59,324 nucleotides of DNA from a virus (Duplodnaviria > Caudoviricetes): positions 1 to 59,324 of the IMG/VR virus record IMGVR_UViG_3300045120_000032. The stretch is one strand, 5' to 3'. Of the stretch, positions 1 to 59,324 are shown piece after piece. A program made the translations under genes and the position numbers. Position 1 is the first letter of the stretch. Each line of letters opens with the position of its first letter. The notes beneath the pieces were generated by a model. The model was not told the DNA's origin and ran no database searches. It saw only the letters and a list, made by a program, of their open reading frames with translations.

Positions 1-127
1 TCTTCGTAATCCTCCGGGTTCAGATCAGGAGTATCAGGGCCAATAGACCCAGGCCCACGTGCAACGACAGCATTGATTTCAAACTGGAACCAAATCTCCG
101 CTGCCTTGTAGAGCCTGTGCTGGTTTG
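1..127. repeat. 127-bp direct terminal repeat (copy of 59198-59324); circular assembly overlap
   Basis: Exact identity of 1-127 with 59198-59324. An ORF reads continuously across the junction. Confidence 0.95.
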
Positions 128-599
128 GAATCTGAGGGAGGTCTATGTAATCCTCAGACGACCAGTAGATTTCGCTCAAACTTGTGAGGCCATACTCCCT
201 GACTGTCTTGGGCTTGTGCATCATCAGCGATCTAATGGCTGCGGCATATGCCTTGACGTTTCGGTTACACTCCCGTTCTGTCTTAGCTCCCGTTGCTACA
301 CCTACACCGACACGCCACATTGCACTATAGGCCGCTGCGTGCTTCAAAGGCCCAGCACCTAGTCCCGTACAAATCACTACGATCTTTGGGGTTTTCTCTC
401 CTTCAACAGTATCGAAACTGTTGCGATTCGTGTAGTTCTGTGGTGCAATCAGTGTGCCCTTACGTAAGGACAACCGACGTTCCATCTCAGCGCAATACGT
501 TGGCAACCAGAACTTGACTGTTTCAATAGCGGCTTCCTCGATTTCCGAAGCGGAAATCATGGGGCCAAAGATTGCGCTCTCTATCGGTGCAGTTGGCAT
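1..599 (-). CDS. Putative tail completion/terminator protein, 212 aa, spanning the circular junction (continues 59197-59158)
   Basis: Absent from the ORF track. ATG at 599 (MPTAPIESAIFGPMIS...) is open through base 1 and ends at TGA 59158-59160. It lies between the morphogenesis gene and the sheath operon. Confidence 0.75.
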   Translation of the reverse strand, partial: MPTAPIESAIFGPMISASEIEEAAIETVKFWLPTYCAEMERRLSLRKGTLIAPQNYTNRNSFDTVEGEKTPKIVVICTGLGAGPLKHAAAYSAMWRVGVGVATGAKTERECNRNVKAYAAAIRSLMMHKPKTVREYGLTSLSEIYWSSEDYIDLPQIPNQHRLYKAAEIWFQFEINAVVARGPGSIGPDTPDLNPEDYE

Positions 600-602
600 C
601 TG

Positions 603-1106
603 CTATTCCTCTGTTAGAGCTGCCATTAGTTTCTCCGCTATCCAACCCTTCCATCTCGCTTGGTCTTGTGGTGCAGCTACCAAGAACGGACGACGTGGGA
701 TATGACGTCCTGGGTGACCATACTGATGTGTGGCAGCATACGGACGATCTGTGCCAAGCTCAACATGCTCGTTGTCTGTGTAAGAATGCTGATACTCAGC
801 ACCAGGCTCCGTTACACTTCTGACGAGTGTGTCGTCACCGAGCTTCGTGTAGTTTGGCCTAGCTCCCATCGTATAAAGGATTTCTGCGCCACCCTTCTTC
901 TTGACGGTATCCGGTCTAAGATTGGCATACGAGCCACCAAATCTACGACCACCAGATGCGATGTTCTCAGCATTCGCTCGCATCATATCAAGAAGAATCA
1001 GATTCATTACTTCATCCATTCCCACTACAGCAGCAGCGCCAGCCTCTTCAAGACGTTCACCGACTCTAAAGAAATCACCGTTATCCTCAACAAACATCTC
1101 AGACAT
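603..1106 (-). CDS. Phage virion morphogenesis protein (Mu gpG-like neck/tail completion)
   Basis: Motifs GTDRPYAATHQYG and IPRRPFL; synteny. Confidence 0.8.
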   Translation of the reverse strand: MSEMFVEDNGDFFRVGERLEEAGAAAVVGMDEVMNLILLDMMRANAENIASGGRRFGGSYANLRPDTVKKKGGAEILYTMGARPNYTKLGDDTLVRSVTEPGAEYQHSYTDNEHVELGTDRPYAATHQYGHPGRHIPRRPFLVAAPQDQARWKGWIAEKLMAALTEE

Positions 1107-1849
1107 CAGAGGATCATTCCCATCGTGAATGCACGATCAGTTGCATCAACCGGGAAGAAGTCGTCTGTCGTGATTGCCGTATCAGCCCCGATGATGATGC
1201 CATCACTATCACCGAGGCCAATCGTGCCGTCAACGATTCCTTGCAACATCGCCATTGCTGCATCATACAGGCGTTGTGCATAGTTGAAGTTTGAGATATC
1301 ATACGACTGACGCGCTGCGAGGTTGAAGTATACCTGAGCTGCAATCAGCATTGAAGCAATCTCACGTACCGTACTCGGCGTTTCCTCGGGAGTCTGCCAA
1401 CTCATCAGGGTTGTGGTATCTACAGCAGCAGCGAGATAACCACGGACAATCCTCGCCACACTGACCTGCACTAGATTGGAGTTGTCAGCGGTAGCCTCGA
1501 TTACCTCACCATCTAGGTGAGCGTTGACATCATCGAGAGTCGCCATAATCTCCGTTGTTGCAGGATTGAAGATTGGCTCGTAGTCCCTGATATTATCACC
1601 ATCATCAGCTGACTGAATCTTGTACCAACCGACACCAGCATCGAGAGTCGCCTGATTTGTGGTGAACGACACAGGCTGTGGATCTGACGGATCTGTGATA
1701 GGCATGTCGATCTGCTGGGAATCAATCAGATTCCACTCAGTTGTTACGTCATTGGCATCGACGAGTGCTGCCTCAAAAATGTTCACCTTCGTCCACTGAG
1801 TGCCATCGTACCGTGGTTCTAGTTCAAAATCTTTGAATGAGACAATCAC
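1106..1849 (-). CDS. Head-tail adaptor (Mu gp36/DUF1320-like C-terminal half) with N-terminal extension
   Basis: P..V..IA..L.A...Y and RLYDAAMAMLQGIVDGTIGL resemble gp36-type adaptors; located downstream of the capsid gene. Confidence 0.6.
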   Translation of the reverse strand: MIVSFKDFELEPRYDGTQWTKVNIFEAALVDANDVTTEWNLIDSQQIDMPITDPSDPQPVSFTTNQATLDAGVGWYKIQSADDGDNIRDYEPIFNPATTEIMATLDDVNAHLDGEVIEATADNSNLVQVSVARIVRGYLAAAVDTTTLMSWQTPEETPSTVREIASMLIAAQVYFNLAARQSYDISNFNYAQRLYDAAMAMLQGIVDGTIGLGDSDGIIIGADTAITTDDFFPVDATDRAFTMGMIL

Positions 1850-2075
1850 CTATATCACTACCCTTTCGTGGTTGTGACCAAAGGCGTCTTGCCCTTGTGT
1901 GGATGGACAATCTTAACCATTTCCACCTCTCCTAAAAATAGGCAAGCATAAGCAAACGGTATTTGCCGTTTGCGAACGCTCCAACCTTCCATTCATTGTT
2001 CGCTGCTCATTACGCCTTATCTAGAGACTATTGCAATTAACTGGCTTACTCACAGTCATACACAATAGACCCTTT

Positions 2076-2107
2076 TGTGCGGCCCCTGGTATCCCAAAGG
2101 CCGCACA
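2076..2107 (-). terminator. Hairpin, possible terminator after the capsid operon
   Basis: TGTGCGGCC...GGCCGCACA inverted repeat just past the stop of 2124..2558. Confidence 0.4.
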
Positions 2108-2123
2108 GGGAGTGGGGAGAGTC

Positions 2124-2558
2124 TTACTTGCTCTGTGCGGCCTTGCTCTGAGACTGTGCTTGACCCTGACCCTTGGTAGGGTCATCAGCAGCAGATGTGC
2201 CCAGCTTGTTAGGATCTACGGTAGCCTCCGCAGCCTTACGCGCTCCTGCTCTCTTTGCGGCAGCTTCGTCAAGACCCTCTTCGATGCTCTGACCCTCTTC
2301 CACGTGCATCCTCAGTTCCTCAACAACTGCCGAACGAGCGAGCTGTTCCTTCTCGTACTCAGCAGGTGAAACACTATCAGGAATGTCGGGATACTCTTCC
2401 TCACTGACAACTCCTGTCTCGATCATTTCCTCGAACTCTTCGTCAGTCACACCAAGATCGGATGCTGTAACCTTCTCACCAACCTCGATGGTCTTGGTAG
2501 TCTGTCCCCACTCGTTCTTCTCTACGGGGAAGTTACTCCATGCGTAATACGTTGCCAT
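2124..2558 (-). CDS. Hypothetical acidic virion-associated protein
   Basis: 144 aa ORF with SD AAGGGAG, directly after the major capsid gene. Confidence 0.7.
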   Translation of the reverse strand: MATYYAWSNFPVEKNEWGQTTKTIEVGEKVTASDLGVTDEEFEEMIETGVVSEEEYPDIPDSVSPAEYEKEQLARSAVVEELRMHVEEGQSIEEGLDEAAAKRAGARKAAEATVDPNKLGTSAADDPTKGQGQAQSQSKAAQSK

Positions 2559-2576
2559 GCTGTTTCACTCCCTTCG

Positions 2577-3584
2577 TTAGAAGGCGGTCGGGCTGAATGC
2601 TGTGCTGATGAGGTAACCTGCACCAGCAGAGACAACCTTGAGGTCGTACTTCATCGACACACGAACGAGGTCTGCCTTGCGAGGCTCTTCACGCCAACGA
2701 TCAGTCGGGCGTGTAGAACCATCGGGATACAACTGAGCAAACGTCTTACCGAACGTGAACTGATTGAGTCCCAGCCCAGGATCGACAATACCGACCCACA
2801 CGTCCTTGCCCCAGAAGGACTGAACGTTGATCGAGGCGTCGATGTTGTTCGCTGAGTTGTACACGGAATCCACAGTAAGAACCTGACCGTCGAAACCAGT
2901 CAACGAACGGAACGCATCGGGAATGCTCAGCGAGAAGTTCTTGAAACGATCCACGACACGCGGGTGATTCTCGATGTACGACATACCCAACGCAGGAATG
3001 ATGATCGTGTTGGGGTACCGCAGAGTCGCGGCATACACGGCGCGCATGGCAACCATGATGTCGTTAATCGGGTTACTGGTAGATGCAGTACCACCAGTGT
3101 AGTTGTCCCACTGGCTTGCACCGGACAGCGTGATCTTGTTGCTAGCACCATACTGTGCCGGGTCACGCACCAACGTTGACACCTTGCTTTCAAGGTCAAG
3201 CAGGATGCTACGTGTGGCAAGTGCAGTAGCATCCAGTTCGGGGTCGATCTGCAATGCGCCACCAAACACGGCGTTTGCAAGACCACCCTGTGACGTGAGC
3301 TGCTGACGCTCTTCGTCATAGATCGGAACCTGGAGAGAACGCTCGCGGGTGTAGAACGTATCCTCACTCCACTTGGCACCGAGGATCTCGTTTGCCACCG
3401 CACCAGGCTCACGTGCAGACTCGAAGATGAGCCAGTTCGACCTGTCGAACACACGGTACCTACCCGACTGTGTGCGAACAGGAGTTACAGGAAAGATCCT
3501 GTCTCCGTAGAGTCCCTGATCCTTGTATCCAACCGAGAAGTTGGTTAGAATCGGATCTTGGTATAGGGTACCTGGATCGTACAT
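2577..3584 (-). CDS. Major capsid protein
   Basis: 335 aa; DPILTNFSVGY N-terminus typical of this capsid group; follows the protease and decoration genes; SD GAGGTG. Confidence 0.85.
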   Translation of the reverse strand: MYDPGTLYQDPILTNFSVGYKDQGLYGDRIFPVTPVRTQSGRYRVFDRSNWLIFESAREPGAVANEILGAKWSEDTFYTRERSLQVPIYDEERQQLTSQGGLANAVFGGALQIDPELDATALATRSILLDLESKVSTLVRDPAQYGASNKITLSGASQWDNYTGGTASTSNPINDIMVAMRAVYAATLRYPNTIIIPALGMSYIENHPRVVDRFKNFSLSIPDAFRSLTGFDGQVLTVDSVYNSANNIDASINVQSFWGKDVWVGIVDPGLGLNQFTFGKTFAQLYPDGSTRPTDRWREEPRKADLVRVSMKYDLKVVSAGAGYLISTAFSPTAF

Positions 3585-3602
3585 CTCACCACCTCTCAGT
3601 TG

Positions 3603-3992
3603 TTAGGGAGAAAGAGCACCAGCGACAGACAAACGAACCGTGCAACGATCACCAGCATTGACAGCAGCAGCACCCACGCAAACACCAATCACGCGAGCAC
3701 CTGCCGCAGCCGCAGCAGCCGTACCAGTTGCGGTAATCGTGACGGGACTGTTGAGCGGAATCGGGCCTGACGCTTCCATCTCAGTCTGTCCCATCGGGCG
3801 CACGTTAGTACCCTTACCACGTGCAAGCTCAGCAGCAGAAACGCTGAACTGTGCAACACCCGCGATTTCATCTGTGATCGCCGTTACCGGAGTCACAGTC
3901 TCAGGCGCAGAAAACTTCACAGCTCTGAACTTGGTGATCGGCACCGCAGCACGATAACCCTTGTCCATCACGAAGTTTCCAGTTGCCGCCAT
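3603..3992 (-). CDS. Capsid decoration/cement protein (DUF2190-like)
   Basis: Small Ala/Gly-rich beta protein between protease and capsid genes (KFRAVK, IAGVAQ, A..AGD). Confidence 0.7.
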   Translation of the reverse strand: MAATGNFVMDKGYRAAVPITKFRAVKFSAPETVTPVTAITDEIAGVAQFSVSAAELARGKGTNVRPMGQTEMEASGPIPLNSPVTITATGTAAAAAAGARVIGVCVGAAAVNAGDRCTVRLSVAGALSP

Positions 3993-4023
3993 TTATATCA
4001 CCACCTTTACGTGACAGTTGTGG

Positions 4024-5733
4024 TTAACCAGGAAGTGCAACAGAGTAAGCTTCTGCAAGATCAGGATGCTTCTTGCTGGCTTCACTCATGCACCTGACGT
4101 AATCCCACTCGGGATTCTCAGCTTGGATCTTGCCAACGACTTCCGCAAACACCTTGCGAGCACCAGCGATGCCACCAGCGGTAGTCGTGTCAACGATCGG
4201 AATCTCGTCACCACTGTTGGAAGTGCCGATTTCACCGAACTCGACAATTCCACCATTGACGATAGTGCGAATGACGTCCTCGTACTCTTCGAGAGTCGCA
4301 GTACCCTCACTGAAATGCTTGTGAAGCTCTGCAACCTTCGTCATACTCATGGACGACAGACCCTTCTGAGTCTCCTTGAGTCCGTAACCCTCAGCCTTAC
4401 GAACACGCTGAATGGACTCACTGAACTGACGTGCGCTGTTGTCCCTGTCGCGCTCCATCAGCTTGTTGTGCTCCTGCCAGTACGCGGGATACTCTTCCGC
4501 AAACTTCCGCTCCTGAGTAACTGCGTCCACGTTGCGACGTAGCTCAGTCAGCTCACCGAGTTGAAGCTTGGAAGCCTCGATGATGTCGGCGTCCACGGAG
4601 ATACCCAAGACGTTCCTAAGCTCGAACTCCTGCTCAGGCGTCATATTACCTCCTTCCACTTGTGTAGTCGTTGTTGCAGGGACAGTAGAACTACTAGGAT
4701 TGTCTGGCCCCGCTGGGATCGTCTGGTCTGGCGGTGTACTCCTACGCCATCCTTGTTGAATGGCAGGATCATCACTACCGTCCTCATCCTTACGAGGGGC
4801 AGGTGGTGAACCAGTACCAGGCTCCGAGTGCTCGTACTCCTTGCTTTCACCTGTGGGGTCTGTAACCTCAGGTGCATCAGGTGAAAGCACTTCGTAGCCT
4901 TCTCTCACTAGAAGCTCGAAAGCATCGGCTACGGCTGTGTTTCCTTCTGCCATCGCTTTACTAGCACCCCCTAACAGCCTACGTGCCTTGGCTTGTAGAG
5001 AAGCTTTCTTTGCTGCACTAATACCGGACTGTGGAATCCTCGCAATCGCATTGCGAAGATGTGGCAAGTCGATCTTGCCATCTGGCCCCTTATACGGAAA
5101 GTGTCGCAAACTACGAGGCACAGTCTTACCATCTGAATCCTTCTTCCCACCAGACTCGACAAACAAGAAAGCACCATCAGGCAAGTTATTGATGAAGGAT
5201 GTGCTCCAGACAGCAAACTGCTTCTTTTCCTCGTAGTCCAGTTCATCCCACATGGCCTCGCTAAAGTTGATGGGGAGAATGTTCTTCGCGACTGGCTTGT
5301 TGGTGAAAGCTCCACCAGTGATGACATCGAAATGCTTGATGCCGTTGTTGTCAAGCCAATCGTCCATCCACTCCAACGAGAAGTACCGCCACTTCTTGTC
5401 CTTGATTTCCTTCGCAGCATCGCTTGTCAGCTCGATACGTGCAAAGAGACTAGCCTGTGTGGGATCATCAGAGCTAGGCTTCATGGCGAACTCCCTAAAC
5501 CAGCCACTAGCCATATTGCCCTTAGCACGATCCATCCCATGATCGAAGTCAGTTGCAATATCCTGACCACGAACACGCTTGTTGAAGTTCTGAATCATGC
5601 GAGCAATCTTGTCTTTCGTGACTTCAACAGGCCCATACTGCGGGGTATGGAAGGTGCGAGCAGGCAGAGCTTCTACCCACACTTCGTTTCCACCGTCCAG
5701 CGTCGGTACATCAACTACTGCCGCTTCTAGCAT
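4024..5733 (-). CDS. Mu-like prohead protease/scaffold with inserted domain
   Basis: DFDH, ASGW, WRYFSLE and GGAFTNKP motifs of Mu gpI-type proteases; long acidic/helical scaffold C-terminus. Confidence 0.8.
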   Translation of the reverse strand: MLEAAVVDVPTLDGGNEVWVEALPARTFHTPQYGPVEVTKDKIARMIQNFNKRVRGQDIATDFDHGMDRAKGNMASGWFREFAMKPSSDDPTQASLFARIELTSDAAKEIKDKKWRYFSLEWMDDWLDNNGIKHFDVITGGAFTNKPVAKNILPINFSEAMWDELDYEEKKQFAVWSTSFINNLPDGAFLFVESGGKKDSDGKTVPRSLRHFPYKGPDGKIDLPHLRNAIARIPQSGISAAKKASLQAKARRLLGGASKAMAEGNTAVADAFELLVREGYEVLSPDAPEVTDPTGESKEYEHSEPGTGSPPAPRKDEDGSDDPAIQQGWRRSTPPDQTIPAGPDNPSSSTVPATTTTQVEGGNMTPEQEFELRNVLGISVDADIIEASKLQLGELTELRRNVDAVTQERKFAEEYPAYWQEHNKLMERDRDNSARQFSESIQRVRKAEGYGLKETQKGLSSMSMTKVAELHKHFSEGTATLEEYEDVIRTIVNGGIVEFGEIGTSNSGDEIPIVDTTTAGGIAGARKVFAEVVGKIQAENPEWDYVRCMSEASKKHPDLAEAYSVALPG

Positions 5734-5984
5734 TTAACCTCCCTCCGAGTCAACCTAGAACGCCTGTATGCAGTATCATTCGCAATCCACTTGACAGTTG
5801 CCTTGGGATGCATGAACTCAAAGCCAACCGGATGCGAGTAAAGCGTTTCACAATTCTCAATCACAAAGCCACCGTTCATGTAATCGAGAATGAAGTACAG
5901 ATGCCCGTTTTTAGTGAAGTAATCCCCAGCACCAAAGACGGTGATTTCCTCACCAGTCACTACTTCGGTTACTGTTGTACTCAC
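5727..5984 (-). CDS. Hypothetical protein
   Basis: 85 aa ORF coupled between portal and protease genes. Confidence 0.6.
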   Translation of the reverse strand: MSTTVTEVVTGEEITVFGAGDYFTKNGHLYFILDYMNGGFVIENCETLYSHPVGFEFMHPKATVKWIANDTAYRRSRLTRREVKC

Positions 5985-5993
5985 TTCATCGGC

Positions 5994-7526
5994 CTATTGA
6001 CCCTGTTGTGGCCCTTTCCCTACGTTTCCCGTTTTGATCGCGTTTGGAGTAATTGCGCCTTTTTGCACATTGCCATTTCCGGGGGCCTGGGTGTTCAACG
6101 GCGGCACAGGGGGTGTGGCCCTGCTTTCACCCCCTGTGCCATTAACCGCACCTGCGGTGTGCGGCGCCGTTGTGGGTACAGCTCCAGGTTGCTTAGCAGG
6201 CATATCAAAGACCTGACGAATCCAGTTCTCTGTGGGATCGTCCATCGTAATCCCCTGCTGTGCTAGCAGATTCGCTAGAGCCGCACCGAGCATTTGTAGG
6301 TCACGTGTCTCACCGATGTTGCGTACCCTCAGCCGTGGGAAGTTAGTAGTGGGGAAGTTCCACACTACCAACTCAGGCACCAGATACATATTGATGTGCT
6401 GGCAAATGTTGTTCGCGACATACTTCAAAGACTTCATGAACAGGTCAGCACCCGTAGCTCCGGTAGACCTGCCACCTGAGCCAGTGGCCCCACCCGGCCC
6501 GGAACCTTGCGCTAGGAATGCAGCCATAATGTTCATCATAAGCATCATGTTATGATGACCGGCGCTTTCCAGCGCATCCACCGTCATACCCTTCAACTCC
6601 ACGAAGTCCACTTCAACGTTGGGAGTCTCGATGATGAAAGCTTCCTCGTTAGTCCTCAAATTGCGGAGGGCTGTGCGGAGAGCCACCTTGTCCTGTGCAG
6701 TTGCAGCAGGCCCGAGCTTTCCACGTGGGATACCGATGCCGTGGCGTTCCTTCTGAACTGCGTCAATCTTGTAGAAGTGATCTTTGTAGTACCAATGCTT
6801 GTAGGCTGTGCGGAGGATACTCTTACCTGTCAGATCCCCGCCAGTCTTGCCAAACGTGAACACCATCACTTTCGAGACATCTAGCGCCTTCTCGACAACC
6901 GAGCCGTCCGACTGAACAGCGTTTTGAATGATCTTGTTAGGCCCACCATTGTTGTCGTAATCTATCTCCTTGATGGTAGGCGCCGGCCTTACGCCAAGCT
7001 TCTTGAGCATGGTGTACTGGCGAGTATTCGCACCCTTGGCGTTTGGCGACCAGACACGGTTCTCGTAAACCTTCTCAATGATGGAATATCCATCTTCAAA
7101 GAAATGCAGGATATCCTCAAGACTATTGAGGAAGGGAGCACTCATGCCACCTGCGAGATTGTCCCATATAAAGTCGGAAATCAACTGATCCTGTGGAGAG
7201 TCGCTATACGGCTCCATGAAGAATTCTGCGCCAAGCACAGGAGTCTTGATAGCCCTAACACTCATGTCAACTCCAGCGTCAGTCATCATCCGTGTGTAAG
7301 CTAGAGTACGCTGGTATGGTGTGGTAAGCTCAGGTACCTGGTCAATGATGCGAACAGGAATACTAGAGCCAAGTTCGCTGTCCAGGTTGGGACGCGGAAT
7401 CTGAGCTAGAGCTGTACTACCCGCCTTGTACGTAGTGCCCGTCTTGGTGCCGACACCACGCGCAATAGCCTGCTGCGATCCAGCGACTTGTGGCTTCTTG
7501 TTATTTCTGCGGGGGAAGAGAGGCAT
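5994..7526 (-). CDS. Portal protein (Mu gp29/DUF935-like)
   Basis: GYSIIEKVY, GKSILRTAYKHWYYK and ERHGIGIP motifs; 510 aa; downstream of terminase. Confidence 0.85.
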   Translation of the reverse strand: MPLFPRRNNKKPQVAGSQQAIARGVGTKTGTTYKAGSTALAQIPRPNLDSELGSSIPVRIIDQVPELTTPYQRTLAYTRMMTDAGVDMSVRAIKTPVLGAEFFMEPYSDSPQDQLISDFIWDNLAGGMSAPFLNSLEDILHFFEDGYSIIEKVYENRVWSPNAKGANTRQYTMLKKLGVRPAPTIKEIDYDNNGGPNKIIQNAVQSDGSVVEKALDVSKVMVFTFGKTGGDLTGKSILRTAYKHWYYKDHFYKIDAVQKERHGIGIPRGKLGPAATAQDKVALRTALRNLRTNEEAFIIETPNVEVDFVELKGMTVDALESAGHHNMMLMMNIMAAFLAQGSGPGGATGSGGRSTGATGADLFMKSLKYVANNICQHINMYLVPELVVWNFPTTNFPRLRVRNIGETRDLQMLGAALANLLAQQGITMDDPTENWIRQVFDMPAKQPGAVPTTAPHTAGAVNGTGGESRATPPVPPLNTQAPGNGNVQKGAITPNAIKTGNVGKGPQQGQ

Positions 7527-8293
7527 TACGCTGCAACCTGTAGGAGTTGTTTACCAACGTACTCTGTGTACGCCGGCGGGATAGCCTCGTTCAGCTCGCG
7601 CTTCTTCCTAGCCCACGGGATCTGCATTGCATCCTTAGCCGCGTCAAACCGGCAAGTACCGCCACCCACGACAGTCACGTAATCCTTCCACTGATCCAAC
7701 TTCCCGTAGTGGTTGTGGCGCTTGTTCCACGTGACACACAACGGATGCTCCCATCGTGACATGTGTGGAGGGGCTACCAGTGGAACATCGGATTCAAAGA
7801 GCCTATGCCTAATCACCCTGAGATTGTGGGACTCGTGAAAATAAACCCCGCACAGGAGGATGGTCTGTTCTTTGATTAGTGGCGACCACATCACGTTCTC
7901 AATGATGTAGGGCTTGCCAGTTTGTTGGAGCAAGTCACGTACTACTGGTAACAGGTCAGGGTGCAAATGTCGATTCCCGTTTTGGTCTGCCGTAATGCTA
8001 TAGTGCTGGCAGGGTGGACTTGCATGGATCACGGTAAAGTCGCTCAGCTTGTAGCTGCGCTTTTTACTTTTACCAGTGATAGGGTGGTTAGGCGTGATAG
8101 TCTCGGTGGGATCTGTGAGCAGCCGCCGTAGTGTGGCAGGCGCATCATGCAGGACGAGTGCAGAATACGGGTAGTTTGGTTGAAGGTAACGGTCTACTCC
8201 AATCACGTCAAAACCCGCATCGTGGTAACCCTTTGCAGCCCCACCAACACCACAGAACAGGTCAAGCAAGAGGGGCCTATTTGTATCAGCCAC
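7526..8293 (-). CDS. DNA cytosine-5 methyltransferase
   Basis: Motif I LDLFCGVGG, IV ASPPCQ, VI IENV, VIII RHRLF, X-like EAIPP. Confidence 0.85.
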   Translation of the reverse strand: MADTNRPLLLDLFCGVGGAAKGYHDAGFDVIGVDRYLQPNYPYSALVLHDAPATLRRLLTDPTETITPNHPITGKSKKRSYKLSDFTVIHASPPCQHYSITADQNGNRHLHPDLLPVVRDLLQQTGKPYIIENVMWSPLIKEQTILLCGVYFHESHNLRVIRHRLFESDVPLVAPPHMSRWEHPLCVTWNKRHNHYGKLDQWKDYVTVVGGGTCRFDAAKDAMQIPWARKKRELNEAIPPAYTEYVGKQLLQVAA

Positions 8294-9795
8294 TACAGCC
8301 TGACCCTAAAGACATCTTCTGAATCCAGCGTCATGCTCTGATTCAGAGTAAAGAAGTCCTCAGATTCACTACCAGTGTACATCTCGCCATAGATGTCAGC
8401 AACGGACGTACCGGCGCCATCTACGAACCAAGGCCCAATGAAGTAGCGCAATGCATCACAAGCGTGGTCGTCGATCTTGTGCTGGATATTGCCATCACCT
8501 GCCAACTCGTTGAGGTCGTACTTGGCGTTCTTACCAACCTCTTTCACGTGCAGGTTGTTCATCTGCCGGATGAGGTTAGTGCAGGACTTGTGGACGCGAA
8601 TCTTTGGTGGCCTGTCTGACAGCATACGCTTGATCTGTTCGACAGCCAGCTTCCACCTGACATCTTGTGAAGCTGGGAACTTGAACACCTGACCTAGAAT
8701 AGCCGCCTCATCTGCGCCACGTGGGTCACCCCAACATGAATCAATGGTGTAGCCGTTGGGATTCAACCTGTCACGCAAGTGGTAGGCATGTTCAAGGGTA
8801 GACTGGTGTGCCATGTAGTACTCGCGCCATACAAAGCACGTGTTGGAGCGAGGGTCGATTTGGATATCTAGCGCGACAAAAGGATTGTTAAATCCGTAGT
8901 CCATCGCTAGATGATTTGTATACGCGGGGTTGTAGCGCTCGTTCAGGGAATCCTCTTCGTGTCCGTAGACGTGTGTATCTTCGCTCCACTCTTCGTAGAT
9001 GCTTCCTGTGAGGGCTGTGAACTTGGCCCCGTACTCCTGGTCGAACCAGATGGGGCTGACGGTTTTCTCAACACGTAGGATTTCAGGATCATCCCTACCA
9101 CCTGGATACCTGACTGAGTTCTCCCATGTTGGAAACTGCCAACTCCTGTAGTCTTGCGCTGTGTTGTACTTCGTGGCGTTCTCTCTATTGAGAGTTTGAT
9201 TTGGGGTTGTCGGGGGCGCGATCGTATGTAACTGTCCCAGCATGTACAACCCGTGGAACCAGTTGTAACCCTGTGGTGTAGAGGGAAAGTCGCATGATCC
9301 GCGCAAATCGGAGAGGGCTGGTTCGATGTATTGTTCCCACGTAGCTCGGTTGTGTTTAGCGGCCTCACTCATGATGACGTGGGACAAACCCTCTCCTAGT
9401 AGGGAGTCTGGATTGTCGGCACTCACTACCATGATGGTACTTTGCCAAGGGGTCTTGATGTACATATCCCCCTGGTGTTGACTGTAAGCCTTCTTGCAAT
9501 ATCGCAGAAGATCGAGTTTTTGGTAGTCATTCCAGACAACTCTAAACTCTTTCTCCCCAATTCGGTAACTTGTGCCGACGATCCAGTTCCAACTGTCAGG
9601 TATGAAGCTTTTGAACGTCATACGGTGGCCTGCTGCTTGGCTTTTACCCCAGCGCCGACCACAACACGGAGCATTGAACCGTGCTTTGCTGTACAAGTAA
9701 TCTGTTTGGCCCGTAGAATGAGGCTTGAAGCCTACTTTCTCGTATAGGGCTTTAGCAGATATACCTGGTTCTGCTCCGCTTACTGCGTCTGCCAT
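8293..9795 (-). CDS. terL: Terminase large subunit
   Basis: Walker A GRRWGKS, Walker B-like HVIMSEAA, STP coupling motif, nuclease DYG and DDHACDALRY. Start ATG 9795 preferred over TTG 9819. Confidence 0.92.
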   Translation of the reverse strand: MADAVSGAEPGISAKALYEKVGFKPHSTGQTDYLYSKARFNAPCCGRRWGKSQAAGHRMTFKSFIPDSWNWIVGTSYRIGEKEFRVVWNDYQKLDLLRYCKKAYSQHQGDMYIKTPWQSTIMVVSADNPDSLLGEGLSHVIMSEAAKHNRATWEQYIEPALSDLRGSCDFPSTPQGYNWFHGLYMLGQLHTIAPPTTPNQTLNRENATKYNTAQDYRSWQFPTWENSVRYPGGRDDPEILRVEKTVSPIWFDQEYGAKFTALTGSIYEEWSEDTHVYGHEEDSLNERYNPAYTNHLAMDYGFNNPFVALDIQIDPRSNTCFVWREYYMAHQSTLEHAYHLRDRLNPNGYTIDSCWGDPRGADEAAILGQVFKFPASQDVRWKLAVEQIKRMLSDRPPKIRVHKSCTNLIRQMNNLHVKEVGKNAKYDLNELAGDGNIQHKIDDHACDALRYFIGPWFVDGAGTSVADIYGEMYTGSESEDFFTLNQSMTLDSEDVFRVRL

Positions 9796-9809
9796 GAAGA
9801 GGGGTGTTT

Positions 9810-9938
9810 CTAGCCCCAACCGTTGAAGTACGCCAGGACAACAAACACCGCGATCACGACAAGCGCGATGTCACTGAGGCCAACTACGAGGCTGAACTTC
9901 ACAGCGGGTGACGCTGGTGTCACAACAGGGGTAGTCAC
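9810..9938 (-). CDS. Small membrane peptide (42 aa)
   Basis: GTG start overlapping the upstream TGA; MTTPVVTPASPAVKFSLVVGLSDIALVVIAVFVVLAYFNGWG has one TM segment. Confidence 0.5.
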   Translation of the reverse strand: MTTPVVTPASPAVKFSLVVGLSDIALVVIAVFVVLAYFNGWG

Positions 9939-10024
9939 TCGTCGTCAGGATCAGTGGGTTCGGGTGTCGGCTCAGGCTCAGGTGTGGGTGTCGGCTCAGG
10001 CGTTTCGTCATGCTTGAAGATCAT
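9935..10024 (-). CDS. Small Pro/Glu/Thr-repeat peptide (29 aa)
   Basis: Strong SD AAGGAGG; MIFKHDETPEPTPTPEPEPTPEPTDPDDE. Confidence 0.5.
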   Translation of the reverse strand: MIFKHDETPEPTPTPEPEPTPEPTDPDDE

Positions 10025-10033
10025 GGTGCCTCC

Positions 10034-10432
10034 TTATTTGTCTGATGTCTCGTCTGCGGTGGGTGTCATTTGTAGAGAGGATAGCAGATCCTTGATAGGA
10101 TCACCTTCCAGGCGAGCATCCTCAAGCGCCTCTTTCACGATAAACGTGGAAGCTCGCAGCCTGATGGAATCCGAGGAAGAATTGGCACTCAACCAAACGA
10201 TCTGAGCTGCCGCATCTGGGAGGTTCTGCCGGAAGAACTTCCGTGTGTACTTGTCAACGTTACTGATGGGGTCGTCGAGGTGGGAAATGCTGGTTTGTTC
10301 GTCCTCGCGAGAAAACTCCTCTTGCAGAGCCTTTGCGTAGTTTTCACGCATGGCTTTGATTTCGGGATCTGTGGGGCCAAAGTTGAGTGGTGTGGAATCG
10401 TCGGGTGTGTCTGGTGTGTCGTCTGTAGGCAT
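10034..10432 (-). CDS. terS: Probable terminase small subunit
   Basis: First gene of the late arm upstream of terL; helical motif SDSIRLRASTFI; SD GGAGG. Confidence 0.55.
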   Translation of the reverse strand: MPTDDTPDTPDDSTPLNFGPTDPEIKAMRENYAKALQEEFSREDEQTSISHLDDPISNVDKYTRKFFRQNLPDAAAQIVWLSANSSSDSIRLRASTFIVKEALEDARLEGDPIKDLLSSLQMTPTADETSDK

Positions 10433-10711
10433 GAGGTAACCTCCGATCTGGCTGCGGGCATTGTAGCAGACTACTTTTTCTGATTTGACTGAGTACCGAT
10501 TTTGTGGGACAAATGCACATCTGAGTAATCTAACGTGTGACGTGTTTGCAAACCTATTTTTGTGCGGTACATTTAAAAGAACGGTTCCCCCTAGCCGGCC
10601 GCCTGCATACTATACAGTCTCTATGCATAGTATGCAGGCGGTTTGGGCAGGTGGTCGACCACCTACGCCCACGTGACGCGCCCCGTGTAGGGCGCGTCAC
10701 GTGTAGGGCGT

Positions 10712-11638
10712 CTACCCTTGCGCGGCCGTCGGATCAGCTACGCCCAGGATCGCCGCGTAGCGTTGGACATCCGACGTGGGCGTGACACCTGACGTGGGCG
10801 TGTCTGACGTGGGCGTATCCTCGTCCACGTGGACAGGCAGGATGGCGCCCCACGTGGGCGCGTCCACGGGCGCGACACGCGGCACGTACTCTCCCCACTT
10901 CGCGTGTCCAGGGTACGCCCCGTGAATGTCCACGCCCCACGGTGCGGTATGCAGGACACGGTAGGTTGCGAGCATTGGGCGCGTGAGGATTGCGTCCATT
11001 GCGTCCATGCCGTAGCGCGTGACGCCCGGTAGCGTCGCGTGTCCCACGGTCGTCAGATTGCGCAGCGCCCACGGGTCACCATGGGCGTCACGTGACGTGA
11101 CACGTGCAGCGCTTGGGGCGCGCTTGACGTGTCCACGCCCACGCTCAGCGGCGCGTGTCTCACGGGCGTTTATCACCTCCGGCTGCGACCATTCGTCCCA
11201 CGCCCCGTCCCGCGTGGGCTGCACGATGCCTGCACGGGCGTATGCAGCTGCGACACGCCCACCCCGCTTGGCGTCCAGGTAGCGCTTGTCTGCCGCTTCG
11301 ATTGCGTCCAGTAGCGCGACACGTTCACGGTTCACGATGTCCAGGTAGGCGCGTACCGTCCAGCGCTGCATACGGGCGTGTCCAGGCGTCCACGTCAGGC
11401 GTCCAGGCATCCAGTCGTACCGTGCAGGGCGCGTGGGGCGCGACTCGTCCACGTGGGGCGTGGGCGTCCACGTGGGCGTGTACGTGGGCGTCCAGGTGTC
11501 CAGTGTGGACACGGGCGCGTACACCTGACGTGACGTGTCCGACGTGGACGGTATTGCCCACGTGGGCGTGGGACACGCGGCAGCATTGACACGGGCGATT
11601 AGCCGCGCCTGCCGCTTGACTGATTCAAACATGTCCAT
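10712..11638 (-). CDS. Low-complexity hypothetical protein (TPT-repeat rich), may be real or a by-product of the repeat block
   Basis: 308 aa from ATG 11638 (MDMFESVKRQ) with GGAG 7 nt upstream; composition is driven by the DNA motif. Confidence 0.4.
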   Translation of the reverse strand: MDMFESVKRQARLIARVNAAACPTPTWAIPSTSDTSRQVYAPVSTLDTWTPTYTPTWTPTPHVDESRPTRPARYDWMPGRLTWTPGHARMQRWTVRAYLDIVNRERVALLDAIEAADKRYLDAKRGGRVAAAYARAGIVQPTRDGAWDEWSQPEVINARETRAAERGRGHVKRAPSAARVTSRDAHGDPWALRNLTTVGHATLPGVTRYGMDAMDAILTRPMLATYRVLHTAPWGVDIHGAYPGHAKWGEYVPRVAPVDAPTWGAILPVHVDEDTPTSDTPTSGVTPTSDVQRYAAILGVADPTAAQG

Positions 11639-11857
11639 TGCTGTACTCCATTCCCGCGCCCCGCGTGGGGCGCGACTCGATTGGTGAGATTCCAGCGTAC
11701 CTGACGTGGGCGTGACACGTGCATAGGGCGTGTCACGTGTCGATTCCACGTGTCCTGCATACGTCACGTGGGACACGCCCCAAATAGTGCCCATTTGCAG
11801 GTAAAACGCCTGCGAGCGGTTTAGAGTCAACTAGTGCCACTTGGGGGGTGCTACGCG

Positions 11858-11887
11858 TTACAGAGGCTTACAGAGCCTTACAGAGGC
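11858..11887 (+). repeat. Tandem 10-mer TTACAGAG(G/C)C x3
   Basis: Seen directly. Confidence 0.85.
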
Positions 11888-11928
11888 ATTGTAGGCATTG
11901 CCTACGTGATGAGATTGTTAGGCGAGAT

Positions 11929-11973
11929 TTCATACTATGCTTACGTTTGGGATTCGGGGGGTAGGCGTACCTT
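11929..11973 (+). promoter_or_regulatory. Repeated promoter-like module, copy 1
   Basis: TTCATA-N5-CTTACG, 22 nt, TACCTT. Confidence 0.5.
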
Positions 11974-12044
11974 GGAGTGTGCAGGGCGAGAGGATACGCC
12001 CTGGAGGGTACGGTAGGACACGGGGCGCGTATGCGCCACGTGGA

Positions 12045-12097
12045 CTAGTCGTGTCCTGCATTAGTCGTGTGCGCGATTAGTCGTGTGCGCGATTAGG
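12045..12097 (+). repeat. Tandem 16-mer TTAGTCGTGTGCGCGA (2 exact + 1 degenerate)
   Basis: Seen directly. Confidence 0.85.
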
Positions 12098-12171
12098 TGG
12101 CCGGCTACCTAGCCTGCCCGATACACGACATTTTTGTCGTGAATCGGATGTCGTGAAATGAGATTCGCGAC

Positions 12172-12216
12172 TTCACACACTCCTTACATTTGAGTGTACA
12201 GGCCGCCGGCTACCTT
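12172..12216 (+). promoter_or_regulatory. Repeated promoter-like module, copy 2
   Basis: TTCACA-CACTC-CTTACA, 22 nt, TACCTT. Confidence 0.55.
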
Positions 12217-12278
12217 GAATAGTGCAAGCCCGAACAAACGCCCCCCGCAAGTAAAGGCAAGCACAGGAGGTGAAAAGT

Positions 12279-12398
12279 TTGGCTTGGATCGCAAGCCCCA
12301 CGTTTGTATGGGCGTGGGTTGGATTCTGGCTGCCAGTAACACTGGCAGTAGGGATCTACGCGCAAGTTGGTATCTGGCGCAAGCGCGACAGACACTAA
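12279..12398 (+). CDS. Small Trp-rich membrane peptide (39 aa)
   Basis: SD AGGAGGTG, TTG start; MAWIASPTFVWAWVGFWLPVTLAVGIYAQVGIWRKRDRH. Confidence 0.6.
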   Translation: MAWIASPTFVWAWVGFWLPVTLAVGIYAQVGIWRKRDRH

Positions 12399-12438
12399 CA
12401 CACTCCATACATTTCAGTCGCAAGCTGACTGGCACTAT
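12395..12438 (+). promoter_or_regulatory. Repeated promoter-like module, copy 3
   Basis: CTAACA-CACTC-CATACA, 21 nt, CACTAT. Confidence 0.6.
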
Positions 12439-12466
12439 GGAGTGTAGTAAGGCAAGCGCAAGGCGC

Positions 12467-12574
12467 TTGTTAGGTGCAAGACAACACGCTGTGATAACCG
12501 CGTGCGTCCACAGATGGCCGGCCACATAAGGCTGGGATACGTGAGATAGCGCAGCCCCGTGTTGCACCTAACAA
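12467..12574 (+). ncRNA. Putative structured ncRNA A (stem-enclosed)
   Basis: TTGTTAGGTGCAA/TTGCACCTAACAA 13-bp helix; internal CTGTG/CACAG and GGCTG/CAGCC hairpins; no ORF with an SD. Confidence 0.55.
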
Positions 12575-12611
12575 ACTCCTTACGTTTGAGATGGAGTGAG
12601 TAAGGCACTAT
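12568..12611 (+). promoter_or_regulatory. Repeated promoter-like module, copy 4
   Basis: CTAACA-AACTC-CTTACG, 21 nt, CACTAT; GAGTAAGGCACTATGTAGTTAGTA shared with copy 5. Confidence 0.65.
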
Positions 12612-12663
12612 GTAGTTAGTAAGCAAGTGAGAGCGTGCAAAGCATGCTTTTCAGGCATGGCGC

Positions 12664-12830
12664 TTGTAAACTGCAAGTCAAAATCCACGTAATGCCCTGT
12701 AAGGCGCCAATCGGGTTGTGGTCTGAAGTCTGTGATAAATCGGTAGCCTTCCTCGGGGACGGGTGAAGCCCCCATAAACGGACAAAATACCGTAAGGCAC
12801 AGGTGAGCAGATAAGACTTGCAGTTTACAA
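12664..12830 (+). ncRNA. Putative structured ncRNA B (stem-enclosed)
   Basis: TTGTAAACTGCAAGTC/GACTTGCAGTTTACAA 16-bp perfect helix around 135 nt with GNRA-type hairpins. Confidence 0.55.
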
Positions 12831-12867
12831 ACTCCATACACTTGAAAAGTGTGGAGTAAGGCACTAT
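12824..12867 (+). promoter_or_regulatory. Repeated promoter-like module, copy 5
   Basis: TTTACA-AACTC-CATACA, 21 nt, CACTAT. Confidence 0.65.
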
Positions 12868-12893
12868 GTAGTTAGTAGGAAGGAGGTGAGGTA

Positions 12894-13151
12894 ATGGGAC
12901 TCACAGTAAGTCAGATAAGTGATCTGATGGCGCCGGTCAAGCATAGGGCGCCTAAGACGAACGCCCTGGTAAGGGTTGCGGGTGAAGCAAGACTTGAGAA
13001 TCAACAAGTCAAGCCCGCTCAGTTCGGTCGCTTCGAGGGCAAGCAGGGTACGAAGCGCAGATCCCGCAAGGGACTGGTCAGAACGATGCCCAATGGCTAC
13101 GTGTTCTACAACGGCGTCACAGACACAGAAGTGGTCGCGTACCGGGCGTAA
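12894..13151 (+). CDS. Basic hypothetical early protein
   Basis: Perfect SD AAGGAGGTG; 85 aa, K/R-rich. Confidence 0.7.
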   Translation: MGLTVSQISDLMAPVKHRAPKTNALVRVAGEARLENQQVKPAQFGRFEGKQGTKRRSRKGLVRTMPNGYVFYNGVTDTEVVAYRA

Positions 13152-13383
13152 GCCAGCTCTGGTACGAACACCACCTTAGAACAGTCGAACAGATTGTAAA
13201 GGTGGTGTAAGGAACGATCCAATCCACGTGCCAAAATCCCTGCAAATGGGGGGTTTTGGTGTTGTCAAGATTGGCACTTCTGAAACTCTGAAAGTCTGCT
13301 CCCCCGGAAAAAGGAGATAACTAGAAATAGCTATATATAACTAAGTAGTAGTTGTAGTAAGTGTAGTATGAAAACCGGGCGAT

Positions 13384-13397
13384 CGAACATACGTTCG
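13384..13397. promoter_or_regulatory. LexA (SOS) box
   Basis: CGAACATACGTTCG matches the Gram-positive/actinobacterial consensus CGAAC-N4-GTTCG. Confidence 0.8.
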
Positions 13398-13444
13398 CGT
13401 TGCAGAGGCGCTGTCTAGAAAATCTAAGTGGCCCCTGCGCAAGG

Positions 13445-13458
13445 CGAACACACGTTCG
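13445..13458. promoter_or_regulatory. LexA (SOS) box
   Basis: CGAACACACGTTCG, a second perfect copy 61 bp downstream. Confidence 0.8.
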
Positions 13459-13503
13459 CTTGTCTTGACGCAGTTGACTTCAATGGAAGGAAGGAGTAAA
13501 ATC

Positions 13504-13599
13504 GTGTCTCAGAAGAAGATCAAAGCGGCGATCCAACATCCCAAGCAGAGCAATCTCGGCTCGCTTGGTGTGGCACTTCTCGCCGCAGCCAAGAAGTAG
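13504..13599 (+). CDS. Small peptide (31 aa)
   Basis: SD AAGGAAGGAG, GTG start; MSQKKIKAAIQHPKQSNLGSLGVALLAAAKK. Confidence 0.55.
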   Translation: MSQKKIKAAIQHPKQSNLGSLGVALLAAAKK

Positions 13600-13608
13600 C
13601 AAACCCGT

Positions 13609-13760
13609 AAGGGTTTGTAAAGCACACGGTTGTATTCTACCAAGACCCAAGATATCCAGTATCCCTATGGGTAACGCTGGTTACGCTTGGTGAGGATGGC
13701 GCGGCATGAATACCCGCGTGGGTTCAAATCCCACAATGGCCGTGTGCTTTACAAACCCTT
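13609..13760 (+). ncRNA. Putative tRNA-like ncRNA C with T-arm, enclosed by a 21-bp helix
   Basis: AAGGGTTTGTAAAGCACACGG/CCGTGTGCTTTACAAACCCTT; T-arm GTGGG-TTCAAAT-CCCAC at 13718-13734. Confidence 0.65.
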
Positions 13761-13817
13761 GCTATCTTGCATAGGGTCGCTTTACAAACCAACAACAAGA
13801 AGGAGAACTAAACAAAC

Positions 13818-14213
13818 ATGCCCCTGCTTCATCCGTCGCAGCGCAAGTCCTTCACGATCACGAAGGACACCGCTGTTTGGCTTGCCAGCCAGCTCGCAAA
13901 TGGCCGCAAGCTTCGTTTCCAGTCTTACGCGAATCGCAACTGGGTCGCCAAGATTGCGCGCACTCGGTATGGTGTCGATACCAAGTCGTATGTCACGAAG
14001 GATCAGCTTTTCGATCCGTCGTCTACGGTGGAAGGCTTCGATATCGAGCCGGGTAGCTCGCACTACATGAACCTCTACTGCGCCGAGATGGTCGCTATCT
14101 CACAGCCGGCGTTCATCAAGCCCGAGCCTGCTACCACGCCTACCACTACTTACATGAACGGTAACATCGTTCGTGTGCCCACGTACAACCGGCGCGAGGA
14201 TTACGTCCGCTAG
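13818..14213 (+). CDS. Hypothetical protein
   Basis: SD AAGGAG; 131 aa; phage-like codon use. Confidence 0.75.
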   Translation: MPLLHPSQRKSFTITKDTAVWLASQLANGRKLRFQSYANRNWVAKIARTRYGVDTKSYVTKDQLFDPSSTVEGFDIEPGSSHYMNLYCAEMVAISQPAFIKPEPATTPTTTYMNGNIVRVPTYNRREDYVR

Positions 14214-14237
14214 AAACCACATGTAAGGAGGAAGTGA

Positions 14238-14399
14238 ATGTCTGTCATCGTCTGGGATATGAACGTGCAAGCTTACATGACTGTCCATTGGGGCAGCCGT
14301 GGGTCTTGTGAGAACTACATCAAGACCCGCAAGCTTGTAGGTGACAGGCGTACCTTCCTGCTTCGCCCCGCAACATTCATCAACGAGCCGCTTTACTAG
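14238..14399 (+). CDS. Small hypothetical protein (53 aa)
   Basis: SD AAGGAGG; MSVIVWDMNVQAYMTVHWGS... Confidence 0.65.
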   Translation: MSVIVWDMNVQAYMTVHWGSRGSCENYIKTRKLVGDRRTFLLRPATFINEPLY

Positions 14400-14532
14400 G
14401 CTCGTCAAGCTAGTCTGACTTCCAACGTGAAAGGCGATTAGTTCGGGCCAAGCTCATCACGAGAGCCTCTGGTACTCCCCTATGAAAGCATACTCAACGT
14501 AATCGGCCTCAGGCTAGCTTGACAAGCCTAGT
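14395..14532 (+). ncRNA. Putative structured ncRNA D (stem-enclosed)
   Basis: 24-position helix ACTAGGCTCGTCAAGCTAGTCTGA/TCAGGCTAGCTTGACAAGCCTAGT (1 mismatch, 1 G-U); internal GATTA/TAATC, GCTC/GAGC and TATG-AAAG-CATA. Confidence 0.6.
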
Positions 14533-14568
14533 GAGCACCGCTAGGTGTCAACAAAGGAGGGTTTACAA

Positions 14569-14685
14569 ATGTACGTCCACAACGACGCGCAGGCCATCTA
14601 CACGCGCGGTGTCCTCAAGGGCAACATCAAGAACTGGCGCATGGCGTGGGCCATCCGGCAGGCCAAGCGCAACAACAAGGCATAG
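14569..14685 (+). CDS. Small hypothetical protein (38 aa)
   Basis: SD AAGGAGG; MYVHNDAQAIYTRG... Confidence 0.6.
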   Translation: MYVHNDAQAIYTRGVLKGNIKNWRMAWAIRQAKRNNKA

Positions 14686-14691
14686 CCAACC

Positions 14692-14862
14692 ATGAGAGAG
14701 AAGCCCTGCAAGGTGATGCACAAGGTGGGTACTGGCTATACCTGCAACATCTACAAGTCCGGTGCTGTCTTTATCAAGGACAAGCACTCAACTCTCTCAC
14801 ACAGGCAATACACTTCCGCAACGGAAGCACAAGCCCAGCTACGCAAGTCTGGCTGGCGGTAA
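14692..14862 (+). CDS. Small hypothetical protein (56 aa)
   Basis: ORF directly following the previous one; MREKPCKVMHKVG... Confidence 0.5.
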   Translation: MREKPCKVMHKVGTGYTCNIYKSGAVFIKDKHSTLSHRQYTSATEAQAQLRKSGWR

Positions 14863-14932
14863 CAAATGCAGCACAGTAGGGCACAGTAAGGGCCATGAGA
14901 TTTCTTAGCTAAGTTGACAACTTGGCTATCAT

Positions 14933-15063
14933 GCCCCCATAGCTCAAGGATAGAGCGCCGTTGGTAGCGGAGCTAGTCACTCTCATAAATCCAAGGTCAG
15001 TCTGACTAACTGACTACTCGACTGTTTCGAGCGGAGATTCGGGTTTGAATCCCGATGGGGGCT
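14933..15063 (+). ncRNA. tRNA-like RNA with 67 nt replacing the anticodon loop
   Basis: Acceptor GCCCCCA/TGGGGGC, D-arm GCTC-AAGGATA-GAGC, stem CCGTT/AGCGG, T-arm TCGGG-TTTGAAT-CCCGA. Confidence 0.75.
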
Positions 15064-15160
15064 GCTTACTGTCACAACGAGGCGTCAGAGAACCTGCCAT
15101 ACCAACGGTAACGGCAGCCACGCCTACCTACTGAGCGCAAAATCAAACACAACGAAAGGA

Positions 15161-15352
15161 GTGGCAAGCATGGTGTTCAAGGTCTACACAGACTTCGCAT
15201 ACGACAGCGAGCGTTACCTGATGGCTTACCACTTCGATCGTATGTGGAAGGACAGATATAAGCCTCACAACAGGACAAGCCTGCGTCAGAACATCGCAGC
15301 GCAGCGTAAGGAGAAGGATGTCTCTCTCACAACAGAGCACTACCTGTCCTAA
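15161..15352 (+). CDS. Hypothetical protein
   Basis: SD AAAGGAG; likely start ATG 15170. Confidence 0.55.
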   Translation: MASMVFKVYTDFAYDSERYLMAYHFDRMWKDRYKPHNRTSLRQNIAAQRKEKDVSLTTEHYLS

Positions 15353-15533
15353 CCTGCGACACTTGCGGCTGGAGCGTTACAACGGAAAGCTCGCACAAGT
15401 GCCCAACGCGATTGGTGACATCGTTTGCATGGGCTGTGGCGCAGATCACACAAGCCCAATCCACCGAACCGCTAGAGAGATTGCTGCTGACATAAGGCAG
15501 CACCTAATCCGACAAGGAGTGAACCTCAAGTGA
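15318..15533 (+). CDS. Hypothetical protein (CxxC..H)
   Basis: Coupled ORF with SD AAGGAG. Confidence 0.55.
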   Translation: MSLSQQSTTCPNLRHLRLERYNGKLAQVPNAIGDIVCMGCGADHTSPIHRTAREIAADIRQHLIRQGVNLK

Positions 15534-15772
15534 AAGACAGCTACAACGCAAACAGTGGTATCCAAGTGTTTGACACGCCTGACCAGATTGCGGCGTTTCA
15601 GCAGCTAGCACAGTACCACGCCTGTAAGCTGCAACTGCTAGGGATGCGGCATAGCAGCGGTAGAAGCATTATCGCGCATGTCAAGGCTACCTATGGCTTC
15701 AAGGGTAGCAACCAGTCAGTGGTCGATCAGTTCAAGCAGCACCTCATCAACGAAGGGATCATCAAGGCATGA
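15530..15772 (+). CDS. Hypothetical protein
   Basis: SD AAGGAG; overlapping start/stop with neighbours. Confidence 0.7.
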   Translation: MKDSYNANSGIQVFDTPDQIAAFQQLAQYHACKLQLLGMRHSSGRSIIAHVKATYGFKGSNQSVVDQFKQHLINEGIIKA

Positions 15773-16293
15773 CTGAATCAGGGCCAGTACCCAACGACAA
15801 GTGGTACAAGATCGGTGGTGTCCTAGCCGTTCATGGCTACTGCCACAGCAACCTCAAGACTGGCTGGTATCGGTGGCCTGACTTGACTCCCGAGAAGATC
15901 GCGTATCTGTCACAACTGGTGATCTTCGAGCCTAAGATGGAAGTGGAGGCTATCGGTTACGACCCTGATACCGGAGGCTTCACTCTCGTCAACAAGCTTG
16001 ACCCTCGTTACGATAGTCTCAAGGCTAAGTTCAATGAGGCCAATCGTGAGAGGGTCGAGTGGGCTAAGCGTGAATCTGAGAGGCGTCAACTGAACAAGGA
16101 ACTAGGTGAAATCGTCATGGCGCAGAAGAAGAAGAATCGTGAGAATGAGATCCTGCGCCAAGCTGCCACGATCATCTTCGCCAGGACACAAGAGAATCCT
16201 GGTAGCGTGGACATCAAGTTCAAGCCTGGTAGACCTGAGATGGTCAAGCTCACAAGCTTCATCCACGACGGGACTGGTGATACCAGTGAATGA
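15769..16293 (+). CDS. Hypothetical coiled-coil protein
   Basis: 174 aa, ATGA coupling. Confidence 0.7.
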   Translation: MTESGPVPNDKWYKIGGVLAVHGYCHSNLKTGWYRWPDLTPEKIAYLSQLVIFEPKMEVEAIGYDPDTGGFTLVNKLDPRYDSLKAKFNEANRERVEWAKRESERRQLNKELGEIVMAQKKKNRENEILRQAATIIFARTQENPGSVDIKFKPGRPEMVKLTSFIHDGTGDTSE

Positions 16294-16462
16294 CAAGCTG
16301 TGGTATGCGGAGCAGATCGCAAAGCTGAGTGATAAGCCTTGTGGTCTACCAATGGAGGGTAGAGAGACTGTCGCTAAGTGCGATCCTCCTGTGCGGCCTT
16401 TTGAGCGCCGGTGCTCCATGTGTAACAGGCTTGTATGGAAGTCTGACACAGGTGAATAACAC

Positions 16463-16548
16463 GGGAGTCTGACAGAACTGGATAATGTAGCGGGCTGTAA
16501 CCCCGCTGTCGTGGCTAACACGTGGAGGTTCAAATCCTCCGGCTCCCA
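16463..16548 (+). tRNA. tRNA-Tyr (GTA)
   Basis: GGGAGTC/GGCTCCC acceptor, GCGGG-CTGTAAC-CCCGC anticodon arm, long variable arm, GGAGG-TTCAAAT-CCTCC T-arm, discriminator A, no encoded CCA. Confidence 0.92.
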
Positions 16549-16549
16549 T

Positions 16550-16620
16550 TCAAGCCTACCACGCCCTATATGGTCACAAAACAAACGAGCGTGACCGGAC
16601 TACGGGAACGGTAGGCTTGA
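16550..16620 (+). other. Extended hairpin immediately 3' of tRNA-Tyr
   Basis: TCAAGCCTACC/GGTAGGCTTGA plus inner GGTCAC/GTGACC. Confidence 0.55.
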
Positions 16621-16624
16621 TCCT

Positions 16625-16668
16625 TTTACAAATTCCTTACATCTCAGCGTCCACGTGTCGTGTACTCT
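16625..16668 (+). promoter_or_regulatory. Repeated promoter-like module, copy 6
   Basis: TTTACA-AATTC-CTTACA, 21 nt, TACTCT, then GTAGATAGTAAGG as in the other copies. Confidence 0.6.
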
Positions 16669-16698
16669 GTAGATAGTAAGGCAACCCCCGCATGAAAG

Positions 16699-17061
16699 GT
16701 GGTGAAATACATGGGACTTACCCCTGAACAGATCAAGGGTCTGATGGCGAAGAAGCGCACCAAGGGCATCTACGACGAGAGGCTGATGGAAGTCTACGAG
16801 TCGGACGAGGCTGGTGTGGACGTCGCTGAGACTTGGCCGGTTGACTTCTCTGAGAAGTCTGCTACCACTCTCTATCAGGGCTTTAGCAACGCTGCTAAGA
16901 GGCTTGAGATGGAGGATGCCGTTGACATCGTGAACCGCGATGGTCACGTGTTCATCCTTATCAAGACTCGCGTGGCACTTGTTCTCGCTGAGACTACCGC
17001 TAACGGTACTGTCGAGGTCGAGGACGAGGCTGAGGCTGCTATCGAGGCCGAACTGGTCTAG
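16699..17061 (+). CDS. Hypothetical protein, paralog of 24008..24412
   Basis: Shared KRTKG(I/L)YD, ES...GV.V, TL.QGF.N and D...DG..V.LI.K; likely start ATG 16711. Confidence 0.8.
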   Translation: MVKYMGLTPEQIKGLMAKKRTKGIYDERLMEVYESDEAGVDVAETWPVDFSEKSATTLYQGFSNAAKRLEMEDAVDIVNRDGHVFILIKTRVALVLAETTANGTVEVEDEAEAAIEAELV

Positions 17062-17067
17062 TACAAC

Positions 17068-17120
17068 GAGCAAGCTAGTCAATCATATGCCTAAGCGCAA
17101 GGTGATTGACTAGCTTGCTC
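17068..17120 (+). terminator. Long hairpin (terminator or processing site)
   Basis: GAGCAAGCTAGTCAATCA/TGATTGACTAGCTTGCTC 18-bp perfect stem with no U-tract. Confidence 0.55.
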
Positions 17121-17170
17121 TCAACCTACTGCACCTTCAACTGAAACACAAAGAAACGGAGGCAACACGA

Positions 17171-17398
17171 ATGGCTGAGCCTACTAAGAAGGCTCCTGAG
17201 ATTGAGAAGTTCTTGGAGGGTATCTCAGGTAGGACTACTGCGATCCATGACAACAAGTGTATCCAGCCGCCGCTTGGCTGTGGTAAGCCTGTAGTCATGG
17301 CAGACTTCAAGAACGAAATCTCACGACGTGAGTATCGTATCTCGGGTCTGTGTCAGAAGTGTCAGGACGAAATCTTCGGAGAGGACGAGGATGCCTAA
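17171..17398 (+). CDS. Small Zn-binding phage protein
   Basis: C...GCG and EYRISGLCQKCQDEIF. Confidence 0.75.
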   Translation: MAEPTKKAPEIEKFLEGISGRTTAIHDNKCIQPPLGCGKPVVMADFKNEISRREYRISGLCQKCQDEIFGEDEDA

Positions 17399-17603
17399 AC
17401 TTCACACGTTCATTGTCGAGGGGAACTATCAGTTTCCTTTCGATATGCTGAGGTACGACCAGTGTTGGCCCCACACTTCACAAGATTCAAAGGGGATTCA
17501 CAGTGGTGATCCTTACATTGCAAGACGGGTCATACTGACAGGAACCAAACTCCCTACTGTCGCAAGGTGGGAGAGTTTTGGATGGAAGGTGGTGAATGAC
17601 TAA
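17391..17603 (+). CDS. Conserved-looking hypothetical phage protein
   Basis: FPFDMLRYDQCWP...TVARWESFGW; SD GGACGAGG. Confidence 0.7.
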   Translation: MPKLHTFIVEGNYQFPFDMLRYDQCWPHTSQDSKGIHSGDPYIARRVILTGTKLPTVARWESFGWKVVND

Positions 17604-18214
17604 TGGCATCCCCCGCGCAAGTCAAGTACATGACTGAACTGGCAGAGAAGCGCGACTTGAATAGTGAGCTAGCTTCTCCTGAACTGCGAGCATGGCTGAA
17701 CACGCCGCTTGCATTGGAGAACGCGACTAACCAGGAAGTCAATCTTATCCTGGCTGCTCTCAAGTTGCTGCCTCTCAAGGTTGGCGAGCCTGCACAGTTG
17801 AAAGCACCAAACCCCGCACAGGTGGAGTTGGCGGAAGCTGAGCAGAAGGTGGATAAGGGACATTACTTCATTGTCGATCCTTTCGATGGTGAGGAAAAGT
17901 TCTTCAAGATCGAGAAGCCTGAGCCGCCGTCACGATGGGCAGGCTACACGTTCATCAAGGTTCAAGCGTCTGACTACTTCTATCCTGTCAAGGATATCCG
18001 GCGCAGAACACTCATCCTCACTGAAATCGCTAAAGACCCAATCAACGCGATGAATGAGTATGGGATTCGTCTTGGTGTCTGTGGATACTGCGGTCGTACT
18101 CTAACTGCGGTTGACTCAAGACTCAGAGGAATGGGGCCGATCTGTGCTGCTCGCATCCTTGGACAGCCTACACCTGAACAGGATGACATCCTGAGAAAGC
18201 TGGGGTTCAAGTAA
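17603..18214 (+). CDS. DUF6011-like Zn-finger protein
   Basis: CGYCGRTLTAVDSRLRGMGPICA. Confidence 0.75.
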   Translation: MASPAQVKYMTELAEKRDLNSELASPELRAWLNTPLALENATNQEVNLILAALKLLPLKVGEPAQLKAPNPAQVELAEAEQKVDKGHYFIVDPFDGEEKFFKIEKPEPPSRWAGYTFIKVQASDYFYPVKDIRRRTLILTEIAKDPINAMNEYGIRLGVCGYCGRTLTAVDSRLRGMGPICAARILGQPTPEQDDILRKLGFK

Positions 18215-18432
18215 TGCCGCAAGTTGACGACACCATCACAGTCTATCCGTTGCAGACTGAGAAGCTTAGCGAGCTTATTCAAGATGGGCCTGCAAAGCTG
18301 AAACAGTGTGCGGCTGGTGCTGTGGTAGTCAAGCTCGACGATGGTTCACAGTACAGAGTGAACACCGATGGCTACACGATCCCGACTGGTTGGCCTTACT
18401 TCAAGGAGAGTGATGGCGTCAGTCACGCATAA
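18214..18432 (+). CDS. Hypothetical protein
   Basis: TAATG coupling. Confidence 0.6.
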   Translation: MPQVDDTITVYPLQTEKLSELIQDGPAKLKQCAAGAVVVKLDDGSQYRVNTDGYTIPTGWPYFKESDGVSHA

Positions 18433-18628
18433 GGAAATCGTAGATCAAATCATCGCTGGCGATGGTTACTACGACAACGAAGATCCGCGTGTTATCAAGG
18501 TCGTGGAGTACACGACAGATTGGGGCGGTACAGCGTGGGGTTTGATCTATGAAGGCGAAGATCCCATGCGTTACCACACCGCACCCGCTTGCCACAATCC
18601 ACGGACGTTGTGGGAAGTCACGAACTAA
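18413..18628 (+). CDS. Hypothetical protein
   Basis: SD AAGGAG before ATG 18413 (MASVTHKEIV). Confidence 0.65.
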   Translation: MASVTHKEIVDQIIAGDGYYDNEDPRVIKVVEYTTDWGGTAWGLIYEGEDPMRYHTAPACHNPRTLWEVTN

Positions 18629-18637
18629 CACCACCCC

Positions 18638-18666
18638 TTGACAAACACCACCCCCTGTGCTAGCCT
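18638..18666 (+). promoter_or_regulatory. SigA-type promoter
   Basis: TTGACA-17-TAGCCT with extended TG; intergenic. Confidence 0.7.
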
Positions 18667-18750
18667 TTAGGCAGGAAGTGAGCCGGTTGACAAAAGGCAA
18701 CGACAAATAACACAAACCCATACGTGGGAGAAACGGGAGGTAAGAAGTAA

Positions 18751-19293
18751 ATGGACAACGAGAAGCTTGAGGATTTCCAGCAGCGTGTGAAGCGTGACAG
18801 GAAGCGTTACAACAAGATCGTAGCGTGGCACCTGCAAGCGTTTAGCACGGCTGGAATCACTCTGCCGTATACGCCGGATACCACGTACATCAGCGTGGAG
18901 CACAAGAATCCGGTGTATGAGGACTACAAGAAGCCTGTCGAGGTCGATCCGACTAACCCGGCAACTGCGAGGGGTTGGGAGTATTGTTGGGATTCGGAGC
19001 TTGACGTGCCTCAGATCATCGAGACTCTCAGCAGCGTTGCCAAGTTCGCACGTAGTCAGGGCTACAAGATTGAGAAGGACTACGACAACAACTTCTCTCT
19101 CAAGGTGACTCTGCCTGGTGTCAAGGATGACGATACCGACAAGGACGTCACGCTTCACTACTACTGTGATCGTGAGGCCGTGTGTGTTGCAAGGCCCACA
19201 GGCCAGTTCAAGATCACGCCTGCTCACACGACTCCTGAGCGTGTCGAGGAGATCGTCGAGTGGGATTGCCAGAAGATCGCGTTTACCGCGTAA
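18751..19293 (+). CDS. Hypothetical protein
   Basis: 180 aa; AAACGGGAGG upstream. Confidence 0.75.
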   Translation: MDNEKLEDFQQRVKRDRKRYNKIVAWHLQAFSTAGITLPYTPDTTYISVEHKNPVYEDYKKPVEVDPTNPATARGWEYCWDSELDVPQIIETLSSVAKFARSQGYKIEKDYDNNFSLKVTLPGVKDDDTDKDVTLHYYCDREAVCVARPTGQFKITPAHTTPERVEEIVEWDCQKIAFTA

Positions 19294-19449
19294 GCTAGTG
19301 GGTCTAGTAATCGGAGTGTTCCTCGCTGCGATCATCGTGATTGGTGTACTTGCTTTGTTCTTCGGAATCGGCTTGTATGGCATTCGCGCAGATCAGCACA
19401 AGGACGACCCACTAGACAAGGAAAGCAACTTCTGGTGGTAGCGTAAAAT

Positions 19450-19548
19450 CGCTGGTGAGTCAAACATGCGGTAATGAGTGGTAGCGATGGGCAGAGCATG
19501 TGTAAGCAGGTCTGATAGTCCAGCCATTCGCCCACTAACTCACTAGCG
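19450..19548 (+). ncRNA. Putative structured ncRNA E (stem-enclosed, possible pseudoknot)
   Basis: CGCTGGTGAGT/ACTCACTAGCG; inner ACATGC/GCATGT whose loop AGTGGTAGCGATGG complements the downstream CCATTCGCCCACT. Confidence 0.5.
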
Positions 19549-19573
19549 GGGGCTTTCAAACGGGAGGTAACAA

Positions 19574-19870
19574 ATGTCAACACCTTTTGACTTCGAGCCT
19601 GCTTACAAAGCAGCGGGTCATGGTGGAGTAGCGTGGCGTGTTACTAGCCACGTGAAAGAGCAGATCGCTCATCCTGTGTACGATGAAGATGGAGAGTATA
19701 CAGGGTGGGACGATTGGGATGAAGAAGAGGACGAGTCGCGTGTCGTAGCTCACATGATTGGTGACGATGTAGACTGGACGTTTGACGTCACTGATCTAAC
19801 GCCGCTCGATGATGAAGAGTTCTGTAGGGACTGTGGACAGATTGGTTGTGGGCACAATGTCTACAGCTAG
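19574..19870 (+). CDS. Acidic hypothetical protein with C-terminal CxxCGQIGC
   Basis: AAACGGGAGG upstream. Confidence 0.7.
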   Translation: MSTPFDFEPAYKAAGHGGVAWRVTSHVKEQIAHPVYDEDGEYTGWDDWDEEEDESRVVAHMIGDDVDWTFDVTDLTPLDDEEFCRDCGQIGCGHNVYS

Positions 19871-20345
19871 TCCACAGAGTAACAGTCCCTACGTGCAAAA
19901 GCTGATTGCCGCTAGGAACGAGGCAATCACGCTTATGACTGAGTACGGGCTGATTGACGAGGGCTGGAGGTTTCAGTTCAGCAATCACAAGACCTTCTTG
20001 GGCATGTGTTATCACGAGCCTAAGAAGCTCATCACGCTCAGTCAGCACTACATCTACAAGTCGCCTGACGATGTGATTACCGATACTGTGCTGCATGAGA
20101 TAGCTCATGCGCTGGTCGGTGCAGATCACGGCCACGATTACACGTGGCGTCGTAAGGCTGTCGAGCTTGGCGCCAATCCTAGCAGCACGTGTAGTAATGG
20201 TGTCTCGACAGCCAAGCCTAACTACGAAATCAGGTGTCCTGAGTGTGGCTGGTCAGTCACCCGCTATCGCATGAAGCGGCGCAACTTTGGTAGCAAGTGT
20301 CCCAAGTGTCACACCAAAGTCGAAATCTACAAACTCACACGCTAA
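19857..20345 (+). CDS. SprT-like zinc metalloprotease
   Basis: LHEIAHA, HGHDYTW and C-terminal CPEC...CPKC zinc ribbon. Confidence 0.85.
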   Translation: MSTASPQSNSPYVQKLIAARNEAITLMTEYGLIDEGWRFQFSNHKTFLGMCYHEPKKLITLSQHYIYKSPDDVITDTVLHEIAHALVGADHGHDYTWRRKAVELGANPSSTCSNGVSTAKPNYEIRCPECGWSVTRYRMKRRNFGSKCPKCHTKVEIYKLTR

Positions 20346-20362
20346 ACGGGAGGTAACAAAGC

Positions 20363-20605
20363 ATGACGCAGGGAATCTACATCAAGTACAACAGGCCCAA
20401 GAGCAAGAAGGAAATCAAAGAGGCCGTGACTGTCGATCCTAGCTCGGTTCAGCTTGAAGCCACTAGTATGTTTGGCAACGAGTATTCCGGGCCGGTTTCC
20501 GATGCTCCGAATGGTACGTATACATTCGTCGGGCCTGATCCTTACACCAAGCGCTCGTTCTACGGCAACATCGTCGTGCGTGATGGAAAGGTAACGGTCA
20601 AGTAA
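20363..20605 (+). CDS. Hypothetical protein
   Basis: AAACGGGAGG upstream; VGPDPYTKRSFYGNI. Confidence 0.7.
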   Translation: MTQGIYIKYNRPKSKKEIKEAVTVDPSSVQLEATSMFGNEYSGPVSDAPNGTYTFVGPDPYTKRSFYGNIVVRDGKVTVK

Positions 20606-20606
20606 C

Positions 20607-20873
20607 ATGCCTAAGCAGACGCTTATCTACCGGGTCACTGTTGACGATGCTGACAATGAGGATTCGCGTCAGTATCTTCTCAAGCTTCGTGAGGTCTTTC
20701 AGATTATCACGGAGGATCTGTCTCGCTGGGGTTACACAGCCGACGAGTCTTACTCAACGTCGGAGATTTTCTACGACAAGTCCCCGGTAACTGTCGAGTC
20801 TTTGCTAACCGAGGATGATCTTGCGGTGATGGAAATGGAGGATGATGAGAACGCTGAATCAACGGAGGCGTAA
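20607..20873 (+). CDS. Hypothetical protein
   Basis: Coupled ORF. Confidence 0.6.
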   Translation: MPKQTLIYRVTVDDADNEDSRQYLLKLREVFQIITEDLSRWGYTADESYSTSEIFYDKSPVTVESLLTEDDLAVMEMEDDENAESTEA

Positions 20874-21072
20874 GGAACGGATTTACTCCAGACTTCTGGA
20901 GTATATCAAGGCTGGCATCATCCTCGATGATCTGATGGTTCAAGGTCAGATGCCTGGTCTGCGGTGGACGTTCACTCCAAAGGGGTTTGGCACACGTAGC
21001 ATGACTACCAATGATGTCGAGTGGTTCATCATTGGTGCCGAGGCCGTAGTCAACTCAAAGTTCAGGAGGTAA
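20842..21072 (+). CDS. Hypothetical protein
   Basis: SD GGAGG. Confidence 0.6.
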   Translation: MMRTLNQRRRKERIYSRLLEYIKAGIILDDLMVQGQMPGLRWTFTPKGFGTRSMTTNDVEWFIIGAEAVVNSKFRR

Positions 21073-21209
21073 ACATCGCATGACGTGGCAATGGGTAACG
21101 TTGCTGCTAGGTATCACGTTCGCTTTCACAGGGTTGATCGTGTTCATGGCAATCATCAGTCGTGACACGTCACAACGTCGTCGAGAAGCTTACAGAAGGG
21201 GGCTAACAC

Positions 21210-21587
21210 GTGTCGAGGACACAAGCGATTTTGATGAGTGATCCATACCACGTGGACATCGCTAGTAAAGAGGCTCGCCTGTTTCTCACGCGCACCAAGG
21301 GTAGCCTGTCCGGTGGCACACGTGTCAGGCTAGTCAGCACCAATAGTGACTACAGCACGATGGTAGTGGCAGCTAGGGTAAGAATGCCGGTTCCCACAGC
21401 GCCCTACTACAAGATCGCAGATCAAGAAGTGTTGGTAACGTTGGATGACCTAGTTATTCGGCGTATGCCGCACCACCCTGATACTCTAAACCCCGCACAG
21501 GGTAAGAGTCGCGCTGAGCGTCGTAAACAACAGCTAGCACAGAGGCGCGTGCTAGAACAACTGAAGGGTAGGCATGAGGGAAGCTGA
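21210..21587 (+). CDS. Hypothetical protein
   Basis: 125 aa in the early operon. Confidence 0.6.
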   Translation: MSRTQAILMSDPYHVDIASKEARLFLTRTKGSLSGGTRVRLVSTNSDYSTMVVAARVRMPVPTAPYYKIADQEVLVTLDDLVIRRMPHHPDTLNPAQGKSRAERRKQQLAQRRVLEQLKGRHEGS

Positions 21588-21885
21588 TTACAACCGCAAG
21601 CTGTTTCACAGAGCACACTACAACATTCTCGCAAAACAGTTCCGCGAGAACATACAGCCCTACGTCAGCGAGGACTTGAAAGACGTGGACTTCGCTGATG
21701 TCAGAATGAACCTGATGGTTGCTGGTGTGACTCTGGTGAACTTCGCTGTTAGTGTCGCTATCAGGCTTCAAGCGGATAACGAGGACTTCGATCCTGTGAG
21801 GTTTCTCGATGCCTGTTCGCCTAACGTGGAGAAGTTTCCATTCGGTCAACTGTGGGAGGTAGTGAGTGACGAAACCGCAGTATGA
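21574..21885 (+). CDS. Hypothetical protein
   Basis: DNEDFDPVRFLDAC motif; overlapping neighbours. Confidence 0.7.
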   Translation: MREADYNRKLFHRAHYNILAKQFRENIQPYVSEDLKDVDFADVRMNLMVAGVTLVNFAVSVAIRLQADNEDFDPVRFLDACSPNVEKFPFGQLWEVVSDETAV

Positions 21886-22255
21886 AGGGTTTGATCTGTT
21901 CTCAGTAGAGAACAAGCCAGAGGCTAAGGAGTTCTACACGACGTACACCATCAAGATTCCGAGTCAGAGTAACTGGCTTGTGATGGATAGGTGTAACGTA
22001 ACACTGGCTATCTACAAAGACGGACTCGTCAACATCGAGAGGTTCAGTTGGTTCAGAATTGTTGGGCCAATGACAGATGCTAACAAGCCTGCCGGTCATA
22101 GAGAGGCAAGTATCGCTGCACAACAAGAGATTTGGGAGTGGCTTGTCGAGTGGGAACTGGTCAGGCTAATCCCTATCGGGCCGGAAGATAGCGAATACTT
22201 CGCTACAAGCAAACTAACGGGAGATGAGGCGCATGACAAGCGATTCGGGTACTAA
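21866..22255 (+). CDS. Hypothetical protein
   Basis: SD GGGAGG. Confidence 0.65.
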   Translation: MTKPQYEGFDLFSVENKPEAKEFYTTYTIKIPSQSNWLVMDRCNVTLAIYKDGLVNIERFSWFRIVGPMTDANKPAGHREASIAAQQEIWEWLVEWELVRLIPIGPEDSEYFATSKLTGDEAHDKRFGY

Positions 22256-22502
22256 GCCACAGCCGTTCAACTGGACTAACCCGCTTGACAGGATCACGTG
22301 GCAGCAGGCTTTCAAGGCACGTGCTCCGAAGATGAAGCTTCGGGATGGTAACACGTACACCATCGAGTACGAGCCTGGTGTGGATCGTGATGGTACGAAG
22401 GTCACGAAGGCATGGGTCAAGAAGGACGGTAGTACCACACCCTGTGGATGGTTCACAGTGGAGAAGGTACTTGCTCCTGGTTGGGTGTCTAGTAATGCCT
22501 GA
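22233..22502 (+). CDS. Hypothetical protein
   Basis: AACGGGAG upstream of ATG 22233. Confidence 0.6.
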   Translation: MTSDSGTKPQPFNWTNPLDRITWQQAFKARAPKMKLRDGNTYTIEYEPGVDRDGTKVTKAWVKKDGSTTPCGWFTVEKVLAPGWVSSNA

Positions 22503-22713
22503 ATCTTTCTGGATGGAGTTGGAGGCAGCGTACAATGCTGTCGCTGTCAATCCGTCTATCACTGTCAGTGTACAACGTGGTGACAAAACGGGAACGGTGA
22601 AGTATAACGCAGAGATGGACGTTATCTTCATCAAGATCGAAACGAGCAAGGATGATACGACAGCTAACGTTGGTGTCGAAATCAATCCTGCCGCAAAGAA
22701 GGAGGTTGACTAA
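22495..22713 (+). CDS. Hypothetical protein
   Basis: MPESFWMEL...; coupled to neighbours. Confidence 0.55.
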   Translation: MPESFWMELEAAYNAVAVNPSITVSVQRGDKTGTVKYNAEMDVIFIKIETSKDDTTANVGVEINPAAKKEVD

Positions 22714-23027
22714 TGGCAAAGCTTGGACTCAGACACACATCTGAGGTGCAGACACGTGACAAGTATACCAAGGTGAACATGGAGCTTGGTATGACGATCG
22801 ACGGTAAGGAGATTCCTAACGCTGCTATCCTTGGTAGCGCACTTGAGGATGCTGTGAAGCTGATTCAGGAGCGCATCACTGAGAGCTATCAGGTGGTACC
22901 GGCGCGTCAGGATGCTCCCCCTGTTGGTGCAGTTGTCACGCCTACCGCACTTCCTGTTGCTGATCCTGTAGCTGCGGCGCAAGCATCAGCTAGCCATACT
23001 GGTCTAGGCTTTCCGCCTAGCAGGTAA
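22713..23027 (+). CDS. Hypothetical protein
   Basis: SD AAGGAGG. Confidence 0.7.
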   Translation: MAKLGLRHTSEVQTRDKYTKVNMELGMTIDGKEIPNAAILGSALEDAVKLIQERITESYQVVPARQDAPPVGAVVTPTALPVADPVAAAQASASHTGLGFPPSR

Positions 23028-23028
23028 C

Positions 23029-23217
23029 ATGCCAACGGTTCCGTTGTATCAACCAGGAAACAGAAAAGTGATGAGAGTTGAACTGAGTGAAGAACAGTGG
23101 TTTGCACTCGCAGAGGAAACTTTCAAAACTGATCTAACACTTGAACAGTTTGTAAACGGAATCATTGGCAATGAAGCCAATAGACTGATCCAAGTGGGTG
23201 AAACAGATGCCGCTTGA
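23029..23217 (+). CDS. Small protein, possible ribbon-helix-helix DNA binder
   Basis: Beta-strand (KVMRVELSEE) followed by two helices. Confidence 0.45.
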   Translation: MPTVPLYQPGNRKVMRVELSEEQWFALAEETFKTDLTLEQFVNGIIGNEANRLIQVGETDAA

Positions 23218-23542
23218 TCCGAGTAAGATCAGAGCACTTCTCGAAAAGAAGAGTGCTCCGCGTACTGGCGGTGGTGGTCGCAAGAAGGCTGTCGATTTCA
23301 CGGATCGTAGTTATAAGGCATGGTTCGCACTAGAACACACTGATCCTTCGGATAAGGAGTTCTGTGCTAACGAGAAGTGTGACGATCCTCATGGTAAGTA
23401 CCGTGAGGTAGAAGGTTACGAGCCTGTACAAGTCGTCGCAGAAGTCACAACCGAGGAACACGGCACAGTCAAGATGTGTCGGTACTGCTTCACAACCAAC
23501 TGGCTAGTCAAGCGTGTGGAACAAGAGAGCCTAGCAATCTAA
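23207..23542 (+). CDS. Hypothetical Zn-binding protein
   Basis: CANEKC...CRYC. Confidence 0.6.
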   Translation: MPLDPSKIRALLEKKSAPRTGGGGRKKAVDFTDRSYKAWFALEHTDPSDKEFCANEKCDDPHGKYREVEGYEPVQVVAEVTTEEHGTVKMCRYCFTTNWLVKRVEQESLAI

Positions 23543-24042
23543 TGGCTACTGCGCTAGAGCGTCATACCCGCACGTTGTACGACAGGCTCGTTTCGTTGGG
23601 AAAATACGACGCTGAGTTTGAGTGTGAAGTCGTAGAAACGAGACTGACGCTACTGCATAGGGAGTTGGGTATACCGGCAACCTACTACGCTAAGATCCGT
23701 GCCATTCTGTTTGATGGCTATGATCCGTGTGTGGTAATGCTAGAGCGTGGTGCGGTTGGTAATCCGTCCGTAGTAGCTCTACGTCACCCGCCCTCTGAGG
23801 AAATATTTACGTCCGAGGGGTTGACATCGGTGCGGGCACGTGGTACAGTGTCCTCAGAAGCACAGAGGATACAGAAGCTTGAGGCGTGGCGGGACAGTCT
23901 TTCACCCGCCGACGAAAATCGCCTCAACGTGGTAGAAGCCTTGCGAAACCACGAATCACGGTTAGTCAAGCTAGAAGAGAGAGTGGCTAACCAAGAAGGA
24001 GAGACAAATGGCAAGACCGCGCAAGACCGCAACAACCACTGA
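23542..24042 (+). CDS. Hypothetical protein
   Basis: TAATG coupling, start MATALERH. Confidence 0.65.
   Translation: MATALERHTRTLYDRLVSLGKYDAEFECEVVETRLTLLHRELGIPATYYAKIRAILFDGYDPCVVMLERGAVGNPSVVALRHPPSEEIFTSEGLTSVRARGTVSSEAQRIQKLEAWRDSLSPADENRLNVVEALRNHESRLVKLEERVANQEGETNGKTAQDRNNH
23821..23849 (+). promoter_or_regulatory. SigA-type promoter (intragenic)
   Basis: TTGACA-17-TACAGT with extended TG. Confidence 0.65.
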
Positions 24043-24412
24043 AACGCCTGTTGAAGTGGAAACCGTGGCAGCTAACACTGTCAACACGAACACAAGGAGA
24101 ATGAAAATGCCGCTTTCCCCCGACGAAGTGCGTGCCATCTATGCGAAGCGCCGCACCAAGGGTCTGTACGATTCGCTGCTCGTCGAGTTCATCGAGTCTG
24201 GTGACAACGGCGTGTCTGTGAAGGAACAGTGGGCTGAGCTTGCTGACAAGAAGGCTCAGACGCTCAAGCAGGGTTTCGAGAACTCGAAGGATCGTAAGGG
24301 TGCTCCTGAGGGTTCGGATCAGATCGACGTCATCGTTGATGGTGAGAACGTGTATCTCATCAACAAGGTCGTCGCTGGTATCGAGGCCGAGCTTGCCGAG
24401 GCTGTTGCGTAA
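24008..24412 (+). CDS. Hypothetical protein, paralog of 16699..17061
   Basis: SD AAGGAG; alternative start ATG 24107 with its own AAGGAG. Confidence 0.8.
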   Translation: MARPRKTATTTETPVEVETVAANTVNTNTRRMKMPLSPDEVRAIYAKRRTKGLYDSLLVEFIESGDNGVSVKEQWAELADKKAQTLKQGFENSKDRKGAPEGSDQIDVIVDGENVYLINKVVAGIEAELAEAVA

Positions 24413-24434
24413 CATCGCACAAGCTTAGGAGAGA

Positions 24435-24534
24435 GACAAGCCTACTCACGTGCAAACGTGGGTAGGCTTGTTGAACTAGCGGAGACAGTTGCCACCCTTC
24501 ACCGGATCGCAACAACATTCGCTAGTTCAACAAG
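24435..24534 (+). ncRNA. Putative structured ncRNA F (leader hairpin plus closing helix)
   Basis: GACAAGCCTACTCACGT-GCAA-ACGTGGGTAGGCTTGTT overlaps CTTGTTGAACTAGCGGA/TTCGCTAGTTCAACAAG. Confidence 0.5.
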
Positions 24535-24549
24535 TCTAGTGCTTGTCTT

Positions 24550-24659
24550 GAGTATCCCGAGGACATCTGATAAGATGTTGATGTGATGGTTGGGAAGGGT
24601 GGTTCAAACCAGTGAAAGCGCGTAAGTAACTGGGGCGAGGTAGGGATACTCTTTTGTTT
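24550..24659 (+). ncRNA. Putative structured ncRNA G
   Basis: GAGTATCCC/GGGATACTC closing helix followed by a U-tract; internal GACATCT/AGATGTT and CCAGT/ACTGG hairpins. Confidence 0.45.
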
Positions 24660-24687
24660 AGTGTTTCAGTAACAAGGAGGGGTTGCA

Positions 24688-24927
24688 ATGACTAGGGAAG
24701 AGTTCATCAGTCGTGAGATTGCAACGTGGGGCGAGGATTACATCTTCGCCCTGTTCGACAAGGGTTATGTGGCTGTCGAGCTTACCGATGGTTCACACTT
24801 CAAGTGGACGTGGCACCTAGCAGGGTTGACAAACGCGCCGAACTATGGTACAGTGAAGTCCGGCAGCGTCGTGGGGTTTACTCCCGTTTACCCAGCGAAC
24901 CGCGCCTCTGGCACGAACGCGGTGTAG
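24688..24927 (+). CDS. Hypothetical protein
   Basis: SD AAGGAGG. Confidence 0.65.
   Translation: MTREEFISREIATWGEDYIFALFDKGYVAVELTDGSHFKWTWHLAGLTNAPNYGTVKSGSVVGFTPVYPANRASGTNAV
24826..24854 (+). promoter_or_regulatory. SigA-type promoter (intragenic)
   Basis: TTGACA-17-TACAGT with extended TG. Confidence 0.65.
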
Positions 24928-24961
24928 TGGGGAAGTGGCTCGTATCTGACTTGCGCCAGAT

Positions 24962-25327
24962 ATGAGTTCTTCCCCACTACCGCACTTTCCCAACGTAACA
25001 TCGAGTGAAGATTGCGTATGCCCTAGTTGCGGCAACTTCACTGACGCAAAGGGATTGAATGAAGTCACAGGTTGGTGTATTGACTGTACTACACTAAGCG
25101 CCGGTAATGCGGCTGCTGATGTTGTCGTACACCATCCGTTTGACATACCTAAGTGTATAGTTTGTGGCGAACCGATAAGAAGGTCACGGCGTTTTGCGAT
25201 CTTCTGTCGTCGCCACTCCCTGTGCCGTCGTTACGCACGCCGGTACGTGTATCTGTACTCGGAACGTAGGATCAGCAAGGCCGAAGCGTTAGCAATAGTG
25301 CTACGCGAACTAACGGGAGAGGAATAG
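24962..25327 (+). CDS. Multi-CxxC Zn-finger protein
   Basis: CPSC, CIDC, CIVC, C....C. Confidence 0.6.
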   Translation: MSSSPLPHFPNVTSSEDCVCPSCGNFTDAKGLNEVTGWCIDCTTLSAGNAAADVVVHHPFDIPKCIVCGEPIRRSRRFAIFCRRHSLCRRYARRYVYLYSERRISKAEALAIVLRELTGEE

Positions 25328-25530
25328 TGGACGACGAACTAACTCCGCAAGACTTTGACGAGCCGAAGGTTCTGACAGAAGAGTTGACTGAGTGTGCGAC
25401 TATCGTTCACAAACTCTTCGACAACGGCATGTCACTAGACGAAGTACACGAGTTTGTCGATACGATCTTCAACGCGAACATGGATGAACTCGCGTGGTTT
25501 GTGAATCACAACGGGAGAATGAATGACTAG
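25327..25530 (+). CDS. Acidic hypothetical protein
   Basis: AACGGGAG upstream. Confidence 0.6.
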   Translation: MDDELTPQDFDEPKVLTEELTECATIVHKLFDNGMSLDEVHEFVDTIFNANMDELAWFVNHNGRMND

Positions 25531-25544
25531 GAAGGGGTCGGATA

Positions 25545-27242
25545 GTGACTGAAGTGAAGCAACGCAAGCCGTTGCTCAAGCCTAAGCCGTCAGGTAAGTT
25601 TCAGATCCGAGATTTCCAGAAACAGGATCTTGCGTATATGTCTGAGCTTCCTAACGGTTCTGCTAACTGGTCGGAGATGGGTAGTTTCAAGACCAGCACA
25701 GCAGAGTGGCTGCTTGAGCTAAAGACGAAGCATATCCCTAATCCCAGGGTTCTCATCATCACTACCAAGACTGGCAAAGGGCCATATCTTGAGAGTCTGT
25801 GGGAAGTCCTGCCTGAGTGGGACGTGTACAACGTCGATGCCAAAAAGACTTCACTGGTTATCAAGGATCGAGTGACACCGTGGAACGTGAATCTTCCCAC
25901 GCCGCTCGATATGAGGCCGGTTGTTGTACTCGCGCACTACCACTGTTTCACCAACAGGTCGTGCATTCCGCAGCAGAAGAAGATGAAGGTCACGCTCACG
26001 AATGGCAAAGAGGTTGAGCGTCCGAAGCTTCTGCCTGATGGCACGATTGATATGGTGATCCCTCGTAACGCTGAGCTTCTCACGAAGCATTGGGATCTTG
26101 TCATCTGTGATGAGGCACACAGGCTCAAGAACTACGACGCACAGTGGACTCGCAACATCAAGAAGATCAAGGCTAACTACAAGCACATCATGACCGGGAC
26201 AGGTTTCGTGAATAACCCGGCAGAGATTTGGTCGCTGCTTGACTTCTTGTTTAGTGGGAAGCGTGAGAGTCCACATGCCAACATGGTCAACAGCACAGGG
26301 TACTGGAAGTTTCGTGAGCACTTCTGTGAAGAGGACGACGTTGGTGGATACCGTAAGATCACAGGTATCAAGCCTGAGGCAGAGGAAGAGTTCAAGCAAC
26401 TGGTCAGGAGCGTCGGCGTAAGACGCACGATGATCGAGTGCTTCCCTGATATCACAGAGCCTATCGAGACTGTGATTGGTGTGGATCTGAGTCCTGTGCA
26501 GCGTAAGATGTATCAGGGTATTCAGGATGAACTGTGGGCTTTGGATCAAGCGGGTGTTCCGCTGCATAGCCCGACAATCCTGTCGATGCTCAATCGTCTG
26601 CGTCAGATCAGTGATGCCACGCCGCTTGTCAAGAGTGACGAGTGGAACGAGAAGATGGAAAGGCGTGAAATCAAGGTTCAGTTGACTGAGCCTAGTTCCA
26701 AACTTGATGCAGCAATGGAGGTTATCGAGGGTCTTGAGTGGGACGACGAGCGTAAGGATCAGATCGTCGTGTTCTGTAACTTCAAGGAGCCGCTCGATAT
26801 GTTGGCTGCTCGTCTAACTAAGGCGAAGATTCCGTTTCTGCATCTCAAGGCAGAGATGGGTGATAAGCAACGTTTCGAGTATTGGCATGAGACTTGGCCT
26901 ACGAAGCAACATCAGGTCTTTCTGTCAACTCTCGACCTGGGTGCTGAGTCAATCAACCTGAGTACAGCGCACAGGGCAATCTTCATCGACCAGTCATGGA
27001 GTCCTGCAAAGAACAAGCAGGCTATCGGTCGTATCTATCGTCCGGGTCAGACTGGCGCTGTCCAGCTCATCTACATTCGCGCAAGAGACACGGTAGACTA
27101 TCGCGTCTTGGATACCGTGAATCAGAAGCACGGATGGTTCAAGTCCATCTTCGGTAACAGCGGCAGCGACAATGACACCGAGGATGATGTGGCTGCTGTT
27201 GACATAGAAGAGAACGGTGGTAACGATGCAAGTGATAGCTAG
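25545..27242 (+). CDS. SNF2-family (SF2) helicase/ATPase
   Basis: SEMGSFKT, VICDEAH, MTGT, GAESINL, QAIGRIYRPGQ. Confidence 0.9.
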   Translation: MTEVKQRKPLLKPKPSGKFQIRDFQKQDLAYMSELPNGSANWSEMGSFKTSTAEWLLELKTKHIPNPRVLIITTKTGKGPYLESLWEVLPEWDVYNVDAKKTSLVIKDRVTPWNVNLPTPLDMRPVVVLAHYHCFTNRSCIPQQKKMKVTLTNGKEVERPKLLPDGTIDMVIPRNAELLTKHWDLVICDEAHRLKNYDAQWTRNIKKIKANYKHIMTGTGFVNNPAEIWSLLDFLFSGKRESPHANMVNSTGYWKFREHFCEEDDVGGYRKITGIKPEAEEEFKQLVRSVGVRRTMIECFPDITEPIETVIGVDLSPVQRKMYQGIQDELWALDQAGVPLHSPTILSMLNRLRQISDATPLVKSDEWNEKMERREIKVQLTEPSSKLDAAMEVIEGLEWDDERKDQIVVFCNFKEPLDMLAARLTKAKIPFLHLKAEMGDKQRFEYWHETWPTKQHQVFLSTLDLGAESINLSTAHRAIFIDQSWSPAKNKQAIGRIYRPGQTGAVQLIYIRARDTVDYRVLDTVNQKHGWFKSIFGNSGSDNDTEDDVAAVDIEENGGNDASDS

Positions 27243-27540
27243 CAGCAGACAGACAGGCCGCACATCACAGCTTATCGGGTTGTGCGCAGTAGCGGAGTCT
27301 CGGCATGAAGTGTCATACATAGTGTGTCACTCTCATGCCGAGGCTTACCGCATCAACAAGCAAGCGGAGGAAATGGGATTGTCGATAGGGTTCCCACTCA
27401 CCTACGACGAGTTCCTACAAGAGCGATATGCAGGACAGAACATCAGACACTTCTTTATCGACAACGTGGAACTCTTGATTCAGCACATGACAGCAGTTCA
27501 CGTTGCGGCAATCACGGTGACCACAAATGCCGATGAGTAA
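27226..27540 (+). CDS. Small P-loop-like protein
   Basis: SRQTGRT (degenerate Walker A) and FFIDNV. Confidence 0.6.
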   Translation: MQVIASSRQTGRTSQLIGLCAVAESRHEVSYIVCHSHAEAYRINKQAEEMGLSIGFPLTYDEFLQERYAGQNIRHFFIDNVELLIQHMTAVHVAAITVTTNADE

Positions 27541-27687
27541 AGAAGAGGCTAGAGAGATTATCGCAATCGCTCTAGCTGGTGGAGGCCCGACAGCAGAGCA
27601 AGCCTCATACGCTTTTGACGCAGAATACGAGGAAGCTCTGTCTGTCCTGTATCCCATGCCAGACGACGAAAACGAAACGGGAGACTG

Positions 27688-27936
27688 ATGAAGAACGATT
27701 ACGAGATAGAGTTTGTCTTTCGTAGTCTTACGAAGGATGAGGCTCTAAAGAAAGCTGGAGAAATCCATGACTTTCTGTTTCTGACTGATCCCGAAAGAGA
27801 GTTTGAGATGTTCGTCATGGAAATCCAACCTGAAACAGAGATTGGACTACCAGGACTTGAGCATATCTCTCACTGGCCTGAGGACGCCAAAGGCCCATTC
27901 GGTGATCTTACGTGGGACAAAGACAGTGACCAGTAA
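27688..27936 (+). CDS. Hypothetical protein
   Basis: AAACGGGAG upstream. Confidence 0.6.
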   Translation: MKNDYEIEFVFRSLTKDEALKKAGEIHDFLFLTDPEREFEMFVMEIQPETEIGLPGLEHISHWPEDAKGPFGDLTWDKDSDQ

Positions 27937-28396
27937 ACGGGAGTTGCTGACAAAGAAGGAACAGGAGCTAGCCGATCTAAAACGGCTTGTGGCGATTCTC
28001 GATGAAGTCGATGTTCTGACTACAGACTTGACAGTGGAGAAGATCATCGACATAGCACCGAAGGTAGCTGCCCTAACATCTGAGGCAGACAGGCTAATAA
28101 GAAGGAACGATTTTTCGGGTGAGCTAGTTGAGCTTGAAAAGCAGTTCAAGACTTTCTTCACACTCTTCGCTCGCATCTACCACGAAGAGGTTAGCTTGAA
28201 GAACGATCTGAATAGGCTTCTGCGACTTGAGATTCGTAGGCAACAGAGACAAGCGCGTGAGGCTGTTCACATCACACCTACGATGTGTGCGTTTGAGGGT
28301 TGTAAGAAGCCCGTCCGTGTGTACGCGAATGAACTCGCGTACTGCAAACGTCATGCACGTGAAGAGGGAATCATCCTGAGAGGGAAGATCGTTTAG
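27926..28396 (+). CDS. Coiled-coil protein with C-terminal C....C...C..H finger
   Basis: CAFEGC...YCKRH. Confidence 0.6.
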   Translation: MTSKRELLTKKEQELADLKRLVAILDEVDVLTTDLTVEKIIDIAPKVAALTSEADRLIRRNDFSGELVELEKQFKTFFTLFARIYHEEVSLKNDLNRLLRLEIRRQQRQAREAVHITPTMCAFEGCKKPVRVYANELAYCKRHAREEGIILRGKIV

Positions 28397-28450
28397 CCCG
28401 CCTCTGGCACTTCCTCAGCACGAACAGAGGTTCCCAAAGGTAACAATAAC

Positions 28451-28479
28451 TTGACATTGGGGGGTGAGTCTGCTAGGAT
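28451..28479 (+). promoter_or_regulatory. SigA-type promoter
   Basis: TTGACA-17-TAGGAT with extended TG; intergenic before the recombination module. Confidence 0.75.
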
Positions 28480-28553
28480 GCAGGCTTGCCCCCCGACGAG
28501 CCGCTGTAAAATAGCGCGTCCGTCGTAAATAACACAAACGGGAAGGGTCACAA

Positions 28554-29840
28554 GTGACCACAGTAGCGCAAGGTTTGTGGCGTCCGCCGCAAATCCCGAC
28601 AAAGTACGACATCGTTCCTCTCCACAACTCGGATCGAGGTTCGTTTCTAAGATGTCGTAGGTATTGGGATTGGTCGTCGCCTGCACGTAATAACCTCAGT
28701 CTCAGGGCTGACATACATGGTGTCAATACTGACCTTTGGTTTGGTACTGGCATCCATTGGGCACTAGAACAATACTACGCTCCGGGTCAAGCTATTAGGC
28801 GTGATCCTGTCGAAGCGTGGACAACATGGTTTGACGTTCAATGGCGTGGAGGCACCGTCACAGAAGAATGGTTAGACCGTGTGTATGACCTGAATCCTCG
28901 TAAGGAACTACGTCAGAAAGGTAATTGGGTTCTCGACGTAGAGCCTGTGTACGTTGTACGAGGGCTTGAGGATATCCTTCCTGACGCAGACGGAGACATC
29001 TATGATGGACTTCGTGAGCTAGGCGTTCAGATGATGACATTCTATAAGGAGTACGCGGAGGCCAACGATGCTTTCGAGGTACTGGTCGTTGAGCATGACT
29101 TCTCAATCCCGATCTGGGATTTTGAGAACGATTGTATTCTCAAGGCTACCGATCTACGCGAGCATTCACCCAACTACGGTAAGAAGTTGGAGGTTCATAA
29201 CCGTGGTAGAATGGACGCCATTTGGTCTAAGCCCAATGGCAAACTTGGAGTCATCGACCATAAGACTTCAAGTAGGATCGACGAAGATTTCTTTGAAAAA
29301 CTCGATACCGACGAACAAGTAACCAGCTACCTATACGCGGCAGAAGTGGAGGCTAAGTATTATGACCTGCCATACGCCGGTGAACAAATGGAAGAGTGCA
29401 TCTACAACGTGCTCCGTAAAGCGTTCCCGAAACCCCCGACAGTGGTACGCGGTGGACTCTTCAGTGTCGATCGTAAAGAGGAATCCTGTACCTACGATAT
29501 GCTTACATCGTGGATGCAAGAACAAGAACCACCAGTCCTCTACGAAGAACTGTCGGAGAAGCATCAGAACTACGTTGATTGGTTGCAAGAGCTAGGTGCT
29601 GACCAGTTCATTGTACGGAAGCAGGTGCGCCGCAACAGACATCAGTTGCAGGCAGCAGGATATCTCATGTATCAGCAGGCAATGGATATGCTTGCACCGG
29701 ACGTGAGAATCTACCGCAACATGACCAATGACTACAAGTGCATGGGCTGTCAGTTCCGCGCACCGTGTCTTGCAAAGGACGACGGTGGGGATTGGGAGCA
29801 GCTAATCAATGACAACTTCACCAGGACACGCGACAGATGA
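28554..29840 (+). CDS. PD-(D/E)XK exonuclease (Cas4/RecB-like)
   Basis: GTGIH, GRMD, VIDHKT, Q..SY; N-terminal C plus C-terminal CxxC.....C (Fe-S). Confidence 0.85.
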   Translation: MTTVAQGLWRPPQIPTKYDIVPLHNSDRGSFLRCRRYWDWSSPARNNLSLRADIHGVNTDLWFGTGIHWALEQYYAPGQAIRRDPVEAWTTWFDVQWRGGTVTEEWLDRVYDLNPRKELRQKGNWVLDVEPVYVVRGLEDILPDADGDIYDGLRELGVQMMTFYKEYAEANDAFEVLVVEHDFSIPIWDFENDCILKATDLREHSPNYGKKLEVHNRGRMDAIWSKPNGKLGVIDHKTSSRIDEDFFEKLDTDEQVTSYLYAAEVEAKYYDLPYAGEQMEECIYNVLRKAFPKPPTVVRGGLFSVDRKEESCTYDMLTSWMQEQEPPVLYEELSEKHQNYVDWLQELGADQFIVRKQVRRNRHQLQAAGYLMYQQAMDMLAPDVRIYRNMTNDYKCMGCQFRAPCLAKDDGGDWEQLINDNFTRTRDR

Positions 29841-29871
29841 TTACGCGGTTAGCGGATCAGAACTGGTGTAA

Positions 29872-30017
29872 ACGGCTGTGAGCGAGCCGTCCACAAAGCA
29901 CCTGAAACCATCGGAACCAGGACAAGGCTCTCAGGCGAGCCGGGTGAGTAGCGGAGATGAAAGGAACTCTCCTGCATCCAAGCGCAGACCTGAGGTGGAC
30001 GGCTCACTGACAGCCGT
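29872..30017 (+). ncRNA. Putative structured ncRNA H (stem-enclosed, possible pseudoknot)
   Basis: 23-position helix with 2 mismatches; inner GGCTC/GAGCC, CACCTG/CGGGTG and GGAGA/TCTCC; CTCAGG (29930-35) complements CCTGAG (29989-94). Confidence 0.6.
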
Positions 30018-30246
30018 GTTAGTGGATATCGAACTAAACAAGATGCCGGGATTATGAGCCGGTTAGGTTACCTTGCTCTGTAACGGAAAACATGATAGTA
30101 CCGATTTTGTGTCATGGCGATCACACTTTTGCTGTTAGACAGTGGTGGATGCCGTGGCGTATCGGCAGAGTGAGATACTGGCGCTGTTCAGTGTGTGGCG
30201 CGAGAGTTCCGAATCAAAACCACGAAGTAATAACGGGAGATAGGTA

Positions 30247-30705
30247 TTGCCACTTGACGCAGAAACAATCAGACGGCTAACAGAGACAAAGAAACGGGCA
30301 CCCGCTAGTAAAAAACCCGCACAGGGCAGCGGCGGTAAAAAGGGATCGCGCAAAGGTTATATGGGGATTCGTGTAAAGACGCAATACCCCAAGCTTATCC
30401 CAAATGATTACGTGAAGAGTGTTCCAGGTACGGAGCAGAGTAGTACGATGGGCTGCACATCATTCGGTTGTGGTGCGCCGTCGTATTATCTGTTCTTGGG
30501 TCAACCGCTTTGTTCCATTCACATAGTTTATGCTCTGGTGCATCAACTACAATATGGTGCTAATGGGGCAACACAGACTAGCGAGGTGTCTAACCAATCA
30601 GTTCCTCCTGACGTGAGGCCGCTGACCCAGTTGGACGGCACCTCGCTAGTTATCATCAACGGTACCGACGAAAGCGGTGAAGATGACGACGACAGCTACC
30701 TCTAG
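30247..30705 (+). CDS. Hypothetical protein (basic N-terminus, C....C...C..H)
   Basis: AACGGGAG upstream of TTG; MPLD...R.L.E.K start resembles 23207..23542. Confidence 0.6.
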   Translation: MPLDAETIRRLTETKKRAPASKKPAQGSGGKKGSRKGYMGIRVKTQYPKLIPNDYVKSVPGTEQSSTMGCTSFGCGAPSYYLFLGQPLCSIHIVYALVHQLQYGANGATQTSEVSNQSVPPDVRPLTQLDGTSLVIINGTDESGEDDDDSYL

Positions 30706-31510
30706 TGTTACGACACTCAGAGACAGCCTTCAACCGAGGCCACCTTCACAAGTGGTTGACTGGATCAACATGCTTCTGTATGGTGACCCAGGTGTGGGTA
30801 AGACCCATTTGTGTGGGACGGCGATGGATCATCCTGAAACTGCTCCTGTGCTGTACTTGGACGTTGACGGTGGCGTGACGACGTTGCGTAATCGTCAAGA
30901 CTTGGACGTGAAAGCTGTACGTCAGATTGATGATCCTAACCCTGAAACACCAGGCATCAATCAGATTTACGAGAAGCTCTTTGCGTCCATCACAAAGGAC
31001 AGCAAGGGAATCAGTAGGGTTGAGCACTACAAGACTGTAGTGATCGACAGGCTGGATGAACTGGCTGATGTGGATATGCGGTACATCATGCGAGCCGCGT
31101 ATTCAAGGAATCCTGATAAGGTGGACGTTGATGTACCGTCCCCTAGAGAGTACGGTATCAATCGCTCTCACATCAGGAAGCTAGTACGTGCGTTCCGTGA
31201 TCTTCCATGTCACGTGATCTTCGTGGCTGGTATGGCTAGTAGGCAGGAAGAAGGACAGCCTACCAAATACTTCCCTGGATTCTCGGGGAAGTTGGCAAGC
31301 GAAGTACCTGGCTTCTGTGATATCGTTGGGTACTACTACAACGACAACAGCACAGGAGAAGTGGTACGTCGGTTGCAGTTCCAAGGGACTCGCAGAGTAC
31401 AAGCGAAAGACAGGACTGATTCGCTTGGTGAGTTCATCGACGATCCAAGTATTCCGCTCATGTGGAATATGATTCACCCTCCCGCTGTCACTAAAAAGGC
31501 AGCGGCGTAG
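30683..31510 (+). CDS. AAA_24 / Sak4-like recombination ATPase
   Basis: YGDPGVGKT, VVIDRL, CDIVGY, AKDRT. Confidence 0.85.
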   Translation: MTTTATSSVTTLRDSLQPRPPSQVVDWINMLLYGDPGVGKTHLCGTAMDHPETAPVLYLDVDGGVTTLRNRQDLDVKAVRQIDDPNPETPGINQIYEKLFASITKDSKGISRVEHYKTVVIDRLDELADVDMRYIMRAAYSRNPDKVDVDVPSPREYGINRSHIRKLVRAFRDLPCHVIFVAGMASRQEEGQPTKYFPGFSGKLASEVPGFCDIVGYYYNDNSTGEVVRRLQFQGTRRVQAKDRTDSLGEFIDDPSIPLMWNMIHPPAVTKKAAA

Positions 31511-31558
31511 CTAGACAAGTCTAGCGACCAAACCAACAGAACAAAGGAGTGAAAGAGT

Positions 31559-32053
31559 ATGGCTAATGACAGCCTGCTGAATCTCAGCGATGCGGATATG
31601 GGTGGCTTTGAAGCACTCGATCCTGGTCGTTACAACGCGGAAGTGTTTGACATCACGTGGGATGCTGTGAAGAACGCTGGTGGTAGGACGCCTGTTGGTA
31701 CTCCGATGATTAAGGTGGAGTTCAAGCTCACCGATGAGGATGGCGGCGGTCGTCATGCGTGGACGCAGTTCGTGGTGCCTCCGAAGGATCACGATAAGGA
31801 GAAGGCTGCGAAGATGAAGGGCATGATTGCACGCTTCTTCGTAGCACTTGGTGATACCGAAGAGGCTGTACGTGCCAAGGACTTCAATCCTGATTTCGAG
31901 GATTACAAGGGTAGGCCGTGTGTCGTTGTTCTTGGGAGAGAGGCAAAGCGCACACGCGAAGGTGACATCATCGAAGGAGAGTACAACAATCCTGTGAAGG
32001 GTGTCAAGCCTGCGGGTTCTCTCGTAGGTGGCGCAAGCACAGGGCTGCTGTAA
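31559..32053 (+). CDS. DUF669-like single-stranded DNA-binding protein
   Basis: FEALDPGRYNAEV...PMIKVEF; follows the Sak4-like ATPase. Confidence 0.75.
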   Translation: MANDSLLNLSDADMGGFEALDPGRYNAEVFDITWDAVKNAGGRTPVGTPMIKVEFKLTDEDGGGRHAWTQFVVPPKDHDKEKAAKMKGMIARFFVALGDTEEAVRAKDFNPDFEDYKGRPCVVVLGREAKRTREGDIIEGEYNNPVKGVKPAGSLVGGASTGLL

Positions 32054-32054
32054 C

Positions 32055-32276
32055 ATGCCTAAGATCGCTGTCAGGACTGAGGATCGCATTCGTATTGAAC
32101 TTGAGTACGATGACTACAAGGAATGGGAGCGTGTACTTGGTGATGCTGCTGAGGAACACACGACGCTTGTAGATGCGAGCGATCCTGATAGTGGTTGGTG
32201 GAAAACTCTGTACCTCAAGATCGGCAAGACTGAGTATCGTTTTAGTGGGCCGATTATGAGAAGCAGAGAGGACTAG
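32055..32276 (+). CDS. Hypothetical protein
   Basis: ATG 2 nt after the upstream stop. Confidence 0.6.
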   Translation: MPKIAVRTEDRIRIELEYDDYKEWERVLGDAAEEHTTLVDASDPDSGWWKTLYLKIGKTEYRFSGPIMRSRED

Positions 32277-32288
32277 CAACCAACAAGT

Positions 32289-32330
32289 GTGAGGGGCACC
32301 TGTCCTTTGACGAGTCCAGGTGTCCCTCAC
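32289..32330 (+). terminator. Intergenic hairpin
   Basis: GTGAGGGGCACCTG/CAGGTGTCCCTCAC followed by TTATTT. Confidence 0.55.
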
Positions 32331-32349
32331 TTATTTGTAAACGGGAGAT

Positions 32350-34530
32350 ATGACAGAGACAACGAAAGCCGCGAAAAGTGAACAGAGACTAAGATTCTTT
32401 GAGACACTGTTTGGTGATACAGAGGGTATACTCTGTACCGCCACAACTGACCCTCGCGCTCCCAAGGCTACATTCGCGCAACAGTATTGGGAATGGCCTA
32501 GAGAATGTAAACGTGTAGAGAACTTCATTCTCAGGGTTGAGCGCAGGGACAACGTATACTTTTGCATCAATCTCCTGACTAAGCGGGAACGCAAGAAGGA
32601 GAACTGTCAACCTACCGATCTTTTGTGGGCTGACCTTGATGCTGTAAATCCAGACGCCATTGGTGATTACCCACCGCCTATTGTGCTGCGTTCTAGTCCT
32701 GGTAGGTGGCAGGGTATCTGGCGTATGACTACTAAGCTGTCTCCATTCCAAGCAGAGGACTACTCACGTCGCCTAGCATACCATCTTGGCGCGGATAAGT
32801 CGGGCTGGGATTTGGGACAGCTTCTACGTGTCCCTCTGACTGTCAACTGGAAGTACAATACCCCTGTGCAGGTTGAACTACAGCGGCTCTCAGAAATCAC
32901 AGCAGAGCCAGCTATCTTTGAAATCCTAGAAGCCGATGTAGGATTGCAACGGGAATCTCATGAAGAGAACATGCCTGACATCGACGAGATACTTGAGTCA
33001 GAGCAGATCATCTACAAGTATGGTGAGCTTCTAGCAAAGACACAGTTCCTCGCACTCTTCACACAAGATCCAGAAGAGGGTGCTGACTGGTCTGCAATCC
33101 TTTGGAGATTGCTGCACGTATCCCTGAAAGTGGGGATGAGTGAGGAAGAGACATTCGCTGTAGCTCTCGATGCCAAATGCAACAAGTACGCCCGCGACGG
33201 TAGACCACTAGGACACCTATGGCGCGACGTACTCAAAGCCGCTAAGGAATATCAGAATGTTGTTGTTGGAGCAAACCTCATAGAAATACCACAGTTGGTG
33301 GATGAGGATGATCCGAGACTTACTGAGACATTCCTAGATATTTACAGAGAGTGGGCGACTGAGGCGACTGATGCAATACCGGACTTTCACAACATCAGTA
33401 TGCTCACCGTCCTGTCTGCTATTGTCTCGTCTAGTGTGAGACTTGAGACTACAGCAGGTTCAATCGCCCCCAACATTTGGGGAATGATTCTCGGTGAATC
33501 CACTATTACCCGTAAGACTACAGCTATGGGTTTGGCTGTTGATTTCCTGATGAAGATTGATCCTGACCTGATCGTGGCTACTGATGGTACGGCAGAGGGA
33601 TTGCTTGGTGCGCTTGCTGATCGTCCCAACAGAGCCAGCATGTATTACAGGGATGAGGTATCTGGACTGTTCGAGAGCATGACGAAGAAGGAGTACCTTG
33701 CAGCTTTGCAGGAAACCTTCACTGAGCTGTATAACGTGCCTCCGATAATAAAGCGTCTTTTGCGTAAAGAGACGATCATCATTGAGTCACCAGCATTCGT
33801 ATTCCTGTGCGGGGGTATTCCTAACCGGATCTTCGGATCGGTTGATGAGTCATTTATTGATTCGGGATTCCTGCCACGATTTATTATTGTCTCAGGTCAT
33901 GCAGAACTCGACGATCTACGGCCGCTCGGCCCACCCACAACAGAGGATACTACCAAGCGCCAATCAATCCTCGATACGATCGCAGATATCTACGAGGCTT
34001 ATGCTACCGATGTGAAGCAGAAGATCGGTGGTCAGTCAATATCCATGCCTCCACGTTATGTCGCAAAGATGACAGAAGATGCATGGAAGCTGAACTCTCT
34101 GTTTGACAGTAGAATGTTACGCGCCGGGAAAGACTCGATAGCTGCGGATCTGGCGCTTCCCACGATGGAGAGGCTTAGTCGTAGTCTGTTGAAGATCGCT
34201 ATTATCTTCGCTGCTATACGCCAGAAGCCTGACGAGCGAGGTAACATAGTAATCGAGGATTTCGATCTAGTCAATGCCGCATCATATACTCAACGTTGGG
34301 CAGAAAGCTCAATCGAGATGGTTATGAATGCCGGCAAGGGTAAGAACGAGAAGAAGCTTGAGAAGATTGTTCAGTTTATCGCTGAGCATCCTGGTGCGTT
34401 GAGAAGTAACATCATGAATCAGCATCGTTTGTTGGCACAGGATGCGACTATCGTTCTTCAAACTCTTGAAGAGCGTGGACTCATACGTGGTGAACGTAGA
34501 GGTCGTGGGTTCGCCTACTGGATCACATGA
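32350..34530 (+). CDS. Primase-helicase (RepB-like AEP primase + DUF3987-like P-loop domain)
   Basis: LWADLD, SSPGRWQGIW, LLRVP...NWKY; GESTITRKTT, YRDE, GFLPRF. Confidence 0.85.
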   Translation: MTETTKAAKSEQRLRFFETLFGDTEGILCTATTDPRAPKATFAQQYWEWPRECKRVENFILRVERRDNVYFCINLLTKRERKKENCQPTDLLWADLDAVNPDAIGDYPPPIVLRSSPGRWQGIWRMTTKLSPFQAEDYSRRLAYHLGADKSGWDLGQLLRVPLTVNWKYNTPVQVELQRLSEITAEPAIFEILEADVGLQRESHEENMPDIDEILESEQIIYKYGELLAKTQFLALFTQDPEEGADWSAILWRLLHVSLKVGMSEEETFAVALDAKCNKYARDGRPLGHLWRDVLKAAKEYQNVVVGANLIEIPQLVDEDDPRLTETFLDIYREWATEATDAIPDFHNISMLTVLSAIVSSSVRLETTAGSIAPNIWGMILGESTITRKTTAMGLAVDFLMKIDPDLIVATDGTAEGLLGALADRPNRASMYYRDEVSGLFESMTKKEYLAALQETFTELYNVPPIIKRLLRKETIIIESPAFVFLCGGIPNRIFGSVDESFIDSGFLPRFIIVSGHAELDDLRPLGPPTTEDTTKRQSILDTIADIYEAYATDVKQKIGGQSISMPPRYVAKMTEDAWKLNSLFDSRMLRAGKDSIAADLALPTMERLSRSLLKIAIIFAAIRQKPDERGNIVIEDFDLVNAASYTQRWAESSIEMVMNAGKGKNEKKLEKIVQFIAEHPGALRSNIMNQHRLLAQDATIVLQTLEERGLIRGERRGRGFAYWIT

Positions 34531-34697
34531 GCACAGTTCATACCATTCCCATAAATGACATCATAGAGCACGACACGAACTCGGATGAGTGTGTCTGTGG
34601 CCCTGATATCATTTACGTCGAGAATGGTGGGAAGCAAGTTATACATCACTCGTTGGACGGACGTGAGTTCCGTGAGACTAAGGAGAGAGAAGAATGA
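34527..34697 (+). CDS. Small His/Cys phage protein (56 aa)
   Basis: ATGA overlaps at both ends; H..PIND.IEH...CVCGP...HHSLDGRE. Confidence 0.7.
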   Translation: MSTVHTIPINDIIEHDTNSDECVCGPDIIYVENGGKQVIHHSLDGREFRETKEREE

Positions 34698-35278
34698 TCG
34701 TAGGACTCGCAGGATTCAAGGGTAGTGGTAAGGATACTGTAGCAGCGTATCTGGTGAAGCAGCATGGTTTCGAGCGTAAGGCGTTTGCCGATCCCATGAA
34801 GCAATCAATCGCTGCTCTTTTTGGTATCTCTTTCGCAGATGTAGACAGATACAAGAACGATGAATCAATCATCGTAGAGTTGAAGCAATCACGATGGAAT
34901 AAAGAATTTGAAGGAGTTACAGATCACGATAATCTTGGTTCTATGGACTTCCGTTCATTTCTACAGCGGTATGGTACTGAGGCCCATCGTGATGTGTTCG
35001 GTCAGGACTTCTGGCTTGAGTACACTCTACCCAGTAATGGGTATTATCACGGACGTAACATAGTTGTGACTGACGTGAGGTATAGCAATGAGGCCAAGCG
35101 TGTCAGGGACTTCGGTGGCTCTATCTGGTTTATCAATCGTATCACCAACAAGCAGACATCCGATCCGCACAGTTCCGAAACCCTAGACTTTGGTACGGAC
35201 GTGACTGTACCAAATAGCAGCACGATTGAGGATCTATATGCTAGAATAGAAGAGGCGCTCAATGTCTCAGTCGGCTAG
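34694..35278 (+). CDS. Deoxynucleoside monophosphate kinase
   Basis: GLAGFKGSGKDT, FADPMK, LQRYGTE, VVTDVRY.NE, HSSE. Confidence 0.9.
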   Translation: MIVGLAGFKGSGKDTVAAYLVKQHGFERKAFADPMKQSIAALFGISFADVDRYKNDESIIVELKQSRWNKEFEGVTDHDNLGSMDFRSFLQRYGTEAHRDVFGQDFWLEYTLPSNGYYHGRNIVVTDVRYSNEAKRVRDFGGSIWFINRITNKQTSDPHSSETLDFGTDVTVPNSSTIEDLYARIEEALNVSVG

Positions 35279-35807
35279 CCCACGTCAGATAGCAGAGGAT
35301 AAACAGTCGGTTTTCGTATCTCAACTGGCTAGCAAGCTTCGTGGCATCGTCGAGGAAATCACTGACATTGATCGAAAGCTTACGCCGCTAAAAGACAGAA
35401 GGAAACTTCTGGCTTCTGAGCGCGATAGGCTAAGGAAGCTGATGTACGACACACCTTCGTTTGAAACCCGCACAGGGAGTGGACAAGGATTGTACGTCCA
35501 CACTCGCTACTTCATGCCATATGTCGATGAATGGATCATTGACTATGACATTCATCACGGTGGTAAGGGTGGACAATCCATGCTCGCTGCTAGAGCCAAC
35601 ATCAGCTCCAAGAATATCAGGAGCTACAACAGTGGAAAGATCAACTATGCGGGGATTGTCACGGTTGACAGGCTTCTCACAGCAATGGGACGTGAGGATC
35701 TGATGGACAGTATGCCGTTCCAGACCACACTAGAGCTAGGTATGGGTGGTCACGCATTCCGCAAAGAAACAATAGAGCCACCACCAAGCCAATACTACGA
35801 GGACTGA
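35262..35807 (+). CDS. Coiled-coil + XRE-type HTH protein (possible regulator)
   Basis: [22 protein letters not shown]...[10 protein letters not shown] fits an XRE helix-turn-helix. Confidence 0.55.
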
Positions 35808-36157
35808 TGTTACAAGCGGAAGAAATCGACAGACTCTACGGAATCAAGTCTGTCCCAAGGGATTACCACGAACCTCTTGTTACTGTCGAAGAATGGCAAG
35901 GTTGTGAGAGGTCGATTAGGAATGGTGGTTATGCCTATAGACGCATAGCTGGTATTCTTAGAGCAGAGCACAGACTTGCAATGGAGAACATACTAGAGCG
36001 CAAGCTAGTAAAGGGAGAGAGCGTGCATCACAAGAATGGAATCAAAGACGACAACAGATTTGAGAACCTAGAACTGTTCTCATCGAGAAGTCATCCGAAT
36101 GGGGTGAGACTCAATGACATCACTTGTCCCCACTGTGGAAAGCCCTATGGAGCCTAA
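35807..36157 (+). CDS. HNH endonuclease
   Basis: EHRLAME...[18 protein letters not shown]. Confidence 0.85.
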
Positions 36158-38639
36158 AGCACCTGGCGCCATCTGTCACAAATGTCCATTCAAGGATAGA
36201 GCGTTCGCTGCTACAACTGGCCCAAAGGATGCAAAGATCGCAGTTGTTTCACGCTCTCCTGGGCATATGGAAGCTATGGCTGGCAAATCATTTGCTGGAA
36301 TGTCAGGCAGAGTTTTGAATCATTTGCTTGAAGTGCATGGTGTTCCACGTGACACAGTTATCGCTACTAACGTGGTTCTCTGTGAATCGGGAAGCCCCGC
36401 AGAAGAGAAAGGCAACAGCTTTGCGCTGGCTGCGGCTTGCTGTGAGAGCCGCCTAGAGGCTGAAATCGCTCAGGCCGACACCGTAATCGCCTGCGGGGTC
36501 GAGGCGGTTTCAACCCTTACAGGCGTTTCCAGCATTGCCAGGAATCGCGGTTATGTCCACAATCGCGTGTCAAACGGGAAAACACAGCGAGTAATAGTCA
36601 GTTCTAATCCGGCTGTAGCGATTCGCAATGATGGAACATTCCCTGATCTAGTACGAGACTTTAGGCTCGCGCTTGATCCTCTACCTACACCTGATATGCC
36701 GAAGGTGCGGATAGTGGACACGCTTGAGGAAGCCGAAGTAGCGTTCTATCAGATGCTTGAGCAGCTTTGTGAGAACCCCACGCTGATCGCGTCTGATATT
36801 GAGACTCGCGGTTCTCTTGATATATCGCAGAAGGATACTGATTCAAAGCGTGGAGGTCTGCGACATACAGCACAAGTCGTCTGTGCGGGTTTCTCCATAC
36901 GTCCCGAGCGGGCTGTAGTATTCGGAGAAGCCGTGTGTACCAACAAGGCGTTCTTTGAAGATAAGCTCAGTCAGTTGTGGGATATCGAAGGTTGCACGTA
37001 TCTCTGGCATAACGGCAAGTACGACGTGAAGATCCTCAGAACGCAGGGTATTGATTGTCGTGTGGATGAGGATAGTATGCTGCTCTCCTGGTGTTTGGAT
37101 GAGCGTCCTGGTAATCCTGAAAGTGGAGCAGGAGGTCACTCACTTGAATGGCTACTCAAAGACGAACTCGGATGGACAAAGTACGAATCACCCTCTGTAC
37201 AGCAGTTCAAGAAAACCGGCGTCCTCGCAACAACCTCAGTCAGACACGAACTCTACAATTACAACGGACTCGATACAGCCGGATGTCTCGGTCTATTCGA
37301 GGTTCTCAAACAACGTGCTATTAACGACAATGTATGGGACAAGCCATACAAGTCCATGCTTATTGACCTCAGCGAGACTTTCGTAGCTCTTGAGCTTGAG
37401 GGTAATCTCTTCGATGCTGACGTAGCTTGCGACATTCTTGAAGATGAGGTATGGCCGTTGCTTCGCAAGCAGAAAACTAAGATGCGAACTGCGGTGAAGA
37501 AGCCAGGTCTGAATCCTAACTCACCGAAGCAGATGGAAGAACTGTACTACGAGGATTGGGGATTGAAGCACAACCTCATGCGTCCCAAGATTGAGCGTAT
37601 GGGTAAACGTTCAACGGATGCGCTGGTTCGTGAGACAATCTTGAACAACGAGTTTACGTCGTATACTCTTGGTACTGACTTCAATCGGGAGAGTATCAAG
37701 AACTTCACTGAGGTCTATGACGACTTCAAGAGTCTCGACAAACAACGCGGGACATACTTCGAGGGTCTTGTGTTACGGAGGTTCCCCAATGGACGAATAT
37801 ACACTGAATTTAAAATTCATGGAACTGAATCTGGACGTGTCAGCTCAGCTAACCCAAATCTTCAAAATATTACAAGAACTAAAGCTGGAATGCCAAGCAT
37901 CAGATCCGCGTTTATTCCAGATCCCGGCTGTCTCTTCATTTCGGGTGACCTATCACAAGCTGAGCTACGTACAATTGCGGTCTTGTCTGGAGACACTAAT
38001 CTCCAAGGAATATATCGTGACACTGGAAGAAGTCTCCATAAGGAAGTTGCCGCAGAGTTCTACGGTGAAGATTACACCTATGAACAGTACGTCCGAGCAA
38101 AGAACATCAACTTCGGAGTAGCGTACTGGCAGAGCGCGTTCAGTTTCGCGCAGCTCTACCACATGGAGATTGGTGAAGCGCAGAACTACATAGACTTCTG
38201 GTGGGATAGGTTCCCACAAGTGTGGGAGTGGACTAAAGCGATGGAGCAGCAGGTTATGACCGAGGGTGAGATACAATCACCGTTCGGTCATAAGCGGCGC
38301 TTCTACATCATCCCAGCAGATGAGGGTGCTCGCCTGCATGTAGTGAAAGAGGGCATCAATTTCAAACCTCAGAACATTGCAGCGAACACAACACTTTGGG
38401 CACTCATCAAGTTTACCAGGCACTTGAAGGAGAACGATCTTTGGCACATTGCCCAGCCGCGCATCACAGTCCACGATTCCATCCTCGTCAACTGTCGTGA
38501 ATCTCACGTAGATGAGATTTCTGAACTGCTCAAGGGCTTCATGCAAACAGCGGCACAGGAGTCGATTGGATGGGAGTTCCCGTATCTCGCTGATATCTCG
38601 GTTGGTAGAGATTGGGGTTCAATGAAGGAAATCACATGA
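36114..38639 (+). CDS. DNA polymerase A with N-terminal uracil-DNA-glycosylase-like domain and 3'-5' exonuclease
   Basis: CxxCP..SPG..E...G..F.G.SG..L, TNVVLC; DIET, HNGKYD, YNGLD; [23 protein letters not shown]. Start may be ATG 36147. Confidence 0.92.
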
Positions 38640-38854
38640 GGCGCATCATCTACGGGCCACCCAACTGGCTCGTCACAAAGATGAGTGCAGAGGACAGACG
38701 TATGTTCGGTTTCTGGACAATCATCTTCTCGGTGATTGGCGCGTTCTTTTGGGGGCATCAGGTATTGTACGTGACCGTGCTCAGCATTGTCGCGTTGATT
38801 CCCAACTATGCCAGTGAAACACCTGTCGAAATAGAGGGGTCGGATGAGGCGTAA
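38636..38854 (+). CDS. Small membrane protein (2 TM)
   Basis: ATGA overlap with the polymerase stop; hydrophobic segments. Confidence 0.6.
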   Translation: MRRIIYGPPNWLVTKMSAEDRRMFGFWTIIFSVIGAFFWGHQVLYVTVLSIVALIPNYASETPVEIEGSDEA

Positions 38855-39116
38855 TAAGGAAAGAGAGAGTGAACTATCGGAAATGCAGACCAATCCAAAC
38901 TTCCCTTTTTACGTGGGGAGACTTGTGGGTGCAGCAGAAGTAACAGCCCACTGGCTCTCCCTACAGGAACAACCACAAGCTAAGGAAATGGGTAGGCGTA
39001 TGGGAATGGTGGTCGGATGGTTTCTTCCGGGTGGTGCTGGTGATATGGAAACGTCTGAGTATCCCACAGGTATCATGCCCCCCACACTGACGCCACCGCT
39101 GCCACCCAAGAAGTAG
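38844..39116 (+). CDS. Hypothetical protein
   Basis: SD GAGGGG. Confidence 0.55.
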   Translation: MRRNKERESELSEMQTNPNFPFYVGRLVGAAEVTAHWLSLQEQPQAKEMGRRMGMVVGWFLPGGAGDMETSEYPTGIMPPTLTPPLPPKK

Positions 39117-39186
39117 TGTCAGTAGAGCATGTCATTGAAGTCTTGTTCATTCTCCTAATCCTGGCTCTGTTTTGGGAGGCTCGTAG

Positions 39187-39678
39187 ATGACGCTGAGAAT
39201 CATGGCTGTCGATCCTGGCGTGATGACTGGCTTCACTTACGCCAACATCACGGATGATAAGAAGCTTGAGGTCTACCCATTTCAGATGCCTGATGAGGTT
39301 GATGACTTCTGGCGCAGACTCCACACGTTCCTGCCAGACATCATCATCATGGAGGACTTCGAGTTTCGTGGACGTGGTAGGACTGGCCTCAATTTGTTTC
39401 CCGTCCAGCTCATCGGTGTGGCTCGATTGTACGAACTCACTGAGGCTAGCGGTAGAGTCGAACTTGTCCTACAGAATGCAGGTGTCGGTAAAGCCTACTA
39501 TACCGATGTCATGCTGAAAAGCAAGAAGCTGTATAAGCGCGGCATCCCACACGGTATGGACTCTCTGCGTCATTTGATGCAATGGACGACATTCCGTGGA
39601 GGCGCGCGATACGTGGATTTCAAGACTGGCGAACAGATGGCGGCGCTACTCACAACTTGGATTGAGCGCCCCCGCTAA
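39187..39678 (+). CDS. RuvC-like Holliday junction resolvase
   Basis: IMAVDPG..TG, IIMEDF, HGMDS. Confidence 0.75.
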   Translation: MTLRIMAVDPGVMTGFTYANITDDKKLEVYPFQMPDEVDDFWRRLHTFLPDIIIMEDFEFRGRGRTGLNLFPVQLIGVARLYELTEASGRVELVLQNAGVGKAYYTDVMLKSKKLYKRGIPHGMDSLRHLMQWTTFRGGARYVDFKTGEQMAALLTTWIERPR

Positions 39679-39779
39679 CAAAAACCAGCACAGGAAGGGG
39701 TGATAAAGATACACAACTAGAAATACTGCCGCATATACTCGGCAGCATCTAGTAAACTACACAGGAGGATTCACCACTT

Positions 39780-40136
39780 ATGCGTAAGCTAACGCTGACA
39801 CTCGTTCTGCTCCTAGCTATAACGGTGCCAACAGCAATAGCCCAAGCAGATAGTAGCAAGTCGAACTACGCATCAGCACAGAGAGCCGTGTGTTACTACT
39901 TCGGCCCAAACTGTGGCATGGCAATGAAGATCGTCAACTGCGAAACTGGAGGTAGCTATAGTCCCTGGGCATCAAACGGTCAGTATCTAGGAATGTTCCA
40001 AATGGGCAGTTACGCCCGATCTAGATACGGACACGGAAATAGCGTATGGGCGCAAGCGAAGGCAGCATACGCTTATTTCAAAGACGCAGGGTTCAGCCCG
40101 TGGTTGAACTATGAGCCGCCCGGTTGCGCTATGTAA
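39780..40136 (+). CDS. Secreted lytic transglycosylase (Rpf/SLT-like)
   Basis: Signal peptide (AQA), CETGG, NGQYLGMFQM, terminal PW; SD AGGAGG. Confidence 0.75.
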   Translation: MRKLTLTLVLLLAITVPTAIAQADSSKSNYASAQRAVCYYFGPNCGMAMKIVNCETGGSYSPWASNGQYLGMFQMGSYARSRYGHGNSVWAQAKAAYAYFKDAGFSPWLNYEPPGCAM

Positions 40137-40158
40137 GAAGATATAACAGCATAACACC

Positions 40159-40246
40159 GTTGAGGGGTGCAGCGTCGGATATGGAGGATGGACGGGAGAG
40201 AGTCGCCGTGTCCTCGACAGTCCTTCGCGCACCCCTCAACCTTTTT
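40159..40246 (+). terminator. Large stem-loop at the convergence of the two arms
   Basis: GTTGAGGGGTGC/GCACCCCTCAAC 12-bp helix followed by CTTTTT. Confidence 0.6.
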
Positions 40247-40252
40247 AGTTGG

Positions 40253-40564
40253 TCAGGTTTTAACGCATGTCCAGATTTCGGTTTGTCCTCCTGGTGCATT
40301 CAATACAACAGCTTGGAATGTAGAACCAGTTGGACAACTCTCTGCACCACCGCCTGGGCCTGCTGGGCCTGATGGCCCTGTAGCTCCTGCTGGGCCAGAT
40401 GGCCCTGTTGGGCCTTCTTGTCCTGTACCAACGTTTATAGTCGTGGTTTTCGTTGGGGCCTGTGTACTGGAGCTTGTCATAGCTACGGCTCCTAGAGCAC
40501 CTGAAGTGCCTGCTAGTCCAACCGCAGCAGCCATGTACAGAACTGATGGTCTAGGCATTTTCAT
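40253..40564 (-). CDS. Small membrane-anchored/secreted protein with collagen-like repeat
   Basis: N-terminal hydrophobic segment, GPxGPx run, two Cys; last gene of the lysis cassette. Confidence 0.65.
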   Translation of the reverse strand: MKMPRPSVLYMAAAVGLAGTSGALGAVAMTSSSTQAPTKTTTINVGTGQEGPTGPSGPAGATGPSGPAGPGGGAESCPTGSTFQAVVLNAPGGQTEIWTCVKT

Positions 40565-40745
40565 CGGCTTTCACCCATTCCTCTTCGGTGTTTACTTCCG
40601 CGACTAGCTTCTGTCCTTCCGGCTTCTTTGGTTCTGTGCCAGCTCTTTTGAGTGCGGCATACCCCGCCAAGAAGCTACCGATACCAGCTAGGAGAGAGCC
40701 TAATCCAACAAGCGTTATCTCCCATGTGATGTCTATGAAAATCAT
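40551..40745 (-). CDS. Putative holin-like membrane protein
   Basis: One TM segment; directly after the endolysin. Confidence 0.5.
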   Translation of the reverse strand: MIFIDITWEITLVGLGSLLAGIGSFLAGYAALKRAGTEPKKPEGQKLVAEVNTEEEWVKADENA

Positions 40746-40753
40746 TCACCCAT

Positions 40754-41680
40754 TCACGGTTCCCTGACGCGGACAAATACAACCTGTGCCATACTTACTG
40801 ATCTTTCGCGCCGCATGACCTGTCCACCATTGCTGTCGTTCCCTGCTCCGGTGTTACCTTCGATTGAACTGAACACACCGTGTGGTCTGTCGATCCACTT
40901 CTCAAAGATACCGATGTGGTCGAACGTTACATCTCTGTCCCAATCGAAAAGAACTAGATCACCAGGAATAGGATCTTTTGTGACACTCAATCCGTTCTTG
41001 TTGTTGCGAGCATCCTGTACGACATAAGGACAGTAGGCATACTGGCTACCGCGCTCAAAGCTGGGACTTCCACCAGCTTCAATCTCGAAGCAGTAAGTCA
41101 TAAAGATGGCACACCACGGCTGGTAGTCAACTCCGTACCAGCTTCCGAACTGTGTGTGGTTTGAGCCTCTTGGTGATTCCTTTGTACCGATGTGCTTGAT
41201 AGCTCCGTCTAGCGCACGCTGACGAACCGAGCTAGGTGCAGGAGACGGTTCGGTTGTCTCCTTTCCACCGAACATCGTCCATGCCTCGGCAATGAGGTTC
41301 TGTGCAGTAACGTCCATTGCCATCTCACCAGCATGAGGATTGCCTTCTGGCACACGGATGCTACGAAACAGATTAAAAGTTTTCTCTCCAATCCAGCCAG
41401 TATCATCAAGACCCTGCTGACGTTGCACACCAGCGACACCGCTCTCTCCAACGTTGCCGCTAGTTCCATGTGAGAATCCATTGCTGAACTTCTCATCAAA
41501 TTTCTGCCACGGCCATCTACCTGCGCGAGATACCGTTCGCTTGTAAGCCTCGATATCAGGGCCAGGTGTGCTAGGCGTCTTACCCTTACTCTTTGCATCA
41601 GGCGGGTACACTGGCCGAGGAAAACCCGGCACAGGAACCATCTTACCACCTTTGTACGGTTCTTTCCACCAATCTGTCAT
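40754..41680 (-). CDS. Endolysin (CHAP domain with N-terminal PG-binding-like region)
   Basis: QPWCAIF, PGDLVLFDW, DHIGI, IEGNT. Confidence 0.88.
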   Translation of the reverse strand: MTDWWKEPYKGGKMVPVPGFPRPVYPPDAKSKGKTPSTPGPDIEAYKRTVSRAGRWPWQKFDEKFSNGFSHGTSGNVGESGVAGVQRQQGLDDTGWIGEKTFNLFRSIRVPEGNPHAGEMAMDVTAQNLIAEAWTMFGGKETTEPSPAPSSVRQRALDGAIKHIGTKESPRGSNHTQFGSWYGVDYQPWCAIFMTYCFEIEAGGSPSFERGSQYAYCPYVVQDARNNKNGLSVTKDPIPGDLVLFDWDRDVTFDHIGIFEKWIDRPHGVFSSIEGNTGAGNDSNGGQVMRRERSVSMAQVVFVRVREP

Positions 41681-41700
41681 GCTCTCTCCTAACTTCCGAC

Positions 41701-42735
41701 TTACGAGTTGTAACCTGACTTTGGTACGAAGTCGTAGTACGCACCAACGTTGAAGCAGATGGCGTTATTGACTCCCTGTGCGGTACACCAACGCTTCGCA
41801 CCTATCTGTTCCCCACCATTGACATTGCAGACATAGATGTAGAAGCCATAGGTGGGGCCATTCTGCCACGGCTCGTACCAAGTACCACCTACTAGAAGAT
41901 CAAGAACAATGACGTTCCCTGCTGAACCACTCTCGACACGTTCACCATACAACCACGCCCGCATCTGATAGTGCGTGGGATCAGGATTTCCAGGTAGGTT
42001 GAGATAGCCGATCTTCTGTCCAGTGTTGCTCCAAATCCAGTTTCCACCTGAACCGTCATATCCCTCTGGTGGGGTACGTCCACCTTCGTAGTCTCCGTTG
42101 TCATTATTCCACACATACAGCTCTCCTAGAAGAACTGTGCCTGCTGCCGGAGCTGCATTACTAACACTGGCAGTTACGGCAGAGCTAACGTTGTTACCGT
42201 GACTATCTGTTGCTCCTACCTGGAATGTGTGGTTACCGGCGGAGAGCAGATGCGTGTCGTAACTGACAGAATGAGCGCCTGCCCAATTCTGTGCTGCTCC
42301 TACAGCCGCACCATCTACGTAGAACTGTACGCTTATGCCAGCATCATACGAGGTTGCGTTGGCTGACATCGTGATGACACCCGAGACATTCGCGCCATTA
42401 CCAGGACTAGTCAACACCACGGTTGGCGCGTTTTCTATATTAACTGGTACAGACACGACAGTCACGTTGCCCACACGATCTGTGATAACAGCCTGATATG
42501 TGTGGTTACCATTCAGGGCTGTAGTGGTGTCGTGATTCACTGTGTACGGCGCAACCGTGTCGGGCGCCCCGATATTGGCACCGTCGATGCGGAACTGGAC
42601 ACTTGCGATCTTGTCGTTGTCAGCCGCATTCATGGAGAGCGTGATTGTACCGCTTACCGTGGCACCACTAGCAGGACTGGTAAACCCACCAGTCGGGACT
42701 ACACGATCAGTGTCAAGGATTCCGTGTGGTATCAC
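41701..42735 (-). CDS. Ig-like (Big) domain virion protein
   Basis: Two TSP..GA.VSG.IT...VQF.(I/V)DG...G.HT repeats. Confidence 0.75.
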   Translation of the reverse strand: MIPHGILDTDRVVPTGGFTSPASGATVSGTITLSMNAADNDKIASVQFRIDGANIGAPDTVAPYTVNHDTTTALNGNHTYQAVITDRVGNVTVVSVPVNIENAPTVVLTSPGNGANVSGVITMSANATSYDAGISVQFYVDGAAVGAAQNWAGAHSVSYDTHLLSAGNHTFQVGATDSHGNNVSSAVTASVSNAAPAAGTVLLGELYVWNNDNGDYEGGRTPPEGYDGSGGNWIWSNTGQKIGYLNLPGNPDPTHYQMRAWLYGERVESGSAGNVIVLDLLVGGTWYEPWQNGPTYGFYIYVCNVNGGEQIGAKRWCTAQGVNNAICFNVGAYYDFVPKSGYNS

Positions 42736-43550
42736 GGTACGAGGTTTCCTGCAACCCACCAATCATCTGTGCCGCGCTTGATTAGCGAGCACATCGCGTA
42801 CTGACCGGCTAGCCTCAAGTTGTTGTTGTACGCTCTGAGTGTCACTCCTGCACCAGCCACGATTAGCGTCTGTCCTGTACTGAGCTGTCCTACCTCGATC
42901 GTCGTGCCAATCGGGAAAGCCACTGATGCGTTCGGTGGGACTGTGAGATTGTTGGCAGCGGCCATGTTCATCTCAATCACCAAAGCAGCATCACTCAGGA
43001 CTAGCGTGTAGTTCACTGTCTTAGTGGCAGGCGGGTTGACTGGATACGACCAGGAAGAGTCACCATTCAACTGCTTCCTGGGATCACCAGGATATCCGGC
43101 AAGTGAGCTAGCTGCGATGATTAGCGTTTGCACACGCTTATCAACAATCTTCGCACCATTGATGGACGCCGCTCCTGATGGAACCCGCACAGCAGCTAGG
43201 ACTACCTTACCTGCTGGATCAGGAAAAACAGGTGCAGCCGCAGGAGTACCATTTACTGCACTCTTCGCACCTGTGTTATCTACACAGATGAGATCGAAGC
43301 GTGCGTTAGTAGGATCAGCCGCAGCGATGTTGACGTTACCACCAGTCACAGCTACGGTCGTTCCTGCTACAGCAATAGAACCCGCTGCTACTGCGACAGT
43401 CATGTTGGGTGCGCCTTGCGCTGTTACTGCACAACCACTGATGATGCCTGTTCCCATGAATGCTGGGACAAGCATAGCCGAGAAGTCACGTGCGTCAGGT
43501 TGTGCTTGTGACACATGCTCGGCGTCTGCTGAGTTCGGGATCGTAAACAA
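42732..43550 (-). CDS. Tail fibre / baseplate-associated protein
   Basis: SD AAGGAGG + TTG; PNMTVAVAAG, ADPTNARFDLI; C-terminal YTLVLSD...FPIGT...WWVAGNL. Confidence 0.7.
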   Translation of the reverse strand: MFTIPNSADAEHVSQAQPDARDFSAMLVPAFMGTGIISGCAVTAQGAPNMTVAVAAGSIAVAGTTVAVTGGNVNIAAADPTNARFDLICVDNTGAKSAVNGTPAAAPVFPDPAGKVVLAAVRVPSGAASINGAKIVDKRVQTLIIAASSLAGYPGDPRKQLNGDSSWSYPVNPPATKTVNYTLVLSDAALVIEMNMAAANNLTVPPNASVAFPIGTTIEVGQLSTGQTLIVAGAGVTLRAYNNNLRLAGQYAMCSLIKRGTDDWWVAGNLVP

Positions 43551-43560
43551 GTATGCCTCC

Positions 43561-44139
43561 TTAGATAACCAGCCTGAGCGTGTCAGGCGGCGTACCTCGC
43601 ATTGCCGAGTCACGCATAGCAAATGCCTTCTGACCTACGAAAACAATGTAGGTCATGATTAGTCCGGCAGGCTTCTGAGATGTCAGAGCCTTCAATACCT
43701 TGGCTTGATCGGTAGTCTCACTACCGTAGGTGAGTACCTCAAAGTGGTATGGACTGGTATCTCTCTCCTTGACAATGACTGTCTGGCTACCAGTCAAAAA
43801 CGGTAGTGGCGCAGCTTGTAGCGCAGCCACAGTTCCACGCTTCCAGTTGCCTAGTCCAATCAGTTGTTCTCTCTGCATATTAGCTGGCAGACCTTGGGTG
43901 ATCTGGATTCCCACGAACTGCCCAAGCCATGTGATAGCGTAGTCGGGTACGCGAGTTGCATCGACCAGGATGCTATACCCGATCTTACCATCGTCTGAGT
44001 CACGTGCCCAATCCTCGATAATCTCGAAGTTCATGCCGAGAGAACTCAGGTACGTGGTTAGTGCGTATCCCTGATTTGGCTCGTCGTACAGCATTGGCTG
44101 TAGCAGCTTCAACAGCGACTCTGTGAATGTCTCTGGCAT
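43561..44139 (-). CDS. Baseplate wedge / tail protein I-like
   Basis: WLGQFVG, RGT..AL, QKPAGL; follows baseplate J. Confidence 0.75.
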   Translation of the reverse strand: MPETFTESLLKLLQPMLYDEPNQGYALTTYLSSLGMNFEIIEDWARDSDDGKIGYSILVDATRVPDYAITWLGQFVGIQITQGLPANMQREQLIGLGNWKRGTVAALQAAPLPFLTGSQTVIVKERDTSPYHFEVLTYGSETTDQAKVLKALTSQKPAGLIMTYIVFVGQKAFAMRDSAMRGTPPDTLRLVI

Positions 44140-44140
44140 C

Positions 44141-45316
44141 TCAGTTCACCGTTACAGCTATTGTACCAGGCTGTGTCAAAGCTGCGGGGGTTGCCAGTGG
44201 TACATCTGCTGTGCCGCCGTTCAGCGTGAGCGCCGTTACCCGGTTGACTCCTGGCGTGTTAGAGATTGCGGTAATCACTTCGTTGTAGTAGACAGTCGGA
44301 GTTTCAATCCACGACTGACTACCACTAGACTGTGTGATCGTCGGATCTTGTCCCCAAGTAGCAGGACTGAGGTACTGTTGGATAGAAGCTACGACTGACG
44401 ATTGTACAGCAGCCTGAGTAAAGCCGGCGAGTGCCACTACAGTAGTGGCTACATTGATTGTGGTGAACTTCGGATCAATGACATTCACGATGAAGTTTAT
44501 TTCCCTGTTGGCCTGCAAGTAAGCGTCAACATTGGCTTTCACTGTAGGCGAGACAGCCGCTCCATTCACGTCTACCGCAGCTACAGCGACCATACGCTCG
44601 TTGTTGTAAGTGCCGTTCGCTGGGTTGTAGTTGTCAATTGCCACGGCTCTCCAAACCGACGGGTCTGCATCAAGTGCCATAGACGCAAAATCATTGGGAA
44701 GGATCGGCCTCTGTGACAGCCGTTGCAGGTGTGCAACTAGACGATTGAGGTAGGTAGTGTCATCCTCATCATCTTGTCCACCAGTTGTAGCGCCAGTGAG
44801 TGCAACTCCACCATCAGCAACCCACGTGAGTACGTCGATGAGCTGGATTAGTACACCAGCACCACCTAGACCATTGGCATCCGAACCTTCTATGACGGCT
44901 CTGATTACTACAGCACCCGGCCCTGTTACGTTAGAACCGTTGGGCACCACAACATCGCTGACCACCTGGAAAGCTTGAATGTTGCCTGACAGGTCAGTGA
45001 TACCAACCGTAGTGCCTGCTGGGATTGTATGTCCCAGGTAGTCTGTGAGAGTCCACGTCGTATTGCCGATAGCCGGTGTAGCATCAACGGGCTGAATGCC
45101 CATGAGGGAAGATCCGAAGTACCGGAAGATGTCGTCCTGCACATCACTTGCGACATTCCTGTTGTCGCTTGCTAGCTGAGAGATTGCGCGAATGATCCAT
45201 ACGTCGAGGTTCGCATCCTGCGCTGCCCAGCTAGGAGCCTTTGTCTGAATGTAGTCAAATACCTCCTGTGCTAGAGCCGTCTGATTTGTCTCTAGCGGGA
45301 TCTTGATGTAAGTCAC
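44141..45316 (-). CDS. Baseplate J-like protein
   Basis: IPAGT, GGQDDEDDTTYLNRL, PGVNRV. Confidence 0.88.
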   Translation of the reverse strand: MTYIKIPLETNQTALAQEVFDYIQTKAPSWAAQDANLDVWIIRAISQLASDNRNVASDVQDDIFRYFGSSLMGIQPVDATPAIGNTTWTLTDYLGHTIPAGTTVGITDLSGNIQAFQVVSDVVVPNGSNVTGPGAVVIRAVIEGSDANGLGGAGVLIQLIDVLTWVADGGVALTGATTGGQDDEDDTTYLNRLVAHLQRLSQRPILPNDFASMALDADPSVWRAVAIDNYNPANGTYNNERMVAVAAVDVNGAAVSPTVKANVDAYLQANREINFIVNVIDPKFTTINVATTVVALAGFTQAAVQSSVVASIQQYLSPATWGQDPTITQSSGSQSWIETPTVYYNEVITAISNTPGVNRVTALTLNGGTADVPLATPAALTQPGTIAVTVN

Positions 45317-45320
45317 TAGT

Positions 45321-45647
45321 TCACCCCACCTGTACTGTCAGTCTGTCGATGAGTGAGTCAATAAGGTCTGGCATTTCTGAGATGAGAATGGTAGCCCGTG
45401 GTTCCTGTGCTTGCACTATCGAAACCACGTCGCTGCTGACAATCGGTTGTTCCAAAAGCTCCAACGTTGGGAAGCCGAACTGCGGCGCATCATTCCTGAA
45501 ACCAATAGGAGTGCGCACGATAGCCTCCACACAGTTGGCGATATCTTCAAACGAGTTCTGTTCAGCAACGACAGCACTCTTGTTGATTCCTGTACTACCG
45601 CTAAATCTAAACGGTAGGTCGAAGTGTGGATTAAGCATCAGACTCAT
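45321..45647 (-). CDS. Baseplate wedge gp25/GpW-like protein
   Basis: TPIGFR...PQFG...QEPR. Confidence 0.75.
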   Translation of the reverse strand: MSLMLNPHFDLPFRFSGSTGINKSAVVAEQNSFEDIANCVEAIVRTPIGFRNDAPQFGFPTLELLEQPIVSSDVVSIVQAQEPRATILISEMPDLIDSLIDRLTVQVG

Positions 45648-45855
45648 CGGGCGCGGCTGGGGTTTCCAAAGGCGGCACAGGAAGGGGTGCTGATGCCATT
45701 GCACCAATCTGTGCTGATGCATTCATGGTAATCGAAATCATATCCTTTTCAGGATCACCACCGACTGCATCCAATATCCTCTGTGCAGTTTCGTCGGCGG
45801 TGTATTCGTAACTTTCATCACCTGCCGTGAAATTGATCGACACGTTGATATTCAT
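45631..45855 (-). CDS. Hypothetical protein
   Basis: SD AAGGAG. Confidence 0.6.
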   Translation of the reverse strand: MNINVSINFTAGDESYEYTADETAQRILDAVGGDPEKDMISITMNASAQIGAMASAPLPVPPLETPAAPDESDA

Positions 45856-45864
45856 CTTCTCTCC

Positions 45865-46671
45865 TTATGTGTATGTTGCAGCCAGAAATGAGATTGGAGA
45901 CAAAGTGAGAAACTGATTACCTCCACCGTTTTGAACAATTGCGCCACTTCCCTGCACATCTACACGACCTATCCCATTGTCAGTATTGACAGGGAAGATA
46001 TGCGATCCTCCTGCTGGTGTATACCCAGCTGGAAGATAGGCTATAAGTCCTGAGCCACCCTGAATGAGTCCATCCAAATGGACTACATTGGAACCATCCT
46101 TCCAGAATGTGGCACCAGCAAATCCTCCTCCGTAATTGCCCCATCCATTTGTAAGTCCCAAACCTTGTTGATATTCACACATGCCTTGACGAACCCAAGG
46201 TTGCCAAGCGCCACCTGAAGAGTAGCGTACCCATGAAATTACAGGAGTAGTCTGCATTGTCCAACAAATCTGTGTTGCCCAGCCACCATTCTGGTGTGTC
46301 ATGTGCATTACAAACAACCAGTCGCCACGTCCACCTGGAGCGTTGCCTAATGCTGCTCCGTTGTACCAACCGCTATCAGTGATGGCGTTCAAATCAGCGT
46401 TGTTCCAAACAGCCGTCAATCTGCTGATCGGGCCGTTCTGAGGTAGATCTGCTTGTGTGATGCCAGCCCAAACAGCCGCACCACCCACACCCTTAATCCA
46501 TTGTCCATTTACGACTGGTGTTGGAAGTCCTGGCCCTGCTGGGCCTGTAGCGCCTGCTGGGCCTGTTGGGCCTTGTGGCCCTACTATTCCAGGCCCAAGA
46601 GGTACCCACTGTGTTGTAGCAGGATCGGGCGTTGCTTGCGCTTCAACGTGTGGTTGATCGTTACTACTCAC
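45865..46671 (-). CDS. Tail fibre/receptor-binding protein 3 (pyocin-knob-like C-terminus)
   Basis: Shared N-terminal module, short collagen run, DLNAITDSGWY...WQPW. Confidence 0.75.
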   Translation of the reverse strand: MSSNDQPHVEAQATPDPATTQWVPLGPGIVGPQGPTGPAGATGPAGPGLPTPVVNGQWIKGVGGAAVWAGITQADLPQNGPISRLTAVWNNADLNAITDSGWYNGAALGNAPGGRGDWLFVMHMTHQNGGWATQICWTMQTTPVISWVRYSSGGAWQPWVRQGMCEYQQGLGLTNGWGNYGGGFAGATFWKDGSNVVHLDGLIQGGSGLIAYLPAGYTPAGGSHIFPVNTDNGIGRVDVQGSGAIVQNGGGNQFLTLSPISFLAATYT

Positions 46672-47918
46672 GATACCCTTATAGGCCAGACAGACATTGA
46701 TCGTCTCCTAAACTGAGAGTTACCACCATTCAACGACTTGTATTTCATCACCAGCGCAACAGCAGTAAAACCCGTCCTTGACATAAGCCGTGAGCAGTAG
46801 ACAGTAGAACCCATCACGGCTGTAGATGCATTATTGAAGGTAATGCTGTCGTTGTCGTTCGCCGCGATTGCACCTATATCGTAGGAGATACGAGCGATAT
46901 CGGATGGAGCCGCAGAGACATCTACACCGAGCGAGATGAGATAATCACCCGGCCTTGGTAGCGTGATTGAAGGGCCAGGAGTTGCTATTGCCACGTAGGT
47001 CGTGCTCGTAGTGCTCTCCAAGGCATCAACGCTACTTGATACTGGAGAGCCACCAATGAACTCCCACTTGTAGGCGCTCGTTGAAGTTGCGTTGTAACGA
47101 AATCTCCACTGATACGACGGATTCGTAGTGGAGTCAACGAAGATGGTTTCTTGTCCATTGGCCGGTGATGCTGGTAATGTGGTGCCATACCCAGGAGCGG
47201 TCGCAGCAGGAGTGCCAGGTACGCCCTGTGGCCCAGTTGGGCCAGCAGCACCTTCTATTTTCATCATTGAAAACTCTGGTGACCACTGACCCGTTGGCCC
47301 TACACCACCGCTGAGCACGTCGAGGTTCCCACCTGAATCCTGGTAGGCAAGCAGTTCTAGATAATCACCAGCCACAAGATCAACTACTTGTGCTCCACTA
47401 ACAGCAGGAGAAGATGCCATCACCGCAGTTTTGAAATACCCCAATGAGCCTGTGCCGTTCAAGCGGGGAAATACGTACCGTTGCACGCCACCAGCGGCTT
47501 GCGCGAACGCAGCGGTGGCGGTGACGACATATTTGCCAGCTGTACGACATGTCAATCGCGAGGTGTTAGTAACAGTGTCATGAATGTTGTCGGTGTCGAA
47601 GCGCTCGCTGTCGAAAGTGAGCACCGTCTCAACTCCGGTGGGAATCGTTTGATTCGTACTGCGAGAAACGTGACAACCAGGAGTAGTTGTTACTGGTAGT
47701 AGCGCCCAAGGAACGGGTGCTGTACTTGTGGGAGCTACACACAAGTACGCGATTCCATTGTAGATAGTAATGTCACCGTCGTAGTAGTTCGTAGCTGCAA
47801 CGAAATCACCACGATACCTGAAGTCAGGCATAGGCCCAGGCCCGACTGGTACCCAATTGGTAGTAGCCGGATTAGGCGAAGCCTGAGCCTCAACATGTGG
47901 TGTATCGTTACTACTCAT
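46668..47918 (-). CDS. Tail fibre/receptor-binding protein 2 (C1q-like domain)
   Basis: Shared modules; FDTDNIH...SRLTCRTAGKY...AGDYLEL. Confidence 0.75.
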   Translation of the reverse strand: MSSNDTPHVEAQASPNPATTNWVPVGPGPMPDFRYRGDFVAATNYYDGDITIYNGIAYLCVAPTSTAPVPWALLPVTTTPGCHVSRSTNQTIPTGVETVLTFDSERFDTDNIHDTVTNTSRLTCRTAGKYVVTATAAFAQAAGGVQRYVFPRLNGTGSLGYFKTAVMASSPAVSGAQVVDLVAGDYLELLAYQDSGGNLDVLSGGVGPTGQWSPEFSMMKIEGAAGPTGPQGVPGTPAATAPGYGTTLPASPANGQETIFVDSTTNPSYQWRFRYNATSTSAYKWEFIGGSPVSSSVDALESTTSTTYVAIATPGPSITLPRPGDYLISLGVDVSAAPSDIARISYDIGAIAANDNDSITFNNASTAVMGSTVYCSRLMSRTGFTAVALVMKYKSLNGGNSQFRRRSMSVWPIRVS

Positions 47919-48859
47919 TGTACCCGCCTCGGTGTGAGAGTGACGATGTTGTTCCCGAAAGTAACGCTGTTGCCCTGGTCTGACCGAACCTCAATCTGTA
48001 GTACCGTTCCGGCAGAGAACGGCGCCTGTGAAGCGCCAACTGTCGGGTATGTCGTGTAGTTGCCTGTCGAGCCAGACCCAACGCTGACTACGTTTACCTC
48101 ACCTGTTCCGTTCCATAGTGCGACGGTCAGGATGAATGCGCTAATCGGCCCACCTTGCATTTGTGTTGACCAGTCAACAATGTAGTCACCCGTTCTAGGA
48201 ACGGTCACGCCCGCGCCGCCTGGAATCAAAGTGCTCGATGAGGGGAACGTGACGTTGATTCCACCGAGGACAATGCTCTTGTACGGTGCCCCACCTATAA
48301 ACTCCCATTTGTACGGGCTGATCGACGCAGCGTTGTATCGAAACCTCCACTTCCATTGAGGGTTCGTGGTTGAATCAACGAGGATTGCTTCCTGTCCGTC
48401 GTAAGGACTAGCAGGAAAAGTTGTTGCATATGGAATGTTTGCTACATCTGCTGGAGTGATCGGACTCCATACCATTCCACCTGCTACACCTTTGAGCCAC
48501 TGGCCGTTTACTACTGGAGGTATTTGTACCCAAACTCCTGGTGACCACGGAGCAGGTGTGACACCCAATGTACCTTCTTTTACACACTGATATGTGTAAC
48601 CGTCTGGCCCTACAACGTAGTCACCATCGTGATAAGTTGTGCCTGCTGCGTAGTCACCACGATACGTGATGCTTGCGCCACCACCACTACCACCAGTAGG
48701 TGGTGCCCAAGTTGGAGCAGCACCATCTGTTGTGACTGTTAGAACTTTACTAGCTTGACCAGCAGTTGGTGGAAGTGCTGGCCCCTGCACAGGAACCCAC
48801 TTTGTCAAAGCAGGATCAGGTGCAGTTTGCGGATCTACTGTTACGTCTGTTTCACTCAT
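47915..48859 (-). CDS. Tail fibre/receptor-binding protein 1
   Basis: Shared modules with the neighbouring fibres; SD AGAGGA before MSETDV. Confidence 0.75.
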   Translation of the reverse strand: MSETDVTVDPQTAPDPALTKWVPVQGPALPPTAGQASKVLTVTTDGAAPTWAPPTGGSGGGASITYRGDYAAGTTYHDGDYVVGPDGYTYQCVKEGTLGVTPAPWSPGVWVQIPPVVNGQWLKGVAGGMVWSPITPADVANIPYATTFPASPYDGQEAILVDSTTNPQWKWRFRYNAASISPYKWEFIGGAPYKSIVLGGINVTFPSSSTLIPGGAGVTVPRTGDYIVDWSTQMQGGPISAFILTVALWNGTGEVNVVSVGSGSTGNYTTYPTVGASQAPFSAGTVLQIEVRSDQGNSVTFGNNIVTLTPRRVQ

Positions 48860-48925
48860 AATCAATCCTCTATGATCCAGGTCACGCCTGTCACTCAGGG
48901 ACAGCCAGTGGGTTGATTGTGTCAC

Positions 48926-50989
48926 TCATATCTTTGTAAATCTAATAAATGTGGGTGGTGTTGCGAGGCTCGTCCCAGCCCCCGCAGTTATGGTGGCCGT
49001 CCCGGCGATGTCCATCGCGCCGAGCGTATAAGTGTGTGACCCAGCTGTTGGCGTGAAGCGAATCCACCCGGTCATCGGGATTTGAAGCTGAGCCGTAGCC
49101 GTCCCAGCCTGGATCGCCTTGAAGAACCTGGTGATCTGCGTCCCACCCTCGTACAGTCCAACTCTGGTTTCTGAACCTGCCCCAACAGCAAGACATCCCA
49201 TAAATGCGTGTGCAAGAACGGGGCCACCGTCGAACGTGCGAGCAGGGCAAGTAATGATCGTCGTCGGGGCCGACTCGTTTGTCGAGGGTATGGTAGTCGT
49301 ACCAACCGTCAACTGATCGTAGCCTAGCTCAGTTCCGGGTGCTATTGCTGGCTCAGCAGTTACTTGTGTCCAGTGTGGACTACCAGTCGAGTCGTAGATG
49401 AACTCGACTACATCAGCGGAGTTGAGTGTTAGATCAGCGCTCTTGTTGAGCCAGAAATTCGTTCCGCTCCCACCCGCCATATTGTGGCGAATCACGGTAG
49501 GCGAGCCACCACTCAGGCGGATGACGAGCCTCGTTCCAGCACCGGCGGGTGGTGTGCCATATGAACGAATGCTCGACCCAGTGTTGACAGGTGCACACTC
49601 GTCGAACACGGTATGAGCACCGAGTCCAGGCCATGGAAGATCAATGTTCGCCCCAGTAAGTAGCGCGCCCGAGCCAGCTTTCACTCCAATGCCAGAGACG
49701 TCTGTAGCAGTGATAGGTGCCCATACTGCTGCACCACCTACACCCTTAATCCACTGACCATTTACTACAGGCTGTGGAATGCCCCATTGCCATGATCCAG
49801 ACCACGGAGATGGTGTAACACCTACAGTTCCTTCTGCAACACACTGGTAAGTTATGCCGTCAGGGCCAACAACATAATCACCATCGTGATACGTGTGGGC
49901 ATTGTCATACTGTCCCAAGTATGTGATCTGTGATCCACTAGCAGCAGGCGCTTGCCAAGCTGTCGCGTAATCAGTCGCGCTAGTCTTGGTAAGAATAGTT
50001 CCTGTCGTACCGCCTGCGGGTACTCCCACGCCTGCTGTACCTTGTGGCCCCTGTGAGCCTGTTGATCCTTGTGGCCCAGTATTACCTATTGGCCCCTGTG
50101 GGCCGGTCGGCCCTGGTACCGTACTGTCTGCGCCCTTTGGGCCTGTTGGCCCTTGTGGGCCTACTGCACCTTGTGGGCCTCCTGGGCCTGTTGCACCTGT
50201 ATTACCTATTGGGCCTTGTGGCCCTGTGCCGCCTTGTACTCCCTGTGCTCCTGTTGCGCCTGTATCACCCTTGTCACCCTTCGGGCCTTGTGGCCCTGTC
50301 GGGCCTGGTACTGGTGCGCTTGTTGCAAGCACCGACATATCGTTGTTGTTGCCTGGAAGCCCACCACCAGTATCAACAAGCGTAACAGGGAATGATACCC
50401 AAGTACCTTGATCTACAGCAGCCTGAGTAACCTTGTATTTACCCCATCTTGTCGAGTCACCAGCTACCTGGAGATACAAGTGGTCGTCAGGCTCAATCTG
50501 AAACAACACAGCCGAGACATCCGAGTTAGCTTTGTTATCCTTTGAGATGTTGATTTGTGTGGCTGTGTTCCATGCACCAGTATTGATTCCCACACGACCA
50601 GACGCAGCAGCAGTTGTAAGTGAGGTTGTCCAGACAAACGTACCAGTGACGATTGCACCGCCACCACCAGTTGGAGGATCAACCCAAACAACTTTACCGT
50701 CTTGACCTATGGGAATCTTGCCTTCTTCAACGTATGGCAGGTTTCCCCACTTTACTACAGTCAAACGTCCGCTGTCATCCATGACAACGATGCACGCATC
50801 TCCCGTTTGTGGAAGCGTGATGTTGTCTTTTGGTGCCCACTCACAATTTTCCCACCGCAAGTCCTCACTGAGTCCAGGAACTACTACAGAAATGGTATCA
50901 GTCATATCAACCGCGTCTGTAGTAATCACGCCCTGCAATACTCTCTGAGGTACTGCTGTCGGATCTGTGGCATCACGGAGATAAGTCAT
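48926..50989 (-). CDS. Baseplate spike (gpV/gp5 OB-fold-like) fused to a collagen fibre and receptor-binding domains
   Basis: N-terminal V.VP...LPQTGD.C.V motif; about 30 Gly-X-Y repeats; position after the hub gene. Confidence 0.7.
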
Positions 50990-53064
50990 GTGAGGTAAGT
51001 CCTAATCATCGCTGGAACTGGAGAGCTTGCAGAATACACGCGAGGGCCGGCCTCACTACCACAGCTAGCCACCAAACCATCACCAATATTAACTGTCACA
51101 TGGTGGAAGTCTGGAGGATCACCGTAGAACTGAAGATCACCAGGCTTAGCGACACTCACTTCTTTCCCATGCTTGGCTAGAGTTCCTGTGAAGCCATCAC
51201 CGTTGTAGGCACTTCCATTCGGATCAGGCGCACCGGCCTCTTTGTAGCAGAGTGTGACAAACGCTGAACAGTCGAGCGCGCTGTGAGCATCTGCGCTCCA
51301 TAGACTATCAGGGATAGGACGTGCGGAACTACCGCCACCACCCTCATCACCCGGATAGTGGTAATGCCACGTCTTGTTGACTTCCACGGCTTTCTTGGCA
51401 GCTACGACAATCGCGCTGTAATCGCCAGTACCGATGTAGTTCAGATCATTCTGACCTGCCTTAGTTGAGACAGGCTTGGGAACCCACGTAGGATTAACGT
51501 CTGTCTTGTTACCACCCTTGGGGTTAGGCTCGGGAAGCCCAGGACGCTCACGTGCTAGAGTGATAGTGGCTTGCGAGTCAAATAGGCTACGCTCGAAATC
51601 TGACACTAGCCACCTACCATCCCACGGCCCCATATCCTCGACAACTACCAGGCGTCCAGGCGGTACCTGCCATCTACCAACGTCGGCAGTTACAGTGAGA
51701 GCAGCAGAGTCCTTGTGTTCGTAGAAGTTCCCATCTACGTTGATGATCCCATCACTCCACTCATTCATGGTGAACGCTGGTTGCTGCTTGATTAGATCAT
51801 CCTCGCTGATGTAGTAGAACGTGCCGCTCACGAAAAACGCTCGCCAGTTTACATCATCTGCTAGACGCTGGATACAAGTCCAAGTGTTCTCGGGCTTGCG
51901 AATCTTCTGACCCAGGCGGTTGTCAATATTTCCACGGTAGTAGTAGAACTGACCACCGGCGCCTAGATCGTTGTACGAGCCATTTGCCTCGGCGCCAGAC
52001 GTTTCAGTCAAACCACCGACAATACCAGCAGCCGTCACAATCCTGTCAGCCCTCTCTTGGAACTGTCCATAAGCGTAGGGAGTACCGCTGATTTGAACGC
52101 CCTGACAAAGATCGTTGAGACTGACGTGTGGGTATTTCGTATCATAGTCGATTGCCTGGTTGTAGTACAGTCGTGCGGAAGTCTCGGGATTCATACGATC
52201 TTCTGTAGAACCCCAACTGTCTCGTTGCTGGAATAGTCCCACACTGTCACGATCGCCGTAGTTGACGTTGACAAGATTACTCTCATCGATAGCTGTCATA
52301 ATCGCGGAGACTATGACCTTACGATTGGCCTTCATCTGTTGACCCACACCGACAATCGTTCTGGCGTTTTGAAGCTGCTCTTTATTCAGAGCTACGTTGT
52401 CTCGCGCTACGAGCGGTGTCTTGTTTACCCACGAAGTGCTAGGAGTAGGGGCTTGCTTGCTTGCAGGATCTTGCGCGAGTCCTGCGCGTTTGTACATCGT
52501 TGCGTCAATACCTTTGCTGTCGTTGTCGTATCGTTGCAAAGGCTGGACTGTGTGGAGTTCAGGAATCACCACGGGAATCTTGAACTCTTTGACTTCCGAG
52601 ATAAGACTCATGATGAACTCTGCGCGTGTCATCTTATCACGACTCGCAACCTTCCACGAATCGTAAGAGCGCAGCACAGCGATCTCTCTATCCTCAAACG
52701 TGAGAGTCAGTTCGTCACCTGACTTGTCTACTCCCATCAGCCGGAACCATAGACCATCAACAGTCACGTCAAGCTTGTTGTACAGGTAACCTGACGTAAG
52801 CACAGCCCTGTCGTGATCGTCGAGTGTCACAGTGAGTGTGGAGGATGCGTCCATCGTGCGACTGATAGAAGCATCAGTAATGCGATCACCCACGTCAAAT
52901 CTGATTTGACTAGACAGGTAGACGGCGAGCTTGTCAATCCCGACATCAACACCCATCAACTCCTGCTGAACTGTCTTAGCTGTAACTTGAGACAGCTCTA
53001 GCTTACGGCGAGCCGATTGGGTAGTCGTGATCTTCTTGGGCTTTTCGGGGACTGTTGTGCTCAT
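50986..53064 (-). CDS. Baseplate hub with lysozyme-like and NlpC/P60 domains
   Basis: AIDESNL...[13 protein letters not shown]; DCSAFV...PGDL...HV. Confidence 0.8.
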
Positions 53065-53799
53065 CTACTTTACTGGCCCTTGTGGGCCTGCTGGCCCTGG
53101 TGTACCTGGCGTACCAATCGGGCCTACGACTGTTCCCTTGATTGGCAGATTGAATGGACTACTTGGAATGATGAGATGCTCACCAGTCTTGACAGCCTTG
53201 CTATCTCTTTTCCCGTTTGCCCGAATGATTGCATTCACCGAAGTGTTGAAATCATTGGCGATGTTTTGAAGAGTCTGCTCTGCCTTCAAGACGATAGAGA
53301 CTCCACTATTGGGAGCACTCACTTGAAGAATCTTCGGCTGGATATACTGTAGCAGATGCAGAACAGCGTCCTGCCTAAGACGGTACCCAGCTCCGTGGTA
53401 CTCTCCCATTCTGTCACTTGAGGTATTTGACCAGAGAACCATATCTCCCCAATCAATCCCTTCCATTACCCATGTACCACCCTTGACTGGAAGCGCCCCG
53501 TCTACAAAAACCTGCACAGGGGGTACTAGATCACCAGGTGATTGACGCATGTTGTTCAACAGAGCTACGTCATGTTCAACACTGATGTTCCTCATCCAAC
53601 CGTCAAGCAGGATAGACACGTCCATTCTATACGGGTCGTCACCATCCCACTGGACTGTTGATCTACGACGTGCTCTATTCACGACGTTGTATCTTGCGCC
53701 ACCACTGACAAGCTTGGGGCTACTATCCCCGCGCCAACACATCACGCTTGCGCCGTTTGTGGCACGAATGAGATAGTATTTGTTAGCGTCTAGCTGCAT
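53065..53799 (-). CDS. LysM-domain tail tube initiator-like protein
   Basis: TLQNIA..F.TSV..I..AN......GE.L.IP; follows the tape measure gene. Confidence 0.75.
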   Translation of the reverse strand: MQLDANKYYLIRATNGASVMCWRGDSSPKLVSGGARYNVVNRARRRSTVQWDGDDPYRMDVSILLDGWMRNISVEHDVALLNNMRQSPGDLVPPVQVFVDGALPVKGGTWVMEGIDWGDMVLWSNTSSDRMGEYHGAGYRLRQDAVLHLLQYIQPKILQVSAPNSGVSIVLKAEQTLQNIANDFNTSVNAIIRANGKRDSKAVKTGEHLIIPSSPFNLPIKGTVVGPIGTPGTPGPAGPQGPVK

Positions 53800-56050
53800 A
53801 ATCCTGGTTGGCTCTCGCCACTCCCTGTGCAAGCACTTTGCGATCCAACATTACTTGCACCACGATTGGTCTGTCATGCCCTCCGCCTTCTCTTGAATAT
53901 CCAATCGGTCGTACATCACCAAGTCTGTTGTTGGGTATCACATTTGAACCACCTGGCAGGTTCACAATCTCTGGGCCTTTCTCACCAACTATCACAGAGC
54001 CACCACCAAAGACAGGCCCACCTTGCGCTCTCTTAGTAGCGTGAACATCAGACGTGGTAGCCCAATGAGCAGCACTACCAATGGCGTGCATTATCGAACC
54101 CAGGAATGGGATATGACTTGGGATCTTCTTTATCCAGTGAATGACCGACTTGATTGCGCCAATCGAAGCATTGATCGCACTAGTAAAGAATCCCCAGGCT
54201 GCACCCACATCTTCAACTATCCCGATTAGGACGTTTAGACCTGGAACGAAGGACAGAAATACTTTCCAGTACCTCTGTATAATCCAGATCGAGTGGTTGA
54301 CTAGATCATGGAACCATTGCCACTTCCTGTACATCAGGATGAGTCCACCAATGACGGCACCAATTAGTAGTGGAACCCAAATCCACTCGATGTTCGCTGC
54401 GACGAATAGCCATACTGCTGATGTTGCACCGGCAAACAACGGGACTAGTGCGCCTACTTCAGTACCAAGTTGTGCAATAGCAAGTCTCAGTCCACCTGCC
54501 TTGAATACAGCAGAGACACGTCCCATTGATGCAGCAAATCTAGAAGCTGCTACTGCATCAAACACTTTGGAGAGGGGCCTTGACAACGCTGCGAGTGCTC
54601 CGACGTTTTGTGGCACTTCTTTCTCCATACTTCGAGCGGCACCACCAGTCAATACAACTGGGCCTTCGTATGTACTTACAGTCTTTGTGGCGTTGGCCCA
54701 CTTCCTCCATTTACTGATTAGACCTACTCCACCTTCTGTACCCAACAGAAGGTCTTGAAGCTTCATAACTGCCGTAACTGCGATAATTGCGCCACGGAGT
54801 CCGTACATCGTTGCTCTAACAAGATCGACTACCACGCGATAGCTGCCCCAAAGGGTAGTACCGATGATAATGAAACCAGCCAGAATACCCAGCCCAATAC
54901 CAAGCGCCTTAGCTGCCAGATGATTGGCACCGAAGAGACTACCCATGTAATCGAGTGGCCTCAGTAGAAGCTGGATACTCTTGAGCAACACCCCAAGGAA
55001 GATGATTACCGTCTTTAGGGTTGTGCTAAACGTGATGAACAGGTTGATGAGGATATGGGTATTCGGAGATAGCTGTCTATCCATTGCAGTAGCTACCTCC
55101 AGCAGAGTCACTGGCTTACCATGCTCTGACATTTTACCCAACTCAGCGTTGACTCCGGTAATCTTCTTTTGAATCAAAGCGAAGATACCAGTTGATTGGC
55201 TAGCACCGCCAATCGCCATACCGGAGGCTTGAGCAATGTAGTCCTTGAGTGAGCTAGCTGCTCCACCCAGCGTGAGGTTTGCCTGCCTGAACGCTGCGCC
55301 AGCAATACCTGGCGTACTCTTAGAATACTTGATGAGCGCCATGAGTACGTCACGTGCAGGAATACCCGCTTTGCCGATGTTCTGCAACTGCTCCGATGTC
55401 AGCCCAAGTTCCTTTTGTAGAGCAGGCTGTAGCTGTAGACCGTCGCGAGCAAGCTGCAATACAGCCTGTCCTGTCAGATGTCCCACGTTAGCCATGTGCG
55501 TGAGTGCCGTTGAAACTCTGGTGAGTGATGCTGGCGTCACCCTACCTGTTGCTGAGAGGTTATCGGTGATAGCCAGGATCGTGTCATTCAGAGTTCCGAT
55601 ACTCACGTGGAACGGCTTGAATCCAATGTACATCTGACGGAACGCTTGCGTGACGTCTTTGACCTGGAACGGCGTCTTAGCTGCAATCAGGAACAAGCTT
55701 TGCAGCTCTGCATTTAGAACTCTCTGAGGCTTGATTACTTGGTTCAACGCGACGTTGGCAGATTGCATCGCGTTGTTATACGCAAAGCCCATCTTGACAA
55801 CTTCTGCCGTGAGTCCAATAGCACCTAGCGTAGTGTAGAACATCGCACGTCTTGCTGTGAACAACAACTGGTTCTGCAAGAACGAACGTTTGTTGGTTTC
55901 CGCCATCGCCCTACCAAGCTGCTGATTAGCGGCAGCGTTGGCTTTTGTAGCTAGCCCAGCCTTCTCCATTTCGGCGCGGTACTTCGGCCCACCAAGCAGG
56001 TAGAGTTTGACTAGGATCTGTTGTGTAGATGAGAGACTACCGAATCCCAT
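53783..56050 (-). CDS. Tape measure protein
   Basis: AAKTPFQ tape-measure motif, hydrophobic repeats, C-terminal GG.V...VGEKGPE. Confidence 0.9.
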   Translation of the reverse strand: MGFGSLSSTQQILVKLYLLGGPKYRAEMEKAGLATKANAAANQQLGRAMAETNKRSFLQNQLLFTARRAMFYTTLGAIGLTAEVVKMGFAYNNAMQSANVALNQVIKPQRVLNAELQSLFLIAAKTPFQVKDVTQAFRQMYIGFKPFHVSIGTLNDTILAITDNLSATGRVTPASLTRVSTALTHMANVGHLTGQAVLQLARDGLQLQPALQKELGLTSEQLQNIGKAGIPARDVLMALIKYSKSTPGIAGAAFRQANLTLGGAASSLKDYIAQASGMAIGGASQSTGIFALIQKKITGVNAELGKMSEHGKPVTLLEVATAMDRQLSPNTHILINLFITFSTTLKTVIIFLGVLLKSIQLLLRPLDYMGSLFGANHLAAKALGIGLGILAGFIIIGTTLWGSYRVVVDLVRATMYGLRGAIIAVTAVMKLQDLLLGTEGGVGLISKWRKWANATKTVSTYEGPVVLTGGAARSMEKEVPQNVGALAALSRPLSKVFDAVAASRFAASMGRVSAVFKAGGLRLAIAQLGTEVGALVPLFAGATSAVWLFVAANIEWIWVPLLIGAVIGGLILMYRKWQWFHDLVNHSIWIIQRYWKVFLSFVPGLNVLIGIVEDVGAAWGFFTSAINASIGAIKSVIHWIKKIPSHIPFLGSIMHAIGSAAHWATTSDVHATKRAQGGPVFGGGSVIVGEKGPEIVNLPGGSNVIPNNRLGDVRPIGYSREGGGHDRPIVVQVMLDRKVLAQGVARANQDYAARR

Positions 56051-56057
56051 TGCTCTC

Positions 56058-56264
56058 CTACTTGAACAGTTTGCCCACGTTGTTGGCGATGTCGATTGCT
56101 AGGTTGTGATCCATGTCACGCTTCTTTTCGTAGACTTTCCTACCAACTTCCATCATGAAGTTCCTCTCTGTATCGTCACGTGTGTAGAGAAACTTCATGG
56201 AGTCCAGACCGAGAGCACCCAACTGAGCTGCGGTGTCTATAAGTTCACTCAGTTGGGCACTCAT
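56058..56264 (-). CDS. Tail assembly chaperone, second ORF (probable -1 frameshift extension)
   Basis: Lies in the -1 frame relative to 56261..56899 at GGGGGAA. Confidence 0.7.
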   Translation of the reverse strand: MSAQLSELIDTAAQLGALGLDSMKFLYTRDDTERNFMMEVGRKVYEKKRDMDHNLAIDIANNVGKLFK

Positions 56265-56899
56265 TCCCCCACTTGCCAGATTTCCAGGTTGAGGTCTGCC
56301 TTGGTATTCTGCAACCAACGCTGTAGATCGAAAGCGTGTGTGATGATGGCAAGCTCGTTATCACCAAACAGCTTCCTGATTACTGCACGTGCTGTGGTAT
56401 CTGCATCGAGTTCCATTCCCAACATCTGAGCCAGAGTTGTATCGAATCCACACGGCTCACCGACTTCATCGGGATCAAGCATTACAGGTTCAGACACGTC
56501 CTCAGGCTGGACAAACAATCCATCGCACAACAGGATCATCGTGTCCATTGCTCCGTAGAGATTCCGTGAGTACGTGTCCTTGTACTGCCTGTTGATCTTG
56601 GTAGAGATGATTTCCAGTTCCTTACCTGACTCAGCCATCCTGTAGCGGATCTGTAGTCCTGTCTTTTCATATCCCTTGACGGCGATAAAGACGGACTTTG
56701 TTTCAGCAAGTTCACGCTGTTCTTGCTTGAACAGATCCACGATAGATGGCGTGGAAAGCGCCCCCTGTGCTCCCAACCCCGGCACAGGGGGTGTAGCATC
56801 TTCGTCGTTACTTGCCCCATTCGTAACCAGGGTAGACTCTTCCGCTTCCTTGATTGTCTCAGTTACCCCAGCATTGGGGGGCCATGCTTCATCTGCCAT
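56261..56899 (-). CDS. Tail assembly chaperone
   Basis: Between tube and tape measure genes; ends at a slippery site. Confidence 0.75.
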   Translation of the reverse strand: MADEAWPPNAGVTETIKEAEESTLVTNGASNDEDATPPVPGLGAQGALSTPSIVDLFKQEQRELAETKSVFIAVKGYEKTGLQIRYRMAESGKELEIISTKINRQYKDTYSRNLYGAMDTMILLCDGLFVQPEDVSEPVMLDPDEVGEPCGFDTTLAQMLGMELDADTTARAVIRKLFGDNELAIITHAFDLQRWLQNTKADLNLEIWQVGE

Positions 56900-56928
56900 G
56901 ACTCTCTCCTTTCATAGCAGCTAGTGTG

Positions 56929-57384
56929 TTACGGAGCGACACTGGCAGGCTTGCCAGCAACCGTGATTTCCACTTCCAGTAGTGCGGCAGAGGTAGCCTC
57001 GGAATCCACATCAGGAACAAGGACTCTCTTGAGAGTACCGTTCCACACGATGCGGTTACCGAACGGGTTACCATCGGGATCGAGTGGACGCTGTGTTACC
57101 ACAGCGGTCTGCTTACCTACAGCATTCAGCAGACTACCGATCTTGGGATGATCGTCCTTGCGGTCGTAGAGCCGTTGAAGTGTGACGTTACCAGGAACGA
57201 GCCGACCACCCAGAGATACAGACTGGTCAGTAGCACCTGGGTAATACTTCACTTCATCGGAGTCAAGCTCTCCACCAGTTTTCTTGTCCCAAAATCCCCA
57301 ACTGGTAGTACCGACCTGTAGAGTGATTGCAAACTGATCTTGTCTCGAACCATCAGTCGGCAGGTTAGTACGCGGATATCCCAT
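56929..57384 (-). CDS. Tail tube protein
   Basis: 151 aa after the sheath; GGE...LGG...GNVTLQR. Confidence 0.8.
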   Translation of the reverse strand: MGYPRTNLPTDGSRQDQFAITLQVGTTSWGFWDKKTGGELDSDEVKYYPGATDQSVSLGGRLVPGNVTLQRLYDRKDDHPKIGSLLNAVGKQTAVVTQRPLDPDGNPFGNRIVWNGTLKRVLVPDVDSEATSAALLEVEITVAGKPASVAP

Positions 57385-57404
57385 GTGTTATCCCTCCCTC
57401 CTGC

Positions 57405-58841
57405 TTACAGAGTTTGCGTGATCTGACGCTTGACGATCTGGATGACAACGTACTCGGCAAACGGACTCATCTTCACAGTCACGATTGCGTGGAGTTCGTT
57501 GTTAGCCAGCGTAGCTAGCGTATTCACAGTAGGCCCGGTGTCGATGCGGAACGCCTGCTCAGGCGTGTCACCGAACAGGTCACCACTGTTGAAGTGAGCG
57601 AGCATCGCACCTGCGAGAGATGCGCTGAACAGGTTGACTGTGGAACCGTTCTGACCGTCGATCTGTGCAAACACGTAGTTCTCACCGATAGCGTTCAGCT
57701 CAGCAGAGATATCCATGTAGAGCCGACCGTTACCGAAGTTGACCCACGAAGGATCACTGACAGAGTTGACGAGTGCGCGCCAGCCGTAGTTACGGATACC
57801 ACCATACAACCTGCGGATCACGTTGCAGGCGTTGGAGTTGAGGTCTGTACGAGTTGCGTCATCCCAATCAGGCTGAGACAGGTCTGTGCAGTACCGCGAG
57901 ATTCCGTTGTTACCAGAAGCAGGCGTGTTCGTGCTCAGGCTGGGATCGTTGCGAGCAATCAATCCAGCGATGAGAGCACACGGAGGTACTGTACGAACGG
58001 TACCCACCGTAAGCCCCGGAATCACAAGCCACGGCCCGAATGATGCACAGAAGCGACTTGTCACACCAGCAGCCGCAGCCTTCACAACTGCGGAAGTAGG
58101 ACTGTCAGGCAAATCCAGCAGACCAACACGATTGTTGGATTCCACATGAGTCTTGATCTGACTGAACGCCACTGAACTGTTGCGACCAGGAGCAGAAACC
58201 TGACCAGGCCCGAGTCCTGCACTAAACGATGCAAGTGCAACAGCCCACTCGTTGTCCGTGACACTTGCACGCTGATCGTTACCAGCGGAGAGTGCGGAGA
58301 GTGCAACAGGTACAGGATTCAGAGCAGTTGCACCTAGTACGACTCTGACGTAGTTGCTGTAGGAACTCCAAGCAACCGCTGCACCCTGCGTGAGTAGGTC
58401 ACCACTCTGTTCCAGAATGTTGTTGCTCGCATCTGAAACCTGAATCACAAACGATCCGCCTGTGATGCCAGCGATAACACCGACCTTGTAGTTGGCAGAC
58501 CAAGCACCAGGCCCAACTGCATTCACAACAAGGCTAGAACCTGCGCCGCTATCCAAGAGGCTCTTGGTACCCACCGTAGCACCTGGGCCAACCACGCGAC
58601 CGATGTAGACCCTGTTACCACCCTCGCGGAAGAACACTTCCACAGCATCATAGAGAACGCTGTAGGACTGACGAGAACCGAACACCGTGTTGAACTGGTC
58701 GATACTCTGAATCAGCGTGGCCTGGTTTGCAGGCCCACGATCAGCAGTACCAGCAGCGAACCACGTACCAGTATCAGACTGGTCAGATACCGGAGTCGGT
58801 AGTTCCAGTAGAGATACTGCGACACCTGGTCTAGCTGTCAT
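57405..58841 (-). CDS. Tail sheath protein
   Basis: RPGV, FFREGG..YIGRV, VPP...IAGLIAR.D, WGAR-like YGWRA, PFAEYV. Confidence 0.92.
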   Translation of the reverse strand: MTARPGVAVSLLELPTPVSDQSDTGTWFAAGTADRGPANQATLIQSIDQFNTVFGSRQSYSVLYDAVEVFFREGGNRVYIGRVVGPGATVGTKSLLDSGAGSSLVVNAVGPGAWSANYKVGVIAGITGGSFVIQVSDASNNILEQSGDLLTQGAAVAWSSYSNYVRVVLGATALNPVPVALSALSAGNDQRASVTDNEWAVALASFSAGLGPGQVSAPGRNSSVAFSQIKTHVESNNRVGLLDLPDSPTSAVVKAAAAGVTSRFCASFGPWLVIPGLTVGTVRTVPPCALIAGLIARNDPSLSTNTPASGNNGISRYCTDLSQPDWDDATRTDLNSNACNVIRRLYGGIRNYGWRALVNSVSDPSWVNFGNGRLYMDISAELNAIGENYVFAQIDGQNGSTVNLFSASLAGAMLAHFNSGDLFGDTPEQAFRIDTGPTVNTLATLANNELHAIVTVKMSPFAEYVVIQIVKRQITQTL

Positions 58842-59144
58842 TTACTTACCTCCCTTCGCATCTTCGTCGTCTTGTGATTGCGACTGTCCCTGTGCTTGTG
58901 CTTGGGGATCTGGCTCTACACCGATTGTGGAAGTTTCCACGAGAGTACCTGCGTTGATGAGATGGCTGATCCTCTCACTACTCACATCGGTATCAGACAG
59001 TTCCACGATTTCACCAGGCTCTAGCCAAGGCAGAGCATCACCGAGTTGTACCTCAGTTGCATGAGTACCCATAAACCTGTACTCAGTGGTACCTCCTGTG
59101 CTGGTTTGAGAAGCACCTGGCTTTGCAGAAGGAGTCGATGGCAT
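58842..59144 (-). CDS. Hypothetical protein upstream of the sheath
   Basis: SD GGAGGTG; 100 aa. Confidence 0.7.
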   Translation of the reverse strand: MPSTPSAKPGASQTSTGGTTEYRFMGTHATEVQLGDALPWLEPGEIVELSDTDVSSERISHLINAGTLVETSTIGVEPDPQAQAQGQSQSQDDEDAKGGK

Positions 59145-59197
59145 GTTACACCTCCCCTCATTCGTTGATGTCGATATTCATTATCACTTCTTGGAAA

Positions 59198-59324
59198 TCT
59201 TCGTAATCCTCCGGGTTCAGATCAGGAGTATCAGGGCCAATAGACCCAGGCCCACGTGCAACGACAGCATTGATTTCAAACTGGAACCAAATCTCCGCTG
59301 CCTTGTAGAGCCTGTGCTGGTTTG
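59198..59324. repeat. 127-bp direct terminal repeat (copy of 1-127)
   Basis: Exact identity with the window start. Confidence 0.95.

Follow-up and report, generated by a model that had tools for sequence, protein, structure and literature searches.

Stem-enclosed elements between the genes of a soil myophage as candidate processing frames around variable small RNAs

What are the fold-backs that lie between the genes of a 59,324-nt phage sequence (the whole stretch of DNA analysed here, hereafter the window)? The original prediction described about nine of them, within positions 12450-30017, as one battery of stem-enclosed RNAs with a shared leader-hairpin design. Our results support the view that the elements (E1-E9) are genuine non-coding structures formed at the RNA level by the sense strand, without an Rfam family apart from tRNA. 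They are, however, a mixed set and not one system: E8 is closed by 9 bp of ordinary helix, a tRNA-like gene makes up E5, and the stems of E5, E6 and E8 are too short for RNase III cropping.

Folding and statistics of the element set

In the folds of all nine elements, at the coordinates given below, a closing helix surrounds a structured interior, with + strand minimum free energy z-scores of -2.9 to -9.2 relative to 100 dinucleotide shuffles; in the same comparison, the reverse strand folded about equally well. The window contains 12 perfect inverted repeats of at least 12 bp with spans of 40-260 nt (shuffle mean 0.74, maximum 3, n = 100) and five of at least 15 bp, versus 0.04 in shuffles. 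With wobbles allowed, the closing helices comprise 15 bp in E1, 18 in E2, 27 in E3, 26 in E4, 13 in E6, 21 in E7, 9 in E8 and 14+8 in E9. The outer helices of E5 (8 bp), E8 (9 bp) and E9 (8 bp), taken singly, are at chance level. The interiors are unrelated to one another, and arms are common to E1 and E2 only.

Several finer features of the predicted design were recovered. All five leader hairpins are present (E1, E2, E3, E4 and E7), as is the TTGT...ACAA boundary in the arms of E1, E2, E3 and E7. The leader and the closing helix that is proposed to displace it overlap by 8-10 nt in E3, E4 and E7 and by only 3-4 nt in E1 and E2. Two other features were not supported: GNRA loops, described as common, account for just 2 of 25 predicted hairpin loops, and the supposed bias towards G-U-compatible mismatches amounts to 10 G-U versus 5 A-C wobbles in the window's own closing helices, with a genome-wide count in the + sense region (13 vs 18) that shows no strand bias.

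Apart from tRNA, no Rfam 15 family was found, either in the whole window at the gathering score or in 11800-31000 at E <= 10. Hits in four short scans run with lax filters were sub-threshold noise only, and the Rfam models of tmRNA, whole or in pieces, had no match in the window.

Elements between promoter-like modules and presumed early genes

A module of ~60 nt with the motif CTCCWTACRYYTSAR is present in five matches, all on the + strand, where 0.22 would be expected. The first of the aligned copies, M1, lies at 12168-12235; M2 (12392-12459) is directly 5' of E1 and carries its own 10-bp inverted repeat (12400-12445); M3 (12566-12633), M4 (12822-12889), which precedes the gene at 12894-13151, and M5 (16628-16695) are defined by alignment and motif match. 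A sigma-70 consensus scan did not flag the five modules, which we infer to be promoters, as we infer the region to be early. Two elements stand alone between modules, as originally proposed: E1 between M2 and M3, and E2 between M3 and M4, neither followed by a gene before the next module. E1 (12453-12574, +) consists of a leader hairpin (12453-12469) and a 13-15-bp helix (12467-12479/12562-12574) enclosing 82 nt (z = -4.6). E2 (12623-12830, +) has a leader (12623-12629/12661-12667) and a 16-18-bp helix (12664-12830) around 135 nt (z = -3.3), and its closing arms are nearly identical to those of E1.

E3 (13599-13790, +; z = -7.0) combines a leader hairpin with a GTAA loop (13599-13618) and a 27-bp closing helix (13607-13762) that includes four G-U pairs. 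A second copy of its 3' arm, overlooked in the original prediction, is located at 13779-13790. The interior is cloverleaf-like, with a T-arm at 13718-13734 identified by a T-loop motif match alone; neither ARAGORN nor Rfam at E <= 10 (2.1-kb scan) called a tRNA. In E4 (14383-14534, +; z = -5.8), a hairpin (14383-14405) shares a strand with the 26-bp closing helix (14393-14534), which encloses ~90 nt. Two relatives have homologous frames, G005 at its syntenic site (L057, reverse strand) and G002 (L051), and in both the interior is an RNA that we call family E; the interior in the window is unrelated. The descending arm of E4 contains TTGACA, and a promoter-like TTGACA-17-TAGGCT site lies inside a G005 fold-back.

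Further downstream, E6 (19450-19548, +; z = -3.2) has an 11-13-bp closing helix enclosing 77 nt directly 5' of gene 19574; a single marginal relative, at 3243-3327 of L046, shows compensation in the inner helix. E9 (29872-30017, +; z = -5.7) has an 8+2+11-bp closing helix around ~100 nt directly 3' of the nuclease gene; at this position, relatives have other stem-closed RNAs. The original prediction also missed a stem-enclosed element with an 11-bp helix immediately 5' of M5 (16550-16620, +) and a perfect 18-bp intercistronic hairpin (17068-17120, +).

A tRNA-like gene with an interrupted anticodon loop

E5 (14883-15072, +) contains a tRNA-like gene (14933-15063) whose acceptor stem is the real closure of the element; the outer 8-bp helix is formed by 14883-14890/15065-15072. 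It scored 43.8 bits against the Rfam tRNA model (RF00005; cut-off 29), with 71 of 71 model positions matched, although the default gathering run with fast filters had missed it. The acceptor, D and T arms are those of a tRNA, but the anticodon loop holds a structured insert of 62 nt between loop positions 32 and 33 (71 nt where 11 are expected), and C56 is replaced by U. ARAGORN called tRNA-Glu(ttc) with a 62-nt intron when introns were allowed and made no call without them; indeed, a canonical 7-nt anticodon loop on a 5-bp stem appears only after removal of the 62 nt. To our knowledge, no bacterial mechanism removes an insert of this size. E3, by comparison, has the T-arm only. Both elements are tRNA-like, in keeping with the idea of tRNA mimics. 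A canonical tRNA-Tyr(GUA) gene was called at 16463-16548 (+).

Conserved architecture and families in related phages

E7 (24436-24538, +) is a double hairpin in which H1 (24436-24471, 16 bp) and the extended H2 (24463-24538, 21 bp) use a common strand (24463-24471). In 12 of 12 lineages, the homologue of gene 24688 is preceded by this architecture, built from fully different sequence, the extended H2 measuring 17-29 bp (median ~22.5 from the listed lengths) and H1 12-18 bp. The sense strand across these lineages has 29 G-U versus 2 A-C wobbles. In all 11 lineages computed, the energies of the two states differ by -4.1 to +1.9 kcal/mol, a near-equality that is partly a consequence of the flanking direct repeat itself. 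At this locus, the predicted strand swap is a real and conserved design.

E8 (24550-24651, +) belongs to a structured RNA family of ~100 nt (family A) present in six lineages, namely five training sequences and L013, which lay outside the training set and was recovered by model R1 with 69.8 bits (E = 5e-12). E8 itself scored 96.4 bits and has both the P1 helix and the conserved core GAGG..GGAAGG.GUGGUU..AGUA..AGGUAG, with no Rfam match. Counted on the alignment fitted to model R1, P1 is paired in all 54 cells, and eight of the nine closing pairs have changes on both sides. Covariation, which had been proposed as a check, is seen for E7 and family A. No homologues of the E1, E2, E9 and E4 interiors were found in relatives. 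The conserved interiors are those of families A and E, including unpaired sequence and inner helices. In L064, family E stands alone between two modules, as do E1 and E2 in the window.

Long arms are also frequent in the relatives at large (82 of at least 12 bp in 615 kb), and oriented relatives overall have 183 G-U wobbles on the sense strand versus 91 on the antisense strand. Among 47 elements of a generic set from relatives, strand-sharing hairpins lie upstream only slightly more often than downstream (17 vs 10). Frames are shared within one genome while interiors differ, as in the E1/E2 arms, in L017 and L030, and in L061, and tmRNA genes lie inside the same clusters in two relatives (L030, 85 bits; L017, 79 bits). 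Between 12 and 16.5 kb, homologues in relatives are lacking for most genes, indicative of fast turnover. The best explanation is that the elements represent, in the window, a habit that a clade of ~57-60-kb soil myophages has in common: a frame, composed of a long and near-perfect closing helix and often of a strand-sharing hairpin before it, surrounds a structured interior, fills gaps between early/middle genes and between promoter-like modules, and carries an interior that differs among phages.

Candidate processing by an RNase III-type enzyme

We tentatively favour, at somewhat under an even chance, a model in which the frames serve RNase III-type processing and stability punctuation around differing small RNAs. 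The R1.1 substrate and a 'two helical turns' rule are treated in PMC1540722. About two turns, as in a T7-type site, are spanned by the helices of E3 (27 bp), E4 (26 bp) and E7 (21 bp) and nearly so by those of E2 and 17068-17120 (18 bp each), whereas E1 (15 bp), E6 (13 bp), E8 (9 bp) and E5 (8 bp) fall short; in length, helices of 18-27 bp fall within the range of RNase III substrates. In such a scheme, a double-strand-specific RNase of this type, supplied by whatever host the phage infects, would cut the five longer helices in the putative transcript and separate the cistrons. The freed 5' arm would return to the leader hairpin, capping the 3' end of the upstream RNA, and the interior would be set free as a small stem-closed RNA. 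Predicted products would include the 100-nt RNA of E8, the tRNA-Glu-like RNA with its 62-nt insert (E5), the T-arm cloverleaf of E3 and the orphan interiors of E1, E2, E4 and E9.

This processing model is favoured by the surplus of long inverted repeats over shuffles in the window, together with the 82 arms in relatives; by the conservation of E7 with unrelated sequence, its G-U excess (29 vs 2) and near-isoenergetic states; by the sense G-U excess in relatives (183 vs 91); by frames that recur within a genome while their interiors differ, including the E4 frame with family E; by the isolated family E in L064; and by conserved interiors (families A and E), the tRNA-like E5 and tmRNA genes in the same clusters. 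It is weakened by the window's own wobbles (10 vs 5, and 13 vs 18 genome-wide) and the folding of the reverse strand, by helices too short for typical RNase III cropping (E8, 9 bp; E5, 8 bp; E6, 11-13 bp; 16550-16620, 11 bp), by the leader overlap of just 3-4 nt in E1 and E2, by the slight upstream preference of generic strand-sharing hairpins (17 vs 10), and by the part of the flanking direct repeat in equalizing the state energies.

A more speculative extension, to which we give a low probability, is that the elements are modular small-RNA cassettes whose standard frames a double-strand RNase would crop, in the manner of clustered microRNA precursors. Their fast-turnover RNAs would affect translation or defence of the host in trans, new interiors would be brought in when frames recombine, and after each cut the strand-swap hairpin would re-cap the upstream message. 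The repertoire might comprise the RNAs of families A and E, a T-arm RNA, and an RNA that resembles tRNA-Glu but has its anticodon blocked.

Alternative explanations

An alternative without excision, which we consider unlikely, is that the elements are cis-acting conformational switches whose mutually exclusive helices gate read-through or translation of the downstream gene. The near-isoenergetic alternative helices conserved in 11 of 11 lineages would suit such switches, as would the position of E7, E8, E6, E3, E4 and E9 directly 5' of genes with Shine-Dalgarno sites. However, neither E7 state covers the Shine-Dalgarno site or start codon, no T-tract follows any element (the sole + strand terminator-like site in 11900-31000, at 13237-13252, is outside them), and E1 and E2 have no gene to control before the next module. 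Moreover, the position of family A differs between phages; in L025 it is part of a cluster without genes, at the end of which stands a terminator-like hairpin followed by a T run.

Equally doubtful in our judgement is the interpretation of the original prediction, which sees in the interiors early RNAs dedicated to action in trans, such as decoys, tRNA mimics or anti-defence RNAs, and in the frames a means of delivery only. The free-standing E1, E2 and L064 family E between promoter-like modules, the tRNA-like E5 and E3, and the fast regional turnover with interiors differing within a homologous frame all speak for it. Against it, no target, defence system or partner protein was identified, no RNA-handling protein was found among the 56 ORFs scanned, and the four interiors without detectable relatives give no sign of selection.

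It is improbable that the elements act as DNA, whether as palindromic mobile elements, as palindromes bound by proteins, or as hairpins that serve single-stranded DNA as promoters or priming sites. Such action would accommodate the lack of a clear strand bias in the window's own helices and the TTGACA-containing sites in E4 and the G005 fold-back, but not the sense-strand wobble excess at E7 and in relatives, the helices that covary while sequence is not kept, or the conserved unpaired sequence and inner helices of families A and E. Miniature inverted-repeat transposable elements were rejected: like these and REP-type palindromes, the elements are intergenic fold-backs bounded by inverted repeats, but their interiors are unrelated, none is multi-copy, their arms covary with a sense G-U bias in relatives, and there is no terminal-repeat-plus-target-duplication pattern.

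Chance hairpins or ordinary intrinsic terminators, for which the short outer helices of E5, E8 and E9 could be cited, are extremely improbable given the shuffle statistics, the conservation in relatives and the absence, among the elements, of any GC-rich hairpin with a T-tract; the outcome named in advance as fatal to the prediction, that every element is an ordinary terminator or a known Rfam family, did not materialize, E5 alone matching Rfam.

Comparison with known systems

In phage T7, RNase III processing signals lie between early genes. The elements described here resemble them as intercistronic hairpins of about two turns in what would be a multi-gene early transcript, in the similarity of sites within one genome, and in the hairpin predicted to stay at the upstream 3' end after the cut. 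They differ in that many of the helices are perfect, whereas those of T7 are interrupted by an internal loop, in the second, strand-sharing hairpin with its two-state design in 12 of 12 lineages, and in that several helices enclose 60-135 nt of independently structured RNA. In bacterial rRNA precursors, a long helix of flanking sequences is cut by a double-strand nuclease to free a functional RNA. The arrangement of a long flanking helix around an RNA is the same here, but the enclosed RNA is only 60-135 nt, varies between related phages and has many frames per genome. In the bacterial Y RNA YrlA, the two ends of the molecule pair in a long helix tipped by a tRNA-like module that bears a T-arm, a plan shared by E3, although E3 has no Rfam match and no Ro/TROVE protein was found among the 56 ORFs scanned.

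Should the frames be processing sites, families A, B and E and the E7 double hairpin would constitute RNA families without an Rfam match, and a further product would be a tRNA-like RNA whose anticodon is occluded. This clade would then show T7-style RNase III punctuation extended to a conserved two-state hairpin design and to the carriage of small RNAs, and phage early regions would have a non-protein, fast-evolving part that is missed by gene-centred annotation.

Helix-closed elements in the intergenic gaps

All nine intergenic elements (E1 to E9, + strand) that the original prediction had located, each a closing helix around a structured interior, do fold, with z-scores of -2.9 to -9.2. Perfect inverted repeats of at least 12 bp at spans of 40-260 nt number 12 in the window versus 0.74 (maximum 3) in 100 dinucleotide shuffles of the same sequence, and those of at least 15 bp number 5 versus 0.04. 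Wobbles included, the closing helix reaches 27 bp in E3 (13599-13790), 26 bp in E4 (14383-14534), 21 bp in E7 (24436-24538), 18 bp in E2 (12623-12830) and 15 bp in E1 (12453-12574). These five elements were also expected to carry a leader, an upstream hairpin sharing a strand with the closing helix; all five hairpins are present, the common strand being substantial in E3, E4 and E7 (8-10 nt) and slight in E1 and E2 (only 3-4 nt). Other details fared less well. GNRA loops, said to be common, account for 2 of 25 predicted hairpin loops, and the G-U bias does not hold in the window, where the closing helices have 10 G-U to 5 A-C mismatches and the overall tally shows no strand bias (13 versus 18). 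The outer 8-bp helices of E5 (14883-15072) and E9 (29872-30017) are individually at chance level, and treating all nine as one single system proved too broad: E5, E6 (19450-19548) and E8 (24550-24651) fit better as ordinary structured RNAs that happen to share these gaps. The underlying observation was largely right. Rfam matches were to tRNA only, in scans of the whole window, of a 19-kb region and of four short stretches.

E1 and E2 are, as proposed, each flanked by copies of a ~60-nt promoter-like module present five times (M1 to M5; 5 matches versus 0.22 expected, all on the + strand), and their closing arms are near-identical to each other. Since a sigma-70 consensus scan flagged none of the five modules, their promoter role is putative. 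The stretch between M1 and M2 has what is likely its only gene at 12279-12398; this ORF has 39 codons and a good ribosome site and encodes a hydrophobic, basic-tailed peptide.

Genomic setting

The record is that of a complete virus (59,324 bp with terminal repeats), and tail sheath and tape measure identify the phage, from sequence, as a myophage. Domain searches assigned 25545-27242 to an SNF2 helicase, 28554-29840 to a PD-(D/E)XK nuclease, 32350-34530 to a DUF3987 primase and 36114-38639 to a family A DNA polymerase that carries a fused UDG domain. GenBank phage DNA yielded no match to the window, including a DNA search with 12100-20000, and the top match of the polymerase is only 27% identical. 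The DNA runs containing the window are labelled soil metagenome; four of them cover it with short, low-depth contigs without informative changes inside the elements. For 12400-15200, the runs on record include none of RNA. Genes lie on the + strand from ~12.2 to 40.5 kb and have AGGAG-type ribosome sites. Of a 78-ORF set, 56 ORFs were scanned against Pfam and PHROGs; the functions recognised were replication, recombination, methylase, lysis and structural ones, with no RNA-handling protein.

Positions 10600-11830 are GC-rich (0.64), densely set with ACGCCCACGT-like words in inverted and direct orientation, and lie inside a 372-aa minus-strand ORF without a Pfam match; comparable GC-rich repetitive DNA occupies the equivalent place in the related loci L063 and L064. 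At the start of the + strand region (12040-12100), a ~16-nt ATTAGTCGTGTGCGCG-like word stands in three tandem copies, and another word, CAATCATTGTG, in 3-4 copies at the equivalent place in the related genome G005 and in L064; these words may be iterons or operators. Within an AT-rich gap at 13152-13500 there are, besides a terminator-like hairpin (13237-13252), two palindromes, CGAACATACGTTCG and GCGAACACACGTTCGC, which appear to be conserved operator sites because they are near-identical in G005, L061 and L063.

Frames with differing interiors in related phages

Relatives of the nuclease number in the hundreds, on contigs of ~56-62 kb, among them P0001-P0006 at 81-91% identity. An alignment of 34 of them led to 46 IMG/VR loci, with further stretches taken from five of those genomes; two more contigs came from searching a virus collection with the 12894 protein family, and the 17603-18211 protein, searched against metagenomes, gave relatives at 56% only. 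DNA matching the window's elements was found among the relatives only in a near-identical strain (L002/L003). The same kind of element is abundant in them, with 82 perfect arms of at least 12 bp in 615 kb, and a generic test (at least 6 nt) on 47 of their elements found 17 leader-type hairpins upstream versus 10 downstream, a weak excess.

When each window interior was locally aligned to 337 interiors from the relatives against a shuffled background, E8 gave a clear result and E6 a marginal one, its single marginal relative (L046) having a compensated inner helix. Scores for E3, for the insert of E5 and for the loop of E7 equalled the shuffled maximum or exceeded it by just 2; nothing above background came from the interiors of E1, E2, E4 and E9, the E5 leader or the extra element at 16550-16620. 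Neighbouring cassettes within one genome (L017, L030, L061) have the outer closing helix in common and different interiors. Counterparts of E4's leader hairpin, closing-helix start and 3' flank occupy the syntenic site in G005 and are also present in G002; there the frame encloses family E, an RNA family with two covarying inner helices to which the window's E4 interior is unrelated. Family E is a conserved interior of ~60 nt found in three different closing helices (L051, 1809-1895; L057, ~1800-1890, reverse strand; L064, ~3740-3860). The L064 cassette lies by itself, with a promoter-like module on either side, upstream of the gene 12894 homologue, precisely as E1 and E2 are placed in the window. 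Elsewhere on the reverse strand of L057 (3650-3790; G005), a TTGACA-17-TAGGCT promoter-like site lies within a fold-back closed by a 12-bp helix.

Two relatives carry tmRNA genes within such clusters (L030 4217-4552, 85 bits; L017 6286-6582, 79 bits), flanked by cassettes with the outer helix TTGAGCTACGT in common. The idea that the elements are tmRNA pieces was rejected, as no tmRNA model matched in the window. No description of such cassettes was found at the level of titles and abstracts in the published literature.

E8 and family A

By sequence comparison, E8 is a member of a conserved RNA family, family A, whose core set comprises the window and L008, L020, L022 and L025 (n = 5) and whose common features are a covarying helix P1, GAGG, a variable hairpin and a purine-rich core. 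Covariation among homologues is seen for this element: in an alignment fitted to the model, P1 is paired in 54 of 54 cells, with 8 of 9 pairs changed on both sides. A model built from the five sequences recovered one new member, L013 (69.8 bits, E = 5e-12), and no other in 674 kb, while the exact core pattern occurred across IMG/VR only in these phages, in four members, all already known. Family A has no Rfam match. It lies before or after the nuclease gene, depending on the phage, and in L008, L013 and L020 adjoins family B, a stem-closed RNA (P1-CAAGG-P2...P2'-UACAGG-P1') whose P1 and P2 are separated by an AAGG/UACA internal loop. Family B, absent from the window, is on the + strand of eight lineages (L007, L008, L009, L011, L013, L017, L020 and L030).

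tRNA-like elements

E5 gives a full Rfam tRNA match (43.8 bits; cut-off 29) in which 71 nt take the place of the anticodon loop. ARAGORN recognises it only when introns are permitted, naming it tRNA-Glu(UUC) and placing 62 nt between loop positions 32 and 33. Because this insert is far shorter than any self-splicing intron of a bacterial tRNA gene known to us, E5 is read as a probable tRNA look-alike with an occluded anticodon, not a working tRNA. E3 has a cloverleaf-like layout, its T-arm stacked on the 27-bp helix (four of whose pairs are G-U), and is accepted by no tRNA model. The T-loop motif occurs four times versus 0.68 expected, three of the four being E3, E5 and tRNA-Tyr(GUA) (16463-16548), the only canonical tRNA in the window, with CCA not encoded. 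Directly 3' of this tRNA lies the 11-bp stem-enclosed element of 16550-16620. That the elements are dedicated trans-acting decoys, a role compatible with processing, seems unlikely to us. A Ro/Y-RNA idea was rejected, since the 56 scanned ORFs include no TROVE or other RNA-handling domain.

A two-state double hairpin at E7

Homologues of gene 24688 were found by tblastn in 11 distinct related loci, and in 11 of 11, as in the window, the gap upstream holds two perfect helices, H1 (12-18 bp) and H2ext (17-29 bp; median ~22.5 bp, computed from the listed lengths). The two helices have a stretch of 6-13 nt in common, which belongs to the 3' arm of H1 and to the 5' arm of H2ext; in L015 it is an outer H1 helix that takes part. 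The sequences are unrelated between lineages. Forced into either state, the energies differ within -4.1 to +1.9 kcal/mol (11 lineages computed), partly because a short direct repeat flanks the unit. E7 is a conserved element with two predicted states, the ribosome site lying outside both; as a reading of the elements, cis-acting switches are improbable. Wobbles within the E7-type helices run to 29 G-U versus 2 A-C on the sense strand, which argues for an RNA-level element rather than a DNA palindrome, and elements acting at the DNA level seem very improbable.

Ten nucleotides in the apical loop of E7 (24492-24501) could pair with the conserved purine-rich core of E8 (24593-24602), a complementarity not seen in the other lineages. 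A further common interior, GCCGGATG...ATAAC..ATGACCG, lies within the E7-type helix in L025 (~2517-2609) and, in L018 (~1129-1201), downstream of that helix in a hairpin of its own.

Proposed processing and comparison with known systems

The T7 early region has hairpins in intercistronic positions, and the placement of the elements here parallels it. The long helices, at about two turns, fit the main length rule given for E. coli RNase III substrates in PMC1540722, a helix of about two turns. On the strength of these two likenesses we tentatively favour punctuation of an RNase III type, a cut-and-protect arrangement framing small RNAs. We infer that the long helix would be cut by a double-strand-specific RNase of the RNase III type, the freed arm would re-form the leader hairpin, which would cap the new 3' end, and the interior would be released as a stem-closed small RNA; E5, E6 and E8 would fall outside this route because their stems are too short. 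The involvement of such an enzyme is plausible. At least one RNA family in the window, that of E8, and the E7 double hairpin are without an Rfam match, and the elements would add to the known RNA punctuation of phages as a variant.
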